The notes beneath the pieces were generated by a model, which was not told where the DNA came from, searched no databases, and worked only from the letters and a program-made list of their open reading frames with translations. Positions 1 to 64,000 of a stretch of DNA of 64,000 nucleotides are shown piece by piece; positions within the stretch are counted from its first letter, which is position 1; every line of letters begins with the position of its first letter. The position numbers and the translations under genes were made by a program. The stretch spans positions 2,432,001-2,496,000 of the forward strand of contig OY969695.1 in NCBI GenBank assembly GCA_963701965.1, written 5' to 3'. This stretch comes from an uncultured Gemmatimonadales bacterium. Lineage in GTDB: Bacteria > Gemmatimonadota > Gemmatimonadetes > Gemmatimonadales > Gemmatimonadaceae.

Positions 1-425
1 ACCATCCGGTGCTGTGCGCGGGGAGCCTGGCCACGCTCCAGTATCTGGATCGACACGACCTCATCGCGCGCTCCGCGCGCATGGGACACTACCTGCACGC
101 GGCGCTGGCGACGCTCCGCGACCTGCCCCACGTCGGCGATGTGCGCGGTCGCGGCCTCTTGGCCGGGATCGAATTCGTGGAGAACGCGGGAACGCGGGCC
201 CCGTTTCCACGCGCCGCCAAATTCGCCGAGACTTTCGCCGATGCGGCGCTCGACGCCGGCCTCGTCGTCTGGCCCAATACCGGGCAGGCCAACGGCGTCG
301 ACGGCGACTTGGCGATGATCGCGCCACCGTTCGTGATTTCCGAGACGGAGATCGACGATCTGGTGAGCCGTTTCCGCGCCGCGTACCGCCAGGCGACCGA
401 AAAAACGCTCCTCAGCACCCGGTAG
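1..425 (+). CDS. Class III PLP aminotransferase, C-terminal part (truncated by window edge)
   Basis: VGDVRGRGLLAGIEFV and IAPPFVISETEID are typical class III aminotransferase C-terminal motifs; the frame is open to the window start. Confidence 0.85.
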   Translation, partial: HPVLCAGSLATLQYLDRHDLIARSARMGHYLHAALATLRDLPHVGDVRGRGLLAGIEFVENAGTRAPFPRAAKFAETFADAALDAGLVVWPNTGQANGVDGDLAMIAPPFVISETEIDDLVSRFRAAYRQATEKTLLSTR

Positions 426-434
426 GATACGAGT

Positions 435-2021
435 ATGGCGACCACGCTCGCTCCCAAGTTCACCTACACATCGACGGCGATCGACCCCGAGCCGTTCCAT
501 CGCCGCTTCGACGACGCGCTGGCGCGCGTGCGCGGCGAGTCGGGACAGACGCACCCGCTCTACATCGGCGGCGCGGCGCCGGCCGTGCCGACGCCCGACC
601 GTCCGCCGTTCCCCGATGTCTCGCCCATCGATACCCGGATCGTCCTCGGCCACTTCGCGTCGGGAACCGCGGCCGACATCGACCGGGCCGTGGCCGCGGC
701 GCGGCGCGCCCAGCGCCCCTGGGCCCGTTTGCCGTGGCGCGAGCGCGTGGCGATCCTGCGCGGCGCGGCCGGAATCATTCGAGACAGAAAATTCGAGCTG
801 GCGGCGACGATGTGCCTGGAGGTCGGCAAGAGTCGGTTCGAGGCCATGGGCGACGCCGAGGAAGCCGCCGATCTCATCGACTATTACTGCGCGCAGGTCG
901 AAGAGACCGACGGGTTCGTGCGGCGCATGATGAGCTTGACGCCCGCCGAACGGAACACGGACGTGCTGCGCCCGTACGGTGTGTTCGCCTGCATCGCGCC
1001 GTTCAACTTTCCGCTGGCGCTGTCCACGGGCATGTCCGCCGCCGCGCTGGTCGCCGGGAACACGGTCGTCTACAAGCCCGCCGAGGATACGCCGTGGACC
1101 GGATTGCGGCTGTACGAGGTGTATCGGGACGCGGGTCTGCCGGACGGCGCGTTCAATTTCGTCACCGGGCATCGCGACGAGATCGGCAACGCCCTGTGGC
1201 AACATCCCGGTGTCGACGGCGTCGTGTTCACAGGATCGAAAGCCGTGGGACTCGCGATCCATGCCGGACTCACCGGCCGGTGGATCAAGCCCGCGTTGCT
1301 GGAGCTGGGCGGGAAGAACGCCGCGATCGTCACCGCGTCGGCGGACGTGGACGCGGCGGCCGAGGGGACCGTGCGCTCCGCGTTTGGCCTCTCGGGGCAG
1401 AAGTGCAGCGCCACATCGCGCGTGTACGTCGCGCGCGCGGTGGCACCCGCCTTCATTGATGCCGTGTTGCGCCGCACCGCCGCGCTCTCGATCGGCGACC
1501 CCAGCGCCCGCGACGTGTTCGTCGGGCCCGTGATCAATGCGCGCGCCGTCGCCCGATTCGAGCAGGCCGTATCCCAGGCCCGCCGCGAAGGTGAGATCCT
1601 GGCCGGCGGCACGCGCCTCGGCGCCGGCGCGTTCGCGCATGGACACTTCGTCGCGCCCACGGTCGTGCGGGCCGGGCTCGACAGCACGCTGTTCCGCGAC
1701 GAGCTTTTTCTCCCGTTCCTCGCCGTCGGCGAGGTGGCGGGGCTCGACGAAGCGATCGCCGAAACCAACAAGGCCGACTACGGCCTCACGGCCGGCATTT
1801 ATACTGGCTCGACGGCGGAGATCGAGCAGTTCTTCGACGACATTGAGGCGGGCGTCTGTTATGCCAACAAGCGCACCGGGGCGACCACCGGCGCGTGGCC
1901 CGGCGCCCAAGCATTCTGCGGGTGGAAGGGCTCGGGTTCGACGGGCAAGGGTGGGTGCGGTCCGTACTACGTCGCGCAGTTCCTGCGCGAGCAGAGCCGG
2001 ACGGTCATCGAAGAGGGGTAA
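435..2021 (+). CDS. Aldehyde dehydrogenase, P5C-dehydrogenase-like
   Basis: IAPFNFP, FTGS, LELGGKN, catalytic GQKCSA, ELFLP, YGLTAG motifs; AGGA RBS. Confidence 0.9.
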   Translation: MATTLAPKFTYTSTAIDPEPFHRRFDDALARVRGESGQTHPLYIGGAAPAVPTPDRPPFPDVSPIDTRIVLGHFASGTAADIDRAVAAARRAQRPWARLPWRERVAILRGAAGIIRDRKFELAATMCLEVGKSRFEAMGDAEEAADLIDYYCAQVEETDGFVRRMMSLTPAERNTDVLRPYGVFACIAPFNFPLALSTGMSAAALVAGNTVVYKPAEDTPWTGLRLYEVYRDAGLPDGAFNFVTGHRDEIGNALWQHPGVDGVVFTGSKAVGLAIHAGLTGRWIKPALLELGGKNAAIVTASADVDAAAEGTVRSAFGLSGQKCSATSRVYVARAVAPAFIDAVLRRTAALSIGDPSARDVFVGPVINARAVARFEQAVSQARREGEILAGGTRLGAGAFAHGHFVAPTVVRAGLDSTLFRDELFLPFLAVGEVAGLDEAIAETNKADYGLTAGIYTGSTAEIEQFFDDIEAGVCYANKRTGATTGAWPGAQAFCGWKGSGSTGKGGCGPYYVAQFLREQSRTVIEEG

Positions 2022-2032
2022 GGGGGAGAGCA

Positions 2033-3382
2033 ATGGCCACGACAGTGGAGGCGCCGCCGCGCAACTACCCGCGGATCATCGTGCCACCGCCGGGTCCCAA
2101 GGCGCGCGCCATCGTCGACCGGGACGCGGCCTGGACATCGACGTCCTATATCAAGGAGTACCCGCTGGCGATCGCCGGCGGGAAGGGCGTGATGGTCGAG
2201 GATGCCGACGGCAACCGGTACCTGGACTTCATGGCCGGCATCGCGGTGTCGTCGACTGGCTACGGGCATCCGGAGGTCGTCGCGGCCATCAAGTCGGCCG
2301 CGGATCGCTTCCTGCACATCTGCGGCTCCGACTTCTATTACGAAGGCATGGCGGCGGTAGCCGAGCGATTGGCCAAGCTGGCGCCGGGGACGAGCAAGAA
2401 GCGCGTCTTTCTCACGAACTCCGGTACGGAAGCGGTCGACGGCGCGATCAAGCTGGCCCGCCATTCGACGCGGCGGCCGGCGCTGATCGCGTTCAAGGGC
2501 GCCTTCCACGGGCGCACGTATGGCGCGATGACGCTGACGTCGAGCAAGGCGAAGCAGCACGCCGGGTTCGCGCCGTTGCTGCCCGAGGTTTACCACGTGC
2601 CGTTCGGGTACTGCTACCACTGCGACTATGGCAAGCAGTTCCCGTCGTGCGAGCTGTACTGCGTCTCCACGATCGAGCGGGATCTGTTCGCCCGGCAGCT
2701 GGACCCGCACGACGTGGCGGCGATCTTCGTCGAGCCGATCCAGGGCGAGGGTGGCTACATCGTGCCGCCGCCGGGCTACCTGACGGCGTTGCGCGCGCTG
2801 TGCGACAAGTACGGCATCCTCCTGGTGTTCGATGAGATCCAGTCGGGCATCGGTCGCACCGGCAAGATGTTCGCGTGCGAGCACGAGGGGGTCGAGCCCG
2901 ACATCTTGCTCACCGCAAAAGGCTTGGCGTCCGGCATGCCGCTCGGCGCCATCGTCGCCAAAGAGTCGATCATGCACTGGGGCACCGGCTCGCACGGATC
3001 GACGTTCGGCGGCAACCCGGTGTCGTGCGCCGCGGCACTGGCCACGCTCGACGTGGTGGAGCGCGAGCTCATGGCCAATGCGCGGGTGATGGGCGACCGT
3101 CTGCTGGCCGGCGTCCGCGACCTGGCCACGCGCCATGAGGCGATCGGGGACGTGCGCGGACGCGGTCTCATGATCGGCGTCGAGTTCGTGCAGGACCGCA
3201 AGACGCGGCAGCCGGACGGCCACGCGGTGCACGACTTGGTGCTGTCGGCGTTCTCCCGCGGCCTGTTGCTCCTGGCCTGCGGCAAGAGCACCCTCCGCCT
3301 AGCCCCACCGCTGGTCATCGATGCGCAGGATATCGATACCGGTCTCACGATGATCGACGAGTGCCTGTCCACTCGAAAGTAG
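2033..3382 (+). CDS. Class III aminotransferase (4-aminobutyrate/acetylornithine aminotransferase-like)
   Basis: NSGTEA, FHGRT, EPIQGEGG, DEIQSGIGRTG, AKGLASG, STFGGNP; ATG 2033 follows a GGGGGAG RBS. Confidence 0.9.
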   Translation: MATTVEAPPRNYPRIIVPPPGPKARAIVDRDAAWTSTSYIKEYPLAIAGGKGVMVEDADGNRYLDFMAGIAVSSTGYGHPEVVAAIKSAADRFLHICGSDFYYEGMAAVAERLAKLAPGTSKKRVFLTNSGTEAVDGAIKLARHSTRRPALIAFKGAFHGRTYGAMTLTSSKAKQHAGFAPLLPEVYHVPFGYCYHCDYGKQFPSCELYCVSTIERDLFARQLDPHDVAAIFVEPIQGEGGYIVPPPGYLTALRALCDKYGILLVFDEIQSGIGRTGKMFACEHEGVEPDILLTAKGLASGMPLGAIVAKESIMHWGTGSHGSTFGGNPVSCAAALATLDVVERELMANARVMGDRLLAGVRDLATRHEAIGDVRGRGLMIGVEFVQDRKTRQPDGHAVHDLVLSAFSRGLLLLACGKSTLRLAPPLVIDAQDIDTGLTMIDECLSTRK

Positions 3383-4272
3383 TTGCAATGAAGGACGCCG
3401 TGGCCGCCTTCGTGCACGACGGCGACACGGTGGTGATCGAGGGGTTCACGCATCTCATCTGCTTCGCCGCCGGCCACGAGATCATCCGGCAAGGCCGGCG
3501 CGACCTGACGCTGTGCCGGCTCACGCCCGATCTCATCTACGATCAGATGATCGCGGCCGGCTGCGCCAAGAAGATCGTGTTTTCGTGGGCGGGGAACCCC
3601 GGGGCTGGTTCGCTGCACGCGTTTCGCCGCGCGGTCGAGCGTCCGACCGATCCGATCGCGATCGAAGAATATTCGCACTTCGGGATGGTGGCCCGATTCT
3701 CGGCCGGCGCTTCGCACCTGCCCTTCTGGCCTTTGCGCAACTACGCGGGCACGGATCTCCCTGTCGCGAACCCGCTCATTCGGACCGTGATCTGTCCGTA
3801 TACCGGGGAGACGCTTGCTACCGTCCCAGCGCTCAACCCCGACGTGACGATCGTGCACGCGCAGCGTGCCGATCGTCAGGGGAACGCGCAAATCTGGGGC
3901 TTGCTGGGCGTGCAAAAAGAGGCCGCGTTTGCCAGCCGGCGGGTGATCGTGGTGGCCGAGGAGTTGGTGGATGAGTCGGTGGTGCGGGCCGACCCGAACC
4001 GCACGGCGGTGCCGGGGTTCATCGTCGACGCGGTCGTCGTCGAGCCGTGGGGCGCGCACCCATCGTACGCCCAGGGGTATTACGATCGCGACAACGACTT
4101 CTACGTGAACTGGGAGCCGATCTCGCGCGATCCCGACCGCCTGGCGCAGTATCTCGACACGTTCGTCTACGGCGTCCCGGACCGGGCGTCATACCTGTCG
4201 GCGCATCCCGGCCTCACCGACCGGCTGCGTGCCGCGAGCCGTGTGGCGCCGGGCGTGAACTATGGGTTCTGA
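3361..4272 (+). CDS. CoA-transferase subunit A (glutaconate/3-oxoadipate type)
   Basis: EGFTHLICFAAGHEIIRQ, HAQRADRQGN, PWGAHPS motifs; start may be 3388. Confidence 0.85.
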   Translation: MPVHSKVVAMKDAVAAFVHDGDTVVIEGFTHLICFAAGHEIIRQGRRDLTLCRLTPDLIYDQMIAAGCAKKIVFSWAGNPGAGSLHAFRRAVERPTDPIAIEEYSHFGMVARFSAGASHLPFWPLRNYAGTDLPVANPLIRTVICPYTGETLATVPALNPDVTIVHAQRADRQGNAQIWGLLGVQKEAAFASRRVIVVAEELVDESVVRADPNRTAVPGFIVDAVVVEPWGAHPSYAQGYYDRDNDFYVNWEPISRDPDRLAQYLDTFVYGVPDRASYLSAHPGLTDRLRAASRVAPGVNYGF

Positions 4273-5026
4273 GTACTCGCCCAGCGAGTTGATGGCCGTG
4301 ACGGCGTCACGGGCCCTGGCCAATGGCGAAGTCGTCTTCGTCGGCATTGGGTTGCCCAACCTGGCGTGCAACCTGGCCCGCGCCACCCACGCACCCGATC
4401 TCGTGCTGATCTACGAATCGGGCGCGGTGGGCGCGGTGCCCGAACGCCTCCCCGTATCGATCGGGGATCCGGCGCTGGTCACCGGTTCGCTCATGGTGGC
4501 GAGCATGGCCGAAGTATTTCAATACATGCTCCAGAATGGCCGCATCGAGGTGGGGTTTCTGGGCGCGGCGCAAATCGACCAATGGGGGAACATCAATACG
4601 ACGGTCATCGGCTCCTACGACGCGCCGAAAATCCGGTTGCCGGGGAGCGGCGGCGCGGCCGAGATCGCGGCGCACGCCAAGCGCACGATCGTGATCGCCA
4701 AGCTGGGCGCCAAGACGTTCCCCGCCGCCGTGGATTTCGTGACCAGCCCCGGACATCGCTATCACGGCGCGCGCCGGGGCCCTGGCCTCACGGGCGCGGG
4801 CCCTGTCAGCGTCATCACGGACATGGGCATTCTGGAGGTCGATGAGGCGTCGGGCGAGTTGGTCCTCGCCGCGCTTTACCCTGGCGTCAGTGTCGAGACC
4901 TTCGCCCGCGGAGTCGGCTGGCCCCTGCGGACTCAGCCCTCGCTGCGCGAAGTCGAGCCACCGACGCACACGGAGCTGGATCTCCTGCGGCACACGCTGG
5001 ATCCCCACAAACTCTTTCTCAAATGA
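4262..5026 (+). CDS. CoA-transferase subunit B
   Basis: FVGIGLP, IYESG (catalytic Glu), GAAQIDQWGNIN, RLPGSGG; overlaps subunit A stop. Confidence 0.88.
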   Translation: MGSEYSPSELMAVTASRALANGEVVFVGIGLPNLACNLARATHAPDLVLIYESGAVGAVPERLPVSIGDPALVTGSLMVASMAEVFQYMLQNGRIEVGFLGAAQIDQWGNINTTVIGSYDAPKIRLPGSGGAAEIAAHAKRTIVIAKLGAKTFPAAVDFVTSPGHRYHGARRGPGLTGAGPVSVITDMGILEVDEASGELVLAALYPGVSVETFARGVGWPLRTQPSLREVEPPTHTELDLLRHTLDPHKLFLK

Positions 5027-6435
5027 CCGCGGGGCTCAAACGCACGATGAACATGCGCGACCTGGTGTTGTTCAACCTCGTCGCCGTCATCGGATTGCGT
5101 TGGCTGAACACGGCGGCCAAGTCCGGGCCCTCGTCCATCGTCCTCTGGCTGCTGGCGGCGGTGATGTTCTTCATCCCGCAGGGCCTTGCCGTCGGCGAGC
5201 TCTCGGCGCGCTACCCGAAAGAAGGCGGCATCTACTTCTGGACCCGCCGCCGGTTCGGCGAGGGGCACGGGTTCTTCTGCGGCTGGTGCTATTGGGTAGT
5301 GAACGTCCTCTACTACCCACAGCTCCTGCTCTCGGGCGCCGTCATCGTGCTGTTCGTGTTCGGCAAAGGCGACTCGGGACTCGCCGAGAGCTGGCCCTAC
5401 GTGCTGACCGCCTGCACGCTGATGCTGTGGTTTGCCGTGGCGCTCAACGTGGTGGGGCTGGGCACCGGGAAGTGGCTGCAAAACCTCGGCGGCATCGGGA
5501 CGTACGGGGCGGGCGTGATCGTGCTGCTCGTCGGCATCTATGCGATGTTCACCCATCCGAGCGCCAATCCGATCACGGCGCGCGCCCTCGTGCCCAATTT
5601 CGGCTCGTTCACCGAGGTGAATCTCTGGGCCACGATCGCGTTCGCGTTCGCCGGCCTCGAGCTCGCGGCGACCCTGGGCGACGAGATCCAGGACGCCGGG
5701 CACGCGTTGCCGCGCTCCACGTACATCTCGGCGCCCTTGATCGCGGGGATCTACGTCCTGGGCACGGTGTGCGTGTTGTGGCTCGTGCCCGTCGATTCCC
5801 TCAAGCTGACGTCGGGATTTCTGCAAGCGATCGAGATCGGCGCGCAGCGCCTGTGGTGGCTGGCGCCGCTGGCCGCCGCGGCGTACACCGTCGGCAACAT
5901 CGGGGGCGCCGGTGCCTGGCTCGCCGGGCCCGCGCGCGTGGCGTTCATGATCGGCCTCGACCGGTATCTCCCTCGGGCCTTCGGGCGCATCCATCCCCAA
6001 TGGGGCACGCCGTACGTCGCCATCATCGTGCAAGCGGCCATCGCCACGCTCGTGCTGCCGCTGGCAGCCATGAGTAACGGGGCGTCGGGACATGGCACGA
6101 CGGTCGAGCAGGTGTACCTCGACATTCTCGACGCACAGCTCCTCATCTACTTCGTCCCGTTCATCTATCTGTTCTGCTGTCTCTTGCTGGAGCGCGACAC
6201 CGATCGCGCCGGCATGGCGAAATCCGTGATCCCCGGCGGCACGTTCGGCCGCGTCCTCACCGCCACGTCGGGCCTCTTCGTCACTGTATTCGCCATGGTC
6301 GTCGCCGCGATCCCCCCGTCGGACCAGGACCCCTTACTCTTCGAGCTCAAGGTCGTCGGCGGGGCGATGGTGTTTTATCTCGTCGGATACGGCTTCTACT
6401 GGCACGGCGCCCGGACCCGGGTCCCATTATCATGA
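5023..6435 (+). CDS. APC family amino acid/polyamine permease
   Basis: About 12 hydrophobic segments, EGGIYFW, FAFAGLE, HPQWGTPY; ATGA overlaps on both sides. Confidence 0.88.
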   Translation: MTAGLKRTMNMRDLVLFNLVAVIGLRWLNTAAKSGPSSIVLWLLAAVMFFIPQGLAVGELSARYPKEGGIYFWTRRRFGEGHGFFCGWCYWVVNVLYYPQLLLSGAVIVLFVFGKGDSGLAESWPYVLTACTLMLWFAVALNVVGLGTGKWLQNLGGIGTYGAGVIVLLVGIYAMFTHPSANPITARALVPNFGSFTEVNLWATIAFAFAGLELAATLGDEIQDAGHALPRSTYISAPLIAGIYVLGTVCVLWLVPVDSLKLTSGFLQAIEIGAQRLWWLAPLAAAAYTVGNIGGAGAWLAGPARVAFMIGLDRYLPRAFGRIHPQWGTPYVAIIVQAAIATLVLPLAAMSNGASGHGTTVEQVYLDILDAQLLIYFVPFIYLFCCLLLERDTDRAGMAKSVIPGGTFGRVLTATSGLFVTVFAMVVAAIPPSDQDPLLFELKVVGGAMVFYLVGYGFYWHGARTRVPLS

Positions 6436-9011
6436 AACGCTGGTCGCTCCTGGCCCTCTGCCTCGCGGCACCGGTGAGCGCGCAGCGCGAGCCCGTGCTC
6501 GAGCAGATCGTGCTGCCGCACGCGTACTACTATCGCGAGATGTACCTCCCCCAGGTGACGAGCGGACCGAGCACGGTCACGTGGTCGCCCGATGGGCAGA
6601 GCGTGATCTACTCGATGCAGGGCTCGCTCTGGCGTCAGCGCCTGGGCACAACGGAAGCCGAGCAGCTGACGGCGGGTCCCGGGTACGACTTTCAGCCGGA
6701 CTGGTCGCCCGACGGCCGGTCGGTGGTCTACGTGTCCTATCGCGGCGACGCCGAGGAGCTGCGGTTGCTGGACCTGGCGAGCGGCGACGATCATCCGCTC
6801 ACGGTCAACGGCGCCGTCAACGTCGACCCGCGCTGGTCGCCCGACGGATCGCGCCTGGCGTTCGTGTCCACGGTCTATCAGGGCCGCTTTCACATCTACG
6901 TCGCGACCATCAAGACAGGACAGCTCGACGCCGTTCGCCGCGTCACCGAGGACCACGACAGTCATCTGCCGCGCTACTACTACTCGGTATTCGACCACTA
7001 CCTCTCACCGACGTGGTCGCCGGACGGCGCCGAGCTCCTGTTCGTCTCCAACCGCGGGCACGTGTGGGGCACGGGTGGTCTGTGGCGGGCGCCGGCCGAC
7101 AGCGGCCCGGCCGACCGCGCACGGCAGATCCCGGCGCAGCCGGGATCAGTCCAACCGACTTCGGATCTCGCGACGCGAAGCGTCGAGATCCGGAACGAAG
7201 AGACGGCCTGGAAGCCGCATCCCGACTGGTCGCGCGACGGGCATCGCGTAGTCTATAGCTCGTTCGCCGGCCGGCAGTGGAACCAGCTGTGGCTGACGAC
7301 GCCGAACGGCGACTTTCCCGTGCAGCTGACCTACGGCGACTTCGACGCCACGGTGCCCCGGTGGTCGCCGGACGGCGGCCGGATTGCGTTCATCGCCAAC
7401 GAGGGTGGCAACACATCGCTGCGCATCGTCGCCGTCCCGGGTGGTGCGGTCTCCATCGTCACGGCCAAGCAACGCCATTACAAGGGAGCGGTCGGCGTGC
7501 TCCGCGTCATGGTGCGCGATGCGACCGGCCATCCGATGCCTGGCCGCGTCTCGGTCTCGGGCCGTGGCGATCGCACCTACGCCCCGGACGACGCCTGGCG
7601 TTACGCCGACGACTCGTTCGACCGCAAAACGCGGCGCCTGGAGATCGGATACTTCCAGACCACCGGCGCGTCGGTGCTCACCGTTCCCGCCGAGAGCGTC
7701 ACCGTCGATGTGTCGCGCGGCCTCGAGTATCGTCCGGCGCATCGCCGCGTCGCCATCAAGCCCGGCGACACGACGACCGTGGTCGTGGGGCTCCCCCGTA
7801 TGGCCAACCTCCCGCCGGAGGGTTGGTACAGCGGCGACCTTCACGTGCACATGAACTACGGGGGCACGTATCGGAACACGACCGCGCATCTCGCCGAGCA
7901 GGCGCGCGCCGAGGACGTGCACGTCATCGAAGACTTGATCGTGAACAAGGAGGGGCGCATCCCCGACGTGGGGTCGTTCATTCCCGGCGGGCGCGCCGAT
8001 CCGGCGAGCGACGCCAACACGCTCATCGTCCACGGCCAGGAATTTCACACCAGCTACTGGGGCCACGCCGGCCTGTTGGGTCTTCGGTCGTCGCTGATCC
8101 TGCCCGGCTACGCCGCGTACGCGTCGACCCCGGTCGCGAGCCTCGTGCCCACCAACGCCGACGTCGCGGGCATGGCCCACGCCGACCGCGCGCTGCTTGG
8201 CTACGTGCACCCGTTCGACGTCTACCCCGATCCCGCGGATATGGGCACGGCGCTGACCGATGAGCTACCCGTCGATGTCGCTTTGGGCGCCGTAGACTAT
8301 ATGGAGATCGTCGGGTTCAGCGATCATTTGTCGACCGCCCGCGTATGGTATCAGCTGTTGAATTGCGGGTTTCGTCTCCCCGCGGGCGCGGGCACCGACG
8401 CGATGGCCAACTACGCGTCGCTCCGCGGGCCGGTCGGTCTCAACCGCGTCTTCGTCCACGCCGGCTCGGCTCTCTGGCACGGCGCCTGGCTCGACTCGCT
8501 CAAGGCCGGCCGCTCCTTCGCCACGAACGGCCCGCTCCTCACCCTCACGATCGACGGACACGCGATCGGCGATGAGATCAAGGTCGCCGGCCCGACGACG
8601 CTGCACATCCATGCGACGCTGGCATCGATCGTGAGCGTCGACCATTTCGAGCTCGTGGGCCCGAGCGGTGTCGTGGCCAGCGTGGCGCTGACGGGCGACC
8701 GCACGACGGCGACCGCGGACTGGACGGTGACCGACTCGACCAGCGCCTGGTATACGGTGCGCGCGTACGCCGATCACGCGGCCGATCCGGCGTATCCGAT
8801 CCTGGACACCTACCCGTTCGCGACGACGAGTCCCATCTACGTGACCGTCGCCAACCGGCCAATGCGCTCGCCGCGCGATGCCCAGTATTTCGCCGCCTGG
8901 ATCGCGCGGCTCGCGGCCGGCGCGCGGAACTACACCGGGTACAACACGCCTGCCGAGCGGGCGCATGTGCTGGCCCAACTCGACTCGGCCGCTGCCGTCT
9001 TTGGTCATTGA
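6432..9011 (+). CDS. Secreted TolB/PD40 beta-propeller + PHP-like (CehA/McbA-type) metallohydrolase
   Basis: Signal peptide, repeated WSPDG motifs, SGDLHVH, GQEFHT..GH, YVHP, GAGTD, SFATNGP. Confidence 0.8.
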   Translation: MKRWSLLALCLAAPVSAQREPVLEQIVLPHAYYYREMYLPQVTSGPSTVTWSPDGQSVIYSMQGSLWRQRLGTTEAEQLTAGPGYDFQPDWSPDGRSVVYVSYRGDAEELRLLDLASGDDHPLTVNGAVNVDPRWSPDGSRLAFVSTVYQGRFHIYVATIKTGQLDAVRRVTEDHDSHLPRYYYSVFDHYLSPTWSPDGAELLFVSNRGHVWGTGGLWRAPADSGPADRARQIPAQPGSVQPTSDLATRSVEIRNEETAWKPHPDWSRDGHRVVYSSFAGRQWNQLWLTTPNGDFPVQLTYGDFDATVPRWSPDGGRIAFIANEGGNTSLRIVAVPGGAVSIVTAKQRHYKGAVGVLRVMVRDATGHPMPGRVSVSGRGDRTYAPDDAWRYADDSFDRKTRRLEIGYFQTTGASVLTVPAESVTVDVSRGLEYRPAHRRVAIKPGDTTTVVVGLPRMANLPPEGWYSGDLHVHMNYGGTYRNTTAHLAEQARAEDVHVIEDLIVNKEGRIPDVGSFIPGGRADPASDANTLIVHGQEFHTSYWGHAGLLGLRSSLILPGYAAYASTPVASLVPTNADVAGMAHADRALLGYVHPFDVYPDPADMGTALTDELPVDVALGAVDYMEIVGFSDHLSTARVWYQLLNCGFRLPAGAGTDAMANYASLRGPVGLNRVFVHAGSALWHGAWLDSLKAGRSFATNGPLLTLTIDGHAIGDEIKVAGPTTLHIHATLASIVSVDHFELVGPSGVVASVALTGDRTTATADWTVTDSTSAWYTVRAYADHAADPAYPILDTYPFATTSPIYVTVANRPMRSPRDAQYFAAWIARLAAGARNYTGYNTPAERAHVLAQLDSAAAVFGH
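7126..7191 (+). repeat. Hairpin-linker-hairpin element, in-frame intragenic copy
   Basis: GATCCCGGC-GCA-GCCGGGATC, then AGTCCAACCGACT, then GGATCT(CG)CGACGC-GAA-GCGTCGAGATCC; 44/47 nt identical to the copies at 46528 and 46597. Confidence 0.9.
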
Positions 9012-9036
9012 TTTCGGTGTTTGTTCGGGTTATAAT
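9008..9036 (+). promoter_or_regulatory. Sigma70-type promoter for the sigma/S24 operon
   Basis: TTGATT (9008-13), 17 nt spacer, TATAAT (9031-36) in an AT-rich patch. Confidence 0.75.
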
Positions 9037-9093
9037 TCTCTCCCCCATCCGCCCCTGTCCGGGCGTGGTGTCATTTCAGAGAGGGAGAGCGAC

Positions 9094-9822
9094 GTGCGCG
9101 GCTGGCGGGAGGATGCGGTGCGGCCGCGGACGGAGCGAGTCGCCGAGAATGCGGCGGCGCTGGCGGATCGCGGGCTCATCGTCGCCATGCGATGCGGAGA
9201 TCGCGGGGCCTTAGCCGAGTTTTATCGCCGGTTTCGGCCGGTGCTCGTCGTGGCCGTTCGCCGGTTCACGTGGGGCGGGACGGATGATGCGCCGGGGGCA
9301 ATAGACGGCGAGGCAGTCGTGGAGGACGTGCTGACGGATGCGGCGATTCGGTTCGTCACGACGACGGCGGCGGTGCCCGGGTCGGTCGCCGGGTATCTCG
9401 TCCGGATGCTGCGCAATCGCGTGCTCAACGCCGTGCGGGCGCGCGATCGCGAGGCGCGCCGCGTCGACGAGGGCATGGGGCGTTCCGAGTACGCGGAGCG
9501 CACCAGTGCTGGTCCGGAGAGCGCGGATGCCGGGCTCATGCTGTCGTCATCGGCCGCGCCGGCCGTGGTGCGGCTGGCGGCGGCGCTCGACGCCGCGATG
9601 ACCGACGACGACCGGCTCGTCGCGACGTGGCTCGGGAACGGCGTCTCGCAGCTCGACATTGCCGAGTGGCTGGGCGTGAGCCACTCGGCGCTGTGCAAGC
9701 GGGTGAGCCGGTTGCGGGCGCGGCTGCGTCTGGTCGCCAATCGGCATTTGGCGGGCGCGAGCGCGGAGGACCGGCAGGTGTTGGACGCGGTATTGGGAGC
9801 GAGAGGAGGTGCGCATGAGTGA
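9094..9822 (+). CDS. ECF-type RNA polymerase sigma factor
   Basis: Region 2 (DRGLIVAMRCGDRGALAEFY..VEDV..GYLVRMLRNRVLN) and region 4 HTH (SQLDIAEWLGVSHSALCKRVSRLRARL); GTG follows a GAGGGAG RBS. Confidence 0.8.
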   Translation: MRGWREDAVRPRTERVAENAAALADRGLIVAMRCGDRGALAEFYRRFRPVLVVAVRRFTWGGTDDAPGAIDGEAVVEDVLTDAAIRFVTTTAAVPGSVAGYLVRMLRNRVLNAVRARDREARRVDEGMGRSEYAERTSAGPESADAGLMLSSSAAPAVVRLAAALDAAMTDDDRLVATWLGNGVSQLDIAEWLGVSHSALCKRVSRLRARLRLVANRHLAGASAEDRQVLDAVLGARGGAHE

Positions 9823-10546
9823 GCAAGGCGAGTTGTTTGATCCGTTAGCGCCGCCCAGCGCGGCGGCGCCGGGCGATGCGCTGCTCGCGCTCGTTGGTGA
9901 GGCATTGCCACCACCGCCCGACGAGCGGCCCTCGCGAGGCGAGCGCCGCTTTTGGGATTGGTACGCGCACCGAAGCCGCGGCCAACAGTCGCGAGAGGAC
10001 GCCCGAAACACCGAGTCCGGCGTGAGCGCCTTTGTCGAGCGCGTGTCCGCACGGCTCGCGTCGCTGGCCGCGCCACTGCGCCGGGTCGAGACCGCGGCGC
10101 TCCGCCATCCCGCCATCGTGGGAGGACCGGTGTCGAGTACACTCGCGCTCGCGCGCGCCGCCGGCGCGGCGCCGTTGGTCGAGGTCGGCGTCGCGGCCGG
10201 GAGTGGGCGCGAGATCTGGGATGAAGTGACGGACGCCTGGGTTCTGGTGCCGGAGGATCTGCCGTCCCACCGCTACGTGGCGATGCGGGTCACGGGCGAC
10301 AGCATGACACCGCTACTGCACTCCGACGATGTGGTGCTCATCGATCTTGACGATGGCGATACATCCGCGGGCGCGATCGTCGTCGCCCGCAACGCCGACG
10401 ACGGATACGTCGTGAAGCAGATCACCGCCAACGACGGTTTCGACATCGAGCTCGGTTCACTCAACCCCGATTACGCACCGTTGCACATCTCAGCAACGAG
10501 GAATCTAGTACTGGGTCGCGTCGTGCTCCGGTGGTGCGAGCACTGA
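9815..10546 (+). CDS. S24 (LexA/UmuD/CI-like) autopeptidase with a non-HTH N-terminal domain
   Basis: VAAG cleavage site, RVTGDSM Ser, VVKQ Lys, LGSLNPDY, VLGRV; AGGAGGT RBS; overlaps the sigma stop. Confidence 0.85.
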   Translation: MSEQGELFDPLAPPSAAAPGDALLALVGEALPPPPDERPSRGERRFWDWYAHRSRGQQSREDARNTESGVSAFVERVSARLASLAAPLRRVETAALRHPAIVGGPVSSTLALARAAGAAPLVEVGVAAGSGREIWDEVTDAWVLVPEDLPSHRYVAMRVTGDSMTPLLHSDDVVLIDLDDGDTSAGAIVVARNADDGYVVKQITANDGFDIELGSLNPDYAPLHISATRNLVLGRVVLRWCEH

Positions 10547-10642
10547 GCCTATCACGAATTCTGCACACTTTCGTCGTGCAAACCCTGACACCCCGAGCGG
10601 CATCTCATCGTACAGTTGTCAAGACCCCCACAGGGAGATGAG

Positions 10643-11056
10643 ATGCAGATGCGGTTTGCAAGCGGCGCCATGCTCAGGAGCGCGATGTTCAGGAGAGCCT
10701 TGCTCCCAGCGGCGCTGGTGGCATCGGTCGGATTCACCAATCGCGTACCGTCGACCGAGCCCGCCCCGATCGCGGGCCGGGTGATGGACCTGGTTGGCGA
10801 TGCGGTCCAGTTCGCGCACGTCCGGATCACCGATCAAATGACCGGCGCGGTCCTGACGACCCTCACATCATTGAACGGGAACTTCGTGATCGAGAATCTC
10901 TCCCGCGATCACCACTACAGCGTCGACGTCCGGTGTATCGGGTACGTGCCCCGCACGCTGACCGACGTGCAGCCCACCGCCGACGGCGCCGCGATCGCGG
11001 ACGTCATGATGGAACCGATCCCCCGGCGCGCAACGCCGCGTATCGCCAGTCTTTAG
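10643..11056 (+). CDS. Small secreted carboxypeptidase-regulatory-like domain protein
   Basis: Signal-like N-terminus; IAGRVMD..GDAVQFAHV..TSLNGNF..YSVDVRCIGY. Confidence 0.65.
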   Translation: MQMRFASGAMLRSAMFRRALLPAALVASVGFTNRVPSTEPAPIAGRVMDLVGDAVQFAHVRITDQMTGAVLTTLTSLNGNFVIENLSRDHHYSVDVRCIGYVPRTLTDVQPTADGAAIADVMMEPIPRRATPRIASL

Positions 11057-12075
11057 CTGGCGACGAGCGGCATGACCTGCGCGCTGAAGCGCTCCATCTC
11101 CTCGAGCTGCGGGCTGCACTGCAGCAGGAGCAGGTCGACCCCGGCGTCCGAGAAAGCCCGGATGCGCTCGGCGACCATCTCCGGCGTCCCCACGAGCCCC
11201 GCCCGCAGCCCGCGATTGGAGACGGAATAGTCTTCCGGGCTCACGGCCTGCTCGAGTTTCGTGTTGGCCAACCAATCCTGATAGCCGGCGTATCCCGGCG
11301 ACCCGGGACCGACGTTGGTGATACGGGCCCGCTCGCGCTCGGCCTCGGCTACCGTGTCGCGCACGATCACATAGGCCGCCATCCCGAACGTCATCGGCAC
11401 CTGCCCCGTGGCGGCGCGGCGGCGGCGCATGTCCTCGACCTTGGGCGCCACGCGCTCCGGCGGGTCGCCGTGCATGACGTACGCGTCGCACTGCGATGAG
11501 ATCAACGTCTTGGCCGCCTCCGACTCGCCGCCCGCGTAGACGACCGGCGGCCGCACGGGCTTCGGCTCCAGCACGCTGTCCGTCACCGAGTAGTACTTCC
11601 CCTCGAACGTGAAGCGGCTGTTGCACCACGTGCCCTGGACCACGCGCAGCCACTCGTCCGTGCGCGCGTACCGATCATCGTGCTGCTCGAAGTGCACCCC
11701 GTAGCGCCGCGCCTCGTCGGCCCACCAGCTGGAGACGACGTTGAGCGCCAGACGCCCGTTGGCAATGCGGTCGATGTTCGCGGCCTGCTTGGCCAGGATC
11801 GCCGGGTTGTGGAACGTGGGCCGTACCGCGACCATGAGCTCCAGCTTTGTGGTCACGGCCGCCAACGCCGCCGCCGTCGACCACGCGTCGAGCGCCGGCG
11901 CGTCGATGCCTTTGATGTCGTTCAGAAACAACTCGGCGATCAACGTCAGGTCGTAGCCCAGCGCTTCGCTGCGCTGCGCCACCGCGCGCGTGTACTCCCA
12001 CGAGGCTTCCATCCGCTCATCGGGGATATTGCGCAGCCACCCGCCAAAGACGGGCATCCAGTAGCCGTAGCGCAT
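11053..12075 (-). CDS. LLM-class flavin-dependent monooxygenase (SsuD/SfnG-like)
   Basis: LDAWSTAAALAAVT, AVRP, AANIDRIANGRLALNVV, YAGGES, LVGTPE. Confidence 0.88.
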   Translation of the reverse strand: MRYGYWMPVFGGWLRNIPDERMEASWEYTRAVAQRSEALGYDLTLIAELFLNDIKGIDAPALDAWSTAAALAAVTTKLELMVAVRPTFHNPAILAKQAANIDRIANGRLALNVVSSWWADEARRYGVHFEQHDDRYARTDEWLRVVQGTWCNSRFTFEGKYYSVTDSVLEPKPVRPPVVYAGGESEAAKTLISSQCDAYVMHGDPPERVAPKVEDMRRRRAATGQVPMTFGMAAYVIVRDTVAEAERERARITNVGPGSPGYAGYQDWLANTKLEQAVSPEDYSVSNRGLRAGLVGTPEMVAERIRAFSDAGVDLLLLQCSPQLEEMERFSAQVMPLVAS

Positions 12076-13022
12076 CAGCAGACGCGCGTCAGGATGTAGT
12101 CGACCAGCCGCTCGTGCGGGTCGAACCCGACGACGTTGCGCGCGTCGGCCACGAAATTGGACAGTGCGTTCACGTCGTAGAAGTAGTACTCGCCGTCGCG
12201 ATCATCGATCAGGCACTCAATGCCGCCCACGTCCAGCTTGACGTGACGGGCGATCTGCTCGACGGCCCGAATGATCTCCGCCGGCGGATTGGCCCGCTCC
12301 ACGCGCATGCCGTTCTTCGGCGCATCGAGCGCGCAGGCCGACCGGCTCAGCGCCCGGCCATCGGTGGTTTGGCACACGTCGGCCGGACAGAGATTGTAGG
12401 AATCCTCCGCCGGGAAGACGTTGATCGCGTACAGAAACGCGCCGCCCAGCGTCTCCAGCCGCGTGATGTGGCCCCCGCGGAGCGGCGCCAACTCCTGCAC
12501 CAACGCGACACCATCGACACCGAAATCGAGGGTCCCTTCCTCGGCGGCCGTGCGCACGGCGCCGGGATCGTCAAACCGCGTGATGCCGGCGCCGCTCCCG
12601 CCCACGTTGGCCTTCACGAGAATCGGGTACCGGAGATCCGCCGCGGCCTCGGAGACTGTGGCCCCCGAGTTTGCGATCCGCGTCCGCGGAAAGGGAAGCC
12701 CGAGGGTCGCCAGCGCATCGAGCTGCACGGCCTTGGACGTGTCCATCGCGTAGGCCGACTCGCCATTGACCACCGGCACGCCCAGGCGCTCCAAGTGGCG
12801 GAGCCACTGCAGCGTATAGAACGTGGATCCATTGTGGCCGCGCAGGTATGCCGACGGGCTGGCCCGGTTGAAGACCGCGCTGTATGGCACCGACTTTTCC
12901 GACGGGTCGTACCGGTGCGCCGCCGCGTCCAGGCGCACGAACGGCACGCGGCGTCGGTCCAGTTCGGCGAACAATGGACGAAACCAGTCCGGGTGTTCGT
13001 AATAGATGGCGATGGGTTCCAT
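12075..13022 (-). CDS. ATP-grasp ligase (RimK/GshB-like)
   Basis: VFNRASPS, LVKANVGGSGAG, LVQE, DVGGIE, YFYDVNALSNF. Confidence 0.8.
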   Translation of the reverse strand: MEPIAIYYEHPDWFRPLFAELDRRRVPFVRLDAAAHRYDPSEKSVPYSAVFNRASPSAYLRGHNGSTFYTLQWLRHLERLGVPVVNGESAYAMDTSKAVQLDALATLGLPFPRTRIANSGATVSEAAADLRYPILVKANVGGSGAGITRFDDPGAVRTAAEEGTLDFGVDGVALVQELAPLRGGHITRLETLGGAFLYAINVFPAEDSYNLCPADVCQTTDGRALSRSACALDAPKNGMRVERANPPAEIIRAVEQIARHVKLDVGGIECLIDDRDGEYYFYDVNALSNFVADARNVVGFDPHERLVDYILTRVC

Positions 13023-13039
13023 GCGATATAATTTAGGCT
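13023..13039. promoter_or_regulatory. Overlapping divergent -10 boxes (probable leaderless promoters)
   Basis: TATAAT 13027-32 lies 7 nt before ATG 13040; TAAATT (minus, 13035-30) lies 7 nt before ATG 13022. Confidence 0.6.
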
Positions 13040-14152
13040 ATGTCCAGCCCCGCCGCGCGTCCGGACGCCGTGCCCGCACCGGACATCCATCCCGAGTCAC
13101 CCGAGACCCCCACGCGAACCTGGATCATTCGGGGGGTCATCGCCCTCGCCCTTGTCGTGGGCATCGTCTGGGGGGTGCGCAAGTTCATTTACAGCCAGTC
13201 CCACGAGACGACCGACGACGCCCAACTCGCGGGGCACGTCATCCCGGTCATCCCCAAGGTCAGTGGCTACATCCAAAAGGTGTACGTCAACGACAACCAG
13301 CCCGTCAAAGCGGGCGATACGCTCGTCGTGCTCGACCCGCGGGACTATCAGGTCGCCTTGGACCGGTCCGAAGCCGAGCTGCGCTCGGCGTTGGCCGCCG
13401 GCACCCGCGGCAGCGCCACGGCGGCCGTCAACGTCGCCGAGGCGCAGCACGCGGCGCTGGCGGCGGACGTCGCGGTCGCGCAGGCGAACTTCGATCGCGC
13501 CGAGCATGACGTGCAACGGTTTCGCGACCTGGCGGCCAAGAACATCATCTCGGCGCAGCAGCTGGATCAGGCGATCGCGGCCGACAAGGCGGCGGCCGCG
13601 CAGTTGGCGGCGGCCCAGGCCCAGGCGGTGAGCGGCGGGGCCAACGTCACGGGCGCAAACTTCGAGGCGCGGAACGCGGACTTCCGCGTGGCGAGCCTCA
13701 CCGCGGCGCTCAACAACGCGCGCCTGCAGGTGGCCTATACGACCCTGCAGTCGCCCATCAACGGCATCACGGCCAAGAAGAACGCCGAGATCGGGCAGTA
13801 CGTGCAAGCGGGGCAGCAGCTGCTGGCGATCGTCGAGACCGACACGGTGTGGGTGGTCGCCAACGTGAAAGAGACACAGATGCGTGACATCAAGCCCGGA
13901 CAGGACGCCGAAGTGACCGTGGACGCGATCCGGGGCCTTACGCTGCACGGCAAAGTGCAGTCGATCCAGGACGCCACCGGCGCCACGTTCGCGCTGCTGC
14001 CGCCCGACAACGCCACCGGCAACTTCACGAAGATCGTGCAGCGCGTCCCCGTGAAGATCGCGCTGGAGAAGCCGAGCGTGAACGGCCGGCCGCTGTCGCC
14101 AGGGTTGTCGGTCGAAGTGTCGATCGATACGAAGAGCGGGACGAACCGCTAG
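13040..14152 (+). CDS. HlyD/EmrA family membrane fusion protein
   Basis: N-terminal TM, ETTDDAQ, FALLPPDNATGNFTKIVQRVPVKI. Confidence 0.9.
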   Translation: MSSPAARPDAVPAPDIHPESPETPTRTWIIRGVIALALVVGIVWGVRKFIYSQSHETTDDAQLAGHVIPVIPKVSGYIQKVYVNDNQPVKAGDTLVVLDPRDYQVALDRSEAELRSALAAGTRGSATAAVNVAEAQHAALAADVAVAQANFDRAEHDVQRFRDLAAKNIISAQQLDQAIAADKAAAAQLAAAQAQAVSGGANVTGANFEARNADFRVASLTAALNNARLQVAYTTLQSPINGITAKKNAEIGQYVQAGQQLLAIVETDTVWVVANVKETQMRDIKPGQDAEVTVDAIRGLTLHGKVQSIQDATGATFALLPPDNATGNFTKIVQRVPVKIALEKPSVNGRPLSPGLSVEVSIDTKSGTNR

Positions 14153-14715
14153 AGCCCCAGCGCGGACGCTTCGGCGCGCATCGCGTCGATCACGAACTGG
14201 ATGTGCTCGTCCAGGTCGACGCCCAAATCCGCCGCACCCTGCACGACGTCCTCGCGGCTCACGCCGCGGGCAAAAGCTTTGTCCTTCATCTTCTTGCGAA
14301 CGGAACGCGCGTCGACGTCCTCGACGCGGCGCGAGGGCTTGACCAACGCGGTGGCGGTGATGAGACCGGTCAGCTCATCGACAGCGAACAGGGTCTTGGC
14401 CATGCGGGACGCCCGCGGCACGCCGGAATACCGCGCGTGACCGAGGATGGCCTCGAGGATGTCCTCGCCCACACCGCGGGAGCGGAGGACACCCACGCCC
14501 TCGGCCGGATGGCCTGCCGTCGGCGAGTGCTCGGCGTTGGGAAATCGCTCGTAGTCGAAATCGTGCAGCAGGCCGGCGAGCCCCCACCGCTCGGCGTCCT
14601 CGCCCCATTTGACCGCGTAGGCCCGCATCCCCGCCTCGACGGCGAGCATGTGCTTCCGCAGCGAGTCGCTCGCGGTGTACTCCTGCATGAGCGCTAACGC
14701 GTCCGGACGGTTCAT
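14149..14715 (-). CDS. HD-domain phosphohydrolase
   Basis: RKHMLAVE, LLHDFDYE, ILGH, VDELTG, KKMKDKAFARGV. Confidence 0.85.
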   Translation of the reverse strand: MNRPDALALMQEYTASDSLRKHMLAVEAGMRAYAVKWGEDAERWGLAGLLHDFDYERFPNAEHSPTAGHPAEGVGVLRSRGVGEDILEAILGHARYSGVPRASRMAKTLFAVDELTGLITATALVKPSRRVEDVDARSVRKKMKDKAFARGVSREDVVQGAADLGVDLDEHIQFVIDAMRAEASALGL

Positions 14716-15902
14716 GCCGGTTGCCCACCGAGAATGTCGCCGAGCGTCGCAATGGCCAGTTCCAATTCCTGCTCCGTGTTGTAGTAGTGTGGCGAGAGCC
14801 GGAGCATCTTCGCGCCCCGGCCCTCGTTGGCGCCTTCCTGCGGATCCGACACCGAGACGTTCACGCCGCGGGCCCGCAGCGCGACCTTGAGCGCGTCGGC
14901 ATCCCGCCCCGCCACGGCTGCCGTGACGATGGCGCCGCGCCGGGCCCCAACATCGGTCGTGCGCACGCCAGGCACGGCGGCGAGCCCCTCGCGCAGCGTC
15001 GCCGCCAGCGCCGCCGGCCGCACGAACGTCACATCACCCACCGTCTGGGCGTACCGGACCGCCGCACCCATCCCCAAGACCAGGGCGTAGGGGTACTCCC
15101 AATTCTCGAACCGCCGCGCCCCGGGCGCCAGCGCGTACTCGCCGGGAGCCGTCCACGCCGCGCCGCGCATGTCGACGTAGAGCGGATACGCGCCGCGCGC
15201 GGCGATGCGCTCCGACACGTACAGAAACCCGATGCCGCGCGGCCCGCGCAGAAACTTCCGCGCCGTCCCCGCCAGGAAGTCGCACTTGACGGCCCGCACA
15301 TCGACCGGGACCTGCCCGACCGCCTGGCAGGCGTCGACGATGTACGGCACCCCCAGATCCTCGCACACCGCGCCGACGGCGGCGACGTCCTGGATCAACC
15401 CCGAGTTCGTCGGAATCCAACTGACCGCCACCACCCGGCACTTGGGGTCCCGGGCCAGCGCGCGCACGCTCTCGGGGTCGACGCCCCCCTCCGGGAGATC
15501 GGCCGCCTTTCTGATCTCGACGCCGAGTCGCCGGGCGAGCGACAAATACATGATGTGATTCGACGGATAGTCGGCCCGCGTGGTGACGATGACGTCACCG
15601 GGGTGGAAGTCGAACGCCGACAACGCCAGCGCAAACGCCACCGTGGCGTTCTCCACGACCGCGATCTCGCCGGCCTTCGCACCGATATAGCGCGCTAGGT
15701 CGTCATACACGGCCCGGATCGCCGGCGCCGCGGCGTCCTCGGCCTCGTACCCGCCGATCGCGGACTCGAGCTGGAGGTGCGCGGCGATGGCTTCGCTGAC
15801 AGGGTCCGGCATGAGCGCGGCGCCGGCGTTATTGAGGTGGATCCGGTCCCGACAGCCGGGCGTTTCGGCGCGCCACCCGTCGAGGGCATCGATACGCTGC
15901 AT
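14712..15902 (-). CDS. Class V PLP enzyme (cysteine desulfurase / C-S lyase-like)
   Basis: IHLNNAGAA, VENAT, VDACQAVGQ, GTARKFLRGPRG, RLSPHYYN. Confidence 0.85.
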   Translation of the reverse strand: MQRIDALDGWRAETPGCRDRIHLNNAGAALMPDPVSEAIAAHLQLESAIGGYEAEDAAAPAIRAVYDDLARYIGAKAGEIAVVENATVAFALALSAFDFHPGDVIVTTRADYPSNHIMYLSLARRLGVEIRKAADLPEGGVDPESVRALARDPKCRVVAVSWIPTNSGLIQDVAAVGAVCEDLGVPYIVDACQAVGQVPVDVRAVKCDFLAGTARKFLRGPRGIGFLYVSERIAARGAYPLYVDMRGAAWTAPGEYALAPGARRFENWEYPYALVLGMGAAVRYAQTVGDVTFVRPAALAATLREGLAAVPGVRTTDVGARRGAIVTAAVAGRDADALKVALRARGVNVSVSDPQEGANEGRGAKMLRLSPHYYNTEQELELAIATLGDILGGQPA

Positions 15903-15961
15903 ATTGGAGATGTTAACGAGTCCCCTGCCGGCGCGTCTGGATTAGAGAGAGGTTATCGATC

Positions 15962-16225
15962 ATGACACCCGTTTCCGTGACCCCCCCGATGTCGCAAGAT
16001 GCCGTCGCCGCGGCGCTGACGCCCGCCGAGACGTGGATCCTGCGCAGCGTCCCGCTTGGCGATTGGACGACACCCGCCCAAGCCGCGCCGAATCTATCCA
16101 AGTTGGCCGACGTCGATCGCATGGCCGAGTGGGCCTATCTGTACCTGGAAACCCTGCTCCGCAAGGGGTACGTCGAGCGCCGGTCGCTCGACGACGGGAC
16201 CCCGCAGTATCGGCGTACGCGCTAA
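15962..16225 (+). CDS. Hypothetical 87-aa protein, winged-helix-like
   Basis: GAGAGG RBS; LETLLRKGYVERR..YRRT resembles a wHTH helix-wing. Confidence 0.6.
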   Translation: MTPVSVTPPMSQDAVAAALTPAETWILRSVPLGDWTTPAQAAPNLSKLADVDRMAEWAYLYLETLLRKGYVERRSLDDGTPQYRRTR

Positions 16226-17763
16226 CGCAGGTTGGCCGGCGGCGCGAACCGCGATTCGGCGATCGCGGGCACGGCGACCGCCGACGTGATGAGGATCACG
16301 ACGGGCGGTGCCGCGGTCCCGCCTTTGGTCCCGCTCTCGATGCGCGACGGGAACTTGACCCCGCCGACATCCACGTAGGACTCGAAGAACGACTCGTACG
16401 TTTGCGGCTTGCCGTCGTGGGTGACGGTGCCCTCCCATTTCACAGGCAGGGACGTGCCGCGGTCGATGAAGTACACATGCTGTGCCCCATCGCTCAGGGT
16501 CACACGCAGCTTGTACGCGTCGCGGCCCCGCACGGGCTCAGTGCCGATGAGCGCGACGGCGGCGCCCTTGGCGCGATAGTCCACCAAGGGTCCCAGCAGG
16601 TCCGCCTCGTGGGAGATGTTCTGTTGCTCGTCGGGTGACATGCGCGTGGGCGTGGTGTCGCCCGGTGCCACCTGCCATCCCGTCCGGCCATCGAACACGC
16701 GGAGGAGGGTCTTGCCGCCCTCCGTGAGCTGCATCCGCATCTCATTGGGCAGCTTGTACTCGATCAGCTCGGCCGCCGTGTCCCGCCTGCTCAGGAGAAA
16801 CAGGCCCTTGAGCTTCACAGACTGGAGCGCGCGCATGTTGGCCAGTCCCCCACGCGCGGCGATGACCCGGGCGATGATGGCATCGACCGAATCGCCCGGC
16901 TCCGCACCCGGCGTCGCGCCGCTCGTGACCCAGGCCGTCCACCAGATGTCCCGCAACATGCGGGCACCCGCTTCCAACCGCTCGGCCGTGAACTGGCGGT
17001 GCGCGGCATCGGTCGTCGTCGAGTCGAACGGTGCGCGCTGCTCCAGGTCGTACAGCTCCGTGACGTGCGAATGGGTCTCGCGCAGATAGTCGAGGATCGC
17101 GGGACGGAGCGACGCGAAGACCCGCGCCGGCTCGGCGATGCGCAGCGCGGCATCGCCCGGCGCGAAATGCGTCTGGACGTAAATGGTCTCGAATCGCGCG
17201 TGGAACCCGTGGGCCGTGGTGTATCCCTTGGGGTTGTCGCCGACCCATCCGTCGAAGTGGATGGTGGTATGGTGCGGGTTCGATGCGTCGGCGACGAAGT
17301 GGCCGAGGATGCCGGCGTCGTTGATGGCGCGGGCCTCGATCCAGCCGCGCGTCCGCGCGTCCGTCGCGGCGCGCCACAGACGGAACTCCTCGCGGAGGCG
17401 TTGCGACAACTCGAGGATGCCGAACGGCAGGAGGCCGGCCCCCGACGCCTCGACACCCGCGACGCGGAGCGAGTCGAGATACGCGAACCGGTCTTTGGCA
17501 GCCAACGCGCCGGGTGGGACGCGCTCCATGTCGATGAAATGGTCCGGCGCGAAAGCGTCATCCATCGCCGGGTCCAGCCCGCGCTCGGCGCGATCGCGCC
17601 AGCGGTCGGGCTCGGGGTTGAGGTACGACAGCTGATCGGCGGCCTGACGAAAAAAGGCGGGCATCTCCTGCGGGAGCGCCGCGGCCGCCGCGGCACCAAT
17701 CATTCGATGACCCGCCTCGCCCCAGCGGGCGAACAACACGAGGGCGATCAGCGTCGTCTTCAT
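16222..17763 (-). CDS. Secreted S1/P1 nuclease fused to a LolA-like domain
   Basis: Signal peptide then WGEAGH, PDRWR, HFID, LGHFVAD..PHH, HARFE; the C-terminal ~230 aa begins AIIARVIAARGG. Confidence 0.75.
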   Translation of the reverse strand: MKTTLIALVLFARWGEAGHRMIGAAAAAALPQEMPAFFRQAADQLSYLNPEPDRWRDRAERGLDPAMDDAFAPDHFIDMERVPPGALAAKDRFAYLDSLRVAGVEASGAGLLPFGILELSQRLREEFRLWRAATDARTRGWIEARAINDAGILGHFVADASNPHHTTIHFDGWVGDNPKGYTTAHGFHARFETIYVQTHFAPGDAALRIAEPARVFASLRPAILDYLRETHSHVTELYDLEQRAPFDSTTTDAAHRQFTAERLEAGARMLRDIWWTAWVTSGATPGAEPGDSVDAIIARVIAARGGLANMRALQSVKLKGLFLLSRRDTAAELIEYKLPNEMRMQLTEGGKTLLRVFDGRTGWQVAPGDTTPTRMSPDEQQNISHEADLLGPLVDYRAKGAAVALIGTEPVRGRDAYKLRVTLSDGAQHVYFIDRGTSLPVKWEGTVTHDGKPQTYESFFESYVDVGGVKFPSRIESGTKGGTAAPPVVILITSAVAVPAIAESRFAPPANLR

Positions 17764-18827
17764 GCGCGCAAATTTCGCAGCGCCACCAAGAGCTCGGAAG
17801 GCCGGCGCGTTGGGGGCCGCACCCCGACGTGCAGGTAGTCATGACCCGCGCCGCTCCACTCGCGGCGCAGTGACACGGTGTGGGCACGGCCGCACTCGCA
17901 TTCCCACGCGTGTAACGACTCCGTACCCACGGCAGGGATCGGCAACGGCCCCGCCGTGAGCACCCGCGCGCACGTCACCCGTACGCCCGCCACCTGACAT
18001 CCAAATCTCACCCAAACGGTGCCCTCTCCGGCGGCCACGACTTGCCGCCCCTTGGCATCGAGCTCGACCCACCAGACGCGCGCCTGTCTCTTGTCTCCGG
18101 CCCCCGCCGCTCCGGACACCATCTCTCCGGTCACCGTCAACTCTCCGGCACACGTCACCAGTCCCTGTCTCGGGGCTCGTATCGCGCGGACGATGGCGGC
18201 GCCAAAGACAGCGTCGGCGCCTGCGGCGCGTAGCGCCGCGGCACAGGCGCCGAGGGTGGTCCCCGTGGTCACGATGTCATTGGCGACGATCACGACGCGA
18301 CGGCGCACGCTTTTGCGAACACGGTACGCGCCAGCGCTCGCCGCCCTTCGGGCGGCCGCGCCGAGTGTCGCTTGGCGAAAATCGCGGGTTTTCTCCAGCA
18401 CGGACGCCAAGCGAACTCCGGGAAGTGCACGCGCGGCGAGCGTGCACAGGGTCCGCATGTGCGTGCGATTGTGGCGAAAAGACGGCACCGGGGTCAGAAG
18501 TGTGTCATCAGGGAGCCCGTAGGTCGCCGCTACGGCCAGCACGCTGCGCGCGAGCATCTCGGCGAGGGCTGGACCGAGCGACGCCACGTCGGGGGCGTTG
18601 GCCGGCGAGGCTTCTTTGAATGCGACGACACCCGCGTACACGTCGCGAAGCGACGGTCGCGGGGCATCCCCTCTCCCGCGGTACATAGACGCGGTGATTG
18701 GGCACCCCGGTTCCCGCAGGCACGCTCCGCAGATGAGCCCGCCTTCGGCGATGATCCAGGTGTCTTCGGTCAGATCGTCCGAGCCGCATATCGCACACCG
18801 CCGCCCGGACAGCGGCTCACCGTTCAT
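17760..18827 (-). CDS. ComF-like phosphoribosyltransferase with zinc ribbon and extra Cys-containing C-terminal domain
   Basis: CAIC..CGAC, LTPVP, QATLGAAAR, VIVANDIVTTGTT; start uncertain (18827 or 18935). Confidence 0.6.
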   Translation of the reverse strand: MNGEPLSGRRCAICGSDDLTEDTWIIAEGGLICGACLREPGCPITASMYRGRGDAPRPSLRDVYAGVVAFKEASPANAPDVASLGPALAEMLARSVLAVAATYGLPDDTLLTPVPSFRHNRTHMRTLCTLAARALPGVRLASVLEKTRDFRQATLGAAARRAASAGAYRVRKSVRRRVVIVANDIVTTGTTLGACAAALRAAGADAVFGAAIVRAIRAPRQGLVTCAGELTVTGEMVSGAAGAGDKRQARVWWVELDAKGRQVVAAGEGTVWVRFGCQVAGVRVTCARVLTAGPLPIPAVGTESLHAWECECGRAHTVSLRREWSGAGHDYLHVGVRPPTRRPSELLVALRNLRA

Positions 18828-18945
18828 GCCGGTAGCTTCGATATTCGCGAACGCGCCACTGTCATCAGGGCGCCACGAGCATGCTTCCTGCGAACTGGGG
18901 CGGAATTCGATTTCCGTTCGCCCCCGCCCGGTCATCTTTCAGGGG

Positions 18946-20289
18946 ATGCCTATCGTGTCCACTAGTGCTACACGCGCACCGGCGCTCGTCGACGAACTGG
19001 AGCATCTGCTTCAGGACGCCCGGGAACGTACGCTGCTGCTGATCGATACGCTCACCGATCACGACCTGACGGTGCAGCATGACGTCCTCATGAGCCCGAT
19101 CCTTTGGGATCTCGGGCACATCGCATCATTCGAGCGGCTCTGGCTCGTGCGCCAGTTGGACCAGCCAATCGAGTTCGGCGAGATGCCGGGCCTGTACAAT
19201 CCCTTTGAGCACCCGCGGCGCGTGCGCGGCGCGCTCCAGCTGCCGTCGCGGAGCGACATCCTGCAGTTGCTCGCCGAAGCCCAGAACGAGGCGCTGGAGC
19301 GGCTGGCCGATGTCGATTTCGACTCGGGTTCGCCGTTGCTCAAGGACGGCTACGTCTATCGCATGGTCGCACAGCACGAGCACCAGCACAACGAGACCAT
19401 GCTCCAGACACTGCAGCTCAAGCTCGGCGGTGCGTATCGGCCGCCGCGACGCCGCCAACTGCCCGCGGCGCTCGAAGCGCGCGGGGTCATGGCCGACACC
19501 GGCGGATCGATGGTGCGCGTGCCGGCCGGCGAGTACACGATCGGTACCGATGATCGGAGCGCCGCCTACGACAACGAGCGTCCAGGGCACATCGTGACCC
19601 TGGCGCCGTTTCGCATCGATGTCACGCCGGTCACCAACGACCAGTATCTGGCGTTCATCGCCGACGGCGGCTACAGCCGCCCGGAGCTGTGGTCGGTCGA
19701 AGGCCGCACGTGGCTCGACGAGTCGCGCGCCGAAGCGCCGCGGTACTGGTCGCTCTCCGATGGGGGATGGTGGTCGCGCTCGATGGATCGCGCGGAGCCG
19801 GTCGACCCGACGCGCCCCGTGTGCCACGTGTCGTACTACGAGGCCGAGGCGTTCGCCCGGTGGGCGGGCAAGCGGTTGCCGACGGAAGCCGAGTGGGAAG
19901 TCGCGGCGACGTGGGATAGTCGCGCCCGACGGGCGCGGCAGTTTCCGTGGGGCGATGCGCCCGCCACACCCGAGCTGGCCAACATCGACCAACTGGCGTT
20001 CGCCACCGCGCCCGTGGGCGCGTTCCCACGCAACGTGTCGCCGCTCGGGTGCTACGGCATGATCGGCGACGTATGGGAGTGGACGTCGAGCGACTTCGGC
20101 CCGTACCCCGGGTTCGCGGCGTTTCCGTACCGCGAGTACTCGGAGGCCTTCTTTGGTCCGGAGTACAAGGTGCTGCGCGGCGGATCGTGGGCCACGCGAC
20201 CGGGGACGGTGCGCGCCACGTTCCGCAACTGGGACTACCCGCAGCGCCGCCAAATCTTCAGCGGCTTCCGGTGCGCGGCCGATGATTGA
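18946..20289 (+). CDS. egtB: Ergothioneine sulfoxide synthase (DinB-like + FGE-sulfatase domains)
   Basis: SPILWDLGH, QHEHQHNETMLQ iron motif, RLPTEAEWE, GDVWEW, RGGSW, FSGFRCA. Confidence 0.9.
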   Translation: MPIVSTSATRAPALVDELEHLLQDARERTLLLIDTLTDHDLTVQHDVLMSPILWDLGHIASFERLWLVRQLDQPIEFGEMPGLYNPFEHPRRVRGALQLPSRSDILQLLAEAQNEALERLADVDFDSGSPLLKDGYVYRMVAQHEHQHNETMLQTLQLKLGGAYRPPRRRQLPAALEARGVMADTGGSMVRVPAGEYTIGTDDRSAAYDNERPGHIVTLAPFRIDVTPVTNDQYLAFIADGGYSRPELWSVEGRTWLDESRAEAPRYWSLSDGGWWSRSMDRAEPVDPTRPVCHVSYYEAEAFARWAGKRLPTEAEWEVAATWDSRARRARQFPWGDAPATPELANIDQLAFATAPVGAFPRNVSPLGCYGMIGDVWEWTSSDFGPYPGFAAFPYREYSEAFFGPEYKVLRGGSWATRPGTVRATFRNWDYPQRRQIFSGFRCAADD

Positions 20290-21238
20290 GATGCGCGACG
20301 TCACTGGCGACGCCACCGCCTTCCAGCGCGCCGATCCCGCGATCGTGGCCGACGTGCGCGCGGGACTGAGCCGGCCGCAGAAAGAGCTGTCGCCGAAATT
20401 CTTCTACGACCAGCGCGGCTCCCAGCTGTTCGAGGAGATCACGCGGCTGCCCGAGTATTACCTGACGCGCACGGAGCGGGCGCTGTTGCCCGAGGTCGCA
20501 CCCACGCTGTCGGCGGCGACGCTCGTGGAGTTGGGCGCCGGCAACGCCGAGAAGACGCGCATTCTGTTGGATGACATGTCGGCGCGATCGCTCGAGGCCT
20601 ACGTCCCCGTCGACGTCAGTGCCACATTTCTGGCCCAGACCGCGACGCGACTGCGCGCCGAGTATCCCGGGCTCAGCGTGATGCCGTTGGTGGCAGACAT
20701 GACCGAGGGCGCACCCGCTCCCCGGGCGTTGCCGCGTCCCGTGCTTTATGCGCTCTTGGGGAGTACGATCGGGAATTTCACCGACGAAGAGGCCGTCGCG
20801 TTGCTGCGGCACGTCCGCGCCGGCATGGACCATGGCGACCGACTGTTGCTCGGAGCAGACCTGGTGAAGGACCCGGCCATTATCGAGGCGGCGTACAACG
20901 ATACGCGCGGCATCACCGCCGAGTTCAACCGCAACATCCTGCGCGTGGTCGGCCGGGAGCTCAACGCCGATTTCCATCCCGATCTGTTCGCGCATTGGGC
21001 CTTTTTCAACGGCGTCGCGGGGCGCATCGAGATGCATCTCGTCGCCACGCGCGATCTGTGCATCGCGATCCCCGACATCGGCCGCGTGTTCGTGCGGCGC
21101 GGCGAATCCATCCGCACGGAGATCAGCAACAAGTACGATCGGCCACGGCTCACGCGGATCATGGACGCCGCGGGATTGCGCGTCGCGCAATGGAACACCG
21201 ACCCTACCGGGGGCTATGCCCTGGTCCTCGGTGCCTAG
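20282..21238 (+). CDS. egtD: L-histidine N-alpha-methyltransferase
   Basis: KELSPKFFYD..GS.LFEEIT.LPEYY, ELGAG, GSTIGNF, AYND, TEISNKY. Confidence 0.92.
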   Translation: MIEMRDVTGDATAFQRADPAIVADVRAGLSRPQKELSPKFFYDQRGSQLFEEITRLPEYYLTRTERALLPEVAPTLSAATLVELGAGNAEKTRILLDDMSARSLEAYVPVDVSATFLAQTATRLRAEYPGLSVMPLVADMTEGAPAPRALPRPVLYALLGSTIGNFTDEEAVALLRHVRAGMDHGDRLLLGADLVKDPAIIEAAYNDTRGITAEFNRNILRVVGRELNADFHPDLFAHWAFFNGVAGRIEMHLVATRDLCIAIPDIGRVFVRRGESIRTEISNKYDRPRLTRIMDAAGLRVAQWNTDPTGGYALVLGA

Positions 21239-22409
21239 CGCCGCGCGGCTCGTCGACGCGCTCCGGGCCCGGGCGTTCACGCCCGGCCGGGCGCGCGCCA
21301 TCGGCGCCGAAGTCGAGTTCGTCCCCGTCGACCGGGAGACACGCCGGCCACTGCCGATCGGCGGCGGCGTGCGGATTGCCCGCCGGGCGGCTCTCCGCCT
21401 CGGACTCGCCGAGTACATGGGACCGTACGGGGTGCCGAATTTCGCCACCGATGGCAAGGGCGCGCTGACGTTCGAGCCCGGCGGCCAGATCGAGTACAGC
21501 GCCCCGCCGTTTCCGTCGGCGTCGGCGCTGGCCGCGAATCTCCGTGAGGCCCACGCCACGCTCCGGGACACCGCCGACGCCGCGCACGTCGACTTGCTCT
21601 CGTTGGGCATCGACCCGTGCAATGCCGTCGAATGTACGAGCCTCCAGATCGGCGGCTCGCGCTATCCCGCGATGGACGCGTACTTCCGATCCATCGGCCC
21701 GTTTGGCGCTCGCATGATGCGCCAGACGGCGTCGTTCCAGGTGAGCCTCGACCGCGGCGAGGATCCGACGGCCGCCTGGCGCTTGCTGAACGCGGCGGCC
21801 CCGGTCATCGTCGCCCTGTTCGCCAACTCGTCGCGGTACGAGGGCCAAGACACCGGACATCGGAGTTTTCGCGCGCACGTGTGGCGCCGGCTGGATCCGG
21901 CGCGGACCGGCGTGCTGTCGGGGGGCGATGATCCGGCGGGCGAGTATGGCGCATTCGCCCTGCGCGCTCCGGCGATCCTGCACGTCGACCCCGATGGGAT
22001 GTACCAGCCATTTGGGGCGCTGCTTGCGCAGGGGATCGTGAACGATCACGATTGGGCGGTGCATCTGACGACGCTCTTCCCGGAGGTACGAGCACGTGGG
22101 ACCTTCGAGGTGCGGTCGGCGGACGCGATCCCGCCCGAGTGGTACGTGGTGCCGCTCGCCTTGCTCGGCGGTTTGGCGTACGACGCCGCCGCGCGCGCCG
22201 CGGCGTCGGACCTCCTCGGCGCCCCGGATCCGTGCCGGCTGGTGCGGGCCGGCCAGGAAGGACTCGCCGACCTCCGTGAGGCTCGGGCGGCGGCCGAGCT
22301 CGTGGACATCGCGGTCGCCGGATGCCGCCGGCTTGGTCCCGCGTTCGTCGATCCGGGCGACCTCGAGCGCGTGGACGAATTTCGCGAGCGGTACATCCCG
22401 CACGGATAG
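21216..22409 (+). CDS. egtA: Glutamate-cysteine ligase (GCS2 family)
   Basis: IGAEVE, TFEPGGQIEYS, MMRQTASFQVSLD, HLTTLFPEVR, EVRSAD; lies in the egt operon. Confidence 0.85.
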   Translation: MPWSSVPSAARLVDALRARAFTPGRARAIGAEVEFVPVDRETRRPLPIGGGVRIARRAALRLGLAEYMGPYGVPNFATDGKGALTFEPGGQIEYSAPPFPSASALAANLREAHATLRDTADAAHVDLLSLGIDPCNAVECTSLQIGGSRYPAMDAYFRSIGPFGARMMRQTASFQVSLDRGEDPTAAWRLLNAAAPVIVALFANSSRYEGQDTGHRSFRAHVWRRLDPARTGVLSGGDDPAGEYGAFALRAPAILHVDPDGMYQPFGALLAQGIVNDHDWAVHLTTLFPEVRARGTFEVRSADAIPPEWYVVPLALLGGLAYDAAARAAASDLLGAPDPCRLVRAGQEGLADLREARAAAELVDIAVAGCRRLGPAFVDPGDLERVDEFRERYIPHG

Positions 22410-22412
22410 TCC

Positions 22413-23150
22413 GTGACGGCCGCGCTTCGCATCGAGGGATTGGTGAAGCGCTGGGGACCGGACGTCGTCGCGCCTGACGGCGTCTCGTTTGACGTCGGCG
22501 CCGGCGAGTGCGTGGCGCTCATCGGCGAGAGCGGGTCCGGCAAGACCACGTTGCTCCGCACGATCAATCGCATGGTCGAACCCGACGCGGGGACGGTGTG
22601 GTTCGACGGCCGTCCGACCGTCGAGATCGATCCCGTGGATCTGCGCCGGCACATGGGATACGTCCCGCAGGACGGCGGGCTGCTCCCGCACTGGCGCGTG
22701 CGGCGGAATGTCGGACTCGTGCCGTGGCTCCTCGGGCGCAACGGCGCGGCGGTGGCCGACGAGGCCCTGCGCCTGGTCGGCCTCGACCCGGCGACGTTCG
22801 CCGAGCGGTGGCCCGGAGACTTGTCGGGCGGCCAGCGGCAGCGCGTGGCGATCGCGCGCGCGCTGGCCGCGCATCCGAGCGTGCTGCTGCTCGATGAGCC
22901 GTTCGGCGCGCTCGATGCCATCACGCGCGCGGAATTGCAGGACGCGTTTCGCGATCTGCGCCAACGCCTCGGCACGACGGCGATCCTCGTCACGCACGAC
23001 TTGCGGGAAGCCATCGAGCTCGCGGATCGCATTGCCGTCCTGCACCATGGACGCCTGGAGCAATACGCGCCGCCCGCCACGTTGCTCGGTGCGCCGGCGA
23101 CGCCGTACGTCGCCGAGCTCCTCTCCCGCGCCCACGTGCGCCCCGCGTGA
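22413..23150 (+). CDS. ABC ATPase, osmoprotectant (OpuA/ProV/EgtV-like)
   Basis: GESGSGKT, LSGGQRQR, LLLDEPFGALD. Confidence 0.9.
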   Translation: MTAALRIEGLVKRWGPDVVAPDGVSFDVGAGECVALIGESGSGKTTLLRTINRMVEPDAGTVWFDGRPTVEIDPVDLRRHMGYVPQDGGLLPHWRVRRNVGLVPWLLGRNGAAVADEALRLVGLDPATFAERWPGDLSGGQRQRVAIARALAAHPSVLLLDEPFGALDAITRAELQDAFRDLRQRLGTTAILVTHDLREAIELADRIAVLHHGRLEQYAPPATLLGAPATPYVAELLSRAHVRPA

Positions 23151-24715
23151 CCCGGCATCTCGGCGCCCTGGCGTTGGTCCTCGCCGCCATCGTCTCCGGC
23201 AAGACCACACGTCCGGTCATCGTGGGTTCCAAACCGTTCGGCGAGTCCTACATCCTGGCCGAGATGTTCGCGCAGCTTCTCGAAGCCCGCGGGTTCGCGG
23301 TCGAGCGGCGGCCGGGACTCGGGGCCACCGACGTGGCTTACCCGGCGCTCGTCCGGAGCGCGATCGACGTATACCCCGAGTACACCGGGACCGGCTTGGT
23401 CGCCATCCTCGGCGAGTCACCCGCGGGCTCGGCGCAAGACGTGTACGCCCGCGTCGCCACCGCGCTCGGCCGCCGCAATGGCGTGCGGTGGCTGCCGCCG
23501 CTCGGCTTTCAGAACACCTACGCGATAGCGGTGCGCCGGGCGACGGCCGACTCGCTCCACCTGTCGACCCTAAGCGACCTGGCGCGCGTTGGCGCCCACC
23601 TGCGCGGCGGGCTCACGGCGGACTTCATCGGACGACCCGACGGCCTGCCGGCGCTGCAACGCGCGTACGGCCTGACGCTCGCCGACGTCAAAGCGCTCTT
23701 GCCGGCCGTCAAGTATCGCGCGCTCGCCCAGGGCGCCGTCGACGTGATCGACGGCTACGAGACCGATGGCGCGATCGCCCGGTATCACGTCGCGGTGCTG
23801 ACCGACGACCGCCGCGTCTTTCCGCCCTACGAGGCCGCCGCGGTCGTCAGCCCGGCGCTGCAGCGCGATCTACCCGGCGCCGTCCTGGCGCTGGCCGAGC
23901 TGTCCGATCGTCTCGACACCGCGCGCATGCGCGCCCTCAATCAGGAGCTGGAGCTCGACGGTGTGCCGGTGGGCACGATCGCCCGCCAGGCGCTCGTGGC
24001 GCTCCACCTGGTCGCCGATTCCTCGGCCACCGCCGCGGCCCCGGCGCGGCGCGAGGGGCTGGTTCAGTACGTGCGCGACGAGAGCGCCCACCTCACGAAC
24101 CTGACCGGGCGGCATCTCCTGCTGGTCGCGGTTTCCCTGGCCCTGGCGATCCTGTTCTCGGTGCCGCTGGGACTGGCCTTGATGTCGGCGCCCCGACAGG
24201 CGGAGGGCGTGATTCGCGCCGTGGGCGTGCTGGAGACGATCCCCGGCATTGCCCTCGTCGCGTTCATGATCCCGCTCTTCGGCATCGGTGTCGTTCCTGC
24301 GTTGGTCGCGCTCTTTCTGTATTCCCTCTATCCGATCCTGCGCAACACCTATACGGGCGTGCGGGATGCCGATCCGGGTGCCGCGGACGCCGCGCAAGCG
24401 CTGGGGATGACCCGCGCCCAAGTGCTACTCTACGTGCGGCTGCCCCTCGCCGCGCCGGTGATCATGGCGGGGATTCGGACGGCCGCCGTCATCGACGTCG
24501 GCACCGCCACGCTGGCCGCGTTCATTGGCGCGGGGGGCCTGGGCGACCCGATCGTCTCCGGCCTCGCGCTCAACGACACGCGCTTGATCCTCTCCGGCGC
24601 CATTCCCGCCGCGCTCCTCGCGCTGGCCGTCGACGGCCTTCTGGCCGGCGCCGAACGCTGGATCGCGCCTATGGGCAGACGACGCGGCCGTCGCCCGTAT
24701 GCACCGTCCCGATGA
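23147..24715 (+). CDS. Fused betaine-type substrate-binding protein + permease
   Basis: VGSKPFGE, YPEYTGT, FQNTYA, FPPYEA, then TM domain with EAA-like loop and GAGGLG. Confidence 0.88.
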   Translation: MTRHLGALALVLAAIVSGKTTRPVIVGSKPFGESYILAEMFAQLLEARGFAVERRPGLGATDVAYPALVRSAIDVYPEYTGTGLVAILGESPAGSAQDVYARVATALGRRNGVRWLPPLGFQNTYAIAVRRATADSLHLSTLSDLARVGAHLRGGLTADFIGRPDGLPALQRAYGLTLADVKALLPAVKYRALAQGAVDVIDGYETDGAIARYHVAVLTDDRRVFPPYEAAAVVSPALQRDLPGAVLALAELSDRLDTARMRALNQELELDGVPVGTIARQALVALHLVADSSATAAAPARREGLVQYVRDESAHLTNLTGRHLLLVAVSLALAILFSVPLGLALMSAPRQAEGVIRAVGVLETIPGIALVAFMIPLFGIGVVPALVALFLYSLYPILRNTYTGVRDADPGAADAAQALGMTRAQVLLYVRLPLAAPVIMAGIRTAAVIDVGTATLAAFIGAGGLGDPIVSGLALNDTRLILSGAIPAALLALAVDGLLAGAERWIAPMGRRRGRRPYAPSR

Positions 24716-25064
24716 TCGTGTCGACGCCGACGCCGATGTAGCACGTCGCGCCGTTGCTCACGGCCGTGGCGTTCCACCCCCGCCCGGCGGCGATGCCCGT
24801 CCCGCCGATCGTGATGCGAATGTCGGCTGGCGCCCGATAGCCCGTGGTGTCCCCATCGGTCGCGTAGCGATTGTGCTTGGCAAAGAACGCATCCTGCGCA
24901 TCGCGCAGCCGTTCCAGCGCTTGCCGCGTATCGTACGCCGCCTGCTGCCGCCCCGCGCGGTTGAACCACGGCGCGGCGATGGCGACCAGGAGGCACACGA
25001 TGGCGATGATGAGGATGATCTCGAGCGCCGTCACGCCCCGGGGCCGCCGCGGATAGCGTCTCAC
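24669..25064 (-). CDS. Type IV pilin-like protein
   Basis: RRPRG^VTALEIILIIAIV prepilin-like motif; C-terminal Cys pair. Confidence 0.65.
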   Translation of the reverse strand: MRRYPRRPRGVTALEIILIIAIVCLLVAIAAPWFNRAGRQQAAYDTRQALERLRDAQDAFFAKHNRYATDGDTTGYRAPADIRITIGGTGIAAGRGWNATAVSNGATCYIGVGVDTIIGTVHTGDGRVVCP

Positions 25065-26452
25065 GTGAGCGGCAGCTTGACGCTGAAGACCGTCTCGCCC
25101 GGCACCGATCGACTGGTGATCGTGCCACCATGGCGACGGACGACGATCCGTTGCGCGATGTCGAGCCCCAGCCCCGTGCCTTTTCCCACGTCCTTCGTGG
25201 TGAAGAACGGCTCCCAGATCCGCTCCTGCAGCTCCTCGGGGATCCCCCGGCCATCGTCGATCACGTCGACCCGCACATCATGGTCGTCGCGACATCCGAT
25301 GATGGTGATGTGCCCCCCCATCTCCACGGCGTCGATCGCGTTGGAGATGAGATTCGCCCACACCTGGTTGATGTCGCTGACGTATACCGAGATCCGCGGC
25401 AGGTCGATCAGCTGGCGCGTCACGGTGATGTGCTTCTCGGAAAGCCGCGTACTGAAGATGGCGAGCGTGGCATCGATCCCCGCCCGGAGATCGACCGACT
25501 CCCGGGCGCTGGGCCGGTCCATCTGCGTGTACGCCTTGACGGCCGCCACCAGATCGGAGACTCGCGCCGCGGACTGCGACGCCTCGCGCAGGAGCACGTC
25601 CGACGCCAGGCCGGCCTCGAGCCAGCACAGCGCCGACTTCCGGGCACCCGGCGCGATCGCTTCCGACGCCCGCGACAGGTCGTTGCAGGTCACTCCCGCG
25701 GCCACGAACGTCGCGGCGCTCACCCATGGGTCCGGCACGCCCGCCTCTGTGAGCCACTTGGTCAGCGCCTCCTCCCGTTCACTGCGCGTGATCGGGTCCA
25801 GGACCGGCGGTTCGCGCTCGGCGACGCTGGTGCGGACGCCGTCGAGCCGCGAGAGCGAGCCCGCATCCACGCCCACGGCGACGACTTCAATGGTGAACCG
25901 GTGCACGGCATCGAGCCGTTCGCGCAGCTCTGTGGCCGCCTGCCGGACCGCGGACACCGGGTTGTTCAGCTCGTGCGCCATGCCCGCCGAAATGCGGCCG
26001 AGCAGCCGGAACCGCTCGTACTCGTGCTCGCGGCGCTCGCTGTCGCGCACCCGATCCGTCAGCAACCCGATCAACCGCGGTTCCAGTACCGGGATGCGGT
26101 GCAGCAGATCGCTGAACAGGCTCGCCGGGAACGAAGCGATGCGCACGTGCGTCAGCGCCCGGGCCCGCCCGTTGAACGTCTTCATGCGGGAGAACGGCAC
26201 GCGGCCGCTCACGTCGCCGGCGCGGACCATGAACGTGGGCGCGTCCGAGTCGCGGTCCGAGCGCCGGATCTCGACCGTGCCTTCCAGCGCGAAATACATC
26301 TCTTCCGCGGCGGCCCCGGGTTGAAACAGGATCGTGCCCGGCTCGAACGTATGGTCTACCGACCGTTCGGCGATCCAGTCGAGATCGTCGTCGGAGAGAT
26401 CGGCGAAGATGCCGATCACCCGCAGGTCGGACCCGACGAGCCCGGTACTCAC
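25061..26452 (-). CDS. Histidine kinase with cNMP-binding sensor domain (copy 2)
   Basis: cNMP-like N-terminus, AHELNNP, NLISNA, DDGRG, FFTTK, GTGLGL; GTGA overlap start. Confidence 0.88.
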   Translation of the reverse strand: MSTGLVGSDLRVIGIFADLSDDDLDWIAERSVDHTFEPGTILFQPGAAAEEMYFALEGTVEIRRSDRDSDAPTFMVRAGDVSGRVPFSRMKTFNGRARALTHVRIASFPASLFSDLLHRIPVLEPRLIGLLTDRVRDSERREHEYERFRLLGRISAGMAHELNNPVSAVRQAATELRERLDAVHRFTIEVVAVGVDAGSLSRLDGVRTSVAEREPPVLDPITRSEREEALTKWLTEAGVPDPWVSAATFVAAGVTCNDLSRASEAIAPGARKSALCWLEAGLASDVLLREASQSAARVSDLVAAVKAYTQMDRPSARESVDLRAGIDATLAIFSTRLSEKHITVTRQLIDLPRISVYVSDINQVWANLISNAIDAVEMGGHITIIGCRDDHDVRVDVIDDGRGIPEELQERIWEPFFTTKDVGKGTGLGLDIAQRIVVRRHGGTITSRSVPGETVFSVKLPLT

Positions 26453-26724
26453 GCGTCCACTTCCACCTGATCGACATAGCACCAACCCCAGCTCTCGCCC
26501 GGCTCGATCGACCGCATGATGGCGTGGTGTGTCGTCCCGAAGTGTTTGGTGGCGTGCTTGTTCTTCGAGGAATCACAGCAGCCCACGTGACCGCAGACGC
26601 GGCACAAGCGGAGATGCACCCACGTGTCGCCCATCTTGAGGCATTCCTCGCACCCTTTGGTGCGCGCCGGCACGTCGCGAATCTCTTGCGTGTGCCGACA
26701 GGTCGTCTCCCTGACCTGCGTCAT
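26449..26724 (-). CDS. Stand-alone UBP-type zinc finger protein
   Basis: CEEC..WVHLRLCRVCGHVGCCDSSKNKHATKH..WGWCY. Confidence 0.9.
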   Translation of the reverse strand: MTQVRETTCRHTQEIRDVPARTKGCEECLKMGDTWVHLRLCRVCGHVGCCDSSKNKHATKHFGTTHHAIMRSIEPGESWGWCYVDQVEVDA

Positions 26725-28175
26725 GACTTCGCCCCTTCCACCGCAAATGGCAGCCGCACCGTGAACCGGGTGACACCGGCCTCCGAGAACACCGCCACCG
26801 TCCCCTGGTGTCGCGTGACGATGCGTCGCACGATCTCGAGCCCGAGCCCCGTGCCCTTCCCTACTTCCTTCGTGGTGAAAAAAGTTTCAAAGAGCTTGGG
26901 CAGCGTCTCCAGCGGGATGCCCGGACCATCGTCCGAGATCTCGATCTGGGCGCACACCCCGTCGCGCAGGGTGCGGACCCGGATGGTGCCGCCGGGCTTG
27001 GCCCTGGCCTTGTCCGTCGAAATCGAGTCGATCGCGTTGTCGATCAGGTTCGTCCACACCTGATGCAACTCGCCGCCGAACGTGCGGATCTTGGGCATGG
27101 TGCGGTCGTAATCGCGCTCCACCTTGATGTTGGACCCCCGCAGCTTGTAGCCCAACATCGTGAGCGTGTTCTCGATCGCCATGTGCACATCGACGTTCTT
27201 GGGCGTCGTGCGGTCGGCGTGGGAGTATCCCTTGACGGCCATGACCAGCTCGGCGATGCGGGTCGTGCTCGACTGCACCTCGTCGAGGAGCTGGCGCAAT
27301 GTCTCCAGTCGCTCCGTCCAGTTGAGCGCGGCGCGCAACACGTCGGGCGCGATCCCGCCCGCCGCGGATTGGACCAGGTCCACCGTGAATCCCGCGCCCA
27401 CCATTCCGGCCGCGCAGGCCCAGGCGTCGGTTTCGGCGCCGTGCGACGTCAGCCAAGTCGCCAGCGCGTCCTCCCGGTCGCCGCGCGTCACCGGGTCCAT
27501 GGACTCGACCTCGCGGCGGCCGGCCTCCAACTTCGCCGGGTCGGCCTCGAGATCGTCCATGACGGTGAACGCCGCCTGCATCAATTTCCGCGTGTTGGGA
27601 TCCTTCGTCATCGCGCGCATGGCGTCCAACGTCTCTTCCGCCTGCATCGCCGCGCGGTGCGCCGCCGACGCGGGGTTGTTCAGCTCGTGGGCCAGCCCGG
27701 CGGCCATCGTCCCCAGGCCGGCCATCCGCTCGCGCTCCTGGAGCAGGGCGGTGGCCCGGCGCGTGCGCTCCACCAGCGTCTTGATCACGGTGGCGGCCAC
27801 GGTCGGGCAGGACGACATGAGAGCGCGGAACGTCGGCTCCGGGATCCGCACCAGCCGCGCCGGCGTCGCCGCGCGGGCCTTGTGCCACGATCGCGTTTGG
27901 GTGAGCACGGCGATGTCCCCGAAGAACGCGCCGGGCCCCAGACGATCGATGAGATCTTCGCCGTTCAGTTCCTTTGTGATGCTGACCTCGCCCTCGGCCA
28001 CGATCCAGACCGCGTCCAGCGTCGCGGCTTCGTCGTAGAGGACCTGGTCCTTCTCCAGCCGGAGCTCCGTGCTTTCGGCGATGACCCGATCCAATTCCGA
28101 TCCACTGCAGGACGCCAAAAGCGGCGACTGCCGGAGGATGGCAACGGTGAGGACTGACTCGGTCGATGTCTCCAT
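26721..28175 (-). CDS. Histidine kinase with cNMP-binding sensor domain (copy 1)
   Basis: LGPGAFFGD, AHELNNP, NLIDNA, DDGPG, FFTTK, GTGLGL. Confidence 0.9.
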   Translation of the reverse strand: METSTESVLTVAILRQSPLLASCSGSELDRVIAESTELRLEKDQVLYDEAATLDAVWIVAEGEVSITKELNGEDLIDRLGPGAFFGDIAVLTQTRSWHKARAATPARLVRIPEPTFRALMSSCPTVAATVIKTLVERTRRATALLQERERMAGLGTMAAGLAHELNNPASAAHRAAMQAEETLDAMRAMTKDPNTRKLMQAAFTVMDDLEADPAKLEAGRREVESMDPVTRGDREDALATWLTSHGAETDAWACAAGMVGAGFTVDLVQSAAGGIAPDVLRAALNWTERLETLRQLLDEVQSSTTRIAELVMAVKGYSHADRTTPKNVDVHMAIENTLTMLGYKLRGSNIKVERDYDRTMPKIRTFGGELHQVWTNLIDNAIDSISTDKARAKPGGTIRVRTLRDGVCAQIEISDDGPGIPLETLPKLFETFFTTKEVGKGTGLGLEIVRRIVTRHQGTVAVFSEAGVTRFTVRLPFAVEGAKS

Positions 28176-29845
28176 TACGCCTGCGCCAAATATTGATGCG
28201 TGAACTGCACGGCGATCGACCCTTCACCGACCGCCGACGCCACACGCTTGATCGATTGATAGCGAACATCGCCCGCGCAGAAAATGCCGGGCACACTCGC
28301 CTCCAACAAGAACGGATCGCGGTCGAGCGGCCAGCCGGAGGGTCGCTTGCCGTTCACGACGAGATCGGGACCCGTGAGGATGAATCCGTTCTTGTCGCGG
28401 GTCACGACATCGTTGAGCCAGTCCGTCCGCGGCGCGGCGCCAATGAAGATGAAGAGCGACGACGTCTGACGGACTTGCCGCTGACCGTCGGCGCACTCAA
28501 CCGTGATGCAGTCCAGATGATCGTTGCCCGTCACTCCGACAATGCACGTGCGCGGCTCGACCCGGATATTGGGCGTCCCGGCGATCTGGTCGATCAAGTA
28601 CTGCGACATCGTGGCGCCCAGTCCGGGGCCCCGCACGAGAATGTTGACCTGCCGCGCGAACTGCGCCATGTAGACCGCGGCCTGCCCGGCGGAGTTGCCA
28701 CCGCCCACGATGAAGACTTCCTCGTCGCGGCAGGCGATCGCCTCAGCCGTCGACGCCCCATAGTACACACCGGCGCCCGTGAGGGCCTCGGCCCCCGGGA
28801 CCTCGAGCATACGATAGGAGACGCCGGTCGCGACGACCATCACGCGGGCCGACAGCTCGCTGCCGTCGCCCAGGGTGAGCACCCGATACTGTCCGTCGAT
28901 CCGTACATTGCGCACTTCCTGCGGGCTCAGGATCTCGGCGCCGAACCGGCGCGCCTGTGCGACGCCGCGTCGCGTGAGATCCGCGCCCGACAAACCGGCC
29001 GGGAACCCTAAATAGTTCTCGATACGCGAGCTAGTTCCCGCCTGCCCCCCGGGGGCCTCGCGCTCCACCAGGATCGTCTTGAGACCCTCCGACGCCCCGT
29101 ACACCGCCGCGGCCAGCCCGGCGGGGCCGGCGCCGACGACGGCCAGGTCGTAGAACGGCTTTTCGGCCCGCGTCTGCATGCCCACGCGCTGGGCGACCGT
29201 GATCGGGTCGGGATTGCCGATCTGCGTGCCATCGGAAAACAGCACGAGGGGCAGGCGCGGCCGCTCGCCATTGGCGGCCTGCGTCGCCCGCTCCACCAGC
29301 GCCGTGCCTTCGGTGCCGGCGTCGAGATCCACCCACTGGTAGGGGATCAGATTCCGGCCGAGAAATTCCCGCAGGGCGTGCGACTGCGGCGACCACCGGT
29401 TGCCCACGACGCGGAGCCCCTCGAACGCGGGCCGGTGCCCGGATTTCCAATCGTCGAGGAGATCCGTCAGGTACGGGTACAGATTCTCTTCGGGCGGATC
29501 CCAGGGCTTGATCAGATAGTAGTCGATCCGCGCCGTGTTGATGGCGCGGATCGCCGCATCCGTGTCCGCGTATGCCGTGAGCAACACCCGCTTGGCCTGC
29601 GGGTACAGCTGAATGGCCCGCTCCAGAAACTCGACCCCGGTCATCACCGGCATCCGCTGATCGACGAGCAACAGCGCCACAGGGTCGCCGCGGAGTGTCA
29701 GCTTCTCCAGCGCGTCGAGCGCCGCCGGCCCCGATTCCGCGCGCATGACGCGGAAATCGGCGCCGTACTTCCGTCGGAGATCACGCTCGACGGCCCGCGA
29801 GACCTCCGGATCGTCGTCGACTGTGAACAGGATGGGTTTGGCCAC
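28175..29845 (-). CDS. Response regulator receiver + thioredoxin-reductase-like FAD oxidoreductase fusion
   Basis: VDDD, LVDQRMP, IKPW; GAGPAG, SRIENYLGFP, GGGNSAGQ, AGDVR..KRVASAVGEG. Confidence 0.9.
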   Translation of the reverse strand: MAKPILFTVDDDPEVSRAVERDLRRKYGADFRVMRAESGPAALDALEKLTLRGDPVALLLVDQRMPVMTGVEFLERAIQLYPQAKRVLLTAYADTDAAIRAINTARIDYYLIKPWDPPEENLYPYLTDLLDDWKSGHRPAFEGLRVVGNRWSPQSHALREFLGRNLIPYQWVDLDAGTEGTALVERATQAANGERPRLPLVLFSDGTQIGNPDPITVAQRVGMQTRAEKPFYDLAVVGAGPAGLAAAVYGASEGLKTILVEREAPGGQAGTSSRIENYLGFPAGLSGADLTRRGVAQARRFGAEILSPQEVRNVRIDGQYRVLTLGDGSELSARVMVVATGVSYRMLEVPGAEALTGAGVYYGASTAEAIACRDEEVFIVGGGNSAGQAAVYMAQFARQVNILVRGPGLGATMSQYLIDQIAGTPNIRVEPRTCIVGVTGNDHLDCITVECADGQRQVRQTSSLFIFIGAAPRTDWLNDVVTRDKNGFILTGPDLVVNGKRPSGWPLDRDPFLLEASVPGIFCAGDVRYQSIKRVASAVGEGSIAVQFTHQYLAQA

Positions 29846-29865
29846 GCACTAAAGCTAACCTTGCC

Positions 29866-31242
29866 TTAAACAGCATCCGACAGGCTCGTGAAATTGAAGT
29901 CGTGTGCCTTGATGGCCGGCATGACGATGTCACCGCCCTGTTCCGTCCCAGCGAGCCGAACCGACGGACCCAGCGCCTCGGCATTCGCCATGAGAAACAG
30001 CGGGGACTCGTTGAACCGGAAGTTCTTGATCGACTTCGAGATCTTGCCGCCCTCGATCAGGAACGTCCCGTCACGGGTGAGGCCGGTAATGAGCAAAACG
30101 CGCGGGTCGACCATGCGCAAATACCACAAACGCGTCACGAGCACGCCGCGATCGGTGCCCTTGATCATGTCCTCGACCGATGTGTCGCCCCCGGACAACT
30201 TGAGCGGAGCGTTTCCGCCAAAGCCGCCGCCACCGAACGGGTTGCCACGGAACGGCTTCCCTTGTTTCTGCGCCCAGAACCGCGAGTAGGCGAGCTCTTT
30301 GAGGACGCCGTTCTCGATCCAGACCTGCCGGCCCAGCGGAAAACCGTTGTTATCAAACGGTTGCGAGAGCAGCTGCGGATCGGCGGGGTCCGAGAACAAC
30401 GTGATCTTGGGACTGGCCACGGTCTCGCCGACCTTGTTGCCCCCGCCCTGCTTGGCGAAGGGACTCCGCCCCTCGTCCGCCGTGCGCGCCTGCAGCCCAG
30501 CCGCGGTCAACTGCACGAGATCGCCGACGGCCTGCGGTTCGAGCACGACGGTGTAGCGTCCCGGCTCGATGGCCACGGGACTGCGCGAGGCCTGCGCCTT
30601 CTCCAGCGCCCGGGTGGCGATCGCCTGGAAGTCGAGTTTGGACCAGTCTTCATTGTCGGCGCCCGCCCACCCGGAGCCCGTCCCGTCCGCGGTCCGCACG
30701 GTGAGCGTGTAGTTCGCCGATGTCCGGCGGTGGTAAGCGGCGAGTCCCGCCTTGTTGCCATTGAGCACGGCGTGGCTGCCGGTGACGATGAATCCCGCGG
30801 CGGTGACGCCGGCCGTCTTGCGGGCGGGATCCAGCGCGACCAGCGCGGCGCGGGCCCGCTCGCCGGCGGTGAGATTGGCCGTGGACTCGAAAAAAGCACC
30901 CACGGGCCCGTACTGCTGGCCGCCCAACGCCGGCATGTTCTCCGGATCATTGGGCGCCAATCGGGCAATCGTCTCCGACTGGGCGACGGCGCGGGCGATG
31001 CCCTCATCGGAGAGATCGTTCGTGGAGACGACGGCGTGCTTGGGACCAAAGAAGCTCTCCACGGCCACGCTGGTGTCGCTGATCTCACCGGAGGTCGAGA
31101 GTTGATTGGCCGCGAACCGGGTGTTGCCCGTGACGGTCGACGTCACGGTGACATTGATCCCGTCCGCTTTGGATGCCTTGATCGCCCGTTCGACGATCCC
31201 CTGCATCTCGTCGCGTGAGAGAATCGAGAATGTGTCGCTCAC
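29866..31242 (-). CDS. tldE: TldE/PmbA family protein
   Basis: TRFAAN, IEPGRYTVVLEP, TGLTRDGTFLIE, NFRFNES; follows tldD. Confidence 0.85.
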   Translation of the reverse strand: MSDTFSILSRDEMQGIVERAIKASKADGINVTVTSTVTGNTRFAANQLSTSGEISDTSVAVESFFGPKHAVVSTNDLSDEGIARAVAQSETIARLAPNDPENMPALGGQQYGPVGAFFESTANLTAGERARAALVALDPARKTAGVTAAGFIVTGSHAVLNGNKAGLAAYHRRTSANYTLTVRTADGTGSGWAGADNEDWSKLDFQAIATRALEKAQASRSPVAIEPGRYTVVLEPQAVGDLVQLTAAGLQARTADEGRSPFAKQGGGNKVGETVASPKITLFSDPADPQLLSQPFDNNGFPLGRQVWIENGVLKELAYSRFWAQKQGKPFRGNPFGGGGFGGNAPLKLSGGDTSVEDMIKGTDRGVLVTRLWYLRMVDPRVLLITGLTRDGTFLIEGGKISKSIKNFRFNESPLFLMANAEALGPSVRLAGTEQGGDIVMPAIKAHDFNFTSLSDAV

Positions 31243-32843
31243 GCCTTCCTCCCCGTATTGATGACGTTGACCTGTGAGAAGCGGGCCGGCACGCAGCCGT
31301 GGCTCACCGCGTTGGACTGGGGCGGCTGGCCTTTGCCATCGCCGAACGCGCCGCCGAGCAGGTAGCTGCGCTTGCCCCCGATCATGTTCATCGAGTTCCA
31401 GAAGTCAGGCGTGCGGAACTGGTACGCGACGTCCTTCAGCATACCGACGATCTTGCCTCCCTTGATCTCGTAGAACACCTGGCCGCTGAACTGCGCGTTG
31501 TAGCGCTGTTGGTCGATGGAGAACGATCCATCGCCCATGATCGCGATGCCGCGGTCGGTCGCCGCGATGAGATCCTCCCACACCAGATCTTTCTCGCCCG
31601 GTAGCAGCGAGACGTTGCACATCCGCTGGAACTGGACGTTCTGCCACCCCTGGGCATACGAACAGCCGTGCGAGCGCACGGGCCGACCGGTCTTGTCGTA
31701 CCACCATTTGAGCCAGTTGGCTTGCTCGCGGGTGGTCTGATAATCGTTGAACATGCCGTTCTTGATGATCAGGAAGGTCTCGGGCTTCACGCCTTCGTCG
31801 TCGTACCCGATCGTCGACAGTCCGCCTTCCTGCGACCGGTCGCCCTGGATGTTCATCATCGGGGGACCGTAGCGCAGCTGACCCAGCACTTTCTCCGGCG
31901 GCGCCACGAAGCTGGTGCCGGCGAAGTTGGCTTCGTACCCGTCGGCGCGGTCCAGCTCCGTGGGATGGCCGATCGATTCATGAATCGGCAGCCAGAGCGT
32001 CGTGGGATGGAGGACGAGATCATAACGTCCCACTTCCACGGGCTTGGCCTTGAGCTTCTCGGCGGCCTGCTCGGCCCATTCCTTGGCGTGCCCGGCGAGA
32101 TCGGTCTCCAGCACGTACTCCCAGCCTTGGCCCTTGGGGGCCGCGACGTTCGTCCGCGTCTGAAAGTCCGTGTGATCGCTGGACACGGCGGTGATGGCCA
32201 TCGTGGGGCCGGTGCGCACCACCGTCTGCGTGATGACCGAGCCCTCCGTCGACGCGAAGTGGCGCTCCTCCTTTACGAACTGCAGGCCGCTGTTCACGAA
32301 CTGGACGCCCGGGACTTTGAGGGCCTCGGCGTTGGCGGAGAGCAGGATCTCGACCTTTTGCCCGACCGGGATGTCGAACGGATCCGTCTTGAATCCGTTG
32401 TTCCACGTGACGTCGCTGTAGGCGGCCGTCGGCGTCAATTCCACGGGGGCCGCGCGCGCGATGCGATTGGCTTTGGCGATGGCGACGGCTTGCTTGGCGG
32501 CGCTGGCCACGCCGTCGGGGGTCAACTGTCGCGTTGCTGCGAAGCCCCACGTCCCATCCACCAGCACGCGGACCCCGCACCCGAGGGTGTCGTTGTCCAC
32601 CACATTCAGGATCTGGTGCTCGCGCGTGAACACCAAGTTGGTCCGCCACCGGGCCACCCGCACGTCGGCGTAGCCGGCCCCGGCGGACTTCGCCGCGTTG
32701 AGCGCGGCCATCAACAGGCCGCGCGCTTCGGGCGGGTCGTTGAAGACCCTGAGGGCCGCGTCGATGGCCCGTGTCGAGCGGTGTCCCATTGTGGCGACGG
32801 CGAGAACCGCGCTGTGCTTGAGAAAATCCCGTCGATCGGTCAT
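31239..32843 (-). CDS. tldD: TldD family metalloprotease with Tat signal
   Basis: MTDRRDFLK twin-arginine leader, HESIGH, YDDEG, GKGQPPQ..VSHGC. Confidence 0.88.
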   Translation of the reverse strand: MTDRRDFLKHSAVLAVATMGHRSTRAIDAALRVFNDPPEARGLLMAALNAAKSAGAGYADVRVARWRTNLVFTREHQILNVVDNDTLGCGVRVLVDGTWGFAATRQLTPDGVASAAKQAVAIAKANRIARAAPVELTPTAAYSDVTWNNGFKTDPFDIPVGQKVEILLSANAEALKVPGVQFVNSGLQFVKEERHFASTEGSVITQTVVRTGPTMAITAVSSDHTDFQTRTNVAAPKGQGWEYVLETDLAGHAKEWAEQAAEKLKAKPVEVGRYDLVLHPTTLWLPIHESIGHPTELDRADGYEANFAGTSFVAPPEKVLGQLRYGPPMMNIQGDRSQEGGLSTIGYDDEGVKPETFLIIKNGMFNDYQTTREQANWLKWWYDKTGRPVRSHGCSYAQGWQNVQFQRMCNVSLLPGEKDLVWEDLIAATDRGIAIMGDGSFSIDQQRYNAQFSGQVFYEIKGGKIVGMLKDVAYQFRTPDFWNSMNMIGGKRSYLLGGAFGDGKGQPPQSNAVSHGCVPARFSQVNVINTGRKA

Positions 32844-32853
32844 GCATTCCCCT

Positions 32854-33186
32854 GTGGCGACAATCGAAGACTTCGTACGCGTCGACATCCGCGTCGGCAC
32901 CGTCCTCGAAGCTGCTGCATTTCCCGACGCGCGCAAGCCGTCCATCAAACTCAAAATCGATTTTGGGCCGGAGATCGGGATCAAAGCGTCGAGCGCCCAG
33001 CTCACGGTCTACTACGACCCGCCGGCGCTCATCGGCCGCCAGGTCGTTGCGGTCGTGAATTTTCCGCCGCGCCGGATCGCCGGATTTTCCAGCGAGGTCC
33101 TGGTGCTGGGCGCCATGCCGAGCCCGACCGACGTCATCCTTCTTGCGCCCGACCAACCCGTCGCGAACGGCGTGCGAATTGGGTAG
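32854..33186 (+). CDS. csaA: CsaA / tRNA-binding OB-fold protein
   Basis: DFVRVDIRVG, SSAQLT, VVNFPPRRIAGFSSEVLVLG; start GTG 32854 or ATG 32842. Confidence 0.88.
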   Translation: MATIEDFVRVDIRVGTVLEAAAFPDARKPSIKLKIDFGPEIGIKASSAQLTVYYDPPALIGRQVVAVVNFPPRRIAGFSSEVLVLGAMPSPTDVILLAPDQPVANGVRIG

Positions 33187-33198
33187 TCTACGGGTCCT

Positions 33199-34110
33199 AT
33201 GGCGAGCGGTTGGTGGCGGCGGCGGGCGACGCCGCTGGAGAATCGGGCCGGCGGCGCCGACCGGTGGTACCTCTGGCGCAGGCACCGCATCGCCTATGGC
33301 GTCCGCGGGAATGGATCGCCGCTCCTGCTCGTCCACGGGATCCACGCGGCGGCGTGGTCCTATGAGTGGCGGCTGGCGGCGGACGCGCTCGGGGCCCGGC
33401 ACACGGTCTACACGATCGACCTGCTGGGTTTCGGCCGGTCGGATCGCCCGGCGATCCGGTATTCGTCGGCCCTCTACGTCGACCTGCTGAGCGACGTCCT
33501 CCGCGACGTCGTCCGGGCGCCGTGCACGATGATCGCGGGTGCGTTGGGTGCCGCGTACGCGACGGCCGCGGCGGCACGCCATCCGGAACGCGTTGGCGCG
33601 TTGGTGCTGGTCGAGCCGGCCGGATTGACGCCGGGTACGCGGCGCGGCGGACGCTGGCGGACCATCCTGCGCCGCGCATTGTACGGACCGGTCGTCGGCG
33701 CGTCGTTGTTCCACGCCCAAACGCGCCGCTCGGCGCTCCGCCGCCGGTTTCGGCTGGCGTACGCGACCGAGGCGCGTGTAACGGACGACATGGTGGAGCA
33801 CTACCATGAGACCGCGCGGCAACCGGGCGCGCGGCATGCGCCGGCGGCGTGGGGGGCGTTCCGGCTGGACCTGGACGTGACCGCGGTCTGGCCGCGGCTC
33901 ATCCACCCCACGCTCATCGTGTGGGGCGCGCACCCGCACCACGCGCCATTAGCGGATTTGCGCGCGCTCCGCGCGGCCCGGCCCGCGGCTGACGCCGCGA
34001 TCATCGAAGGCGCGGGCGACCTCCCGCACGAGGAGTCGAGCGAGGATTTCGTCGAGGTGGTGGAGGCTTTTTTCAGCGGTGCTCGCCAGGACTCACCGGT
34101 GGTGCTTTAG
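33199..34110 (+). CDS. Alpha/beta hydrolase fold protein
   Basis: LLLVHGI, IDLLGFGRSDRP, PTLIVWG, LPHEE. Confidence 0.8.
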   Translation: MASGWWRRRATPLENRAGGADRWYLWRRHRIAYGVRGNGSPLLLVHGIHAAAWSYEWRLAADALGARHTVYTIDLLGFGRSDRPAIRYSSALYVDLLSDVLRDVVRAPCTMIAGALGAAYATAAAARHPERVGALVLVEPAGLTPGTRRGGRWRTILRRALYGPVVGASLFHAQTRRSALRRRFRLAYATEARVTDDMVEHYHETARQPGARHAPAAWGAFRLDLDVTAVWPRLIHPTLIVWGAHPHHAPLADLRALRAARPAADAAIIEGAGDLPHEESSEDFVEVVEAFFSGARQDSPVVL

Positions 34111-34178
34111 CAGGTGCTAGCGCACCTGCCAAAGCACCGTCGGTTGGATGGGCCGCGGCACTGCAACTCCGCGGGGCC
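34101..34178 (-). repeat. Hairpin-linker-hairpin element between convergent genes
   Basis: Minus strand: CCGCGG..GCA..CCGCGG, then ATCCAACCGAC, then GGTGCTTTGGCAGGTGC-GCTA-GCACCTGCTAAAGCACC. Confidence 0.7.
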
Positions 34179-34202
34179 AGCGGCGCGGCTGCTGTAGAGC
34201 GG

Positions 34203-35252
34203 CTAGATGCGCGCCCCAGTCGCGGGGTCGAACGTATGCACCTGATCCAAGTCGATGCCCAGCGTGACCTCGCTCCCAATGCTCGGCGCGGCGTCGGGCG
34301 ACACCCGCGCGGTCAGCGCACCGTCCGCGAAGCGGACGTGCAGTAGCGCTTCCGGTCCCAGCGGCTCCACCAGCTCGACGCGCGCTCGAATCGTCCCATT
34401 TGGCGATGGCCGGAGATGCTCCGGCCTCACCCCGATTGTTACTGGCCGATCGCCGAGCCGCGCCAGCGGAAAGCTCAGCGTATCGTGCGGCGCGTGAAAC
34501 ACGCCGCCGTCCACACGCCCGTCGATGAGGTTCATCGGCGGACTCCCCATGAACGTGGCCACGAACCGATTCGCGGGCCGCTCGTAGATGACGCGCGGCG
34601 CGTCGACTTGCTGAACCGCCCCGCGCTCCATGACGACGATGCGGTCGCCCATGGTCATGGCTTCCACTTGATCATGGGTGACGTAGATCGTGGTCGCCCG
34701 AAACTCCCGGTGAATCCGCGCGATCTCACGCCGCATCTCCAGCCGGAGTTGGGCGTCGAGGTTGGAAAGGGGCTCGTCGAACAAGAACACCTGGGGCTGA
34801 CGCACGATGGCCCGCCCGATGGCCACGCGCTGCCGCTGGCCGCCCGACAGCTCCTTCGGCTTCCGGTCCAGCAACTCGTCGAGGCCGAGCACTTCGGCGG
34901 CGTGCCCGACCCGGGTGCTGATCTCCGTGGCGGGCAACCGTCGCAGCTCGAGCGCGAACGCCATGTTCTCCCGGACGGACATGTGCGGGTACAAGGCGTA
35001 GTTCTGAAAGACCATTGCGATGTCGCGCTCTTTCGGCGGGACGTCGTTGACGACGCGCCCCCCGATCGCGACCGCGCCCGACGTGATGACCTCGAGTCCG
35101 GCGATGAGCCGCAACGTGGTCGTCTTGCCGCACCCCGACGGGCCGACAAGCACGACGAACTCGCCGTCCGCGATATCGAGGCTCACGTCGCGCACGACCA
35201 CGTTGTCCGGTTCGTACGTCTTCCGGACCCGGTCCAGTGTCACTCGCGCCAT
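34203..35252 (-). CDS. Sugar ABC transporter ATPase (MalK/UgpC-like)
   Basis: GPSGCGKT, VFQNYALYPHM, LSGGQRQR, DEPLSNLD, TOBE-like tail. Confidence 0.92.
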   Translation of the reverse strand: MARVTLDRVRKTYEPDNVVVRDVSLDIADGEFVVLVGPSGCGKTTTLRLIAGLEVITSGAVAIGGRVVNDVPPKERDIAMVFQNYALYPHMSVRENMAFALELRRLPATEISTRVGHAAEVLGLDELLDRKPKELSGGQRQRVAIGRAIVRQPQVFLFDEPLSNLDAQLRLEMRREIARIHREFRATTIYVTHDQVEAMTMGDRIVVMERGAVQQVDAPRVIYERPANRFVATFMGSPPMNLIDGRVDGGVFHAPHDTLSFPLARLGDRPVTIGVRPEHLRPSPNGTIRARVELVEPLGPEALLHVRFADGALTARVSPDAAPSIGSEVTLGIDLDQVHTFDPATGARI

Positions 35253-35446
35253 GTATGATCGGCAGGGAGGGCGTGGATGACGACACTGTCGGCGCGCGCA
35301 CCCACGGGTGCGCGGCGGGTGCTCACGCCCGGCGTGAGCCATTCACGGCGCAGGCCGGCGCCGACGACGAGCGTCGAGTCGTGGTGGGAGTCGTAGGCGA
35401 AGAGATCGCTCACGGCTCGAATGTACTCGGCGGCCACCAGCCCATC
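35240..35446 (-). pseudogene. Relic of a large glycan-locus gene
   Basis: Protein-like fragment VAAEYIRAVSDLFAYDSHHDSTLVVGAGLRREWL..VVIHALPA with no proper start, squeezed between permease and ATPase. Confidence 0.55.
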
Positions 35447-36269
35447 ACCCTTTGACACTCCCCATGGTAATGCCGGCGATGTAGTACCGCTGGAGCAGCA
35501 CGAACGCGGTCAGCACGGGGACCAGCGTCACCACGGCGCCGGCCATCATGAGCTCCGTATCCTGCACGTGCTCCCCGGTCAGGTTGGCCAGGGCCACCGG
35601 CAGCGTGTATTTGGCGTCATCGCTGAGGACGATCAACGGCCACATGAAGTCGTTCCACACGCTCATGAACATGAACACGGCGAACGTGACCAGGATCGGC
35701 GTGAGGAGCGGAAAGACGATGCGGCGAAAGATCGCGAACTCCCCGGCGCCATCAATGCGCGCGGCGTCGAGCAGATCGTCGGGAATCGAGGTCGCGTACT
35801 GCCGGATCAGAAAAATGCCGAAGATGCTCGCCATCGAGGGGATGATGACGGCCCAATAGGTGTTGACGAGGTGCATCTCCTTCATGAGCACGAACAGGGG
35901 CAACATCCCGACCTGCGCCGGGATCACGAGACCCGCCAACAGCAGCTTGAAGAGGGCGTCGCGGCCGCGGAACCGGAATTTCGCGAAGGCGTAGCCCGCC
36001 ATCGCGTTGATGATCGTGGAGAGGCCGGTCGCGGCCAGCGACACGATGGCGCTGTTGCGGAGGTTGCGGGCGACATCGAGCCGCGTGAAGAGCAGCCGGT
36101 AGTTCTCGAACGTCAGCGGATGCGGGATCAGCCGGGGCGGATAGGTCGTGGCCTGGCCGGCCGGCATCAGGGATGCCGCAACCATCCACAGGAGCGGCGC
36201 GAGCGTGGCGGCGGCGCCGGTCACCAGCGCCACGTGCAATAACACCACGCCCAGCGGGCGGCGGTTCAT
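35445..36269 (-). CDS. Carbohydrate ABC permease (MalG-like)
   Basis: AGYAFAK, IPDDLLDAARIDGA, WNDFMWP. Confidence 0.92.
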   Translation of the reverse strand: MNRRPLGVVLLHVALVTGAAATLAPLLWMVAASLMPAGQATTYPPRLIPHPLTFENYRLLFTRLDVARNLRNSAIVSLAATGLSTIINAMAGYAFAKFRFRGRDALFKLLLAGLVIPAQVGMLPLFVLMKEMHLVNTYWAVIIPSMASIFGIFLIRQYATSIPDDLLDAARIDGAGEFAIFRRIVFPLLTPILVTFAVFMFMSVWNDFMWPLIVLSDDAKYTLPVALANLTGEHVQDTELMMAGAVVTLVPVLTAFVLLQRYYIAGITMGSVKG

Positions 36270-37129
36270 CGGCGCAGCCGCCGTTGGACGAGGGTGCCGA
36301 TCAGCACCATCGCGAACAGGACGAAGGCGATGGCCGCGGCGAAGCCGAGGTGCCACCACCGGAATCCTTCCTCGTACATGTAGAGCACGATGCTGTATGT
36401 CGCGTGCAGCGGTCCGCCTTGCGTCATCACGTAGGGCTCGGCGAAGAGCTGCGTGTAGCCGATCATCGTGGTCACGCCGACGAACAAGAATGTCGGGCCC
36501 AGCATCGGCACCGTCACGTGCCGGAATCGTTGCCACGCGCTCGCGCCATCGACCAGCGCGGCGTCGTACAAATCCTGGGGGATCGCCTGCAGACCGGCGA
36601 CGAAGATGAGCATGTTGTACCCGAAGTTCTTCCACACCGTCATGAGGATGATCGACGGCATGGCCCATCGACGATCGCCGAGCCAGTCTATTCCACCGAG
36701 TCCTAGGCTTTTCAGAGCAAAGTTGATCAAACCAAAGCGCGGGTCGTACAGGTATCGCCAGATCACGGCCACGGCCACCAGCGTCGTCACGACCGGCACG
36801 AAGTAGAGGGCGCGGAACAGCGGTTGGGCCCGGGTGAGTTTCGCGTTGACGAGGAGCGCGGCGCCGAGGGACACGGCGACCGACAGTGGTCCCCCGACCG
36901 CCACGAAATACAACGTGTTGCCGATCGCCGTCCAGAAGAGCGGCGTGCGCAGGAGATCGATGTAATTGCGGGCGCCGACGAATCGCACGTTGCCCAGCGC
37001 CGCGACCGCGTAGATGTCGAAGTCGGTGGCGCTCAGCACGAGCGACGCCACGATGGGCACGACGAAGAACACCGCGATGAGGAGCATCGCGGGCAATAGA
37101 AACCAATAGGGCGCTCGCGTATCGCGCAC
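36266..37129 (-). CDS. Carbohydrate ABC permease (MalF-like)
   Basis: FVGARNY, WKNFGYNM, LYDAALVDGA, MTQGGP. Confidence 0.92.
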   Translation of the reverse strand: MRDTRAPYWFLLPAMLLIAVFFVVPIVASLVLSATDFDIYAVAALGNVRFVGARNYIDLLRTPLFWTAIGNTLYFVAVGGPLSVAVSLGAALLVNAKLTRAQPLFRALYFVPVVTTLVAVAVIWRYLYDPRFGLINFALKSLGLGGIDWLGDRRWAMPSIILMTVWKNFGYNMLIFVAGLQAIPQDLYDAALVDGASAWQRFRHVTVPMLGPTFLFVGVTTMIGYTQLFAEPYVMTQGGPLHATYSIVLYMYEEGFRWWHLGFAAAIAFVLFAMVLIGTLVQRRLRR

Positions 37130-38376
37130 TAGCGGTGGTGGTCCTCGAGCCAGCGGCGCTTTTCCAACATGCGATCGACGTCGCGGTCGAGCGCGGTCAG
37201 CGCCGCGTCTTCCGTCATGGCGCCGCGGACGGTCTCCTCGGCGTACTGGGCGACCGCGGTCGCGATCTGCTCCCACTCCGGCACTTGGGGTGTCGGCACC
37301 ACGTGCCGGAGTTGTTCCCGGAATGGGGCCGCGAAGTGGTTCGTGTCGAGGACCGGATCGGCCCACGCCGACTCACGGGGTGGCAGGTCTCCCGTGAGGC
37401 TATAGAGCTGAACCTGCACGGCGGGTTCGGAGAGATACTGGATGAGTTGCCGCGCGGCGGCCTGGTGTCGCGAGCCCCGGAATATCACCAGGCTGGAGCC
37501 ACCAGCCAGCGAGAGTCCCGGCCCGGACCCGGGCGACGGCATCGGCGCCGTCATCCATTTTCCGTTCAGTGACGGCGGCAATCGCCGGTCGAACTCGCCA
37601 ATGTCCCAGGGACCAGTCATGGCCATGACGTACTCGCCGCGCCCAAAGGACTGGTACCGGTTGGCGATTTGCGCGGCGGTGACGGCGGGCGCCAGTCCGT
37701 CGCGAAACAATCCGACATAGAACGCGAAAGCCTGGCGAAACTCGGGACTGGTGAAATCGCCGTACCGCCCATGATCGCGCAGTAACGGCGCGCGCAATTC
37801 CATCCCGAAAATGATCGGCGCCGCCCATTCGTTGAGCGGAAGGAGGATCGCGAAACGAATATCGCCGCCCGCGGCGCGGGCCTTGACCATGGACTGGCGC
37901 CAGGTTTCCCACGTCGTGGGAAACGTGCGGTACCCGGCGGCGGCCAGCACATCGGTCCGGTAGAAAATGAGGCGCGTATCGACGTACCAGGGCACGCCGT
38001 ACAGGCGGCCGTCGATGACGTTGGTATTCCAGATGCCGGGGAAATAGTCCCGAGCGTCGACCAGCGGCGGGTCGAGCGAGTCGAGCGCACCGAGCGCCAC
38101 CAACTCGGGCACCCAAGTGTTGCCCAGCTGCGCGACGTCGGGCGTGGCGCCGCCGACAAATGCGGTCAGCAGCTTTTCGTGGGCCGCCGTCCACGGGATC
38201 TGCTGTACGGTGACCTTGATCCCGGGATTGCGCCGCTCGAACTCCGGCAAGAGCGTGCGCAAGATCTCGCCTTCCCGTCCCAGACCCCACACGCGCAGCG
38301 TGACGACGCCCGCGTCGTGGCTCGAGCATCCGACCAGCACGGCAAGCCCGGCGAGCAAGAGCGCGCGCCAGTTCAT
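37129..38376 (-). CDS. Sugar ABC substrate-binding lipoprotein
   Basis: Lipobox LVGC, QQIPWTAAHEKLLTA, PDVAQLGNTW, PWYVDTR. Confidence 0.9.
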   Translation of the reverse strand: MNWRALLLAGLAVLVGCSSHDAGVVTLRVWGLGREGEILRTLLPEFERRNPGIKVTVQQIPWTAAHEKLLTAFVGGATPDVAQLGNTWVPELVALGALDSLDPPLVDARDYFPGIWNTNVIDGRLYGVPWYVDTRLIFYRTDVLAAAGYRTFPTTWETWRQSMVKARAAGGDIRFAILLPLNEWAAPIIFGMELRAPLLRDHGRYGDFTSPEFRQAFAFYVGLFRDGLAPAVTAAQIANRYQSFGRGEYVMAMTGPWDIGEFDRRLPPSLNGKWMTAPMPSPGSGPGLSLAGGSSLVIFRGSRHQAAARQLIQYLSEPAVQVQLYSLTGDLPPRESAWADPVLDTNHFAAPFREQLRHVVPTPQVPEWEQIATAVAQYAEETVRGAMTEDAALTALDRDVDRMLEKRRWLEDHHR

Positions 38377-39881
38377 GGCACCAGTTCGTGCAACGCGACC
38401 GGCGGCGGCGGGGCAGGCGACGGCGGTCGGGGTGGTGCCTCGGGCACCGGTCCCGCGCGGTCGAGCCATCCGCCGGAGAACCCGGCGCGACGCAAGCCGC
38501 GGATGACGTACGGGCTCTTTCTCATCAAGTCCCAGATGAGCCCGGACCGATAGTTCTCGATCATCGCGACGATCGGCCCCTGGTCGATGCCCAGGTAGTC
38601 GGAGTCGAACCATCCCTGCGTCGGGTCAACGCGTCCGCTGACGACTTTCACCGGGGCCACGAACGTCGGATTGAACGCATCCACGAATCCGTAGGTGGAG
38701 AACACGTTGTCGCCGTAGGTCTGCCGCATGTGGAGCAGCGTGGGAATCACGATCTCCGGCGCGAACGCGATCGAGCCGCCGGCCGCGGTGGGCGCGATGG
38801 TCCCGTCGTCGAACGACCGGGCGACGGACACGCCGCGATCCGTGTAATCGCGAAACCGCCGCGGCTTGCCATCGAGGACGAGCAGGAGATTGCCCGGTCC
38901 GTCGCAAGAGGTGAAGCCCCACAGGTTGGGCCCGTACCCGACGTATCCCAGGGAGTCCGCGATCGCATAGGCCCGCTGCGCATACGTCGCGCGGCGGGAG
39001 TTCTCAAAGTAGTCGCTGCCGTGCGCGCGCATATAGTCGTCGCGCACATCGCGGAAGTCGATCCAGACGTGCGTATACTGGTGCCCGAACTGGGGCGCGA
39101 AGGTCAGATACGACTGTCCGTAGTACGTGCCCCAACGATACGTGCGCTGATATTCGCCCCACACCGAGGGATCGACCGCGTGCGTCGGCGAGCCGAGGGC
39201 CAAGATGTACAGGATCATCGCCTCGTTGTAGCCGCGATAATCGTACGGCATGAACCCGCTGTCGGGCGCCCAACCCAGCGTGATCGCCGGCGGAAAGTTC
39301 TGGGCCCATTGCCAGTCGACGCGCCGGTAGAGCGAATCGGCGTAGGCGCGGATGGCCACTTCATCGTCGCTCGACCGGTCGAAGTACTGACCGGCGAACA
39401 AGGCGCCGGCGAGGAGCAACGCGGTATCGATCGTCGAGAGCTCGGACGGCGCGAACCGCCGTCCGTGTTTCATGTCCAGGAAGTGATAGAAAAAGCCTTT
39501 GAACCCGATGGTGCCGGTGTCGGCCGGTCCCTGCGGCGCTTGATAGAGGTACTGGAGCGTGATCCGCGTGCGATGGGCCGCCGCCTCGCGCGTGACGTAG
39601 CCGCGCTCGGCGCCGATGGGATAGGCCGTCAGCGCGAAGCCAACGGCGGCGATCGACGAGAACGTCGGCGACAGCGCGCGGTCCGGCGTCAAGCCGGTCG
39701 TCGAGTCGGAGAAATGCCAGAAAAAATCGAAGGACCGGTGCTCGACGGTATCGAGAAAAGCCTGGCCCGCGATGCCGCCAGGGACCGGCACCGGCGCCAC
39801 GCGTGGAGCCGGCGGCGTGCGTGCGCACGCCGCCGTCAACACCATTGCGGCGACCGCCGCGGCCTTCCAGGAGACGGGCAC
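38373..39881 (-). CDS. Glucoamylase-family (GH144-like endo-beta-1,2-glucanase) lipoprotein
   Basis: Lipobox TAAC, SIAAVGF, GFFYHFLD, ELSTIDT, GYNEAM, FGHQY, YLGIDQGP..IENYR. Confidence 0.78.
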   Translation of the reverse strand: MPVSWKAAAVAAMVLTAACARTPPAPRVAPVPVPGGIAGQAFLDTVEHRSFDFFWHFSDSTTGLTPDRALSPTFSSIAAVGFALTAYPIGAERGYVTREAAAHRTRITLQYLYQAPQGPADTGTIGFKGFFYHFLDMKHGRRFAPSELSTIDTALLLAGALFAGQYFDRSSDDEVAIRAYADSLYRRVDWQWAQNFPPAITLGWAPDSGFMPYDYRGYNEAMILYILALGSPTHAVDPSVWGEYQRTYRWGTYYGQSYLTFAPQFGHQYTHVWIDFRDVRDDYMRAHGSDYFENSRRATYAQRAYAIADSLGYVGYGPNLWGFTSCDGPGNLLLVLDGKPRRFRDYTDRGVSVARSFDDGTIAPTAAGGSIAFAPEIVIPTLLHMRQTYGDNVFSTYGFVDAFNPTFVAPVKVVSGRVDPTQGWFDSDYLGIDQGPIVAMIENYRSGLIWDLMRKSPYVIRGLRRAGFSGGWLDRAGPVPEAPPRPPSPAPPPPVALHELVP

Positions 39882-39906
39882 CTCTAACAGTACACGGGCG
39901 CGGCGG

Positions 39907-41516
39907 TCAGAAGTCGTAGGTCAGGCCGGCCTGGAACGTTCGCCCCTGGTTGTTGAACCCGGCGCAGGTGAGTTGGCCGAACCCGACCTGGGGGCCAGCC
40001 GAGCCGATGGATGCATTCGGGCACGCGCGGTTGGCCAAGTTGAAGACGTTGAACACGTCCAGGAGCAACCCGACCCGCTGGGCGCCGACCGTCTGGAAAT
40101 ACTTCTGGACCCGGAGATCATCCTGATAGTAGGCGAAGGCGTTGTTGATGCCGAGGAAATCGTGCTTGGGGACATAGAACGTGTTGTATTGGGTGTAACA
40201 CCCGAAGATCGGGCTGTCGGAGATCTGGCAGTTCACCTGATTGTACGCCGATCCTGCGCTCAATGTCACGATACTGCTGACGACGAAGTCCCACGGGAGC
40301 CGCACGATGCCGTTCGCTTGGACCGTCGACCGCTGGTCCGTGGCCGTCGGGTGGCGCGGGTAGTTGCTCGGCCGTTGGCGGTCGAGGTCAAAGATATCGT
40401 TTCCGCCATCCTCGTATGCCCAGCCGAGGGTGTAGGCGATCCATCCGCCCCAACGGGAGCGCCAAAGAACAGACTTTGGCGGAGCTGCTGGATCTGCGTC
40501 GACGCGAACTGCTGGGCGTCGAGCGCCTGTCCCGTGGCCGACGCGGGTGTGCCGGGGATGACCCTGGTCGCGAAGTTCTGATAGTTGCCTTCGTAGCTGC
40601 CAAAGATGTGCAGCTTGTCCTTGATGATCGGACCGCCGAGGCTCACGCCATCCTGCAGGCGCCGGAAGTCCGGCGGCGGCGAGCCGTTAATCGTGCTCTG
40701 GAAATCACGCCGGATCATCCAGGGCGCTTCGCCGTAGCCGAAGATGTTCCCGTGCCATTCATTGCCGCCGGACTGCGTCTTGGCCTCCACGATGGCGCTG
40801 GTCGCGTACTGGTATTCCGGCTTGAAGTTGTTGGTGATGACGCGAAATTCCTGCACGGCATTCTCGGGAAACGGATTGCCGCGGTTCGTCGTTTGCCCGT
40901 TGACGCCGCCGTTGAGCACATTGTTCTTGTAGCTGGCGCCGTCGATGTACACATTGACCTGGTCCAATGTCGCCGCCCCGGCGCCGAACGTCTTCTGGTC
41001 ATTGGGCGGAATCGGCTGTTGGACGCCCGGCACGAGCCGCGCCAGGTCCAGGAAATTCCGATCGATCTGCGGCAGGTGCACGATCTGATCCGTCGAGATC
41101 TGGCTGGCGACGGTCGGGTCCCGGAGATCCGACACTGGCGCGGCCGCCGAGATCTGGATCTGCTCGAGTTGCGTGGCCGAGGTCACCAGCTGGAAGTCGA
41201 GACGCGGCGTCGTGGCCACGCTGATGTGCATCGTGTCGACCTGCGGGCGGTGACCGATCGCCGTCGCCTGCAGCACGTAGTTGCTGGCCTGGAGTCCACC
41301 AATGTAGTAGAAGCCACTCGTCCCGGTCCGCGCCGACCGCACCGTCCCGGCTTTGAGATCGCGCGCCGTCACGATGGCGCCCGCGAGTGGTTCTCGATTC
41401 TCGCCCGTCACGAGCCCCTGCACTGTGGCCAACTCGGATTGCGCCGCCACGCGCGGCGCATCGACGAGGGCCAGTCCCACCACGATCAGATACCACCGAC
41501 AAACACTTCCTCGCAT
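39907..41516 (-). pseudogene. TonB-dependent receptor with internal deletion and frameshift near 40460
   Basis: N-terminal carboxypeptidase-like and plug domains (RNFLDLARLVPGV, AVQEFRV) run to ~40460; the C-terminal barrel fragment (RWGGWIAYT..QAGLTYDF) is in another frame; only ~530 codons in total. Confidence 0.8.
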
Positions 41517-41575
41517 CGGCCCGCCTCCAATGAAGGAAGGACGTGGCGAGGCTTCCTGCGTCGCGTCCTTCGCTG

Positions 41576-42607
41576 TTATCCGTCGCTCATGGTGCCTCGG
41601 GTGCTTGTTCCTCCTCGCGACGACGCGCGAATGACCATGGTGGTGGGCACGACGATCTGCTTTCGCTCGTGCCGATTCTTCTCTTCGATCGCGGTCAGCA
41701 GGGCCCGCATGGCCTGCGACCCGAGCGCGCTGTTCTCGACGTGCACCGACGTCAGGGCGGGACTCATGTACCGCGCCATCGGGATGTCATCGAATCCGCC
41801 GACGGCAATGTCGTCGGGCACGCGCAACCCCGCCTCGCGAAATCCGCTCAAGGCGCCGATGGCCATGGCATCGTTGGCTGCGAAGACGGCGTTGGGTCGC
41901 GGCGTGAGCCCGGCGAGGACTTGGGCCGCGGCGTATCCGCCCGCCTCGGTGAAGTCGCCCGGTATCTCCCATTCCTCCCGCCAGACCGCGCCGGCGTCGC
42001 GAAGGGTGGTGCGGTAACCGCGCAGCCGTTCGCGAGCATCGGCGTTGCGCGGTGACCCCGTGATAATCGCCACGCGGTCGCGGCCGGTAGCTAGCAAGTG
42101 CCGCACCATGGCTGAGCTACCGCCGAAATTGTCGACGCTGATTGCGTCGTAGGCCATCCCCTCGAACGCGCAATTCATGAGCACGACAGGAAGGCTCTCG
42201 GGGAGATTCGCCGCGAGCACGCGCTCGTCGAGATCGGGCGACATCACGATGAGCCCGTCGACGCGACCGCGCATCGCCCGCATCGCGGCCTCGACCCGCG
42301 CCTGCGTTTCGTGCGCGCTCGACAGGAGCACGTGATAGTTGTGCCGCTGCGCGGTCTGGTCGAGACCGCGGATGACTTCGGAAAAGAATTCGCCGTAGAG
42401 ATCGGGCAGCAGCACGCCGAGGACGTTCGACTTGGCGGTGATCAGACTGCGCGCGGCGCTGTTGGGCGTGTAGCGGAGCTCTCGGGCAACGTCGCGAATC
42501 CGCGCTCGCGTTTCCGCGTGCACCGGACCGCTATCGTTGAACACGCGAGAGACTGTTGCCACGGACACGCCGGCGGCCCGGGCGACATCGCGTATCGTAA
42601 CTGCCAT
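41576..42607 (-). CDS. LacI family transcriptional regulator
   Basis: TIRDVARAAGVSVATVSRV, YTPNSAARSL, VDGLI, NDAMAIG, VGGFDD. Confidence 0.95.
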   Translation of the reverse strand: MAVTIRDVARAAGVSVATVSRVFNDSGPVHAETRARIRDVARELRYTPNSAARSLITAKSNVLGVLLPDLYGEFFSEVIRGLDQTAQRHNYHVLLSSAHETQARVEAAMRAMRGRVDGLIVMSPDLDERVLAANLPESLPVVLMNCAFEGMAYDAISVDNFGGSSAMVRHLLATGRDRVAIITGSPRNADARERLRGYRTTLRDAGAVWREEWEIPGDFTEAGGYAAAQVLAGLTPRPNAVFAANDAMAIGALSGFREAGLRVPDDIAVGGFDDIPMARYMSPALTSVHVENSALGSQAMRALLTAIEEKNRHERKQIVVPTTMVIRASSRGGTSTRGTMSDG

Positions 42608-42610
42608 GCG

Positions 42611-42644
42611 TGAAAACGGTTACAGATCAGCGAAACGTTGTCAA
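42611..42644 (-). promoter_or_regulatory. LacI-type operator and -35 box upstream of the LacI gene
   Basis: TGAAAACGGTTACA (42611-24) fits a LacI-family CG-centred palindrome; TTGACA on the minus strand at 42644-39. Confidence 0.65.
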
Positions 42645-42724
42645 GTGAGAGCGTGCTCTGCTACACGGAACGTCGCGTCACTTGGGACGCGCGCTTCAGC
42701 TCGCCTGCGTCGGAGCGACGTGGC

Positions 42725-43537
42725 TCAGTGCGAGAGCGAAAATACGAACGGCATTTCGACGAGCATCTTCGCGGGGCATCCGCCCACCGAAGCGGTGCGA
42801 AACTTCGCGGCGCTCAGAAACTTCCAGACGGACCGGGCGAAATTGCGATAGGTCGCGCGCTCGATATACATGGTACCGCGCATCGGGGTGCCACTCTCGT
42901 CGACGACAAAGATCGCCGTCACGGTATCCTGGACGTTGGCGCGGCGAGCCTCCTCTGGATAGTCCGGCGGGACATTGCCCGGCACCGTTCCCGTCGCCGC
43001 CACGTCGGTCCAGCGCGGCAGAGCAGTCTGGAGAAGCGGCGCGACCACGGCATCCTTCACAGGCACCGACCTGGTATTGGATGAGAGATACGCCGTCAGC
43101 CGCACGCGCGTGTGATGTCCCCCCGACTTTGGCAGAGGGAGAAAAAGATGGGCCGAGTCGGCGCGCCGCACGGCGTCGAGGATGGTGCTGTCGAACGCGT
43201 CCGAGAGCGACGACGCGAGACGGCCAACGTGGTCGATCGTCCCGTCGCGCCTGATGTCGAATTGCACGGTCGTGCTGGCCGCGAGAGACGCGGTGTCGCG
43301 GCCGGCGGGCTCGAATGACTGCACGCGCCACGGCTCGGTCAGGCGTATCGACTGCCGAACGACGACCAACACGGACTCCAAATACGTCGCGGGCAGCGGC
43401 TTTTCCGAGGGTGCGACGGTGAGACGCCCCACGATGAGCGCGGGCACGGTGTCGGCGGCCGGAGTCCGCTGACAGGTCGAGTCCTGCGCCGTCAGCCGAC
43501 CGGCGACCAGGACGAGCAGAAGAAACGGGTGACGCAT
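42725..43537 (-). CDS. Secreted protein with two TonB C-terminal-like domains
   Basis: Signal peptide; VQFDIRRDG..FDSTILDAV; PDYPEEARR..FVVDESG..FRTA..MPFVF. Confidence 0.7.
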   Translation of the reverse strand: MRHPFLLLVLVAGRLTAQDSTCQRTPAADTVPALIVGRLTVAPSEKPLPATYLESVLVVVRQSIRLTEPWRVQSFEPAGRDTASLAASTTVQFDIRRDGTIDHVGRLASSLSDAFDSTILDAVRRADSAHLFLPLPKSGGHHTRVRLTAYLSSNTRSVPVKDAVVAPLLQTALPRWTDVAATGTVPGNVPPDYPEEARRANVQDTVTAIFVVDESGTPMRGTMYIERATYRNFARSVWKFLSAAKFRTASVGGCPAKMLVEMPFVFSLSH

Positions 43538-43589
43538 GGCGCACGAATATACATGAGTCCGCCCGCAGCGCGAGTTTAGTTTTGGTCAC

Positions 43590-46500
43590 ATGGCTCGCCG
43601 AACCAATGCGCTGACGCCGTTTCATCCGCTCGTCCAGCGCTGGTTCCGGGACACGCTCGGGAGCCCGAGCGCGCCGCAAGAGCGCGGCTGGCCCGCCATC
43701 GCGTTGGGCGAGCATACGCTGATTCTGGCGCCGACGGGCACCGGCAAGACGCTGGCGGCGTTTTTGTGGGAACTGAACGCGCTGATCGTCCGCGGGGCCG
43801 AGTCGCCCCTGCCGAACGCGGTCCAGATCCTCTACATCTCGCCCCTCAAGGCACTGGGCAATGATGTGCAGCGGAACCTCGACCGCCCGCTGGCCGACCT
43901 GCGCGCGCGATTCGCCGCGGCCGGCGAGACGTTTCCCGAGATCCGCGTCAATGTCCGGACGGGCGACACGTCGCCCTCGGCCCGCGCGCGGATGCTCCGG
44001 CGCACCCCGCACATTCTGATCACGACGCCCGAGTCCCTGCACATCTTGCTCACCACCGAGCGCGGCCGCACGATCTTCCCCGGCGTGCGCGCCGTCATCG
44101 TCGACGAGATTCACGCGGTCGCCGGCGGCAAGCGCGGCGCGCACCTCGCGCTCACGCTCGAGCGCCTCGATGCGCTGTGCCTCGGCGCCGGCTACAATGC
44201 GCCACAGCGGATCGGCCTCTCCGCCACGCAACGACCGCTCAATGAAGTCGCGCGCTTTCTCGGCGGCGCCGGCGATGACGGACGCTTTCGACCGGTCACC
44301 GTCGTGGACTGCGGACTCGTCAAGAAAATGGAGTTCACCGTGCAGTCGCCGGTGCCCGATCTCGGCGACGTCGGTGGGACGGTCTGGCCCGCCGTCACGG
44401 AGTTGCTCCTGGCGCGCATCCGCGAGGCCCGCACCACGCTCGTGTTCGTGAACAACCGCGGGCAGGCCGAGCGAGTGGCCGTGCGCATCAATGCGCTGGC
44501 CAACGAGGAGCCGGGCTCCGAGCTCGCCAGACCGTATCACGGGTCGCTGTCCAAAGAGCGACGCCTCGCGCTGGAGCGCGCGCTCAAGGCCGGCGAGCTC
44601 CGGGCGCTGGTCACCACCAGCGCGCTGGAGCTGGGCATCGACATCGGCTCCGTCGATCTCGTCGTCCAGATCCAAAGCCCCAAACGCGTCGCCGCCGCCG
44701 TGCAGCGCGCGGGCCGCGCCGGCCACTCGGTGGGCGACGTCAGTCGCGCGGTCTTCGTGCCGACGTTTCGCGATGACCTCATCGAGACGCTCGCCATCGT
44801 CGACGCGGCCCGGGAAGGCGACGTCGAGGCCACCGTCGTCCCGCAGAACGCGCTCGACGTGCTGGCGCAGGTCATCGTGGCCGTCACCTCCACGCCGATC
44901 GAGGGCACGACCGACGAAGCGCTGTATCAGCTCGTGCGCCGCGCCTACCCGTATCATCGCTTGCCCCGGGCGGCGTTCGATGAGACCCTCGCCATGCTCA
45001 GCGGCAAGTATCCGTCCGACGTGGCCGCCGAGCTGGAGCCGCGGCTCACGTGGGATCGCATCACCGGACGCGTCACGGGGTCGCGCGGCAGCCGCATGAC
45101 CGCGGTCATCTCCGGTGGCACCATCCCGGACCGGGGTCTCTATACTGTCAACCTTCCAGACCGCACGCGGCTCGGAGAGCTCGACGAGGAGTTCGTGCAC
45201 GAGTCGCGCGTCGGCGACGTGTTCCAACTCGGCTCCGCGACCTGGCGCATCGGGTCGATCGAGCACGATCGCGTCATCGTGACGCCGGCACCCGGCGCGC
45301 CGGCGCGGATGCCGTTCTGGCACGGCGAGTTCTCGACGCGCGGCGTCGCGGTCAGCCAGCGCGTCGGCGCGTTGCGCCGGGCGTTGACGGTGGCCGCGGA
45401 GACCGACGACGCCGCCTTCGCCGCCGCCAACGGCTGCGACGAGGCGTGCGCCCGCTCGGCGCGCGAATACATCGCGGCGCAACGCGCCGCGACCGGCATC
45501 GTCCCGGACGATCGCACGTTGGTGGTCGAGTGGTTCCGCGACGAAGTGGATTCGGTCCGCGTGGTGATCCATGCCAGCGTCGGCGGGCGCGTGACCGCGC
45601 CCTGGGGCATGGCATTGGCCCGGCGCGCGCGCGACCTCCTCGGCGTCAATGTCGCGGTGCAAACCAACGACGACGGCATCATGCTGCGCCTGCCGCCGCT
45701 CAACGGGCCGCCGCCCATCCGCGCGTTGCTGGCGCAGACGCCGGACGAGGTGGAGCGGGCCGTGCTCGACGAGGTGGGAACGACTCCGTTGTTCGGGGCG
45801 CGGTTCCGGATGAACGCGGCGCGCGCCCTCCTGCTGCCGCGGGGCACGGCGCGGCGGCGCATGCCCCTCTGGCTCCAACGACTCAAAGCCACCGATCTCC
45901 TGCAGGCCGTGCGGGCCTACCCCGAGTTTCCCATCCTCGTGGAGACCTATCGCGAAGTCCTGCGCAATGCGTTCGACATGGACGCGTTGACCGCTGTCGT
46001 CCGGGCGGTCGACGGCGGGCAGCTCGGGCTCCGCATCGTGGAGACGGACCGGCCGTCGCCCTTTGCGTCCGGGCTCTTGCTCGGCTTCGTGATGGACTGG
46101 TTGTACGCCGACGACACGCCGCGCGCCGAGCGGGCCGCGGCGCTGTTGGCCGTCGACCGGGGCATGCTCGACGACGTCATGGGAGTCGACGACACCGTCG
46201 ACGAGGCGACCATGCGGGCCATCGACAATGTGCTCGCCATGCGCCGGGGGACCGCGACCGGGCGGCAGGCGCGTACCGCGGACGAGTTGGCGCATCGGCT
46301 GGAGCGGGCCGGAGATCTGACGCGGGACGAGTTGGTCGCCCGGGAAGCGCCGGACTCGGGCGCACTGCGCGCGCTCCTCGCCTCGAGCCGCGTCGTCGTT
46401 GCCCGCGTCGGCGGGGACGGTAGCGACGGGAGCGCGGACGCCGAGCGGTATATCCTTGCCGAGTATCGCCCGCAATACGATACGGCGAGCGGCGGCGAAG

Positions 46501-48170
46501 GCGCGTCGATGCGCGCAGCGCGGCGAGAGATCCCGGCGCAGCCGGGATCAGTTCAACCGACTCTGGATCTCGCGTCGACGCGCGCAGCGCGACGAGAGAT
46601 CCCGGCGCAGCCGGGATCAGTTCAACCGACTCTGGATCTCGCGTCGACGCGCGCAGCGCGACGCGAGATTTTTGCTCGCTATCTCGCGCTCTCCGGCCCG
46701 GTGACGGTCAATGACGTAGCGGCACGCTATCCGTATCCGCGTCAGTGGATCGCCGCGCGCCTCGCCGAGTGGGAGCGCGCCGGCACGCTGGTGCGGGGCC
46801 GATTTCGGCCGGGCGTCGTCGAGCCGCAGTGGTGCTCCCGCCGCGTGGTGGACCGCGCGCGGCGGCGGGCGCTGGCGGCGCTCCGGGCCGAGATCGAAGC
46901 CACCGACCTCGCGACCTTCGCTGCGTTTCTCCAACGCTGGCAGCACATCGATCCCCGCGACCACCTCGATGGCGAGGCCGGCCTGGCGACGCTGCTGGAG
47001 CAGCTCGACGGTCTGGCCCGACCGGCCGCCGGCTGGGAGCGCGACTATCTCCCCTCCCGCCTCGCGCACTACGACCCCGCGTGGCTGGCGCGCCTCATGA
47101 GCGCGGGCACGCTCGTATGGGCCGGCGCGAACTTGGGCCGGATCCGGTTTTTCGAGCGCGGCGAAGGGGACCTCTGGTCCCGCGCCGTCGACGCGCCGCT
47201 ATCCGAGACCGCCGTCCAAGTGCGCGACACCCTCGCCCGCCTGGGCGCATCGTTCCTCGCCGATCTCGCGACAGAGACTGGCAAGACCCCCCTCAACGTC
47301 AAAGACGCGCTGCGGGAGCTGGTGGCGGCCGGCATCGCGACCAACGACACCGCCGAGGCCATGCGCGAGATCGTGCGGATGCCCGCGCTGCCGGGGCGCG
47401 CGCGGCGCGACGAGCCCGATCCCACGCGCTGGCTCCCCGCCGGCTTCACGCCGCGGCCCGTCGTGCAGCGTCGGGTCAGCGCCCGCCGGCTTCCCCGGTG
47501 GCAGCGCCCCGACCGTCCCGGCCGCGCCGCGGCCTCGGGTTGGATCGGCCGGTGGTCGTTGCTCGACACGCCCGGCACCCGCGGTCCCGCCCTCGACGAG
47601 GAGACCCGCGCGGCCGCGATCGCCGAGCGGTGGCTGGCGCGCTATGGCATCGTGACCCGCGACTGGTGGCGCCGCGAACGGCCTCCCGTGTCGTGGCGCG
47701 CGATCTATCGCGAGCTCCGGCGTCTCGAGCTCCGGGGCGAAGTCCGGCGCGGGTATTTCGTCACCGGCCTGGCCGGAGCGCAGTTCGCCGCGCCCGAGGC
47801 GGTCGAGCGGCTGCGCGCGGCCCGCGACGATCCCAATGCGCCGTTCGTGCTCATGGCCGCGAGCGACCCGGCCCATCCCGATGTCCTCCCGCGTCCCCGC
47901 GGCGCCAGCGCGCTCATCGTGACGCGGCGCGGGATCACGGTCATGACGGTCGAAGGCGCGGGACGGCGCGTGACCATCATGGCGCCGCTGACGGAGCCCG
48001 AAGTCGCCGGGATCGCCGCGCAGTTGGCGGCCCGACACCCGGGGCGGTCGGCGACGCGCGAGCTCGAGACCATCGACGGGCGCCCTGCGGCGACGAGTGC
48101 GCACGCGCCGGGGTTTCTGCGCGCGGGATTCCGGAACGACGGTCTCGCGCTCGCCTACCCGGTCGGTTGA
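43590..48170 (+). CDS. lhr: Lhr DEAD/H-box helicase, long form with C-terminal winged-helix/glycosylase-like region
   Basis: APTGTGKT, SPLKAL, TTPESL, DEIH, GLSAT, LELGIDIG, QRAGRAGH, GELDEEFVHE, RRGYFV..GAQFA. Confidence 0.93.
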   Translation: MARRTNALTPFHPLVQRWFRDTLGSPSAPQERGWPAIALGEHTLILAPTGTGKTLAAFLWELNALIVRGAESPLPNAVQILYISPLKALGNDVQRNLDRPLADLRARFAAAGETFPEIRVNVRTGDTSPSARARMLRRTPHILITTPESLHILLTTERGRTIFPGVRAVIVDEIHAVAGGKRGAHLALTLERLDALCLGAGYNAPQRIGLSATQRPLNEVARFLGGAGDDGRFRPVTVVDCGLVKKMEFTVQSPVPDLGDVGGTVWPAVTELLLARIREARTTLVFVNNRGQAERVAVRINALANEEPGSELARPYHGSLSKERRLALERALKAGELRALVTTSALELGIDIGSVDLVVQIQSPKRVAAAVQRAGRAGHSVGDVSRAVFVPTFRDDLIETLAIVDAAREGDVEATVVPQNALDVLAQVIVAVTSTPIEGTTDEALYQLVRRAYPYHRLPRAAFDETLAMLSGKYPSDVAAELEPRLTWDRITGRVTGSRGSRMTAVISGGTIPDRGLYTVNLPDRTRLGELDEEFVHESRVGDVFQLGSATWRIGSIEHDRVIVTPAPGAPARMPFWHGEFSTRGVAVSQRVGALRRALTVAAETDDAAFAAANGCDEACARSAREYIAAQRAATGIVPDDRTLVVEWFRDEVDSVRVVIHASVGGRVTAPWGMALARRARDLLGVNVAVQTNDDGIMLRLPPLNGPPPIRALLAQTPDEVERAVLDEVGTTPLFGARFRMNAARALLLPRGTARRRMPLWLQRLKATDLLQAVRAYPEFPILVETYREVLRNAFDMDALTAVVRAVDGGQLGLRIVETDRPSPFASGLLLGFVMDWLYADDTPRAERAAALLAVDRGMLDDVMGVDDTVDEATMRAIDNVLAMRRGTATGRQARTADELAHRLERAGDLTRDELVAREAPDSGALRALLASSRVVVARVGGDGSDGSADAERYILAEYRPQYDTASGGEGASMRAARREIPAQPGSVQPTLDLASTRAARREIPAQPGSVQPTLDLASTRAARREIFARYLALSGPVTVNDVAARYPYPRQWIAARLAEWERAGTLVRGRFRPGVVEPQWCSRRVVDRARRRALAALRAEIEATDLATFAAFLQRWQHIDPRDHLDGEAGLATLLEQLDGLARPAAGWERDYLPSRLAHYDPAWLARLMSAGTLVWAGANLGRIRFFERGEGDLWSRAVDAPLSETAVQVRDTLARLGASFLADLATETGKTPLNVKDALRELVAAGIATNDTAEAMREIVRMPALPGRARRDEPDPTRWLPAGFTPRPVVQRRVSARRLPRWQRPDRPGRAAASGWIGRWSLLDTPGTRGPALDEETRAAAIAERWLARYGIVTRDWWRRERPPVSWRAIYRELRRLELRGEVRRGYFVTGLAGAQFAAPEAVERLRAARDDPNAPFVLMAASDPAHPDVLPRPRGASALIVTRRGITVMTVEGAGRRVTIMAPLTEPEVAGIAAQLAARHPGRSATRELETIDGRPAATSAHAPGFLRAGFRNDGLALAYPVG
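46503..46669 (+). repeat. 69-bp tandem repeat (2.4 copies) of the hairpin-linker-hairpin element inside lhr
   Basis: Units 46503-571 and 46572-640, partial unit 46641-669; each encodes ASxRAARREIPAQPGSVQPTLDL; 11-bp inverted repeat at 46636-46 / 46659-69. Confidence 0.95.
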
Positions 48171-48194
48171 ACCAGGCTCCGCCTGCGCGGAACT
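48161..48194 (-). repeat. Partial copy of the element at the lhr stop
   Basis: Minus strand: GTTCCGC-GCAG-GCGGAGC, then GGTTCAACCGACC; second hairpin not clear. Confidence 0.6.
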
Positions 48195-48683
48195 CTACGC
48201 GGGCGGGACGAGGTTGCCGCAGACGAGCGGCGGCGCGCCCGCCGGCGCCGACTCCACCCGCACGAAATACTGGCCGTTCGTCGGAAAGCCCAGTGGGATG
48301 ATGGCATAGTCCGACACCCTCCCCGTCGTGTCGGCCTCCAACAGTCGATACACGCTTGGGGGGCCGAACACGCCGAGGTCCCGGTCGCATTTGCCCTGGT
48401 GCACGCGCCAGGCGTATACGCCAGGGCTCGCGCGGCGCACGTCGATCCGCACGCGGATCGAGTGGTTGTCCGACGCGCCCGCCGCCATCCAGGCGATCCC
48501 ATACGGACCAGCGGTGGTGTCGCCGGCGGTGTCCTCCGGGGACCACAACGTCGCGTTCCAGCGCGTAGTCGAGGGGGGGTCCGGCTGCGGCGTGACCGCG
48601 TGCCGCGCACGGCGCATGAGTCCGCAGCCGAGACCGGACACCGATGCGACGAAAGCGATCCATGGGGGGCACAATCGGAACAT
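48195..48683 (-). CDS. Hypothetical lipoprotein (Cu/Zn-SOD-like or CHRD-like fold possible)
   Basis: GLGC lipobox-like, YAWRVHQGKC..LVCGNL. Confidence 0.55.
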   Translation of the reverse strand: MFRLCPPWIAFVASVSGLGCGLMRRARHAVTPQPDPPSTTRWNATLWSPEDTAGDTTAGPYGIAWMAAGASDNHSIRVRIDVRRASPGVYAWRVHQGKCDRDLGVFGPPSVYRLLEADTTGRVSDYAIIPLGFPTNGQYFVRVESAPAGAPPLVCGNLVPPA

Positions 48684-48701
48684 GGGGAACAATATTACAG
48701 G

Positions 48702-49304
48702 GTGAGCGCCCGCCAATTCGACCGCGCGTATTTCGATCGCTGGTATCGCCACCCGGTGCATCGCGTGAAATCCGCAGGCGAGCTGTCGCGCGAAGTCGAG
48801 TTCGTGCTGCGCGCGACGGAACATATTCTCGGACGCGCCGTCCGGACGGTCCTCGACGTCGGCTGCGGCGAAGGCAACTGGTACCCGGTGCTAGCGGAGC
48901 GGCGTCCCGCGCTCCGCTACACGGGGGTCGACCCGAGCGAGTACGCGGTGCGCCAATGGACGGCGCGCCGCCACATCCGGCGCGGGTCGATCGGCGATCT
49001 CGGCCGCCTCGGTCTCGACGGCCCGTTCGACCTCATTATCTCGAGCGGCGTGTTGAACTACCTCACGCCCCGCGAGCTGACGCGCGGTTTGCGCGAGATC
49101 GCCGCGCTGCTCGGTGGCGTCGCCTATCTCGAGCTCTACACCGACGCGGACGCGGTGATCGGCGACACGCGCGACGCCCCGCGCCGCTCCGCGGCCTGGT
49201 ATCGCCGCGCGACGCGGCGCGCCGGCCTCGTCGCCTGCGGGCTCCATCTCTACGTCGGTTCGGAGATCGCGCCCGAGCTCGCGGAGCTGGAGCGGCCGCG
49301 GTAG
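48702..49304 (+). CDS. Class I SAM-dependent methyltransferase
   Basis: VLDVGCGEG, GVDPS, FDLII..VLNYL. Confidence 0.85.
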   Translation: MSARQFDRAYFDRWYRHPVHRVKSAGELSREVEFVLRATEHILGRAVRTVLDVGCGEGNWYPVLAERRPALRYTGVDPSEYAVRQWTARRHIRRGSIGDLGRLGLDGPFDLIISSGVLNYLTPRELTRGLREIAALLGGVAYLELYTDADAVIGDTRDAPRRSAAWYRRATRRAGLVACGLHLYVGSEIAPELAELERPR

Positions 49305-49633
49305 GTCGCCTCCACGGCGAGAGCGGCCGCGCTCCAGGCGAGCGCCATCGGGAGCGCCAGCGTCACCACGATCGGCACCGCGGCCGGCGCGTGCAGGATC
49401 GCGCCCACGGTGTGCGCGAGGTTCGCCAGCGGGCCGCGCACGGCGTCGAACACCAACCATCCGCCCACCGCGAGGCACGCCGCCACGGCGCTCCGCGCCG
49501 CTGGCGCGCGGGCCGGGCCGACGCGCCACGCCCACACGAACGCGAAAGCCGGAATTGCCCACCATCCAGCCACTCGCACCGCGGCCGCGAAGACCGCGGT
49601 CAGGGCCACGACGTCGATGAGCGCGGCGAGCAT
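49250..49633 (-). CDS. Hypothetical small membrane protein
   Basis: Several hydrophobic segments (AGWWAIP..) directly downstream of the acylase; 3' end overlaps the methyltransferase. Confidence 0.55.
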   Translation of the reverse strand: MLAALIDVVALTAVFAAAVRVAGWWAIPAFAFVWAWRVGPARAPAARSAVAACLAVGGWLVFDAVRGPLANLAHTVGAILHAPAAVPIVVTLALPMALAWSAAALAVEATYRGRSSSASSGAISEPT

Positions 49634-49641
49634 CGGTCGGA

Positions 49642-52038
49642 TTACCGGGTGCGATCGAATTCGAGGATCGCGATCGCGCCGTTGGACGCCGCTTCGTCGG
49701 GCGTCCGCGGCACGGCGATGGAGTCGAGCACACCGGCGGCCCAGCGCGGCAATCGGTCGGCGTAGCGCGGGCTCACGGGGTTGCCGGACTGGCCGCCGGG
49801 GTAGATGGCCCACGCCCGCACCGTCGGGCCCAGTTCGACGACCATGCGCCAACTGGGTCCGTGCACGCCCCGTTTGCCGAGCGGACTGACCGTCTCGGTC
49901 CCGCCGTCCACCGGGATACCGAGCCGCGAGAGCGCGGGGATCTCGAGCAGGTGGTAGATATGGACCGATCGCACCCGATCCCAGCGCCAGCCGCCGCCGT
50001 CGGGCGGCCCGTAGAGCCGGGTCACGTGCGTCAACGCCGCCCGCAGGCTCGCGGCCAGCACGGAATCGCGCGGCGCGTCCCACCACGCGCTCGTCGAGTC
50101 GCCGAGCAGCTCGCCCAACACCGCTTCGTTGGGGCGGACGGGCAATCGGCGCCACACGTGGTCCTGCAGCTGATCCATCGCCTCCTCGAACAGCACCGCG
50201 CGCGTATTCTCCCGCGTGTAGCGGCGGTCCCATTCGGCCAGCAGGCGCCCCGCTTCGCTGCCCCGCGCCGCGCGCAGGAAGAACGGCACGAAGAAGTCGG
50301 CGCGCGCGCTGCCGGGATCCGTCTGGAACCGGCGCATCGCGTCCGGCGTCACCGCCGAATCCGCGCGCAGCAGCGCATTGATGCGCATCGCGCGCCACGG
50401 CGGCTCCCAGTCCGCAGCCAGATAACCCGGTGACGCGGCCGGGTCGCTTGGCTCTTGGTTCGCCGAGGCCAAGAAGCCCTGCGGCGGGTTGATCGCGGTC
50501 GGCCAGGCGGCCACGGGTTCGTCGGCGCGCCAATCGCTGGCGGCCAATGCGCCATCGCGGATGACCGTGCCGAGATCGTCGCCGCCCCGCACCGGAAATC
50601 GCCCGTTCGAGCGAATGGCGATAGTCCCCGCGCGATCGGCGACGAGCATGTTCTGCGCCGGCACCAGAAACCCTTCCATGCCCCGCAGAAACTCCGCCAC
50701 GGTATGGGCGTGGGCCGCGTGGTCGAGCGCTGTGACGTTGTCGGATGGCTCCAGGGCCGTCCACCGCGTGGAAATCCAGTGTCCGCCAACGCGCCGCAGC
50801 GGCCCGCGGTGCGTGTAGCGCAGAGTGTCCGTCGCCAGCACCCGCCCCGACGGATCGCGATACGCCTCGACGTCGCGCTCGATGGGCCGCCACGCGCCAT
50901 CGACGCGATACCGCGTCGGCTGCACCGGATCGTCGACGGTCTCGGCGTATTCGTCCATGACGTCGGCGCCGGTATTCGTGAACGTCCACGCGATATCGCG
51001 ATTGAACCCAATGACGATGTTCGGCGATCCCGGTATGGTGACGCCGTACACGTCCATCTCCCCGGGCACGACGAGATGCGCCTCGTACCAGATCGAGGGC
51101 AACGTGAGATCGAGATGCGGATCGCCCGCCAGCAACGCGGCGCCGTTCCGCGTGCGGCGCGGCGCCACCGCCCAATTGTTGCTGCCAACGTCGTAGTGGG
51201 GCGCGTCGGGCGGCGGCGCGAAGGCGAAGCCGGGGAGCGTCGTGTCCGGCGCGCCCGGTGGCGGCAGGCGCCCGGGAAGCCACCGGGGTTCGGTGATCCC
51301 CGAACCGGCCGGCGGCGGGACGATCGGTTGCTGCAGGGGGCTATGGATCGGCAACAGCGCATCGGCCGCCACCGTCCCCACCCGCGCGGCGAGCGCGGTG
51401 CGCGCCGCTTCGTCGTCGCTCATTGCCAGCACGACGCTCATCCGGTTCAACAGATGCAGCGTGTTGATCGGCAACCAACGCACCGGCCGCCGCCCCAATA
51501 GATGGTATTCGAACGGCAGATCCTGGGGCTTCATCCGGGCGATCCACGTGTTGACCCCATCGGCGTAGGCGCGCGACGCCCGATAGGCCAACCCGGTGGT
51601 ATCCCACGACGCAACCTGTCGCTCCGCCGCTCGCGGCAGCCCGAGGGCGCGCGCCTCGCGGTCGAGCGGCAACGCGGCGGCGCCGAGCAACTCGGTGAGA
51701 TGACCACTCGCCGCCCGGGTCTGGATATCCAGTTGGAACAACCGGTCGCGCGCCACCACATAGCCCAGCGCCCGATACGCATCGAGCGTCGTATGGGCGA
51801 AGATGTGCGGCACGCCCCGCGTGTCGTAGAACACCCGCACCGACGAATCCAGCGTGCGCATCCGTCGCACCAGCGTGAATTCCGGAAGCTCGGCCCCCGG
51901 AGCGACCGACCACACGCCCGTCGCGGGATTGAGGAACACGCCGAGCGGGGGCAGCGGACCGAGTCGCGGCGCGCTGAGTCCCAGGGTCACGACGAGAACA
52001 GCGAGCGCGCCGGCGATGCGCCACGGTCGGCGGGGCAT
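49642..52038 (-). CDS. Penicillin acylase family (S45 Ntn-hydrolase)
   Basis: GVPHIFA, ARDRLFQLD, GSNNWAV autocleavage Ser, GDPHL, YPGGQSGNP. Confidence 0.92.
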   Translation of the reverse strand: MPRRPWRIAGALAVLVVTLGLSAPRLGPLPPLGVFLNPATGVWSVAPGAELPEFTLVRRMRTLDSSVRVFYDTRGVPHIFAHTTLDAYRALGYVVARDRLFQLDIQTRAASGHLTELLGAAALPLDREARALGLPRAAERQVASWDTTGLAYRASRAYADGVNTWIARMKPQDLPFEYHLLGRRPVRWLPINTLHLLNRMSVVLAMSDDEAARTALAARVGTVAADALLPIHSPLQQPIVPPPAGSGITEPRWLPGRLPPPGAPDTTLPGFAFAPPPDAPHYDVGSNNWAVAPRRTRNGAALLAGDPHLDLTLPSIWYEAHLVVPGEMDVYGVTIPGSPNIVIGFNRDIAWTFTNTGADVMDEYAETVDDPVQPTRYRVDGAWRPIERDVEAYRDPSGRVLATDTLRYTHRGPLRRVGGHWISTRWTALEPSDNVTALDHAAHAHTVAEFLRGMEGFLVPAQNMLVADRAGTIAIRSNGRFPVRGGDDLGTVIRDGALAASDWRADEPVAAWPTAINPPQGFLASANQEPSDPAASPGYLAADWEPPWRAMRINALLRADSAVTPDAMRRFQTDPGSARADFFVPFFLRAARGSEAGRLLAEWDRRYTRENTRAVLFEEAMDQLQDHVWRRLPVRPNEAVLGELLGDSTSAWWDAPRDSVLAASLRAALTHVTRLYGPPDGGGWRWDRVRSVHIYHLLEIPALSRLGIPVDGGTETVSPLGKRGVHGPSWRMVVELGPTVRAWAIYPGGQSGNPVSPRYADRLPRWAAGVLDSIAVPRTPDEAASNGAIAILEFDRTR

Positions 52039-52089
52039 GACACAAGTTGCCACGGTGCGCTCGCGACGGCGAGGCCCGTGGAGACGCCG

Positions 52090-53769
52090 TTACGGGTTCG
52101 GCGTCCGCGTCCGACGCAGCGAGTCCGCGGTGTCCCGCGGCGGGCGCACCGACACCGCGAGTCCCGGGTCCGGCTCGGAAGCCCGTGGAATCGGCGCCGC
52201 GCCAGGTTTCACGACGGCCGCCGTCATCGAATCGTGTTGCGGTTCGGCCGGCGGACGGCGGCGGCGGAGCTTGTGGTGCACCGGCGCCGCGGAGGCCACC
52301 GTCATGGTGTCGATCCGCGCCGGCGGCGGCGTCACCAGGGCAACGGACCGCGCGGTCCGCCCGCTCGGCGCCAGTGCCTCGATCGGCGGAGCCACGTATG
52401 GCGCCGCCGGATCCGGCGATGTCGCTGGCGGTGGGGCGGCGGGCGGTGACGCTTGCGGCGATGCCGGCGACGATGCCGCGGGCGGCGGGATGACCACCGG
52501 CGCCAGTCGCGCCGGCGTGGTCGGTGCGTTCGACCGGACCAGCTGCACCGTCAGCACGCTCGTCGCCAATGCGACGAACGCGCTGCAGATCACCGCGAGC
52601 CCCAGCAGACGCCGCCGATCCAACGCCGGACTGGGCACGCGGATGAACGTGTGCTGCGGGCGCGGCGGTACGGTCCGCGGCTCGCCCGGCGGTCCCGCCG
52701 TCGCCGGCTCGCTCCATCCGGCCGGCCGGCCTTTGACCCAGGCTTTGCGCCGCTCGATGCCGTCCCAGCGCCGCCGATCGCGCCCGCCGTATCCGTCGGC
52801 GCCACCCGTCGGCCCCGACACGCGCCGCACGGGCAAGCTCGGTCGAGGAAGCGGAACAGGACTCGACGGCCCCTCGCGCACGGCCGGCGCGCGGGACTCC
52901 GGCCGATACAGGGCGGCGAGCCCGGCGATCGGCGTCGCCAACGTGGGCACGCCTTTGGTCGCCGTACCGGTCCAGGGCTCCAACATGGCCGCGACGTCCA
53001 CCTGCACCCCGTGATCCAGCACTTCATGCACGGCCCGCTCGGGCTCCTGCGCCGCGATGGCCTCGCGCGCCGCCGCCCACGGCGCGCCAGGCACCGCGCC
53101 ACTGCACGCGCACCCGACGCGCGCCGCGAGATCAATGACGCACCAATGGCGCTTGGATACGTGATACGCGATTTCGGCGACGTAGTCGACGGACTCGGGT
53201 TCGGTCACGGCCTGCCCGCGCCCCTCGGCATAGACCCAATTCGGCGCCGGCACACCGCCCGGCAACGAGTAGAATCGGCGCCCATCGCGCGCGACCCGCT
53301 CGTCCATGGTCGTCGGTTGCTCGGTCGGTATGATGCCGCGCTTGGCGAGGCTCTTGAGCAGCGCCGCGGGCGAGGCGTACTTGTCGATGGCGGGATCCAC
53401 CGCGCCCGGACAGTCGCCGATGTACGTGACATGCAGCCCGTGCAGTCCCGCGCGGGCGCGGAGGTACCGCGCCGCGGCGACAGGCGGGGAGATGAACGGC
53501 AGGAGATTCGGCCGGAGGCTCCCGATCCGTCGCATCTTCTCGGCGACCCGGGGACAGGAGCACAGGATCAGCGCCTCGTCGCCGCGCGCCGCCAGCCGCT
53601 TGAGCGTCGCCTCGGCGATCAGCTCATCGCCCCAACTCGCCGGCACGGCCGCGGTGTAGCCCGCGGCCACGCACGCGTTGGCCAGCTGCACAGGCGTAGC
53701 CGGACGCGCCGCGAGAATCGCGTCCGCGCCGAGGATGACGACGGCCGGTGCTTGTTGCTGCTGGGACAA
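52090..53769 (-). CDS. Membrane protein with a degenerate [FeFe]-hydrogenase/Nar1-like Fe-S domain and Pro-rich tail
   Basis: ILCSCP, SPPVAAARY, YIGDCP, IDLAARVGCACSG; single TM (LLGLAVICSAFVALA) then Pro/Ala-rich region. Confidence 0.55.
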   Translation of the reverse strand: MSQQQQAPAVVILGADAILAARPATPVQLANACVAAGYTAAVPASWGDELIAEATLKRLAARGDEALILCSCPRVAEKMRRIGSLRPNLLPFISPPVAAARYLRARAGLHGLHVTYIGDCPGAVDPAIDKYASPAALLKSLAKRGIIPTEQPTTMDERVARDGRRFYSLPGGVPAPNWVYAEGRGQAVTEPESVDYVAEIAYHVSKRHWCVIDLAARVGCACSGAVPGAPWAAAREAIAAQEPERAVHEVLDHGVQVDVAAMLEPWTGTATKGVPTLATPIAGLAALYRPESRAPAVREGPSSPVPLPRPSLPVRRVSGPTGGADGYGGRDRRRWDGIERRKAWVKGRPAGWSEPATAGPPGEPRTVPPRPQHTFIRVPSPALDRRRLLGLAVICSAFVALATSVLTVQLVRSNAPTTPARLAPVVIPPPAASSPASPQASPPAAPPPATSPDPAAPYVAPPIEALAPSGRTARSVALVTPPPARIDTMTVASAAPVHHKLRRRRPPAEPQHDSMTAAVVKPGAAPIPRASEPDPGLAVSVRPPRDTADSLRRTRTPNP

Positions 53770-53808
53770 GGCGTTTTGAGGCTAGAGCCGTAAAGAGTGC
53801 AGCGGAGG

Positions 53809-53878
53809 AGCTCTCGGCGCAGCCGAGAGCTGTCCAACCGACTGCCTCTCACGGGTGCGTCAGCACCCAATGAGAGGC
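53809..53878 (+). repeat. Hairpin-linker-hairpin element, intergenic copy
   Basis: AGCTCTCGGC-GCA-GCCGAGAGCT, then GTCCAACCGACT, then GCCTCTCA(C)GGGTGC-GTCA-GCACCC(AA)TGAGAGGC. Confidence 0.85.
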
Positions 53879-53901
53879 CCCTCAGAGAGAGGACGTCCCG
53901 C

Positions 53902-54930
53902 TTACGGTTCGTGCAACAGGGAGATAGTCCCGGAGCCGCTGTCGATGGACATCTTGCCCCCGCCGCCGGAGCCGATTCGCCCCGTGAAATGCGAGTCATC
54001 GTCCCGCCCGCGGTCCAAACGCCAGTCGCTCTTGACCGCCCCCGACCCGGCGTCAATGTCGACCGCGGCGGCGAACGACGCGGGAAGCCGCAGCGTCACG
54101 TCCCCCGAACCGGCGTCGACTTTGACCCGTTGGATCCCTTTGGCAAAGGCCAGGTCGACATCGCCGCTGCCCGCATCGAGCGACATCTCATCGACGGCCA
54201 GACCGGAAATCCTGGTCATGCCGGAGGCGAGGTCGAGCTTGGCGCGCCGGTAAGCGACGGTCGTGGCGCGCAGCGCGCCCGATCCGGCGTCGATCTCTAG
54301 CCGTTCGCCGCCCACATTGGTGAGGGTGACGTCTCCCGAACCCCCGTCGATCGAGAGCTCGCCCCGCGCGTCGCTGATCTGGGTCGGTCCGGACCCGGCG
54401 TCGATGGAGAGCGCGCCGCGGGTATGCGTCGCCGTGAACGAGGCGGCGCCGAGATCGGCCACCACGTCGCCGTCGACATTGGCGACCGACGCCGAACCAA
54501 TGGCCAGATAGAGCGAGAGGCGGGCGCCGGTCGGCAAGTGGATCGTGAGATCGGCGTGGGCATCGAGCCCGCCGTTCGAAGACACGCGCACGCGGCGGCC
54601 GTGCGTGTGCCAATTCCCGCCCCACGTGCCGTCTTCCGCGACATCCAGCGTCATCGAGCCGCGATCCATCCCCCGATACATCACGCGGTCCGTGGGATAC
54701 AGCACGCGGAGGGTTTGCCGGTCGTGCAGCACGCCGGTGGCGATCGACAGTCGGCCCGCATCCGCCCCAGCCCGGTCGACATCGACCACGATGTCACTGC
54801 CGGTGCCGGCCACGACACGGATCGTGCCCGCGATGTCATAGACGTCGGCGGGCGAGGAGAGCGTGCGGTGTTCCGTTTGGGCGGTCAGGCAGGCCGGCAG
54901 CGCGACCGCGTACCACAGGTGTCTCATCAT
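53902..54930 (-). CDS. DUF4097/adhesin-like beta-strand repeat protein
   Basis: Signal peptide; repeated IDAGSG(D/A)V motifs. Confidence 0.8.
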   Translation of the reverse strand: MMRHLWYAVALPACLTAQTEHRTLSSPADVYDIAGTIRVVAGTGSDIVVDVDRAGADAGRLSIATGVLHDRQTLRVLYPTDRVMYRGMDRGSMTLDVAEDGTWGGNWHTHGRRVRVSSNGGLDAHADLTIHLPTGARLSLYLAIGSASVANVDGDVVADLGAASFTATHTRGALSIDAGSGPTQISDARGELSIDGGSGDVTLTNVGGERLEIDAGSGALRATTVAYRRAKLDLASGMTRISGLAVDEMSLDAGSGDVDLAFAKGIQRVKVDAGSGDVTLRLPASFAAAVDIDAGSGAVKSDWRLDRGRDDDSHFTGRIGSGGGGKMSIDSGSGTISLLHEP

Positions 54931-54937
54931 TTCCTGA

Positions 54938-55498
54938 TCAGACAGCGGCCCCGGTCCCACGGTTTATAGACTCGATCGCGCCCAGGACTTCATCGACCGT
55001 GGCCTGGCCCTTGTCCCGCGCATACCAGGCGCGGATCGCCTTGTAGCGCTCCTCTTTGGGCAGCGCCATCCCCTCCGAGACCGTCCACGCCTGGATCGCG
55101 CGCGGACGCGGTCCCCACCAGGCGCGCTCCTCGTATCCGGCGTCGAGGATCATGACGACAGGGATCGACCGCGACCGGCCCGTGAGATGCGCGTCCATGA
55201 GATCCGGGTTGGCATCGCGCTCGATGATGCGCAGCGAGATATTGGGCGCGCGCTCGGTGAGCCGCGCGAGCACCGGGACGGTGTTGACCGCATCGCCGCA
55301 CCAGTCCTCGGCCAGCACCAGCAGGTGCCAGGGACCGCCGAGCGCCGCCGCCCGGGCCACCGCGGCGTCGGAGACCTGGGCATGGGCGTACACGCCGCGC
55401 CACAGATCCACGTTGGCGGTGGCCGCCTCGACAAAGGCGTCGAGCGGGAGTCCGCCCTCGAAACGTTCGCGCAGCGAGAGCGAGGCCGGCGCCGTCAC
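54938..55498 (-). CDS. Thioredoxin-family protein (monothiol WCGD)
   Basis: LAEDWCGDA, RSIPV, WGPRP. Confidence 0.85.
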   Translation of the reverse strand: MTAPASLSLRERFEGGLPLDAFVEAATANVDLWRGVYAHAQVSDAAVARAAALGGPWHLLVLAEDWCGDAVNTVPVLARLTERAPNISLRIIERDANPDLMDAHLTGRSRSIPVVMILDAGYEERAWWGPRPRAIQAWTVSEGMALPKEERYKAIRAWYARDKGQATVDEVLGAIESINRGTGAAV

Positions 55499-55956
55499 GA
55501 CGCTGCCGGGGTCTGGAGGGCGGCGAGCTGGGATTGCACTTGTCGCCGGAATTCGAGCGGCGCCGCAATGTTGGGGTACGACTCGCGCGTGCCCCCGCTG
55601 CCGGTGATCGTCACGGTGCCATAGTCGAACAGGCGGCCCACCAGCGTCTGATCCACCCCAATGCCCTCGACCTTGCCGAGCATGAGCTCCAGCGTGCGCC
55701 GTTGCATGGCGCCGACCGCGACAATGACCCGGTGATTCGTCACGGCGAATTCCGCCGACGCGCGCCGCGCCCACACGCCCAGCCACACCAACGCGGCGAT
55801 CGCCAGCGCCGGGATGGCCAGCAGCCACAGGTTCAGGACCCCTCCGGCGATCGCCACCAGCACGAAGGGCACGACCCACAGGTACGGCAACCGGTAGAGT
55901 GAGGCCCGATAGACGATGCGCTCGCCCGCGATCAGGTTGCGTTCGACGTATCTCAT
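55495..55956 (-). CDS. Membrane protein with bacterial PH domain
   Basis: Two TMs, EFAVTNHRVI, VDQTLVGRLFDYGTVTI. Confidence 0.8.
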   Translation of the reverse strand: MRYVERNLIAGERIVYRASLYRLPYLWVVPFVLVAIAGGVLNLWLLAIPALAIAALVWLGVWARRASAEFAVTNHRVIVAVGAMQRRTLELMLGKVEGIGVDQTLVGRLFDYGTVTITGSGGTRESYPNIAAPLEFRRQVQSQLAALQTPAAS

Positions 55957-57880
55957 GTCGGAGAGACGATCGAGGCGATCGGATCGTCGATCTCCTCCTC
56001 TTCGCGATTCAACCGGTCGCGGAGCGTGGCCGCGTGGCCGAGGAGGAACGGCACCGCGATGACCACGACATTGGGGCGGAACAGGAACGCCGTGCGGATG
56101 TACAGCGCGGTCTTGTTGTGGAGCAGGTGCTCCCACCAGTGCTTGGGCACGATCTCCGGCACCACGACGCTCACCAGCTCGCCCATGGTGTCGCACCGCA
56201 GGGAGTCGACATACCGCACCAGCGGCCGGATGATGGAACGGTACGGCGACGGGACGACGACGAGATCGACCCCAATGTCCCACTGTTCCCATTCGCGCTG
56301 GATCGCTTCCGTGGCCTTGGGATCGACCTCGACGTAAACGGCCCGGACATCATCCGAGATCGTGGTCGCGTAGACCAGCGCGCCGGCCGTGGCTTTGGAG
56401 ATGCCGTTGATCGGCACGATGACCGTGTGCCGCAGCGGCGCGATCGGGCTCCGTCCGTCGAACTTGATGGCGTCGGCGAATTTGACGTAGTGGCGGTGGA
56501 TGGCGACCAGCAGCAGAAGCAAGGCGGAATGATCAGCACCACGATCCAGGCGCCCGTGGTGAACTTGGTCCACACCTGGATGACGCTGACGATGCCCGTG
56601 GCCGCCGCGCCCAGTCCGTTCAACGCCGCCCGCCACTGCCACCCACTGTCGCGGCAGCGGAACCAGTGCACGACCATGCCCGCTTGCGACAGCGTGAAGC
56701 AGACGAACACGCCGACGGCGTACAGCGGGATCAGGGCATTGGTGTTGCCCCGGAAGATCCAGATCAGGAAGATCGCCAGCAGCGCGAGCGTGACGATGCC
56801 GTTGGAGAACGCCAGGCGGTCGCCACGCGCGGCAAGCTGCCGGGGCATGTACCGATCGTTGGCCAGGATGCTGGCCAGCCGCGGGAAGTCGGCGAAGGCC
56901 GTGTTGGCGGCCAGGACCAGCACCGCGAACGTCGCGTACTGCAGGGCGTAATACCAGAATCCGGTGCCGAAGACCCGGTGTCCCAGCTGCGACAGGACCG
57001 TTTCGCCGAGCGGCTGGACGGTCACCTGGTAGTGGTGGGCGAGCAGGCTCGTACCCAGGAAGAACACGGCCAGGATGCTGACCATCCACACCAGCGTCGT
57101 GGCCGCGTTCCGGGCCGCGGGCTGTTTGAAGACCATGACCCCGTTGGAGATGGCTTCCGTGCCCGTCATTGCCGAGCAGCCCTCGGAGAACGCGCGCAGC
57201 AGCAGGATCTGAAACGCGAACCCGATCGGGATGATGCCGGGGTGGGTGACGGGCAGGGTGGCGACGACCGGCGTGACGTCGGGTGCATGCGCGAACCAGT
57301 GATAGAGGCCGCTCGCGATGAGCCCGATCATCATGGCGATGAACGCGTACGTCGGCACGCGGAACGCGGCGCCCGAGTCCCGGACGCCGCGCAAATTCAC
57401 CACCATGAGGACCAGCGCCGCGGCGACGCAGAAGAGGACTCGTCGGGGCGCGAGCGTGGGATAGGCCGACGCGATCGCGTCGACTCCGGACGCGATCGAC
57501 ACCGAGACGGTCAGGATGTAGTCGGTAAGCAGCGCCGCGGCGGCCACGAGTCCCGGGGTGACGCCCAGGTTCTCGCGGGCCACTGTGTAGGAGCCGCCGC
57601 CGCCCGGATACGCGAAGATCGTCTGGCGATACGAAAGGCCGACGAGGACGAGCAGCGCGACAATGACGCCGGAGATGGGGACGACGTACTGGACCGCGGC
57701 GGCGCCCAGAACGGCCAGGACGATCAGGATCTGGTCGGTGGCGTAGGCGACGGACGAGATGGCGTCCGACGACAGGACAGCCAGGGCGGTGACTTTGCCG
57801 AGCCGCTCATGGTCCAATCGCTCGCTGGCGAGTGGACGACCGAACAGCAGGTTTTTCAGGTGACGAAAAATTCGGCCCAT
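55953..57880 (-). pseudogene. KimA/YdaO-like APC permease with a 1-nt frameshift at ~56525
   Basis: GRPL, SSDAISSVAY, YPGGGGSY, TGTEAISNGV; the frame switches at IIP / ALLLLLVAIHRHY and continues to SPYRS, WWEHLLHN. Confidence 0.8.
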
Positions 57881-57918
57881 TCCTGTTGAATTTTAGCCGG
57901 GGCGGTAGAATTCAGGCT

Positions 57919-58464
57919 ATGGCCGCCTTTTACCGGGATGGCGAGCGGTACCCACTTGACGGCGAACGGAGCGTCATTCGCTTCGAGCTGCACAACTTGG
58001 GCATCCCGACCCTCAGGGGCACGCTCCACCCGCGGGCCGGCGAGATCGTCGTGGGCGCTGAAGCCGCGGTACGCTCAGCCGACTTTCACGTCGACGCCGC
58101 TAGTGTGCGAATTGACGGGCACAACCCCCACGCCGGGATCGTGGACCGCCTTTTCGGCAGCGACGACCACCCGACGATCACCTTCACCACGACGTGGGCG
58201 CGGCCGGTTGGTCACGGCCGGGTGGAGCTCGAAGGCATCCTCACTATGCACGGGGCCGAGCATCTCTTCAGCCTGCGTAGCGAGGGCGGCGCTTGGGAAC
58301 CGGGGAGCGGCGCCATGTGGCACCGCGGCACCGCGCGCGGCGTGCTGGATCGCACCACCTGGGAAAACCGGCGCCACACGTTGCGCGACGTGGCCGATCT
58401 GCTGCTCGGCCACGACGTGCACTTGGTGGCCGAGTTGTACGCGGGCCCCCGCCCGAACCAATAG
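57919..58464 (+). CDS. YceI-like protein
   Basis: SVIRFEL, HPTITF, EGILTMHG, GVLDR, LGHDVHL. Confidence 0.7.
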   Translation: MAAFYRDGERYPLDGERSVIRFELHNLGIPTLRGTLHPRAGEIVVGAEAAVRSADFHVDAASVRIDGHNPHAGIVDRLFGSDDHPTITFTTTWARPVGHGRVELEGILTMHGAEHLFSLRSEGGAWEPGSGAMWHRGTARGVLDRTTWENRRHTLRDVADLLLGHDVHLVAELYAGPRPNQ

Positions 58465-58490
58465 CCGAGTCTGCCGCTAAGTAGGGCCTC

Positions 58491-58928
58491 TCACGCTTGC
58501 AGCCGATATCCTACTTTCGACACGGTCAGGATATGGCGCGGTTCCGACGGCACGGCTTCCAGTCGCCGCCGCAGCTCGAAGACGTGGGTGTCCACCGTCC
58601 GCGTGGCGCGCGGATCATGCCAATGCCATACCTCGGCCAGCAGCTCGGCGCGCGAAACGACCGCGCCACGCCGGCGAACGAGGGCCACCAGCAGATCGAA
58701 TAACTTGGGGCTCAGCGACACGGCCTGGTGGCCGCGCACGACGGTACGCGTCATGGGGTCGACCGTGATATCGCCGAACTGCTCGCGCGCCGCGGGCATG
58801 GGCGAGACGATGGCTCGGCCCTCCTCGCCTCCCAGCTCGCGCAGGATGCGGAGGCCGTCCCGCTCCGGTACTATGACCTGGAGCGCGACCCACCGGCCAT
58901 CGATCGGGACTTTTTCGGGCATCGTCAC
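58491..58928 (-). CDS. OmpR/PhoB-type winged-helix protein without receiver domain
   Basis: LSPKLFDLL, VVSRAELLAEVW, TRTVDTHVFELRRRLE, HILTVSKVGYR. Confidence 0.82.
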   Translation of the reverse strand: MTMPEKVPIDGRWVALQVIVPERDGLRILRELGGEEGRAIVSPMPAAREQFGDITVDPMTRTVVRGHQAVSLSPKLFDLLVALVRRRGAVVSRAELLAEVWHWHDPRATRTVDTHVFELRRRLEAVPSEPRHILTVSKVGYRLQA

Positions 58929-59102
58929 GATCGCATTGTAGGTCCACGAACCTGACTCCAGCCACGATTCGGGGATGAATCGCGCCGGGGGTGTGACCGG
59001 GCGCCGCTCGGCGCGTCGAACCGCGTAGCACCCACGTTGCGCCATACTCCCCCGGGTCGTCGCGTTTCACCCCCCTTACCGAGCGTTTCGTCCCCTATCA
59101 TG

Positions 59103-59134
59103 TTGCTCTCGCGTCATCAACCCGTACATTCGGC
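59103..59134 (+). promoter_or_regulatory. Probable susC promoter
   Basis: TTGCTC-16 nt-TACATT; TACATTCGGC recurs at 63817 before the second susC. Confidence 0.5.
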
Positions 59135-59201
59135 CCGTTGAGTTTTAAGGACGTAGTACGACGGAACCAGGACCTGGATCTAACACTCCGGAGGTAAGCC
59201 C

Positions 59202-62200
59202 ATGAAATCAGCTTTTCGTCTGCTTCTCCTTTCGTCGTTGTCGCTCGCCGGGCCACTGGAGGCGCAACGCGGCGCCGTCAGCGGCCAGGTGACCGACAAG
59301 GCGAACGGAGCGCCCGTGCCCGCCGCATCGGTGGTCATCGTCGGCACGTCGCGCGGGACATCGACGGCGTCCGATGGTCGGTACCACATCGCCAATTTGC
59401 CGGCCGGCCCCGCGCAAGTTCGCATTCTCCGCCTGGGTTTCGAGCCCCAGACCCAGACCATCCAGATCACCGACAACGGGACGGCCACGGCGGATTTCGC
59501 GCTCAATCCGTCCGCGGTCACGCTCGACCAGGTCGTCGTGAGCGCGACCGGCGAGCAACAGCGGCAACGCGAGACCGGGAACGCCGTCTCCACGATCAAT
59601 CCGGATTCGGTGGCCCAACCCGCGGTGGCCGATTTCTCGGACATGCTCAACTCACGCGCGCCCGGCGTCTCTATCGTACAGCAGTCGGGCACCACCGGCG
59701 GCGCGTCCAAGATCCGCATTCGCGGCGCGAACAGCGTCTCGTTGAACAACGACCCGCTGCTCGTCATCGATGGCAATCGCGTCGACAACAACTCGAACTC
59801 GATGTCGGCGAACCTGTTCACGGGCGGCCAGACCATCTCGCGGTTCAATGACCTGAACCCGGACGAGATCGAGGATGTTCAGATCCTCAAGGGTCCGGCG
59901 GCTTCGGCGCTGTACGGCACGGCCGGCGCCAACGGGGTCATCCTGGTCACGACCCGACACGGCGTGCCCGGACACACCAAGTGGTCGTCGCACGCCGAGT
60001 ACGGCTCGGTCCGCGACTACACGAACTACCCGCCGAACTTCCTCGCCAATGGCATCGTGCTGGATGGCAATGGCGTGCCGACCAGCGATTCCACCGGCCA
60101 GTTCAACTGCTTCCTGTTCGAGCAGGGGCAGCCCAACGGTTGCAACATCCTGCCCTCGACGCTGATCGCGTTCAACCCAATGAGCGTCATCTCGCCGTTC
60201 GTGGCCGGCTATCGCGAGAGCTATGGCATCACGGCGTCCGGCGGCACCGAGAACCTCACGTACTTCCTCGGCGCCGACGACTACAACGAGCAGGGCGTCT
60301 ACATCAATAACCGCGACCGCCGCACGAACCTGCGCGCGAACTTCGGCGCCCAGCTTTCGTCGGTGTTGAACGCGAGTGTGAACGTCGGCTACCTCCAGAG
60401 CCGCCTCAGCCTGCCGCAGAATGACAACTCGCTGTACGGTGTGATCGGCCTGTCCCTGACCGGCGGCGCCATCAACGACCCGGTGTGCCACGGCTTCTTT
60501 GCGTGCGTGACGCCAACCAAAGCCAATCTGCTGCTCGCCGAACAGGACAACGACCGGTTCACGACCAGTGGATCGTTGAACTACCACCCGACGAACTGGT
60601 TCTCGGGCGTCGCCAGCGGCGGCCTCGATCTCGGCAACCGGTTCGACAATCTCTTCGAGCCGGCCAACGTCCTGCCCGGATCCCAAGGGGCCGGACTTGG
60701 CACCGCGGCGCCGGCACCGTACACACTCTACACGTACACCGCGAACCTGAGCGGCACGTTCAAGTTCGATCTGTCGTCGACGATCCGGTCCACCACCACG
60801 ATCGGCACGCAGTTCGTGGACGAATCGGCGCGCGGCATTCTGGCGTCCGGCGCGGGTATCGTGCCGGGCACGACCAACCTGGAGGGCGCGACCAGCCAGA
60901 AGACCGCGAACCAACCGGACTCCGAAGTCGTCACGTTCGGCGGCCTGGGATCGCAAGAGTTCTCGTGGCGCGACAAGGTCTTCCTGACGGCGGCCGTCCG
61001 CGCCGACGAAAGCAGCGCGTTCGGTAAGAACAACGACCTCGTCTGGTACCCGAATTTCAGTGCCTCATGGGTCATCGGCGAGGAGCCGTTCTTCCCCAAG
61101 TCGGCGATCGTGAGCTCGCTGCGACTGCGCGGCGCCTACGGCGAGTCGGGCCAGCGTCCGGATTTCCGTCAGGCCGAAACGTTCTACCAACCGATCGGCC
61201 AGACGAAGACCGGCATCGACCTGGGCGGCCTGACGCTGGGCGGTCTGGGCTTCCCGAACCTCAAGCCCGAGATCTCGCGCGAGATCGAAGGCGGCCTCGA
61301 CGTCGGGTTCTGGAAAGACCGCATCAACGCGACGTTCACGTTCTATAACAAGACGACGACCGACGCGCTCATTGCCGTTCCCGAAGCCGCGGACGTCTGC
61401 GGCGACACCCAGGTCGAGATCTGCAACGTCTTCCAGAACCTGGGCACGGTCAACAACAACGGCTTCGAGTTGGGCCTGAGCGGCACGGTCGTCAACACCA
61501 AGCCGTTCCGCTTCGACATGACGGTGAACGGATCGGAGAACAACAACAAGCTGCTGAAGCTGGGCCTGGCCGCACCGGTGTTGATCAACACCGCGATCGA
61601 CAATCCGGTGCAGGAGCACATCGCGGGGCACACGCTGGGTGTGTACTTCGCGACGCCCTACACGTTCAAGGATCTCAACCACGACGGGATCATCGAGCCC
61701 AACGAGATCACGCTGGGTAAGAATCCGGTCTTCCTCGGCGGCCCGAACCCCAAGGGCGAGTGGACGCTGTCGCCGGAATTCACGTTCTTCGGTCTGATCA
61801 AGGTCGGCTCGCTGTTCGATCGCCGCTATGGATCGCGGAACCTGAACTTCTCCGAGGAGTTCCGCTGCTTCGCCGCGTTCAACTGCGCCGCGGAGTACGA
61901 CAAGAAGGCGTCGCTGGCGTCACAGGCGGCGTTCGTGGCGGCATTCAACGACAACACCGACTACGGCTACATCGAGAACACGGCGTTCTGGAAGTGGCGC
62001 GAGCTGTCGGTCACGCTCATTGCGCCGCGGCCGTGGCTGCGCTTCTTGCACGTGTCGGATCTCAATATCCAGTTGGCCGAGCGGAACGTCGCGACGTGGA
62101 CGCATTACACGGGATACGATCCGGAGCTCAATTTCCAGAGCACGGGCTCGAATTTCTCCACGGCGGATTTCCTCACGCAACCGTTGGTGCGCTACTACAC

Positions 62201-62225
62201 GATGCGCATCAATGTCGGCCTCTAA
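59202..62225 (+). CDS. susC: SusC/RagA family TonB-linked outer membrane protein
   Basis: GGAGG RBS, signal peptide, IRIRGANS, PLLVIDG, ILKGPAASALYGTAGANGVILVTT, LKPE. Confidence 0.92.
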   Translation: MKSAFRLLLLSSLSLAGPLEAQRGAVSGQVTDKANGAPVPAASVVIVGTSRGTSTASDGRYHIANLPAGPAQVRILRLGFEPQTQTIQITDNGTATADFALNPSAVTLDQVVVSATGEQQRQRETGNAVSTINPDSVAQPAVADFSDMLNSRAPGVSIVQQSGTTGGASKIRIRGANSVSLNNDPLLVIDGNRVDNNSNSMSANLFTGGQTISRFNDLNPDEIEDVQILKGPAASALYGTAGANGVILVTTRHGVPGHTKWSSHAEYGSVRDYTNYPPNFLANGIVLDGNGVPTSDSTGQFNCFLFEQGQPNGCNILPSTLIAFNPMSVISPFVAGYRESYGITASGGTENLTYFLGADDYNEQGVYINNRDRRTNLRANFGAQLSSVLNASVNVGYLQSRLSLPQNDNSLYGVIGLSLTGGAINDPVCHGFFACVTPTKANLLLAEQDNDRFTTSGSLNYHPTNWFSGVASGGLDLGNRFDNLFEPANVLPGSQGAGLGTAAPAPYTLYTYTANLSGTFKFDLSSTIRSTTTIGTQFVDESARGILASGAGIVPGTTNLEGATSQKTANQPDSEVVTFGGLGSQEFSWRDKVFLTAAVRADESSAFGKNNDLVWYPNFSASWVIGEEPFFPKSAIVSSLRLRGAYGESGQRPDFRQAETFYQPIGQTKTGIDLGGLTLGGLGFPNLKPEISREIEGGLDVGFWKDRINATFTFYNKTTTDALIAVPEAADVCGDTQVEICNVFQNLGTVNNNGFELGLSGTVVNTKPFRFDMTVNGSENNNKLLKLGLAAPVLINTAIDNPVQEHIAGHTLGVYFATPYTFKDLNHDGIIEPNEITLGKNPVFLGGPNPKGEWTLSPEFTFFGLIKVGSLFDRRYGSRNLNFSEEFRCFAAFNCAAEYDKKASLASQAAFVAAFNDNTDYGYIENTAFWKWRELSVTLIAPRPWLRFLHVSDLNIQLAERNVATWTHYTGYDPELNFQSTGSNFSTADFLTQPLVRYYTMRINVGL

Positions 62226-62241
62226 CCCGGTGACCTCACCC

Positions 62242-63645
62242 ATGACGAAAACGATCGCGCTTGGCCTCGTCGTGCTGGCGGCCGCCGCGTGCAATCCCAA
62301 CGCCGCGCTCAAGCCAAAAGACGGGGGAGTCGTAACCACGGTCAACGCCGGGTCGCTGCCCGGCATCTATATCGGTGCGCTCAGCGACTTCCAGGTCGCG
62401 TGGTCCGGCGCCGGCAATGAAGCCAACGGCGGACACGAAGGCAACGTCGGTCTCTCGGCGATTTTCACCGACGAGCTGACCGCCGCCGGTCTCGATGAAT
62501 TCACGTTCCGGCGGAACTTGGACAGCCGCCAGGCCACGCCGTCCAATCCGCAGTTGGCGGGCATTTTCAATGATTTGTCCGGCGCGCGACACTCGACCGA
62601 GAATGCCGCGGCCGATTTCGCGAAGTTCGCTCCGAATGACCTCGGACGTGCCGAAATGCTCGCCCTCGAGGGCTACACATACATCGTCTTTGCCGAGATG
62701 TGGTGCACGGGCATTCCGTTCGGCGAGTTGACGTCGGACGGGAAACCGATCTACGGGACGCCGCTGCGGACGGGGCAGATGGACACCATCGCGCTCCAGA
62801 AGTTCGACTCGGCCACCGCGCTGGCTAAAGCGGACACCAGCAACCAAACCATCCTGGCCCTGACGCAAGTCGGTCGGGCCCGGGTCCTACTCGATCTGGG
62901 TCAGTTCGACGCGGCGGGTGCCGCGGCCGACTCGGCCTTGGCGGGCGATCCCCAGCTCGTCTATCAGATGGAGAATTCGCTCAACTCCGGGCGCCAGTTC
63001 AACGGCGTCTGGCAGTTTGTGCAAGGGAACAACGCGTGGGGCGTCGTCGACAAGAAGGGCGGCAACGGCTTGAATTTCATTTCCGCCCAGGACCCGCGTA
63101 TCCTGTGGGTCGACAGCCATCAGGTCGGCTCGCTCGGCGTCGATACCCCGTTCTTCGACATGAAGTATCCCACGAAAAACTCTAGCATCACGCTGGCCAG
63201 CGCCACCGAGGCCACGCTGATCAGCGCCGAGCGCGATCTCCACGACGGGAATGTCTCGTCGTGGGCGAGCAAGCTCAACGGACTGCGGGCGGCCTCGGGC
63301 CTCGTCCAGACTGTGTTCGACACGATCACCGTGTCACCGCTCAAGGTCGACACGCTCCGCGGGCCTCTGCCGGCACTCACCGCGGATTCGACCACCGGGG
63401 CGTCCGACTCGCTCAGGGTCGAGGTGCACTTCCGGGAACGGGAATTCTGGCTGTGGCTCACGGGCACCCGCTTGGGCGACCTGCGGCGACTCCTGAATCA
63501 GACCCAGTACCCCCAAGGCCAGTGGGGAACGCACAACGACTTCCCGCTGAACGAACCCGGCAGCGACGTGCGGTTCTCGGTGCCGGTCACCGAGCAGAAC
63601 AACCCGAACTTCAAGCAGTGCGGAGATGTCGGACACGAGCAATAA
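62242..63645 (+). CDS. susD: SusD/RagB-like lipoprotein
   Basis: Lipobox AAAC, GRARVLLDLG, EATLISAE, REREFWLWLTGTRLGDLRR, EQNNPN. Confidence 0.85.
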   Translation: MTKTIALGLVVLAAAACNPNAALKPKDGGVVTTVNAGSLPGIYIGALSDFQVAWSGAGNEANGGHEGNVGLSAIFTDELTAAGLDEFTFRRNLDSRQATPSNPQLAGIFNDLSGARHSTENAAADFAKFAPNDLGRAEMLALEGYTYIVFAEMWCTGIPFGELTSDGKPIYGTPLRTGQMDTIALQKFDSATALAKADTSNQTILALTQVGRARVLLDLGQFDAAGAAADSALAGDPQLVYQMENSLNSGRQFNGVWQFVQGNNAWGVVDKKGGNGLNFISAQDPRILWVDSHQVGSLGVDTPFFDMKYPTKNSSITLASATEATLISAERDLHDGNVSSWASKLNGLRAASGLVQTVFDTITVSPLKVDTLRGPLPALTADSTTGASDSLRVEVHFREREFWLWLTGTRLGDLRRLLNQTQYPQGQWGTHNDFPLNEPGSDVRFSVPVTEQNNPNFKQCGDVGHEQ

Positions 63646-63703
63646 GTAGCCGCTGCTCTCAGTACTGAACTAACTCTGTAGTCGTCGGGTAGTCGTACCA
63701 CCT

Positions 63704-63741
63704 CGCAGGCCGGAGCGCATACGCTCCGGCCTGCGTGTCTT
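63704..63741 (+). terminator. Hairpin terminator after susD
   Basis: 14-bp stem CGCAGGCCGGAGCG-CATA-CGCTCCGGCCTGCG followed by a weak T tract, TGTCTT. Confidence 0.65.
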
Positions 63742-63869
63742 CCCCCCCAGCGTCGCATTCGACACGCGCGATCGCGCCTTCGTCCCCGGGCGCATCGAGA
63801 CCCGCGGACGCAATCCTACATTCGGCGGTTCACCCACACGCGCGCGATCGACGCGCGGGAGGATCGCCT

Positions 63870-64000
63870 ATGTTCCCACGTTTCTGTCTGTCTGTGCTGT
63901 CCGCGGAGCTCGCTCTTCTGGCCATGGCCGCGGCACCAGCCCGCGCCCAACGAGGCAGCGTCACCGGACACGTCAGTGACCGGGCCAACGGGGCAGCCGT
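63870..64000 (+). CDS. Second SusC-like protein, N-terminus (truncated by window edge)
   Basis: GGAGG RBS; AQRGSVTGHVSDRANGA parallels AQRGAVSGQVTDKANGA of the gene at 59202. Confidence 0.75.
   Translation, partial: MFPRFCLSVLSAELALLAMAAAPARAQRGSVTGHVSDRANGAA

Follow-up and report, generated by a model that had tools for sequence, protein, structure and literature searches.

The described repeats closest to the family reported here include the GTAG and CGTC REPs, the BIMEs and the REPINs. According to the accessible parts of the published accounts, some of their copies lie in genes, including DNA repair genes, and the CGTC REPs have no known transposase (PMC3733652; PMC3116915; PMC8266576). 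The available portion of PMC8266576 also describes IS200/IS605 elements and some REPs whose cleavage sites are chosen by DNA-DNA pairing with a guide, and that of PMC10710096 presents template switching as a process that perfects hairpins in one step. To the question of how transposase-less repeats resembling REPs, Rickettsia palindromic elements (RPE) or yeast mitochondrial GC clusters spread, the present family brings dozens of filled and empty sites. The double-hairpin elements of fungal mitochondria are, like the GC clusters, tiny hairpin modules without genes. The small dispersed repeats (SDR) of cyanobacteria, which Elhai et al. are said to have described in 2008, are reportedly mobile, 21–27 bases long and conserved in structure, with some copies in frame; by this description, SDR and the present element are both very small structured repeats found partly within genes, the SDR being shorter and cyanobacterial.

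In the genome studied here (G000; the other G numbers label genomes of relatives), the repeat unit is about 65 bases long (60–76), encodes no gene, and consists of a hairpin, the core GTYCAACCGAC and one or two further hairpins. The initial annotation had placed six copies in the window (the whole 64-kb stretch of DNA that was analyzed), and all six cores are exact matches (Table 1). Five of these copies (7126, 34101, 46528, 46597, and 53809) have folding z-scores of -4.8 to -6.7; the copy at 48161, rightly called partial, is a remnant with a z-score of -0.4. In-frame insertion was confirmed against orthologs for two genes of the window, encoding the PD40 propeller and Lhr. Copy 1 adds approximately 20 in-frame codons to the PD40/TolB-like gene, and the E-I-R-N codons of its outer arm are also present in orthologs without the element, as the A-R-R-E-I encoded by the outer arm of copy 4 is conserved in empty orthologs. 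In copy 2 hairpin 2 is perfect and hairpin 1 decayed, and of the 10 bases that follow the core, 9 repeat the final 10 bases of the gene that it faces.

Table 1. Element copies and the genes that carry or adjoin them in the window.
Feature	Position	Strand	Remarks
Copy 1, hairpin 1	7127..7147	+	9-bp stem, GCA loop
Copy 1, core GTCCAACCGAC	7149..7159	+	Exact match
Copy 1, hairpin 2	7160..7194	+	Outer arm ends in host codons E-I-R-N
PD40/TolB-like propeller protein gene (859 aa), host of copy 1	6432..9011	+	
Alpha/beta hydrolase gene	33199..34110	+	Last codons and TAG stop within copy 2 outer arm
Copy 2, gene-end type	34101..34174	-	Hairpin 2 34101-34138, core 34139-34149
Lhr-type DEAD/H helicase, 1526 aa	43590..48170	+	Hosts copies 3 and 4 in frame
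Copy 3	46529..46597	+	First unit of 69-base tandem pair (23 codons) within Lhr; core starts 46551
Copy 4	46598..46669	+	Second tandem unit within Lhr; core starts 46620
Copy 5, remnant	48162..48198	-	Hairpin 1 and core (48162-48172) at Lhr stop codon; no second hairpin
Copy 6, intergenic, two hairpins	53809..53878	+	Core starts 53832

Within the window alone, the 8 core matches with up to one mismatch are at chance level (mean 4.78; at least 8 in 9 of 100 shuffles). Genome-wide, the core occurs 71 times where approximately 7 are expected (GTCCAACCGAC, 43 against 3.7; GTTCAACCGAC, 28 against 3.4), and a hairpin lies upstream of 57 of the 77 exact cores, compared with 4% of random places, so that the motif lies far above chance and with flanking hairpins. 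The first base of the core, previously read as R, is G instead, as the two words starting with A are found only 5 and 1 times (2.2 and 1.1 expected), and the near-invariant part is AACCGAY only. Hairpin-1-like stems have a core within one mismatch in 46 of 49 cases and a recognizable core in two of the other three. The left-end logo of 47 copies in G000 reads C-T-R-G (26, 25, 42, and 42 of 47), with the G within the stem.

The curated set comprises 108 units at 72 loci, of which 65 are secure; a candidate at 346146 corresponds to the opposite strand of a tRNA and is not an element. Tandem arrays of 2–8 units are present, with periods of 62–69 bases and two or three hairpins per unit, and their terminal units remain perfectly paired while inner units are decayed. 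No opposite-strand copy lies within 1.4 kb at any of the 72 loci. The ends of the element carry similar words in direct orientation, each pairing with an internal arm, and there are no terminal inverted repeats. At several sites, the imperfect 4–5-base repeats of the two ends, which might be target-site duplications, correspond to a single host word; the relatives, only ~70–80% identical in DNA, are too distant to fix the ends, which are therefore approximate.

The hairpin repeat family is a real element. Across 18 aligned copies, 89.7% of cells are paired (29–38% in slid controls), and 19 of 28 pairs show two-sided change (0 of 500 shuffles), with covariation in both hairpins, in agreement with the initial description of stems that vary and keep pairing. 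The 3-bp mini-stem around CAACC in the linker lacks covariation: none of its three pairs shows two-sided change in the same copies, and variant cores disrupt it. Hairpin 1 stems in G000 are Watson-Crick at 339 of 360 pairs and no G-T excess was found on either strand of the stems, which leaves the earlier suggestion of a structured RNA weak. Rfam covariance models gave no match in the window at gathering score, and none over the element copies in six loci at E ≤ 1.

The element was found in all five other genomes of the genus and barely beyond it, presence counts that rest on sequence and hairpin 1, the second helix of the search model having been out of register (31% paired) and corrected in a later model. 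Orthologous sites are mostly empty in tight synteny, and the element has therefore moved; several insertions are common to two or three species. Convergent-gene intervals hold 17 of 48 non-coding loci, compared with a genome background of 14.7%, and divergent intervals hold 3. Approximately a quarter of the copies lie within genes, and 9 of 10 in-gene copies of relatives are in frame; the tenth (L166) breaks the frame, as a self-splicing or self-excising intron might afford to do, in an assembly that has another, element-unrelated frameshift. In this way, the element writes peptides of 20–25 residues into conserved proteins, DNA repair enzymes among them. Filled and empty sites, and placement both at stop codons and in frame within genes, are observed, and together with the lack of an Rfam match they agree with the proposal of a non-autonomous REP/RPE-like element matching no named family. 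The in-frame protein copies, the arrays, and the partly host-derived outer arms and mirroring of host DNA described below had not been noted in the initial annotation. Viral contigs gave no match to the element, and small shares were seen in three soil DNA sequencing runs, with no RNA run listed.

The outer arms of the hairpins are partly of host origin, and in the gene-end subfamily the inner arms are complementary to them in a locus-specific manner. At 17 of the 23 loci that face a gene end, the bases following the core are an inverted copy of the last 8–11 bases and stop codon of the facing gene (3.5 expected; 0 of 5000 shuffles). Compared with the empty ortholog, the final 8 paired bases agree at 100 of 208 positions (63.8 when shuffled; 26 pairs; 0 of 10000), and the 5 bases that open hairpin 1 agree at 58 of 120 (42.1; 24 pairs; 10 of 10000). 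Mirrored bases encode the conserved C-termini Y-L-R-P-V-D-Y-stop, V/L-I-stop, G-Y-W-F-stop and the GroEL tail G-G-M-Y-stop. In the T-loop subfamily, 34 of 40 mirror pairs are formed (13.5 expected by shuffling; 0 of 10000) through 10 different spacers of 4–11 bases, no two sister copies having the same one. The mirror ends one base from the core: position +1 is at the shuffled level (11 against 11.1), and positions +2, +3, and +4 pair in 21, 26, and 34 of 45 (12, 12, and 14 shuffled). The GATC subfamily, which occurs in G000 but is represented by none of 52 classified elements of relatives, is presumably younger, and the 20 copies tested show no mirror beyond the fixed word (30 of 79 against 29.1). 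The three subfamilies differ sharply in mirror versus none, and the fixed unpaired core might be used to capture the protein that is still missing.

Compensatory change has taken place at resident copies: G004 and G003 share one orthologous insertion, and between them a pair of hairpin 3 has changed in compensatory fashion. At a site common to G002 and G005, the spacers match each genome's own synonymous codons, and this site could represent two independent insertions. The mirrorless, presumably younger subfamily and the codon-tracking shared site point to arm-to-arm copying after insertion. On balance we favor, as somewhat the more probable account, genus-restricted repeats of 60–76 bases that are gained and lost at many sites, likely as non-autonomous selfish DNA, with a mirror likely produced by such copying after landing. 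The mobile form would be a folded single DNA strand with C-GNA-G loops, of which some protein may recognize hairpin 1 and the unpaired core. Entry at a 4–5-base microhomology (CTAG stop codons; GATC, GAGC, or GCGC) would leave similar short words at both ends, and in-gene insertions that break the frame would be purged. During replication, the nascent strand may fold back at the terminal hairpin and copy a few bases of host flank by template switching into the free spacer after the core; the reverse change would be purged because the flank is protein-coding. Arrays would form when the stretch between the microhomologies at either end is duplicated locally. Overwriting of the core is very rare, and blind copying error would not spare it unless it were selected. 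Were the mirror such a by-product of replication, bacterial template switching would have left a clean natural record in this family.

The mirror might instead be written at insertion, a reading we regard as rather unlikely. A host strand nicked at the stop codon would prime synthesis on the element, fold back at hairpin 2, copy 4–11 bases of flank and rejoin at the core, for which host repair enzymes could suffice; in G000, regular expressions alone pick out Ku-like and LigD-like motifs. The order on the gene strand (host end, hairpin, inverted host end, core) is that expected of fold-back synthesis, and the range of spacer lengths among sister copies and the halt one base before the core speak for it as well. 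Inner array units retain the terminal unit's spacer and, even when diverged, have not been adapted to their new neighbor, which fits copying at insertion better than later copying. Against it stand the 20 mirrorless GATC-type copies, and the compensatory change at the orthologous resident copy, which shows that arms are also corrected later. Should the mirror be made at insertion, it would imply a new mobility chemistry. A bolder reading, which we hold to be quite unlikely, is that of a mobile DNA of 65 bases whose targeting arm is written anew at each jump by copying the host gene end, bracketed by two host-element hairpins that would allow some enzyme to insert and excise it by one strand exchange. 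If true, the element would be minimal and self-reprogramming, its mover would be of a new kind, and it would exemplify a broader, still undescribed class of repeats mirroring gene ends.

No enzyme moving or linked to the element was found, Y1/RAYT included. The link to HUH (RAYT) transposases that had been suggested was not supported: Y1/RAYT (PF01797) is present in 0 of 6 genus genomes (67–95% complete; control positive in 6 of 14; a motif scan of gene calls was also run), no GTAG or CGTC tag is carried, none being seen in 52 copies of relatives, and there is no replichore bias, the leading strand holding 30 of 65 loci (p = 0.62; a weak GC skew served to place origin and terminus). No convincing element copy accompanies the three Y1 loci of G023 and G069. 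The IS91 Y2 transposase (PF04986) was found in 0 of 5 genomes by a search whose control was silent everywhere. IS110 is present in three of five genomes and never beside copies, no tyrosine recombinase adjoins a copy, and reverse transcriptases occur only in G000 and on reading resemble group II intron proteins. A GIY-YIG/UVR gene was rejected as the mover: element copies lie near it in G000 and G003 but are absent from its surroundings in G002 and G005, and 39 of 40 family genomes carry it. Neither the recurrent neighbors among 527 flanking proteins nor Pfam searches of 60 of the 89 genes around arrays yielded a mobility enzyme. Inspection by eye for the motifs of integron attC sites, of the ends of group II introns and of described ribozymes pointed to none of them with Rfam support.

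These searches bear on a guide-directed mechanism, in which the two inner arms pair as guides with the left and right halves of the target. A single-stranded circle would be inserted by one strand exchange at the four-way junction so formed and excised by the opposite exchange between the two terminal hairpins, in the manner of IS608 or integron cassettes. The partly host-derived nature of both outer arms, the match between each subfamily's inner arm and the host words at its sites, and the precedent of DNA guides in the accessible part of PMC8266576 would suit it. We nevertheless judge it improbable, as the T-loop sister copies share no spacer, so that guides are not simply inherited, the left arms of the three-hairpin subfamily are often mismatched with their partner, there is no replichore bias, and the enzymes expected (Y1; Y2, with the control silent; tyrosine recombinase or IS110 beside copies) were not found.

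Still more improbable, in our assessment, are retained RNA elements, 3′-end hairpins selected to protect or terminate transcripts, with selection maintaining an inner arm complementary to the coding flank. The convergent-gene enrichment, the perfectly paired terminal array units beside decayed inner ones and the insertions common to 2–3 species would agree with this. However, the mRNA strand shows no G-U tolerance (in the mirror region, 7 G-T pairs on the core strand and 1 on that of the gene, p = 0.07), the hairpin is not followed by a U-tract, the stem includes the stop codon, orthologous sites are mostly empty and Rfam gave no match. Descent from repeat arrays flanking four-helix-bundle (23S rRNA intervening-sequence, PF05635) genes, whose protein is or was the mover, is highly improbable: inverted GNA-hairpin arrays and an AACCGAC-containing spacer do flank such a gene on both sides in G183, of another genus, and such genes are usually flanked by inverted short-unit arrays in this bacterial family, but only 1 of 30 such loci is element-like, 51 of 61 family genomes carry the gene, most without the element, and within the genus it is in 1 of 5 genomes searched, not G000, without an element beside it.

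We classify the element as an undescribed REP/RPE-like repeat family outside the GTAG/CGTC REPs; no description of it was found in the literature searched, in which subscription journals are thinly covered. According to the accessible parts of the REP accounts, it resembles GTAG/CGTC REPs, BIMEs and REPINs in its short GC-rich hairpins, in numerous copies that favor gene 3′ ends and the space between converging genes, in ends that often supply TAG stops, and in tandem clusters and some copies in genes (PMC3733652; PMC3116915; PMC8266576). It differs in lacking a GTAG or CGTC tag and in being built of two or three co-oriented hairpins around an unpaired core, whereas REPs are a single 20–40-base palindrome and REPINs an inverted pair. 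The repeat-flanked RAYT (Y1) gene of the REPtron/REPIN system was not found in the six genomes of the genus, and unlike in REPs the inner arm mirrors host DNA, a feature absent from the accessible parts of the same three accounts. Non-autonomous IS200/IS605 elements are distinguished by a Y1 transposase and a fork-orientation bias, and MITEs by terminal inverted repeats.

Like RPE, as described in the available portion of PMC10969869, the element sits in frame in unrelated proteins as an extra peptide and has no known mover; compared by description only, RPE are ~150 bases long, against 60–76, and belong to a different phylum. It shares with yeast mitochondrial GC clusters the tiny gene-less hairpin modules, what may be short target repeats, merger and shuffling of units and tandem arrays, while the clusters, again compared by description, are organellar, and mirrored host ends are not reported for them in the accessible part of PMC4478555. 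The proposed arm-to-arm copying in one step, the Watson-Crick-perfect stems and the short inverted copies of adjacent DNA would be those of quasi-palindrome template-switch mutation as set out in the accessible part of PMC10710096; that, however, is a mutational process and not an element, and here it would act recurrently on one repeat family and halt at a protected core.

Re-reading of the window sequence, which spans C1:2432001-2496000 of the source genome (G000), confirmed all six cores where the initial annotation had placed them. The core is also enriched genome-wide, with GTYCAACCGAC occurring 71 times in the source genome (5.12 Mb, 67% G+C), whereas a fifth-order Markov model predicts approximately 7. 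A hairpin precedes 57 of the 77 exact matches to RTYCAACCGAC, compared to 4% of random places. Compared with shuffled sequences, folding is much stronger in all window copies except the one at 48161. The structure proposed from the window was upheld for both hairpins, which covary, but not for the 3-bp linker stem, which shows no covariation. No Rfam family matches the element, in keeping with the unnamed family suggested at that stage.

The corrected search model (R2) gave 94 matches in the source genome at E ≤ 0.05; together with variants from a motif-plus-hairpin scan of this genome, these form a curated set of 108 units. They fall at 72 loci, of which 58 hold a single copy and 14 an array of 2–8 units with a period of 62–69 bases. 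The earlier model (R1) matched 65, 12, 11, 11, and 9 times in five other genomes of the genus. Outside the genus, at least 2 of 150 phylum genomes contain one weak match each, in a scan that scored 31 candidates from every genome. Related hairpin-spacer repeats occur in 3 of 40 family genomes (G023, G183, and G180); some family tallies include the unpublished genomes G012 or G188, on which no conclusion rests. The viral contigs searched gave no matches, and the flanks of all eight metagenome matches align to the source genome. The repeat family is real, undescribed, restricted to the genus, and probably selfish, and its mirror of host gene ends is well measured.

Hairpin 1 consists of a 9-bp stem with a C-G closing pair and a 3-base loop, which is GCA in 45 of 76 canonical units, and AACCGAY is the near-invariant part of the core. 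Three subfamilies are distinguished downstream of the core. The GATC type (63-base unit) occupies 22 loci in the source genome and is absent from the 52 classified elements in relatives. The gene-end type carries CTAG, frequently together with a T-rich loop, and occurs in the source genome and in the relatives G002, G003, and G005. In the three-hairpin type, the main form in relatives (38/52), the middle hairpin is constant.

For orientation tests 65 loci were used, after removal of seven doubtful ones. Seventeen lie inside gene calls, 15 of them on the sense strand; among the 48 non-coding loci, 17 lie between converging and 3 between diverging genes (genome background 14.7% each). Window copy 1 forms approximately 20 extra codons in a PD40 propeller protein and window copies 3–4 two times 23 extra codons in Lhr, inserts that the orthologs lack. 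Among in-gene copies of relatives comparable with proteins of the source genome, 9 of 10 keep the reading frame. Orthologous sites are mostly empty in the other genome, among the sites listed; a few insertion sites are common to two or three species. In at least two cases the subfamily at a given spot differs between genomes. Several copies occur in or beside DNA repair genes, as likewise remarked for REPs in PMC3733652.

Positions of individual copies and associated features (G000, source genome; C1, its contig; L, sequence loci)
Feature	Genome	Position	Remark
Copies in Lhr	G000	window 46529-46669	DNA repair gene
Copies in Ada/AlkA (in frame), Ogt (antisense), and ImuB-like gene (4-unit antisense array); near fpg and a GIY-YIG/UVR gene	G000	C1: 2731652, 2732762, 2274950-2275139, 4078056-4078254	DNA repair genes
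One-base frameshift in ImuB-like gene	G000	C1: ~2275190	Just outside array; may be assembly error
In-gene call	G000	3692428	One of the 17; probably wrong
Frame-breaking copy, kinase-like gene	G003	L166 near 5167	The exception; may be assembly error
Same spot, different subfamilies		L162 vs 4812817; L113 vs L165
Lone hairpin-1-like stem	G003	L276	Downstream of small gene following GIY-YIG gene; 4-unit array there in G000; may be deletion remnant
Three-hairpin copy between 23S and 5S rRNA genes	G000	L314:4740-4803 (C1:340740-340803)
Gene cluster with IS110 (two) and group II intron-like reverse transcriptases (two), one gene broken	G000	C1:238000-255000 (L173, L176, L178, L179)	Possibly foreign DNA
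Y1/RAYT-type gene	G023	L239:957-1130	Own tandem repeat upstream; unrelated to element
Inverted arrays of GNA hairpins and AACCG(AC) spacers	G183	L234:1380-2100	Flank four-helix-bundle gene on both sides

Among the 45 of 67 loci that passed the register filter, the foot of the last hairpin is paired with flank particular to each locus at positions +2, +3, and +4 after the core in 21, 26, and 34 loci (shuffled expectation 12, 12, and 14), position +1 being at chance. Of 208 positions compared within the last 8 paired bases, 100 match the empty ortholog (63.8 when shuffled). The flank paired with the last hairpin is host DNA, for part of the arm only, since about half of these bases match compared to approximately 75% in the adjoining flank. 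Hairpin 1 is likewise partly host in its first 5 bases (58/120 matches versus 42.1 shuffled), and similar 4–5-base words at both element ends map to a single host word at several sites.

Where the facing gene stops 15–46 bases past the core (23 loci), 7 or more of the gene's last bases recur back-to-front in the spacer at 17 loci, versus 3.5 when shuffled (0 of 5000). Clear cases are V/L-I-stop and K-H-G-N-I-P-L-stop, the latter being a C-terminus conserved among acyl-CoA carboxylase beta subunits; others are G-G-M-Y-stop of GroEL and Y-L-R-P-V-D-Y-stop, for which codons differ in G003 and the source genome's spacer has its own codons. Subfamilies differ in this trait: in the T-loop subfamily 34 of 40 pairs are mirrored (13.5 shuffled; 10 of 12 copies), versus 30 of 79 in the GATC subfamily (29.1 shuffled; 20 of 22 copies).

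The mirror could be produced by change after insertion. In one orthologous copy a compensatory pair distinguishes G004 from G003, and at a site common to G002 and G005 the spacers track whichever synonymous codons the respective genome uses for G-Y-W-F-stop (perfect but for one base in G005, 8/10 in G002). The GATC type, which lacks the mirror, is found only in the source genome and is therefore presumably younger, which also favors later change. Copying at insertion is supported by spacer length, which varies between copies, by array-internal units, which retain the spacer of the terminal unit, and by the core, which mirroring leaves intact. Inheritance of guides between copies is unlikely, because all 10 T-loop spacers differ. 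Nearly all stem pairs are Watson-Crick, and neither strand has a significant excess of G-T pairs (p = 0.29, 0.27, and 0.07); DNA copying fits this composition better than selection on RNA, and template switching is a known route to such inverted copies (PMC10710096).

Enzyme, neighbor, and Pfam searches of the source genome and its relatives found no mover, all genomes except the source being drafts (67–95% complete) from which a mobile gene could be missing. The suggested HUH/RAYT link was not sustained, as Y1 was found in none of six genus genomes; Y2 was found in none of five, in a search whose control was silent. IS110, reverse transcriptase, and tyrosine recombinase genes are present, none beside copies. 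Neighbor clustering and Pfam scans around copies returned ordinary genes only, and the orientation of copies relative to the replication fork shows no bias (30/65 loci). A GIY-YIG/UVR gene was rejected as mover: of four genomes inspected, two have copies close to it, yet it occurs in 39 of 40 family genomes. A four-helix-bundle gene is an unlikely candidate: the related arrays that flank it in G183 are unique among 30 such loci, and the gene is absent from the source genome.

Four-helix-bundle genes (PF05635; L243-L272) are present in 51 of 61 family genomes. On both sides of most of them lie arrays in inverted orientation, built of short units, usually of 7 bases, with a different unit at each locus. 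This arrangement resembles a REPtron; our literature search found nothing on inverted arrays around such genes. Further dispersed copies of the G183 unit occur at other places in its genome (L229, L232), and G023 carries a related composite repeat with a different spacer and extra hairpin modules, sometimes in tandem (L228, L231, L233, L235, L238).

A literature search found neither a description of the element family nor such mirroring in any bacterial repeat. Assignment to GTAG/CGTC REPs, REPINs, MITEs, or IS200/IS605 derivatives was rejected, the element failing membership tests for each. In its manner of working, the element is like REPs (sections of PMC3733652, PMC8266576, and PMC3116915), RPEs (parts of PMC10969869), and mitochondrial hairpin repeats (as portrayed in parts of PMC4478555).

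Follow-up and report, generated by a model that had tools for sequence, protein, structure and literature searches.

The 60 nt at positions 7125–7184 of the window (the whole 64,000-nt stretch of Gemmatimonadales DNA analysed here) represent a copy of a genus-restricted repeat with two hairpins, which lies in frame in the propeller domain of a hydrolase gene and encodes a loop that is predicted to be disordered and is likely tolerated rather than useful; we give this reading a probability of about 80%. The in-frame insertion of a palindromic element is the textbook case of selfish DNA making protein sequence and is best known from Rickettsia. The repeat family described here is previously undescribed and new in this bacterial group, and selfish DNA inside genes is, as a kind, already known. 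It adds a second, clean case in a large genome whose phylum has been little studied. The features of the propeller gene are listed below in window coordinates.

6432..9011, + strand: host gene, an intact ORF of 859 aa (from the ORF list)
7125..7184, + strand: insert of 60 nt or 20 codons, QIPAQPGSVQPTSDLATRSV (from alignments, including codon alignments with orthologues)
7126..7131, + strand: left AGATCC direct repeat, with which the repeat unit itself begins
7127..7147, + strand: hairpin 1 with a stem of 9 bp and a loop of 3 nt (from folding and from covariation over 43 copies)
7149..7159, + strand: unpaired conserved core GTCCAACCGAC, by which the whole repeat family is recognised
7160..7194, + strand: hairpin 2 (from folding)
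7186..7191, + strand: right AGATCC direct repeat, within the codons GAG ATC C

The host protein begins with a signal-peptide-like stretch (MKRWSLLALCLAAPVSA, judged by eye) and combines a TolB-like PD40 beta-propeller with a CehA/McbA-type metallohydrolase part. Both PD40 repeats (a Pfam match of 7e-33 in three stretches) and full-length similarity support this assignment, the homologues having 58%–74% identity over 97%–100% of the length and bearing the source names ‘TolB protein’ or ‘CehA/McbA family metallohydrolase’. The AlphaFold2 model of the whole protein reached a pLDDT of 88.6 and a pTM of 0.90.

The initial annotation, made from the sequence alone, had noted AGATCC at 7126 and 7186, 60 nt apart, and both copies are indeed present; translation across them gives ...ADRARQIPAQPGSVQPTSDLATRSVEIRNEET... 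within the 859-aa ORF. Its proposal that excision would leave RARQI-RNEET was not borne out, as the orthologues read R-EIRxEET and excision of 7125–7184 gives R-EIRNEET, the boundaries having been chosen so that excision restores the orthologous reading. This placement is the best one because of that orthologous reading, and the block can be shifted rightward by up to 7 nt because of the flanking repeat. Since insert-free orthologues carry GAG ATT or GAG ATC at the position of the right AGATCC, this hexamer most likely predates the insertion. The 3′ arm of hairpin 2 extends into host sequence (7185–7194), and the hairpin is short of 3 nt, exactly at the junction, that most copies of its subfamily possess. 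The two-hairpin fold of this copy had z values of −5.35 (RNA) and −5.14 (DNA), five of its six frames are free of stops, and a 33-nt stretch of the insert found no match in 100 shuffles of the window.

The insert was absent in 10 of 10 orthologues from genomes of the same genus, family and order and in 119 of 119 database homologues, which read ..R-EIRxEET at this site. The 20-aa alignment gap anticipated earlier is thus found throughout, and no distant homologue in the database set carries the segment. In the AlphaFold2 model, residues 222–250 form a coil between the strands at 216–221 and 251–255, and residues 227–247 have a pLDDT of < 50; the loop assignment is a prediction for this host alone, and any lineage-specific insert would be expected to have a low pLDDT. 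The low-confidence coil between two propeller beta-strands supports the earlier suggestion of a tolerated insertion in a propeller loop, and prediction gives a floppy, disordered loop for the 20 added residues.

Repeat sequence could also have been misplaced into the propeller gene by an error of assembly or consensus. The assembly looks to be of metagenome type, repeats are error-prone, and two public runs cover parts of 6500–7800 but miss the 3′ junction as well as most of the insert. Against this, a 267-nt contig of one public run (X1), possibly from the same sample as the assembly, is identical to 6891–7157 with no differences, starting 234 nt ahead of the 5′ junction and reaching 32 nt past it. 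This contig speaks against the misassembly considered at the outset for the 5′ junction, and both public runs stop short of the 3′ junction. Furthermore, the insert length is divisible by three, and clean in-frame insertions of this kind are seen in seven other genes. We regard an artefact as extremely improbable.

A 47-nt core that matches the copies in an lhr-type gene at 44 of 47 positions was confirmed by blastn, with 93.6% identity to each unit (46528 and 46597). These and the remaining copies in the window are as follows.

43590..48170, + strand: lhr-type helicase gene of 1526 aa with two 69-nt units (from the ORF and a domain search)
46502..46669, + strand: whole lhr block, in which three 30-nt host-derived segments alternate with two element parts (from repeat finding and orthologue alignments)
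46532..46570, + strand: element-derived part of lhr unit 1, running from hairpin 1 through the core into the first part of hairpin 2
46601..46639, + strand: element-derived part of lhr unit 2
48122..48197, − strand: diverged copy abutting the lhr stop codon (genome positions 2480122-2480197)
53806..53882, + strand: intergenic copy that shares the core, with hairpin 1 compensated and the second hairpin unrelated

The lhr units read as EIPAQPGSVQPTLDLA..., in the same frame as the insert of the propeller gene. The three 30-nt segments (46502–46531, 46571–46600 and 46640–46669) are 90%–100% alike and encode S[M/T]RAARREI; the segment is single in same-genus orthologues.

The peptide had been described as common to two unrelated proteins. 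The sharing stands and the number does not, as at least eight hosts are now verified by gaps in their orthologues, with three different frames. In addition to the propeller hydrolase, these are lhr (gap in 3/3 orthologues), pyruvate kinase (5/5), an SNF2 helicase (4/4), an MBL-rhodanese protein (4/4), an alpha/beta hydrolase (2/2), a GATase (3/3) and a TMEM260-like protein (2/2 closest orthologues). An Ada/AlkA host was kept outside the eight because its orthologue alignment is poor (39%–46% identity). Translation of one and the same DNA gives IPAQPGSVQPT.. and DPGAAGISPTD.. in sense and ATLRVARS.VGWTD.. in antisense; the GATC subfamily, to which these copies belong, is read in its hosts in two sense frames and once in antisense. 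Conservation lies at the level of DNA rather than peptide because the same DNA is read in several frames. Segments of 20–23 residues such as these will disturb orthology assignment, domain calls and structure prediction in the genus.

These hosts also bear on whether the 20-residue segment is an adaptive module, that is, a new functional loop selected in the propeller hydrolase. The intact ORF, the position of the insert in a loop whose length differs between homologues and the retention of all invariant columns of the family (which holds by construction) would agree with such a module. Nevertheless, unrelated proteins, some cytoplasmic, some in the membrane and some exported, contain the same DNA in three frames, and further copies are intergenic; the segment is unstructured in the AlphaFold2 model and absent in every relative compared. 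Selection for a new loop thus appears very improbable. Under the preferred reading of a tolerated repeat copy, the element would be selfish DNA after the manner of Rickettsia palindromic elements (RPEs) and intragenic REPs, and surviving copies may be those that have a length divisible by three and landed in loops.

The genome consists of a single contig of 5.1 Mb that is metagenome-type in look (completeness of 94.96%, contamination of 4.23%), and the family comprises about 65–80 copies, which are spread over about 51 loci and frequently form head-to-tail arrays. Each unit is composed of hairpin 1, one variable base, the invariant core GTYCAACCGAY and hairpin 2. The core 11-mer was found 85 times versus approximately 8 expected from base composition, a specific pattern had 65 matches, and blastn defined 43 close copies; both hairpins were present in 78 copies, the copies in the fold-energy counts having themselves been selected by fold energy. 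Hairpin 1 covaries: 91% of cells are paired, seven of nine pairs have changed on both sides, and none of 500 shuffles equalled this. Identity between loci was at best 61/63, and for the propeller-gene copy 56/60; neither insertion intermediates nor polymorphic empty sites were seen, and no two loci had identical copies.

The subfamilies differ in their ends and their context. GATC-subfamily units measure 60–69 nt, contain four GATC sites each and end in GATC-containing hexamers that form an inverted repeat of 9–10 nt. Another subfamily starts and ends with CTAG, and terminal inverted repeats outside the GATC subfamily are ≤ 4 nt. Most GATC-subfamily loci lie inside genes, whereas the sister subfamilies resemble ordinary intergenic REPs: 25 of their 28 loci are intergenic, and 22 of those 25 are located between convergent or same-direction genes, several just 3–15 nt beyond a gene end, according to crude gene calls based on GC3 and ORF length that mis-called at least two hosts. 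Within the GATC subfamily, 18 of 23 loci fall within 1.5 Mb around the GC-skew minimum. There was no clear replication-strand bias (15 GATC loci anti-oriented and 8 co-oriented; 12 versus 16 for the others).

Several of these properties would be expected if the hairpins were kept for what they do as RNA or DNA, for example in influencing mRNA stability, in pausing, in binding nucleoid proteins or as sites of GATC methylation, with the peptide as a by-product. Hairpin 1 and the core are kept across subfamilies with unrelated second hairpins, the non-GATC loci near gene ends are REP-like, and the four GATC sites per unit and the clustering near the GC-skew minimum point in the same direction. 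In contrast, the element is absent in close relatives at all eight verified sites, and no Rfam family was found: the window had no match at gathering level, nor did the surroundings of the insert at E ≤ 1. Two sub-threshold matches at the intergenic copy, both of 16.3 bits, were taken as chance; whalefall-1 had an E of 0.072, and naRNA4, whose gathering score is 59.5, had an E of 0.88. Such a role is improbable as the main explanation. A CRISPR array was rejected, since the whole period of 62–69 nt is conserved and spacers are absent; attC, dif and parS sites were also rejected, as no matching partner motifs were recognised by eye.

The family was found in this genus alone. Matches in 300 other genomes of the phylum were at chance level, and a scan of 185,579 species returned one further genome. 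None of the 20 element loci in five same-genus genomes was in a CDS-like frame by the GC3 and ORF criteria. A literature search on palindromic or extragenic repeats in Gemmatimonadetes or Gemmatimonas yielded nothing relevant among the papers listed, judged by titles, and the RepRanger paper makes no mention of Gemmatimon*, intragenic or RAYT.

The parallel with RPEs drawn in the initial annotation holds as behaviour, in that the same palindromic repeat lies in frame in many unrelated genes of one genome. Both systems are multi-copy, genus-restricted palindromic repeats found in frame in unrelated, apparently functional genes that stay open, and also between genes. A loop or surface position is characteristic of the segments that RPEs encode and is predicted here for the propeller host, and in each system the added peptide is regarded as compatible with the host fold (Ogata et al. 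2000, 2002, as cited in PMC10969869 and PMC3733652). RPEs are given as about 150 bp long, form ten families and occur in Rickettsia, an obligate intracellular alphaproteobacterium (PMC10969869), whereas the present units of 60–69 nt place two different hairpins around an invariant 11-mer, form head-to-tail arrays and belong to a Gemmatimonadales-group genome of 5.1 Mb. Membership in RPE-1 to RPE-10, whose length is about 100–150 bp, is unlikely because of this unit length and host, a distinction drawn by description.

Intragenic GTAG/CGTC REPs are hairpins with stems of 8–9 bp and loops of 3–5 nt (Di Nocera et al. 2013, PMC3733652); they encode 20–30 residues in ORFs, at times twice per gene, and many of their hosts are DNA repair or helicase genes (PMC3733652). 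The present hairpins are likewise short and in part intragenic, with lhr, SNF2 and Ada/AlkA among the hosts, and the 9-bp stem, the loop of 3 nt (5 counting the closing C-G) and the failure to find a transposase are reminiscent of CGTC REPs, which have stems of 8–9 bp and loops of 4–5 nt. However, there is no conserved terminal CGTC (TGTC/CCTC) tag and no CCA-like 3-nt tail after the stem, nor is there a GTAG, the four columns upstream of the stem being variable among the 43 aligned copies. The conserved motif is the 11-mer after the stem, and the two-hairpin units follow one another head to tail, in contrast to the head-to-head dimers that prevail among GTAG/CGTC REPs (PMC3733652). The intragenic location of most GATC-subfamily loci is a further difference. 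The family also resembles the REP/BIME-RAYT system (REPtron; PMC3733652) in having clustered hairpin repeats that probably act or move as single strands, but lacks a RAYT (no match to PF01797), a GTAG tag and alternating orientation.

Eight sites with empty counterparts in close relatives allow the junctions to be read, and these hint at copying without a transposase. The empty sites are GAG ATT/ATC in the propeller gene, GAA/GCC ATC CCG in pyruvate kinase, GAR ATK in lhr, GAT CTG/TTT in SNF2 and GAY CTG/TTG in the alpha/beta hydrolase; at the MBL site, GATC is absent exactly at the junction. The repeated flank is 6 nt at the propeller gene and about 30 nt in lhr, where the units duplicate 28–30 nt of host sequence, and RGATCY in the flanks coincides with the end of the element itself. 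These junctions suggest copying at GAGATC-like microhomology. A search for the Y1 transposase/RAYT (PF01797, the sole transposase profile searched) gave no match in the single-contig genome and matched 6 of 14 control genomes. Additionally, self-megablast recovered 90 repeat pairs of ≥ 300 nt, and the ends of eight distinct, IS-like multi-copy repeats were unlike the element, none of these repeats containing the core. Tentatively, and at slightly less than even odds, we favour spread without a dedicated transposase, by replication- or recombination-type copying primed at short homology of GAGATC ends. Template switching, gene conversion or slippage could be the modes of such copying, which would also produce head-to-tail arrays.

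A non-autonomous transposon of the MITE/REP type could also account for the spread, moved in trans by a transposase of another family, or one since lost, that targets and duplicates RGATCY (or CTAG). GATC hexamers or CTAG at the unit ends, the inverted repeat of the GATC subfamily and the dispersal over about 51 loci fit this explanation, and the flanking RGATCY could equally be a 4–6 bp target duplication by an unrecognised transposase. According to the literature, REPs and MITEs depend on mobilisation in trans, and CGTC REPs are described without a known transposase (PMC3733652). Bacterial MITEs (Correia, ERIC, RUP and others) have terminal inverted repeats of 15–30 bp, target duplications and a parent IS (PMC10969869). 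The element is similarly small, non-coding, dispersed and structured, and in-frame fusion with host ORFs is possible for both, whereas its inverted ends are 9–10 nt in the GATC subfamily and CTAG alone in another. Neither a Y1 transposase nor an IS with the same ends was found in the searches above, the non-GATC subfamilies have no terminal inverted repeat > 4 nt, junction lengths are variable, and arrays are strictly head to tail. Truncated units occur in the propeller gene and in TraG, where the array ends within hairpin 1. Movement as such a transposon is possible, though rather unlikely.

A bolder form of homology-primed copying is that this structure-defined, transposase-less repeat copies itself by template switching at GAGATC microhomologies, and that a subfamily whose stop-free unit measures 63 nt is a specialist coloniser of coding sequences, mostly in sense, which has added loops of 20–23 residues to at least eight and perhaps fifteen proteins. 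We consider this doubtful; if true, it would offer an accessible model, in a free-living bacterium and with pyruvate kinase among the hosts, in which the making of protein sequence by selfish DNA can be followed. The copies described here provide material to test how the element moves, why certain lengths and frames survive and how well beta-propellers, TIM-barrel enzymes and helicases tolerate insertion. The genes beside the two largest arrays, among which there was no nuclease or transposase, encode TPR, DUF4331, esterase-like, ABC ATPase, permease, NIF3-like, PnrA-like binding and LiaF-like proteins.

The propeller-hydrolase gene (6432..9011, plus strand, 859 aa) carries two copies of AGATCC, at 7126-7131 and at 7186-7191, and translation across the stretch between these copies forms part of ...ADRARQIPAQPGSVQPTSDLATRSVEIRNEET.... 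A blastn search of the whole genome (one contig, 5,116,566 bases, 67.1% G+C) aligned this stretch with two tandem units in the helicase gene lhr (43590..48170, plus strand) at 44/47 identity, and lhr reads its units in the same frame (EIPAQPGSVQPTLDLA). The window sequence, the blastn search and the ORF reading thus agree with the initial annotation, which had described the repeats, the identity and the shared frame. When the window was shuffled 100 times, no shuffle matched a 33-nt piece of the insert.

The host protein carries PD40 repeats (Pfam), and its homologues, from Gemmatimonadales or Gemmatimonadaceae, are named at source 'TolB protein' or 'CehA/McbA family metallohydrolase'. The segment was absent from the alignment of all 10 full-length genome orthologues (same genus, family and order). 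Likewise, among the 120 best proteins from a collection of 5.8 billion (the window's own excluded), 119/119 database homologues had 3 residues in place of the query's 25. These absences bear out the earlier claim of an insertion. Since the relatives read (A/G)R-EIRxEET at this site, the inserted block is placed at 7125-7184, where cutting it out brings back the ancestral reading. At the codon level, empty sites read CGC GAG ATT CAC or AGC GAG ATC AGG, and by this sequence comparison the right-hand GAGATCC most likely predates the insertion. One public run yielded a 267-nt contig, possibly from the same sample as the assembly, that was identical over 6891-7157 and spanned the 5′ junction.

An AlphaFold2 model of the host protein (pLDDT 88.6, pTM 0.90; 120-sequence alignment as input) placed residues 222-250 in coil between strands 216-221 and 251-255, with residues 227-247 below pLDDT 50. 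The predicted placement is consistent with the proposed insertion in a propeller loop, although an insert confined to one lineage would be expected to score low in any case. Even without the insert, homologues differ in the length of this loop, as the alignments showed.

This copy folds into two hairpins (RNA −42 kcal/mol, z −5.35; DNA −25.4 kcal/mol, z −5.14) separated by unpaired GTCCAACCGAC. Genome-wide, blastn recovered 43 close copies, one of which proved to be the part of the lhr block that derives from the host, and a profile built on hairpin 1 and the core recovered further, diverged subfamilies. The core, GTYCAACCGAY, occurred 85 times versus approximately 8 expected from base composition. 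A stable hairpin lay on both sides in 82 of the 136 relaxed-core matches; 4 were dropped as false by eye, leaving 78 copies selected by fold energy. Hairpin 1 and the core are common to the subfamilies, and the second hairpins are unrelated between them. In an alignment of 43 distinct copies from this genome and five congeners, chosen by a pattern that fixes only the top three stem pairs, hairpin 1 was paired in 91% of cells and 7/9 of its pairs showed changes on both sides, values reached by 0/500 shuffles (slid controls: 24-42% paired). Head-to-tail arrangement was frequent (e.g., 7 × 63 nt, 6-8 × 62 nt, 4 × 65-66 nt). Five of the six reading frames of the insert lack stop codons. In its hosts the same element DNA yields IPAQPGSVQPT.DLATRSVAE or DPGAAGISPTDPGSRDAERRR, or is read antisense; therefore, conservation is at the DNA level.

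The family copies collapse into approximately 51 loci. The GATC-rich subfamily, which includes this copy, lies mostly inside ORFs; most copies of the other subfamilies lie between genes, several just a few bases beyond a gene end. The gene calls behind this split are rough, with two or more hosts called wrongly. Pfam families were found in 17 of the 20 candidate host ORFs scanned. Comparison with orthologues showed a gap at the insert for the following hosts.

Host genes and presence of the insert in relatives
Propeller-hydrolase gene, 6432..9011 (+): absent in 10/10 genome orthologues and 119/119 database homologues
lhr, 43590..48170 (+): absent in 3/3 same-genus orthologues
Pyruvate kinase, 21 residues inside the barrel-domain match: absent in 5/5 orthologues
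SNF2 helicase: absent in 4/4 orthologues
MBL-rhodanese protein: absent in 4/4 orthologues
Alpha/beta hydrolase: absent in 2/2 orthologues
Class-I glutamine amidotransferase, two units: absent in 3/3 orthologues
TMEM260-like membrane protein, antisense copy: absent in the 2/2 closest orthologues; a different loop in three more distant relatives

Pfam matches support two further hosts, a TraG/VirD4 gene, in which two units separate two stretches of domain match, and AlkA_N. The Ada/AlkA fusion ORF (G000:C1:2730961-2732922, on this genome's single contig; L033, minus strand) holds two separate copies, one inside the AlkA_N match and the other close to the 5′ end, where it may precede the true start. 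Several hosts are thus far DNA-repair or helicase genes (lhr, SNF2, Ada/AlkA), a tendency that Di Nocera et al. noted for intragenic REPs of other phyla. A diverged copy at 48122-48197 (minus strand), a hairpin followed by GTTCAACCGAC, adjoins the lhr stop codon on the opposite strand; copies of the family are therefore present within lhr as well as at its 3′ end.

Spread by template switching or recombination at short homology would fit better than cut-and-paste with fixed ends, because flank lengths vary and host sequence is copied. Empty sites resembled the element's GAGATC end in 5/6 resolved cases, hairpin 2 of this copy is three bases short right at the junction with host GAGATCC, the TraG array ends inside hairpin 1, and each 69-nt lhr unit comprises 39 nt of element and a 30-nt copy of host sequence that is single in orthologues. 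Movement by a transposase targeting RGATCY is a live alternative. The genome had no profile match to Y1 transposase, the sole transposase family searched by profile, none of eight multi-copy IS-like repeats inspected had the element's ends or core, and nothing transposase-like flanked the two largest arrays. Identical copies at different loci, which would point to recent activity, were not seen (best identity 61/63). IS-like repeats unrelated to the hairpin repeat include units of 2.5 kb (5 copies), 1.24 kb (3) and 1.47 kb (3), among others (e.g., G000:C1 767632-770136, 774795-776036 and 1250953-1252423).

A pattern requiring loop, spacing and core gave 65 matches in this genome and 0 or 1 per genome in a sample of 300 others from the phylum, where single matches lacked the hairpin and reversed-pattern controls matched at a similar rate. 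One genome in this tally is unpublished, and no conclusion depends on it. Real copies occurred in all five same-genus genomes (1, 2, 20, 1 and 1), most of these assemblies being fragmented. A stricter pattern applied to one genome per species (185,579 species, possibly omitting the window's own records) matched seven places, all in one other Gemmatimonadales genome. Neither scan detected the family beyond this genus.

The parallel with Rickettsia palindromic elements (RPE) drawn initially holds as behaviour, at the level of the phenomenon. A review gives 44 in-frame RPE insertions in R. conorii (PMC10969869), and Di Nocera et al. (PMC3733652) describe intragenic REPs from several species, with repair and helicase genes frequent among the hosts, and CGTC REPs without a transposase. 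Our family resembles those REPs, as described there, in its units inside genes, its repair/helicase hosts and, as in CGTC REPs, no transposase having been found for it. It does not carry the tags that define GTAG and CGTC REPs or the long inverted ends typical of MITEs, no MITE-type parent IS was seen among the eight repeats inspected, and the genome gave no profile match for RAYT. The literature searched contained no description of such repeats in Gemmatimonadetes. We rate the phenomenon, of RPE or intragenic-REP type, as already known and this repeat family as new.

Each GATC-rich unit has four GATC sites, and 18/23 loci of the subfamily lie within 1.5 Mb (G000:C1 2.0-3.5 Mb) around the putative origin, the cumulative GC-skew minimum at approximately 2.68 Mb. 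An array of seven 63-nt units occupies the interval from a NIF3-like gene to an ABC-transporter ATPase gene (G000:C1:2607083-2607536; L120 3584-4037); this array is open, antisense, in the ATPase frame, as either an N-terminal extension or an intergenic spacer. In the intergenic copy at 53806-53882 (plus strand), hairpin 1 is fully compensated and the second hairpin is unrelated; the Rfam hits of this copy, whalefall-1 (16.3 bits, E 0.072) and the REP-derived nucleoid RNA naRNA4 (16.3 bits, E 0.88), were sub-threshold and taken as chance. The DUF4331 gene beside the 62-nt array, which may be frameshifted, appears divided into two overlapping ORFs matching profile positions 131-236 and 243-421 (G000:C1:3405693-3407152; L119 1693-3152, minus strand). 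Genome self-comparison gave two other tandem-repeat blocks, at G000:C1:2249755-2250220 and 2591686-2592157, with offsets of 66 nt and 15/60 nt. Within the window, direct repeats 25128-25258/26803-26933 and 25331-25987/27027-27701 (families D2, D9 and D10; 73-77% identity, approximately 1.7 kb apart) look like two adjacent paralogous genes.

Follow-up and report, generated by a model that had tools for sequence, protein, structure and literature searches.

A conserved sigma/S24 gene pair in Gemmatimonadota: a candidate DNA-damage-gated sigma/anti-sigma switch

Two overlapping genes in the window, by which we mean the whole stretch of 64,000 nucleotides that was analysed, encode a divergent ECF-like sigma factor and a LexA-type S24 autopeptidase devoid of a helix-turn-helix (HTH) domain. 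The pair is a real, conserved unit. With a probability of about 70%, we regard this unit as a switch gated by DNA damage, in which the S24 protein would bind and inhibit the sigma until self-cleavage triggered by RecA-ssDNA and subsequent removal of the fragment by ClpXP. The core of this idea, a sigma released through self-cleavage of the S24 protein bound to it, had been put forward in a reading made from the sequence only (hereafter the sequence-only reading), and it is supported here with two refinements: the module does not seem to be independent of LexA, as it lies under a putative LexA box, and the cut by itself would probably leave the sigma bound. Two outcomes that would have spoken against the idea, a pairing that is not conserved and an N-terminus that proves to be an HTH domain, were looked for, and neither came out against it. 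A broader proposal is more tentative, its chances being in our view slightly below even: that the pair typifies a new sigma70-derived class combining a -23/-12 promoter, a LexA-type anti-sigma undergoing self-cleavage on RecA filaments, a ClpXP tag and, in some lineages, Rhs toxins.

The gene pair and its conservation

Table 1. Features of the sigma/S24 module, in positions of the window
Feature	Position	Strand	Remarks
Sigma70-type promoter	9008-9036	+	TTGATT, 17 nt, TATAAT; heads the module; 1 found, 0.1 expected in shuffles
Putative LexA (SOS) box	9013-9028	+	TTCGG-N6-TTCGG direct repeat, in the promoter spacer
Two-part motif, likely autoregulatory sigma promoter	9056-9073	+	TGT[CA][AC]C-N5-[CG]G[TC]GTC[TA]; just before the sigma gene
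Sigma-like ORF, divergent ECF-like sigma factor	9094-9822	+	242 aa, GTG start; sigma2 ~residues 39-120, sigma4 HTH ~166-212, C-terminal helical extension
Sigma2.4 residue N112	9427-9429	+	covaries with motif base 14 (N-T, D-C)
Sigma4.2 recognition-helix residue K202	9697-9699	+	covaries with motif base 4 (K/Q/R/H-C, V/L/I-A)
Stop/start overlap	9815-9822	+	8 nt shared, ATG at 9815, TGA at 9820-9822; likely translational coupling
S24 ORF, HTH-less S24 autopeptidase, predicted soluble anti-sigma	9815-10546	+	243 aa, ATG at 9815
Predicted anti-sigma domain	9875-10066	+	S24 residues 21-84, three helices; whole predicted sigma interface
Predicted self-cleavage site	10190-10201	+	V126-A127-A128 then G129; N-fragment would end VAA
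Catalytic Ser163	10301-10303	+	kept in 123/124 homologs
Catalytic Lys201	10415-10417	+	kept in 123/124 homologs

Both genes of the unit, described by the sequence-only reading as having overlapping stop and start, were recovered on the + strand with such an overlap (Table 1), and in many relatives the sigma and S24 genes share a 4-nt ATGA overlap. The host genome, a single contig of 5.1 Mb, carries two ordinary HTH-bearing lexA genes. It also holds two IMS/UmuC-family genes, at 2.27 and 4.38 Mb, both far from the module at 2.44 Mb, in agreement with the earlier statement that no umuC is adjacent.

Conservation of the pairing, proposed previously as a check, was examined from both sides. A profile search with the S24 protein returned matches in 21 of 401 sampled genomes of the phylum, and the sigma gene lies directly upstream in all 21 S24 loci. 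The sigma profile matched in 109 of 401 family genomes, a tally that takes in three unpublished genomes, which enter into none of the other results. Sequences were fetched for 110 of the 129 sigma matches listed; among the 99 loci with at least 500 bp downstream, the S24 gene comes next in 94 and is absent from five. The relatives belong almost entirely to the phylum: a search of the species collection gave 80 loci, of which 78 bear Gemmatimonadota titles and one comes from a Thermoleophilia bin.

The assignment of the first protein to the ECF sigma factors holds in part. The profile of its family aligns to the solved ECFs CnrH and SigH across sigma2 and sigma4 (CnrH E 1.5e-7), and the protein has the ECF layout of sigma2 and sigma4 without sigma3. 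Its scores, however, fall below the curated cut-offs of both Sigma70_r2 (18.2 bits against 24) and TIGR02937 (35.3 bits against 42.9, E 8e-9), and it is not among the 45 Sigma70_r2 matches of the genome. The region 2.2 Gln of ECFs is lost: position 81, aligned with the Q of CnrH, is D, S, T, G, A or H within the family. Given this loss and the scores under the family cut-offs, core binding by the sigma is not assured. The cut-offs, together with the promoter spacer described below, designate the protein, as judged from its sequence, as divergent and ECF-like rather than as a canonical ECF.

The second protein matches Pfam Peptidase_S24 over residues 121-237 (E 1.1e-17, 64.3 bits against a cut-off of 23.3), and its A128-G129, S163 and K201 are found exactly where they had been placed before. 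In a set of 124 S24 homologs clustered at 50-90% identity, Ala-Gly, Ser and Lys are jointly intact in 123. The residues at the cleavage site read VAAG in 94 homologs, AAAG in 16 and IAAG in 12, the N-fragment thereby ending in VAA, AAA or IAA in 122 of the 124. Neither the LexA model TIGR00498 (28.5 versus 110.95 bits) nor the UmuD model NF007621 (27.1 versus 110 bits) reached its cut-off with this protein. Fold searches with the whole protein gave lists filled by S24-domain matches, including Thermotoga LexA (3k2z; Z 14.0, rmsd 2.6, 122 residues aligned).

In the AF2 model (mean pLDDT 85.6), the N-domain consists of the long helices 19-29, 41-56 and 60-85 followed by a beta-beta-alpha arrangement, and it is conserved, with W49 present in 118 of the 124 homologs. 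A scan of the same 124 diverse homologs gave zero matches to HTH families at E<=0.01, and the highest 19-residue hydropathy of the S24 protein is 1.47, without a clear transmembrane (TM) segment. The long helices of the model, the HTH scan and the hydropathy taken together rule out an HTH or a TM segment in the N-domain, neither of which the sequence-only reading had recognised there. Sequence searches gave zero matches between the N-domain and Pfam anti-sigma families, no usable match for the N-domain in the Atlas, and no match in the PDB with the single S24 sequence as query.

Predicted binding, cleavage and release

That the N-terminal domain of the S24 protein binds the sigma, as proposed earlier, agrees with the complex predicted for the two proteins. 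The model scored 0.77 against 0.02 for the best control; in calibration, 116 of 157 solved complexes came up to the score mark, as did 2 of 215 mismatched pairs, counts that apply only roughly here as the alignments of the sigma/S24 model were self-supplied. The runs share at least 72% of their contacts, with a partner pLDDT of at least 74. On the S24 side, the predicted interface involves residues 21-84 only; on the sigma side, it involves residues 37-107, 148-215 and 233-238, i.e., regions 2.1-2.3, the linker, region 4 and the C-terminal extension, with the DNA-reading residues 112 and 202 absent from the confident interface residues. Class I anti-sigma domains grip regions 2.1/2.2 of sigma2 together with sigma4, according to the available portion of the literature (PMC7406223), and the S24 helices contact sigma2 (2.1/2.2) and sigma4 in the model as such a domain does. 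The N-terminal helices are predicted to cover sigma2 and sigma4 in the manner of an anti-sigma. The score may partly reflect likeness to solved sigma/anti-sigma pairs, and the model supports binding without demonstrating it.

RecA-stimulated cleavage is suggested by an alignment with E. coli LexA. The hydrophobic pocket of LexA (F111, L113 and V146) corresponds to V155, M157 and V190, positions that are hydrophobic in most S24 homologs, and D150/D151 correspond to D195/D196, which are acidic in 120 and 78 of the 124 homologs, respectively. LexA E152 is replaced by Gly and V153 by Tyr, so that the RecA interface would not be identical to that of LexA. The pocket and acidic residues of LexA contact RecA F203, according to the available parts of two reports (PMC9926225; bioRxiv 10.1101/2023.10.30.564768), and the host RecA retains the Phe of its L2 loop. 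On this alignment, the RecA-contact residues appear to be largely kept in the S24 protein.

The predicted scissile bond lies 44 residues beyond the sigma-binding helices. Since A128-G129 is downstream of the whole binding segment, the cut alone probably leaves the sigma bound, and degradation of the VAA-ended N-fragment is likely needed for its release. The LexA and RseA fragments of E. coli also end in VAA, and by analogy this end likely acts as a ClpXP tag in the S24 N-fragment. Many LexA-like proteins have VAA just ahead of the bond that is cut, and alone it is no proof of degron use. The host genome contains clpX. In the published systems, as far as the available portions of the papers describe them, LexA-like proteins expose degrons for ClpXP when they cut themselves, and their N-fragments retain activity as long as they persist (PMC10584840, PMC7101444), and the fragment of RseA bound to RpoE is removed by ClpXP (PMC8103513).

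Upstream elements and the third gene

The spacer of the promoter that heads the module holds a direct repeat, TTCGG-N6-TTCGG, which is a putative LexA box similar to the one of Acidobacteria and Alphaproteobacteria, GTTC-N7-GTTC. A matrix built from the modules of other genomes returned this very module as its top match in the genome (29.1 bits), and in the same genome 13 of 16 matches to the exact pattern with spacer 6 are intergenic, against 2-8 for other spacers. The box was found at 87 of 102 module heads; in a smaller set, it precedes 18 of 19, the nineteenth having a box that overlaps the called start. In the host genome, lexA is preceded by two boxes, and boxes recognised by matrix or exact pattern also lie upstream of recA, ruvB, DUF763 and DUF5131, while further ones precede two repair-linked radical-SAM genes and a DnaE-type PHP gene; none was found at uvrA, ssb or recN of this genome. 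Some strong box matches precede unrelated genes. Box and S24 gene occur together in 77 loci, the S24 gene alone in 9, neither in 5 and the box alone in 0, and the five sigma loci devoid of S24 are likewise devoid of the box. The operator common to the module, lexA and recA overlaps the module promoter, and LexA presumably binds it. The analysis also provides Gemmatimonadota with a candidate LexA box and a candidate SOS regulon.

Just upstream of the sigma gene lies a compact motif made of two half-sites. Scores of 10 bits or more were obtained in 70 of 103 non-redundant regions upstream of sigma and in 25 of 85 regions after S24, the latter being the independent count as the matrix was trained on the upstream set. 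Enrichment is confined to a single spacer (70 of 103 regions; among gaps of 0 to 20, no other exceeds 9) and to the sense strand (antisense matches: 2 upstream, 1 downstream), and the half-sites are conserved while the spacer bases vary. The downstream copies were found by scanning with the upstream matrix; a de novo search of the downstream regions gave coding noise only. Within a locus, the upstream and downstream copies resemble each other (12.95 of 15 positions, versus 9.54 +/- 0.35 after shuffling; 22 loci, 0 of 2000 shuffles as high, kin not being independent).

When every sigma column was compared with 12 motif positions for covariation, in 73 loci scoring at least 9, the two top pairs were residue 202 with base 4 (z 8.9) and residue 112 with base 14 (z 7.0). 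Residue 202 predicts base 4 in 73 of 73 loci, and residue 112 predicts base 14 in 46 of the 48 loci with N or D and T or C. On a tree built without the covarying columns, residue class, base and joint state change seven times each; only two independent pairs lie on well-supported branches and both agree, a number that cannot reach significance. Residues 202 and 112 are presumably the equivalents of Ser172 and Asn84 of RpoE. The latter two set specificity at -34 and -13/-12 and, in the available text of Todor et al., the RpoE positions tested are Ser172, Arg171 and Asn84, with spacers of 15-18 typically searched and 16-18 scored (PMC7776599). Surveys confined to spacers of 15-18 bp would have overlooked a compact promoter of this kind. 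With the residue-base code, the promoter reading can be put to a direct test.

When GTC is set as -12 to -10, +1 is a purine in 90% of 77 sites. The left half of the motif then occupies approximately -26 to -21 and is nearer by ten bases than its counterpart in ECF41, the promoter of which is given in the available text as TGTCACA-n16-CGTC (PMC3426412). No conserved element stands at the usual -35 distance in the 77 sites, and TANNNT downstream of the motif was found in 0 of 77. The motif departs from the 15-18 bp spacer of ECF promoters, and its spacing does not fit known holoenzyme geometry. It is likely a promoter read by the sigma, the two halves standing some 10 bp nearer to each other than those of known ECF promoters. 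True initiation from such a -23/-12 promoter, one helical turn shorter than the ECF promoters in the literature compared, belongs to the broader proposal of a new class, and like the latter it falls just short of an even bet. Three S24-less paralogs (L125, L145 and L165) keep the motif spacing, with scores of 19.0, 16.5 and 13.9. Four genomes of a single genus carry an oppositely oriented copy ahead of a divergent degP-like gene. No large set of target genes was found for the compact motif: the host genome shows no spacer-specific excess and no genome-wide enrichment, and the numbers of matches resemble background both in 21 genomes that have the module and in 20 without a match.

A third gene precedes sigma in 75 of 104 loci and is missing from the module in the other 29, among them the present one; the host genome carries a shortened homolog elsewhere, under its own box. 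The Atlas names this gene PF27148 Slr1353_N. Its product has no match among PDB sequences, and its fold matches to Mgm101 (Z 7.5, rmsd 3.3, 94 aligned) and RAD52 (Z 7.4, rmsd 3.3, 97 aligned) are both below the Z 8 caution level. The top Foldseek match is a Sak annealase in complex with the Stl repressor (E 0.017).

Mechanism, alternatives, related systems and neighbours

These elements suggest a two-key, late SOS switch. DNA damage would lift LexA off the sigma70 promoter, and sigma and S24 would be co-produced, as the box and the gene overlap lead us to infer. Helices 21-84 are predicted to cover sigma regions 2.1/2.2 and region 4, which would block core binding. Persistent RecA filaments would then make S163/K201 cut A128-G129, a step suggested by the intact catalytic and RecA-pocket residues. 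The cut N-fragment would keep its binding domain and end in VAA until stripped by ClpXP, by analogy with LexA, IrvR and RseA. The freed sigma would likely transcribe from its own compact promoter, amplifying the pair and bypassing LexA, and in many relatives would also drive the next genes, mostly that of a small protein with a secretion-like signal, sometimes followed by Rhs.

Other explanations for the same observations concern the nature of the sigma-like protein and of its motif. The protein could be a sigma-derived DNA-binding regulator acting without RNA polymerase, with S24 as a cleavable co-regulator, the two forming a split LexA. This is an unlikely reading, yet the distance between the motif halves is about 10 bp too short for a holoenzyme, the Gln of region 2.2 has been replaced, and the position of residues 112 and 202 outside the confident interface means that the complex could still bind DNA. 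Such a regulator would find no housekeeping promoter to control, as no TANNNT follows the motif in 77 of 77 sites; moreover, with GTC taken as -12 to -10, a purine occupies the predicted +1, and the spacing is kept in the S24-less paralogs. We give very little credence to the idea that the motif is no sigma-read promoter at all, being instead a duplicated flank or a cassette reused around the pair. Direct-orientation copies do flank the pair in 22 loci, and kin share sequence; conversely, half-sites conserved around a variable spacer, bases that vary in step with the two sigma residues predicted to recognise -35 and -10, and the inverted copy before the degP-like gene argue for a promoter.

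The role of the S24 protein may be questioned as well. It could be an anti-sigma with a trigger other than RecA, cleavage being constitutive or responding to another signal, possibly the putative Rad52-fold protein. IrvR sets a precedent as an S24 regulator independent of RecA in the available account (PMC7101444), the gene of putative Rad52/Sak fold precedes sigma in most loci, its best structural match is an annealase in complex with a repressor, and two RecA-contact positions diverge. Since the acidic patch and hydrophobic pocket are largely retained, and since the third gene is missing from more than a quarter of the modules including this one, we consider this trigger improbable, a little more so than the split LexA. 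Less probable still is a UmuD-like role, in which cleavage would mature the S24 protein so that it assists either the sigma or a Y-family polymerase encoded far away, with no inhibitor involved. UmuD sets the example of an S24 protein devoid of an HTH, and two IMS-family genes exist in the genome, but the 20 large loci inspected showed no umuC-like gene next to the module, the N-terminal region of about 120 aa is conserved, and the predicted interface covers the core-binding face of sigma2. The damage-gated sigma/anti-sigma switch is thus the reading that we retain.

Compared with known systems, the module is RseA-like with built-in LexA chemistry, and is neither LexA, UmuD nor a canonical ECF. 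With LexA and the phage CI repressors, the S24 protein has in common the Ser-Lys dyad, the Ala-Gly site and the S24 fold (PF00717), and its N-fragment is likened to those of LexA, which need ClpX for their removal in the available text (PMC10584840). Unlike these repressors, it is devoid of an HTH and its N-domain is predicted to bind a sigma, so that cleavage would turn transcription on through the sigma and not, as for LexA, by leaving DNA. Like UmuD, it is HTH-less, probably SOS-controlled and would act through a protein partner; the conserved helical N-domain of about 120 aa, the lack of an adjacent umuC, the sigma partner and the predicted inhibitory role set it apart. The closest parallel is E. 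coli RpoE-RseA, which, in the available parts of the literature, also comprises a co-transcribed sigma and an inhibitor with N-terminal helices on sigma2/sigma4, released via proteolysis then ClpXP (PMC8103513, PMC7406223), whereas the S24 protein is predicted to be soluble, to carry its own protease in place of DegS/RseP, and to respond to DNA damage from within the cytoplasm. RsgI and FecR are anti-sigma factors that cut themselves, but they are membrane proteins cut in a periplasmic domain, and the available portions of the reports describe no link with S24 or RecA (PMC10328401, PMC12036975). The half-sites of the motif resemble the TGTCACA and CGTC of ECF41, with 7 bases between TGTCAC and the YGTC core instead of the 17 of ECF41, as far as the available text shows (PMC3426412). 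No sigma/S24 system was found in the full-text literature searched, a corpus with subscription journals mostly outside it. In the available portion of the ECF re-classification, the main text mentions neither LexA nor S24, and the supplement has S24 only as a signal peptidase near ECF02 (PMC7826278).

If our reading is true, the module would represent a new mode of sigma control, in which the RecA-ssDNA signal is wired directly to a sigma via a self-proteolytic anti-sigma, and SOS repressor chemistry is turned into an activator. Positive or cascaded control by DNA damage is also found in DriD, as far as its available description goes. PafBC, PrtR/PrtN and colicin-type SOS outputs provide further examples of such control and of SOS-linked antibacterial proteins; to our knowledge, none of these, DriD included, involves a sigma/anti-sigma pair. 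The compact promoter would, if genuine, challenge the assumed fixed geometry of sigma70-family holoenzymes, and sigma, anti-sigma and promoter could serve as parts for an orthogonal DNA-damage switch.

Candidate targets were sought among the neighbours. The next gene of the host (10643-11056) is carboxypeptidase-regulatory-like, and the best motif score before it is 8.6, at a different spacing. A type II secretion operon beside Rhs genes in the host has two weak upstream motif matches (12.0 and 12.1); as such matches occur alike in genomes with the sigma family (4 of 15 loci) and without it (3 of 13), in a survey that left out 2 of 30 loci, one unpublished and one without flank, this Rhs/type II secretion island is not supported as a sigma target. 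Directly after S24, the commonest family is a small protein matching no Pfam family, present in 27 of 122 non-redundant loci, 15 of which carry the motif; its N-terminus, judged by eye, resembles a secretion signal. Other lineages have unrelated neighbours of the module. Rhs-type genes lie downstream in 3 of 20 unselected large loci, Pfam having identified two of them and clustering the third. Among 20 loci selected in part for their Rhs cargo, 11 have such a gene downstream, and one of the Rhs-type genes ends in an HNH domain.

Flanks of the module

The gene pair formed by the divergent ECF-like sigma factor and the HTH-less S24 autopeptidase is immediately preceded by a gene for a TolB-like protein, and synteny of this gene with the module is limited to the close lineage. 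Downstream of the pair lies a GCAAAC-N16-GCATCT element, which looks like a promoter of canonical spacing for another ECF sigma factor.

Features of the window and of the source genome (single contig, G000:C1)
Feature	Coordinates	Remarks
TolB-like beta-propeller protein	window 6432-9011	long C-terminal region; immediately 5' of the module
GCAAAC-N16-GCATCT	window 10578-10605	upstream of small gene 10643-11056; kept in same-lineage loci
lexA	G000:C1:864081
lexA	G000:C1:4877025	tandem boxes upstream
Shortened third-gene homolog	G000:C1:3804226-3804623 (L057:1726-2124)	N-terminal Rad52-like part only
Rhs/type II secretion island	G000:C1:2923283-2944649 (L296, L297)	complete type II secretion operon and sigma54-type activator between two Rhs genes

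lexA genes and distant loci of the source genome

The source genome carries two lexA genes. Because tandem boxes are found upstream of only one of them, the other, at 864081, may control a different regulon. The shortened homolog of the Rad52/Sak-fold-like gene that usually accompanies the module possesses its own LexA-type box and is located far from the module. The Rhs/type II secretion island, whose Rhs parts have a low GC content, also includes a sigma54-type activator. Adjacent to the island lie a cluster of conjugation-like genes and an ECF/anti-sigma pair.

S24-less paralogs and irregular loci

Some sigma paralogs are devoid of an associated S24 gene. Two such paralogs without the box (L118 in G581 and L125 in G488) lie immediately 5' of a GspE-type secretion operon. 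Two others (L145 in G487 and L165 in G098) retain the compact motif, the likely sigma promoter, and are immediately followed by the small cargo gene, itself followed at L165 by an Rhs gene. A copy of the compact motif in reverse orientation lies 5' of a divergent degP/htrA-like gene at L034, L036, L037, and L039, which represent four genomes from a single genus.

The sigma gene of L045 (G271) and the S24 genes of L047 (G251) and L151 (G681) are broken across frames, reflecting either pseudogenes or assembly errors. One module (L213) lies on a contig labelled Thermoleophilia, through either transfer or mis-binning.

Follow-up and report, generated by a model that had tools for sequence, protein, structure and literature searches.

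In-frame palindromic repeats in housekeeping genes are best known from Rickettsia, and they can now be described in a free-living soil lineage whose records are titled Gemmatimonadales. Among the other repeat classes of bacteria, the REP/BIME elements are short GC-rich hairpins with many copies, mosaic arrays, a conserved structure and RAYT transposases, while the MIRU-type VNTR loci of mycobacteria consist of tandem units, each tens of bases long, that can be gained or lost by slippage. The Rickettsia palindromic elements (RPEs) are about 150 bp long, and 44 integrations in R. conorii genes, as in-frame fusions, are reported for them (PMC10969869). The sources on the GCGNAGC mini-hairpin that bear on its stability describe it, from oligonucleotide studies, as extraordinarily stable in DNA (PMC13037366, PMC3201870).

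The repeat described here lies in a 64,000-nucleotide stretch of an uncultured Gemmatimonadales genome (hereafter the window, whose coordinates are used throughout), inside the gene for an Lhr DNA-repair helicase. Our account, which we consider likely as a whole, is that the core of a genome-wide repeat entered an Lhr linker in frame and that the present array arose in two steps. The features on which the account is built are as follows.

43590..48170, plus strand: Lhr helicase gene, host of the repeat, 1526 aa (ORF translation, Pfam, PDB 7LHL)
46502..46531, plus strand: N1, first 30-bp host copy (ASMRAARREI), joined to the native upstream sequence (repeat search; RAARREI kept in 11 orthologues)
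46532..46570, plus strand: C1, 39-bp element core, with hairpin 1 at 46529-46549, the linker AGTTCAACCGAC at 46550-46561, then TCTGGATCT (equal to C2 at 39/39; core at 48 further genomic loci)
46571..46600, plus strand: N2, middle host-derived copy, with an N3-like 5' part and an N1-like 3' part (variant positions 9, 22 and 25)
46601..46639, plus strand: C2, second element core, with hairpin 1 at 46598-46618 and linker at 46619-46630 (repeat search; equal to C1)
46640..46669, plus strand: N3, third host-derived copy (ASTRAARREI), running on into FARYLAL; N3 is predicted to begin helix 1 of the following winged-helix module (repeat search, AlphaFold)
46565..46602, plus strand: hairpin 2 of unit 1, formed by the element arm GGATCTC and the host-derived N2, apex GCGCAGC (DNA fold, unit z = -5.9)
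46634..46674, plus strand: hairpin 2 of unit 2, perfectly paired in its stem and with TTTTT after it, resembling a terminator in shape (DNA and RNA folds)
7127..7185, plus strand: family copy in frame in the gene for a PD40/DPPIV_N protein (ORF 6078-9008), without the insert in 4/4 same-genus orthologues
53812..53852, plus strand: the window's third family copy, combining hairpin 1 and linker with a different second hairpin (nhmmer, genome 2485812-2485852, E 1.5e-6)

The tandem repeat in Lhr, first pointed out in a sequence-only reading of this DNA, is real. Tandem Repeats Finder places it at 46502-46669 with a period of 69, 2.4 copies, 96% matches, 0% indels and a score of 315, against 71 for the second-best tandem repeat across the window; a repeat search returns two copies of 69 nt that are 97% identical, as well as three of 30 nt spaced 69 nt apart. 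A 45-nt core occurs exactly twice, and two or more matches were obtained in 0 of 100 shuffles. ORF translation bears out the statement that the 69-bp unit, present 2.4 times, adds 46 residues in frame: the two extra units amount to 138 nt (Lhr residues 982-1027), each unit lengthening the linker by 23 residues, and their collapse restores ...ASMRAARREI-FARYL as had been written. The core of each unit consists of hairpin 1, the linker AGTTCAACCGAC and GGATCT, and as single-stranded DNA each unit folds into two hairpins (z = -5.9 and -6.1; 0/200 shuffles as stable). Two structural details of the same reading are also borne out on direct reading of the letters, namely that GAGATCC serves both as the end of hairpin 2 and as the start of hairpin 1, chaining the units head to tail, and that GAGATCC (46527-46533) is complementary to GGATCTC (46565-46571), which offers an alternative pairing. 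In N3, the 3' arm CGACGCGAGAT is the perfect 11-nt complement of ATCTCGCGTCG. The claim that an element had been amplified within Lhr holds for the tandem amplification and needs refining for the unit, which is a hybrid of 39 bp of element and 30 bp of conserved Lhr coding sequence (ASxRAARREI); the latter is now present in three copies and serves as hairpin 2. An Rfam scan of 46300-46900 gave nothing at gathering score, its two matches, of 16.7 and 14.8 bits where the threshold is 168 bits, being at chance level.

The host ORF encodes an Lhr helicase, with both the Lhr-Core domains and the C-terminal winged-helix domain: its protein matches the Pfam families DEAD, Helicase_C, WH_Lhr, DEAD_assoc, WH3_Lhr and WH4_Lhr, and the structure of M. 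smegmatis Lhr (PDB 7LHL) at E 3.6e-45. The insert is absent from 5/5 same-genus and 6/6 alignable same-family Lhr genes, hence from all 11 aligned orthologues, and all 11 retain the native RAARREI(L/F)ARYL. Among orthologues the linker varies in length by 0-45 aa. The alignment to the 7LHL chain ends at residue 935 of the host Lhr and resumes from residue 1025, and AlphaFold assigns pLDDT <50 to residues 979-1014 (P0002 129-164) and a confident helix, with pLDDT of about 88-92, from residue 1017 (P0002 167-183). The insert was placed by the sequence-only reading in a linker ahead of the C-terminal winged-helix region, and these data agree, setting it between two winged-helix modules. The insert, 46 residues long (PAQPGSVQPTLDLASTRAARREI, twice), is predicted to be accommodated by Lhr as a flexible loop, and the third RAARREI copy is predicted to supply the helix, modelled with confidence, that opens the following winged-helix module. 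On this reading, the array would be a neutral or nearly neutral passenger and no adaptation, a status that fits with other family copies lying in unrelated genes.

Three rounds of nhmmer on this genome (57, then 63, then 76 matches) assembled a two-hairpin repeat family of 76 copies grouped into 49 loci. Tandem arrays occupy 10 of these loci; their periods range from 62 to 71 nt, the longest has 8 copies, and the larger ones include an array of 7 copies and one of 4. Across 68 distinct copies, each of the 9 pairs of hairpin 1 is paired in 91-100% of copies, two-sided changes occur at 5 of the 9, the loop is GNA in 53/68 and the linker RGTYCAACCGAY is conserved. The family thus conserves structure beyond sequence. 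In most full-length units a GATC stands at either boundary, the two being 63 nt apart, and the 10-nt 5' end of the element, GATCYCGGCG, is the reverse complement of its 3' end, GATCTCGGCG, these same bases lying also within the two internal hairpins. A unit contains four GATC sites. GATC or CGAGATC flanks most units, the empty sites of sister species having diverged too far to bear out a target-site duplication. Orientation relative to the replichores shows no overall bias (13 plus and 9 minus on one side, 14 plus and 13 minus on the other). Among the matches listed from the genomes searched, the family pattern is confined to this genus: the matches listed from a pattern scan of genome contigs are mostly chance singletons, 17 of 130 loci checked, some of them from another search, carry at least 5 of 7 stem pairs, and the convincing hairpins among those listed are at two loci, L109 and L157, in one record titled uncultured Gemmatimonadales bacterium. 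Of the relatives' family copies sampled, 0/10 passed an in-ORF test, and their second hairpins differ.

In the genome under study, 12 of the 49 family loci lie inside long ORFs whose third-position GC is high to either side of the copy. On the coding strand are 11 of these 12, a bias of only modest significance (about 0.02, taking 3 of the 5 open frames as sense). The in-ORF copies are read in the IPAQPGSVQPT frame (n = 6) or the DPGAAGISPTD frame (n = 5), and none in the Arg-rich third frame. Their hosts include genes for pyruvate kinase, an SNF2 helicase, VirD4, Ada-AlkA and a GATase. At the six sites tested, the insert is missing from every alignable same-genus orthologue. In pyruvate kinase it measures exactly 63 bp, flanked by CGAGATC, and 5/5 same-genus orthologues are empty, lacking exactly 21 aa; empty sites were likewise found for VirD4 (5/5 same-genus), the GATase (4/4 aligned same-genus), PD40 (4/4 same-genus genomes with a match) and Ada-AlkA (2/2 same-genus orthologues aligned across it). 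The periods of the in-ORF arrays (63, 63 and 69 nt) are all multiples of 3, while those of arrays lacking a spanning ORF, or with a weak coding signal only, are 62, 65, 66 and 68 nt. For annotation, the family explains odd species-specific insertions of 21 aa (63 bp) or 2 x 21 aa in conserved proteins such as pyruvate kinase.

Set against the systems introduced above, the family resembles the RPEs in behaviour (PMC10969869): both are dispersed palindromic repeats that sit in frame in unrelated housekeeping genes, add a peptide while leaving the ORF unbroken, and have orthologues without the insert. Here the dispersal and the palindromic character are seen in 76 copies at 49 loci with a fold z of about -6 and stem covariation, and the frame-keeping copies at 12 of the 49 loci, with empty orthologues at six sites. 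Unlike the RPEs, for which that source gives about 150 bp, the element is much shorter (63 bp), its host records are titled Gemmatimonadales and not Alphaproteobacteria, its copies form head-to-tail arrays and are read in two frames, and its Lhr unit takes in host sequence. As length and host phylum differ, likeness of behaviour is claimed and not membership. With the REP/BIME elements the family shares short GC-rich hairpins clustered in mosaic arrays, numerous copies and conserved structure, but its units stand in direct, not alternating, orientation, no Y1 (RAYT) transposase was found in the genome, and 12 of the 49 loci are intragenic where REP/BIME elements are extragenic. Bacterial MITEs (such as Correia, ERIC, Coxiella QMITE and Anabaena MITEs), according to the same source (PMC10969869), are likewise small, have ends that resemble terminal inverted repeats, are flanked by short direct repeats and now and then lie in frame inside genes; however, searches for DDE_Tnp_1, DDE_3 and Y1 turned up no autonomous insertion sequence related to the element, and its structure is made up mainly of two hairpins, each pairing with itself, where a MITE would have a single long pairing of its termini. 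The duplication in Lhr spans 30 bp. The Lhr array resembles the MIRU-type VNTR loci in having tandem units of tens of bases and is a candidate for slippage changes, whereas its unit is an intragenic hybrid of dispersed element and host coding sequence. The GCGNAGC mini-hairpin recurs at the apices, as GCGCAGC both in hairpin 1 and in the host segment N and as GCGGAGC or GCGAAGC in the standard hairpin 2, and by analogy with its known stability the motif may have a role in the spread or slippage of the repeat.

The history of the Lhr array can be reconstructed base by base. C1 and C2 agree at 39/39 positions, while the host-derived copies differ at positions 9/22/25, which read T/G/A in N1, C/A/A in N2 and C/A/C in N3. 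N2 therefore matches N3 as far as position 22-24 and N1 beyond, and a breakpoint there reproduces the sequence exactly: an ancestor N1-C-N3 and one 69-bp tandem duplication yield all 168 nt, so the two differences between the units would be inherited from the flanking host copies, with no need of later mutation. That the units differ at only two positions had been read as a mark of a real recent duplication. The recency stands on the identical cores, and the duplication looks recent in sequence; the differences do not date it, since they are inherited and are not mutations that followed it. In a first step, the core would have been inserted with concurrent duplication of 30 bp of host coding sequence to give N1-C-N3, probably by templated copying, that is, by replication template switching at stable GCGNAGC mini-hairpins with GATC microhomology, or alternatively by transposition at a GAGATC site by an enzyme acting in trans. 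In a second step, slipped-strand mispairing or unequal exchange between N copies would have produced the single 69-bp duplication. Selection would have spared only products with an intact RAARREIFARYL helix. Transposases do not typically duplicate a 30-bp target, and the template switch is itself only inferred. The Lhr case would then be one in which a dispersed repeat and a host coding stretch fuse into a new tandem unit and a linker grows in 23-residue steps.

Among the rival explanations, a native Lhr protein repeat was considered, the RAARREI part being itself native and conserved, and is contradicted by the core at 48 other loci, some of which have no spanning ORF, its two frames elsewhere and its absence from 11 orthologues. 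An artefact in which assembly mis-expanded the tandem repeat would explain the second unit, and the genome does look like a single contig assembled from a metagenome (94.96% completeness and 4.23% contamination) with no read set spanning the whole array. Against this, short-read unitigs from one soil run match 46473-46553 and 46532-46622 with 0 differences; the second covers core-N2-core and so supports, at read level and in one run, a minimum of two cores for the copy number raised by the earlier reading. That run, with a share of 0.13 of the sampled words where two others of the same study held next to none, may come from the assembly's source sample, and most of the stretch is uncovered by its contigs. 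The right junction and the core-N junction had 0 matches each in two metagenome scans. As N2 is unlike both N1 and N3, two cores are needed; the array is in frame, comparable arrays stand at 9 other loci, and we regard an artefact as very improbable. Hardly more probable is that the array is functional, either tuning the length of the linker that joins the helicase part to the tetramerising C-terminal domain or, through hairpin 2 and TTTTT, acting as an intragenic terminator or attenuator that shortens the Lhr transcript. The N3-specific A to C change (46664) perfects the stem, the T at 46670 makes the T run five long, and the hairpin with U5 is terminator-like in shape, but a simple terminator scan made no call at this site in unit 2, and relatives function without any insert.

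A stronger rival concerns the route of entry, and we give it a real though minor chance: the core would have come in by classical transposition, as a MITE moved by a transposase in trans into a GATC site with a 4-bp target duplication, the 30-bp host duplication being separate, e.g. a gene conversion in which N1 replaced a standard hairpin 2. The 63-nt GATC...GATC boundaries of most full-length units, the 10-nt inverted repeat GATCYCGGCG at their ends and the exact pyruvate kinase insertion between CGAGATC flanks are in its favour, as are the species-specific sites, which suggest recent mobility. Yet a 4-bp palindromic repeat is indistinguishable from the element ends, and no partner enzyme was found in searches for Y1_Tnp, DDE_Tnp_1 and DDE_3: the Y1 (RAYT) transposase (PF01797) had 0 matches in this 95%-complete genome, with the control positive in 6/14 genomes, DDE_Tnp_1 gave one partial match far from any family copy, and DDE_3 none over the cut-off. 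Exact GATC is absent from the sister-species empty sites, so a GATC target is indicated only by the flanking repeats within this genome, and since the Lhr units lack any standard hairpin 2, the transposition route needs an extra event. Returning to the two-step origin, its boldest form is tentative: an undescribed, genus-restricted, 63-bp, GATC-bounded family of double mini-hairpins that spreads without a recognisable transposase, lies in frame in at least 12 genes, and in Lhr captured 30 bp of host sequence as its second hairpin. If this were true, it would favour hairpin-driven, replication-templated copying, with template switching at GCGNAGC mini-hairpins, over transposition, and would give selfish DNA a route to lengthen protein linkers outside Rickettsia. 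The strong hairpin covariation, the conserved single-stranded motif and the lack of an identifiable transposase make the family a usable system for studying repeat movement.

Homology-guided targeting of N1 is unsupported by the primary sequence or the fold of N1 alone. The match of N1 to the standard hairpin 2 is unexceptional, with 1402 of 63794 window positions scoring equally, several of them inside Lhr too, and N1 alone has no unusual structure (z = +0.9; 164/200 shuffles fold as well). MutH, which nicks at GATC, was not found in the genome, and a D12-class methyltransferase is present. In a post hoc check of the 7043 GAGATC sites, only 96 outside element copies are preceded within 16 nt by GCGNAGC, and among these N1 is the sole one in Lhr besides its own copy N2, which lends weak feature-level support to N1 as a target.

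The tandem array inside the Lhr gene belongs to a new repeat family, restricted to one genus, whose behaviour is like that of the Rickettsia palindromic elements (RPEs). With a Tandem Repeats Finder score of 315, against 71 for the runner-up, it is the strongest array in the window (46502-46669; period 69, 2.4 copies, 96% matches, 0 indels), and a repeat search resolves it into two 69-nt copies with 97% identity and three 30-nt copies at 69-nt spacing. A 45-nt core occurs exactly twice, and two matches arose in 0 of 100 shuffles. A weaker tandem repeat at 52105-52172 (period 30, 2.3 copies, 71% matches) scores 71. The ORF that holds the array carries the DEAD, Helicase_C, WH_Lhr, DEAD_assoc, WH3_Lhr and WH4_Lhr domains and therefore encodes an Lhr helicase, to which the two additional units contribute 46 extra residues (982-1027).

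43590-48170, + strand: Lhr ORF, 1526 aa, with the array in frame
46502-46531, 46571-46600, 46640-46669: N1, N2 and N3, copies of a native 30-bp host segment encoding ASxRAARREI
46532-46570, 46601-46639: C, two identical copies of the 39-bp element core

The order is thus N1-C-N2-C-N3. Folded as single-stranded DNA, each of the units forms two hairpins (z = -5.9 and -6.1; equalled in 0 of 200 shuffles). The GAGATCC/GGATCTC boundary that a sequence-only reading had described as shared by successive units is present, and the 69-bp hairpin unit that it saw amplified in the Lhr linker is real, with two refinements: the unit contains host sequence, and the differences between units are inherited. 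The last hairpin 2 (46634-46674) has a perfect 11-bp outer stem followed by TTTTT, and is therefore shaped like an intrinsic terminator within the ORF; the N3-side changes 46664 C and 46670 T each strengthen this shape, and a simple terminator scan gave no call at this site.

Three positions distinguish the N copies: 9 (T in N1, C in N2 and N3), 22 (G in N1, A in N2 and N3) and 25 (A in N1 and N2, C in N3), so that N2 is identical to N3 in its 5' part and to N1 in its 3' part. A scripted model in which a starting state N1-C-N3 would have undergone a single 69-bp tandem duplication regenerates the 168 nt without a mismatch when the breakpoint falls after N position 22, 23 or 24. The two inter-unit differences noticed earlier do exist; they are therefore inherited from N1 and N3, and substitution after the duplication is not needed. 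Since the unit includes host sequence, it was local duplication that enlarged the array, not a fresh insertion of the element. A single soil run, which may be the source sample of the assembly, holds part of the stretch (share 0.13), and its unitigs match 46473-46553 and 46532-46622 with zero differences. The latter spans C-N2-C, with N2 distinct from N1 and N3, so the reads hold at least two cores; the amplification is backed to that extent.

Alignment with 11 orthologues, five from the same genus and six from the same family (among these the unpublished G012, on which alone no conclusion rests), found the insert in none of them and the segment RAARREI(L/F)ARYL native and conserved throughout. 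In M. smegmatis Lhr, the C-terminal domain is built from the winged-helix modules WH2-WH6 together with a beta-barrel (PMC8053096). Chain 7LHL of that protein aligns to residues 832-935 and 1025-1431 of the host Lhr, and the insert region between them stays unaligned. In an AlphaFold model of residues 851-1200 (10 orthologue rows, mean pLDDT 69.9), pLDDT falls below 50 over residues 979-1014, and a helix at 1017-1033, comprising the third N copy and FARYLAL, opens a three-helix, two-strand module at pLDDT about 88-92. Both lines agree with the earlier placement of the insert in a linker ahead of a winged-helix module. Linker length at this point varies from 0 to 45 aa among orthologues, which together with the low pLDDT leads us to predict that the insert is a tolerated loop; the N duplication is likewise predicted to leave the conserved helix intact.

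A census by BLAST and three nhmmer rounds over the host genome (a single contig of 5.12 Mb with 67.1% GC) returned 57 copies, then 63 and finally 76, which fall into 49 loci. The usual unit of ~63 bp has three parts:

Hairpin 1: GATCYCGGC-GNA-GCCGRGATC
Linker, conserved and unpaired: RGTYCAACCGAY
Hairpin 2, common form: GGATCTC-GCGACGC-GNA-GCGTCGC-C-GAGATCC

Each of the nine pairs of hairpin 1 is paired in 91-100% of 68 distinct copies, and five show two-sided changes (e.g. T-A 41 versus G-C 20, T-A 37 versus C-G 24). The loop is GNA in 53 of the 68, and the apex motif, GCGNAGC, is the "mini-hairpin DNA" motif, which is reported to be extraordinarily stable (PMC13037366, PMC3201870). The Lhr units lack the standard hairpin 2; in its place, the element arm GGATCTC pairs with N, at the end of this host-derived segment. 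Other subtypes have a different second hairpin and, as whole units, CTAG rather than GATC at their boundaries; a third copy in the window (53812-53852, +) combines hairpin 1 and linker with another second hairpin (CCTCTCA...TGAGAGG). Head-to-tail arrays occur at 10 loci (8, 7, 4, 4, 4, 2, 2, 2, 2 and 2 copies; periods 62-71 nt). On the host contig (G000:C1), the largest, at 3407077-3407573, has 8 units with a period of 62-64, and the 7-unit array at 2607086-2607525 (period 63) lies at the N-terminus of an opposite-strand ABC ATPase ORF or directly upstream of it. Rfam gave no match to the element, and no description of such a family was found in the literature searched or in Rfam.

Copies within genes were recognized by a strict test: a stop-free spanning frame that extends 150 nt or more to either side of the copy, and whose third-position GC is no lower than 0.78 and the best of three on both sides. 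Twelve of the 49 loci passed, 11 on the coding strand and one opposite; six, Lhr included, read IPAQPGSVQPT.., five read DPGAAGISPTD.., and none uses the Arg-rich third frame.

Host genes of the in-ORF copies and state of same-genus orthologues
Pyruvate kinase: copy inside the barrel domain; insert of exactly 21 aa missing in 5/5
PD40/DPPIV_N beta-propeller protein: ORF 6078-9008, +, single in-frame copy at window 7127-7185; missing in 4/4, one genome without a match
VirD4/TraG: 2 units; missing in 5/5
GATase: 2 units; missing in 4/4 aligned
Ada-AlkA: missing in 2/2 aligned across the site
Others: Lhr; SNF2 helicase; MBL-rhodanese protein; TMEM260-like protein; alpha/beta hydrolase; DUF4015; one unassigned ORF

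Wherever alignable, same-genus orthologues are without the insert, the same behaviour as that described for RPEs in PMC10969869. Array periods in ORFs are 63, 63 and 69 nt; those of 62, 65, 66 and 68 nt belong to arrays with a weak coding signal or no spanning ORF. The VirD4/TraG array (G000:C1 2402373-2402496) holds two units and 15 bases of a third (GATCCCGGCGCAGCC) before native sequence resumes, and its orthologues read GGGAE where the host genome reads DPGAA; this may be another instance of a unit and a gene having native sequence in common.

A 25-nt family pattern matched 50 times in the host genome, 20, 3, 2, 2 and 1 times in same-genus genomes 1 to 5, and nowhere in 55 other genomes of the same family and order, the reversed control giving 0 matches across this comparison. 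In 300 further genomes of the phylum, the single matches in four are at chance level, since the reversed control gave three. Among the matches listed from an all-species contig scan, most were chance, and the convincing hairpins came from one record with the title uncultured Gemmatimonadales bacterium, which is taken only to indicate the likely taxon. In relatives, the ten copies sampled have second hairpins of other kinds, and none passed the in-ORF test; from these sequences, the GATC-bounded 63-bp subtype seems to have expanded in the host lineage.

As to how the core entered, transposition would fit the GATC that bounds most full-length units at a 63-nt distance, the CGAGATC flanking the pyruvate kinase insert and the 10-nt inverted repeat at the element ends. 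However, searches of the host genome found no Y1 transposase or MutH, one partial match only to DDE_Tnp_1 and nothing above cut-off for DDE_3, and duplications of 30 bp, as in Lhr, are not the usual product of transposases. Our preferred reading is that the core would have entered through templated copying at stable hairpins. Two checks speak against a simple homology anchor at N1: 1402 of 63794 window positions match standard hairpin 2 equally well, and N1 alone is not unusually structured (z = +0.9). Of 7043 GAGATC sites, only 96 outside the copies of the element are preceded by GCGNAGC at a distance of up to 16 nt, and N1, its copy N2 aside, is the sole such site in Lhr, a rarity that, recognized after the fact, lends weak support to such an anchor.

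Of the 49 loci, 29 fall in 1.19 Mb (G000:C1 2.26-3.45 Mb, 23% of the genome); the cumulative GC-skew minimum, ~2.71 Mb, lies inside this stretch, with a weak, irregular skew on the other side. A standard unit has four GATC sites, the window is enriched in GAGATC (112 observed versus 48 expected), and a D12-class (Dam-like) DNA methyltransferase gene lies at G000:C1 2305209-2306018 (-).
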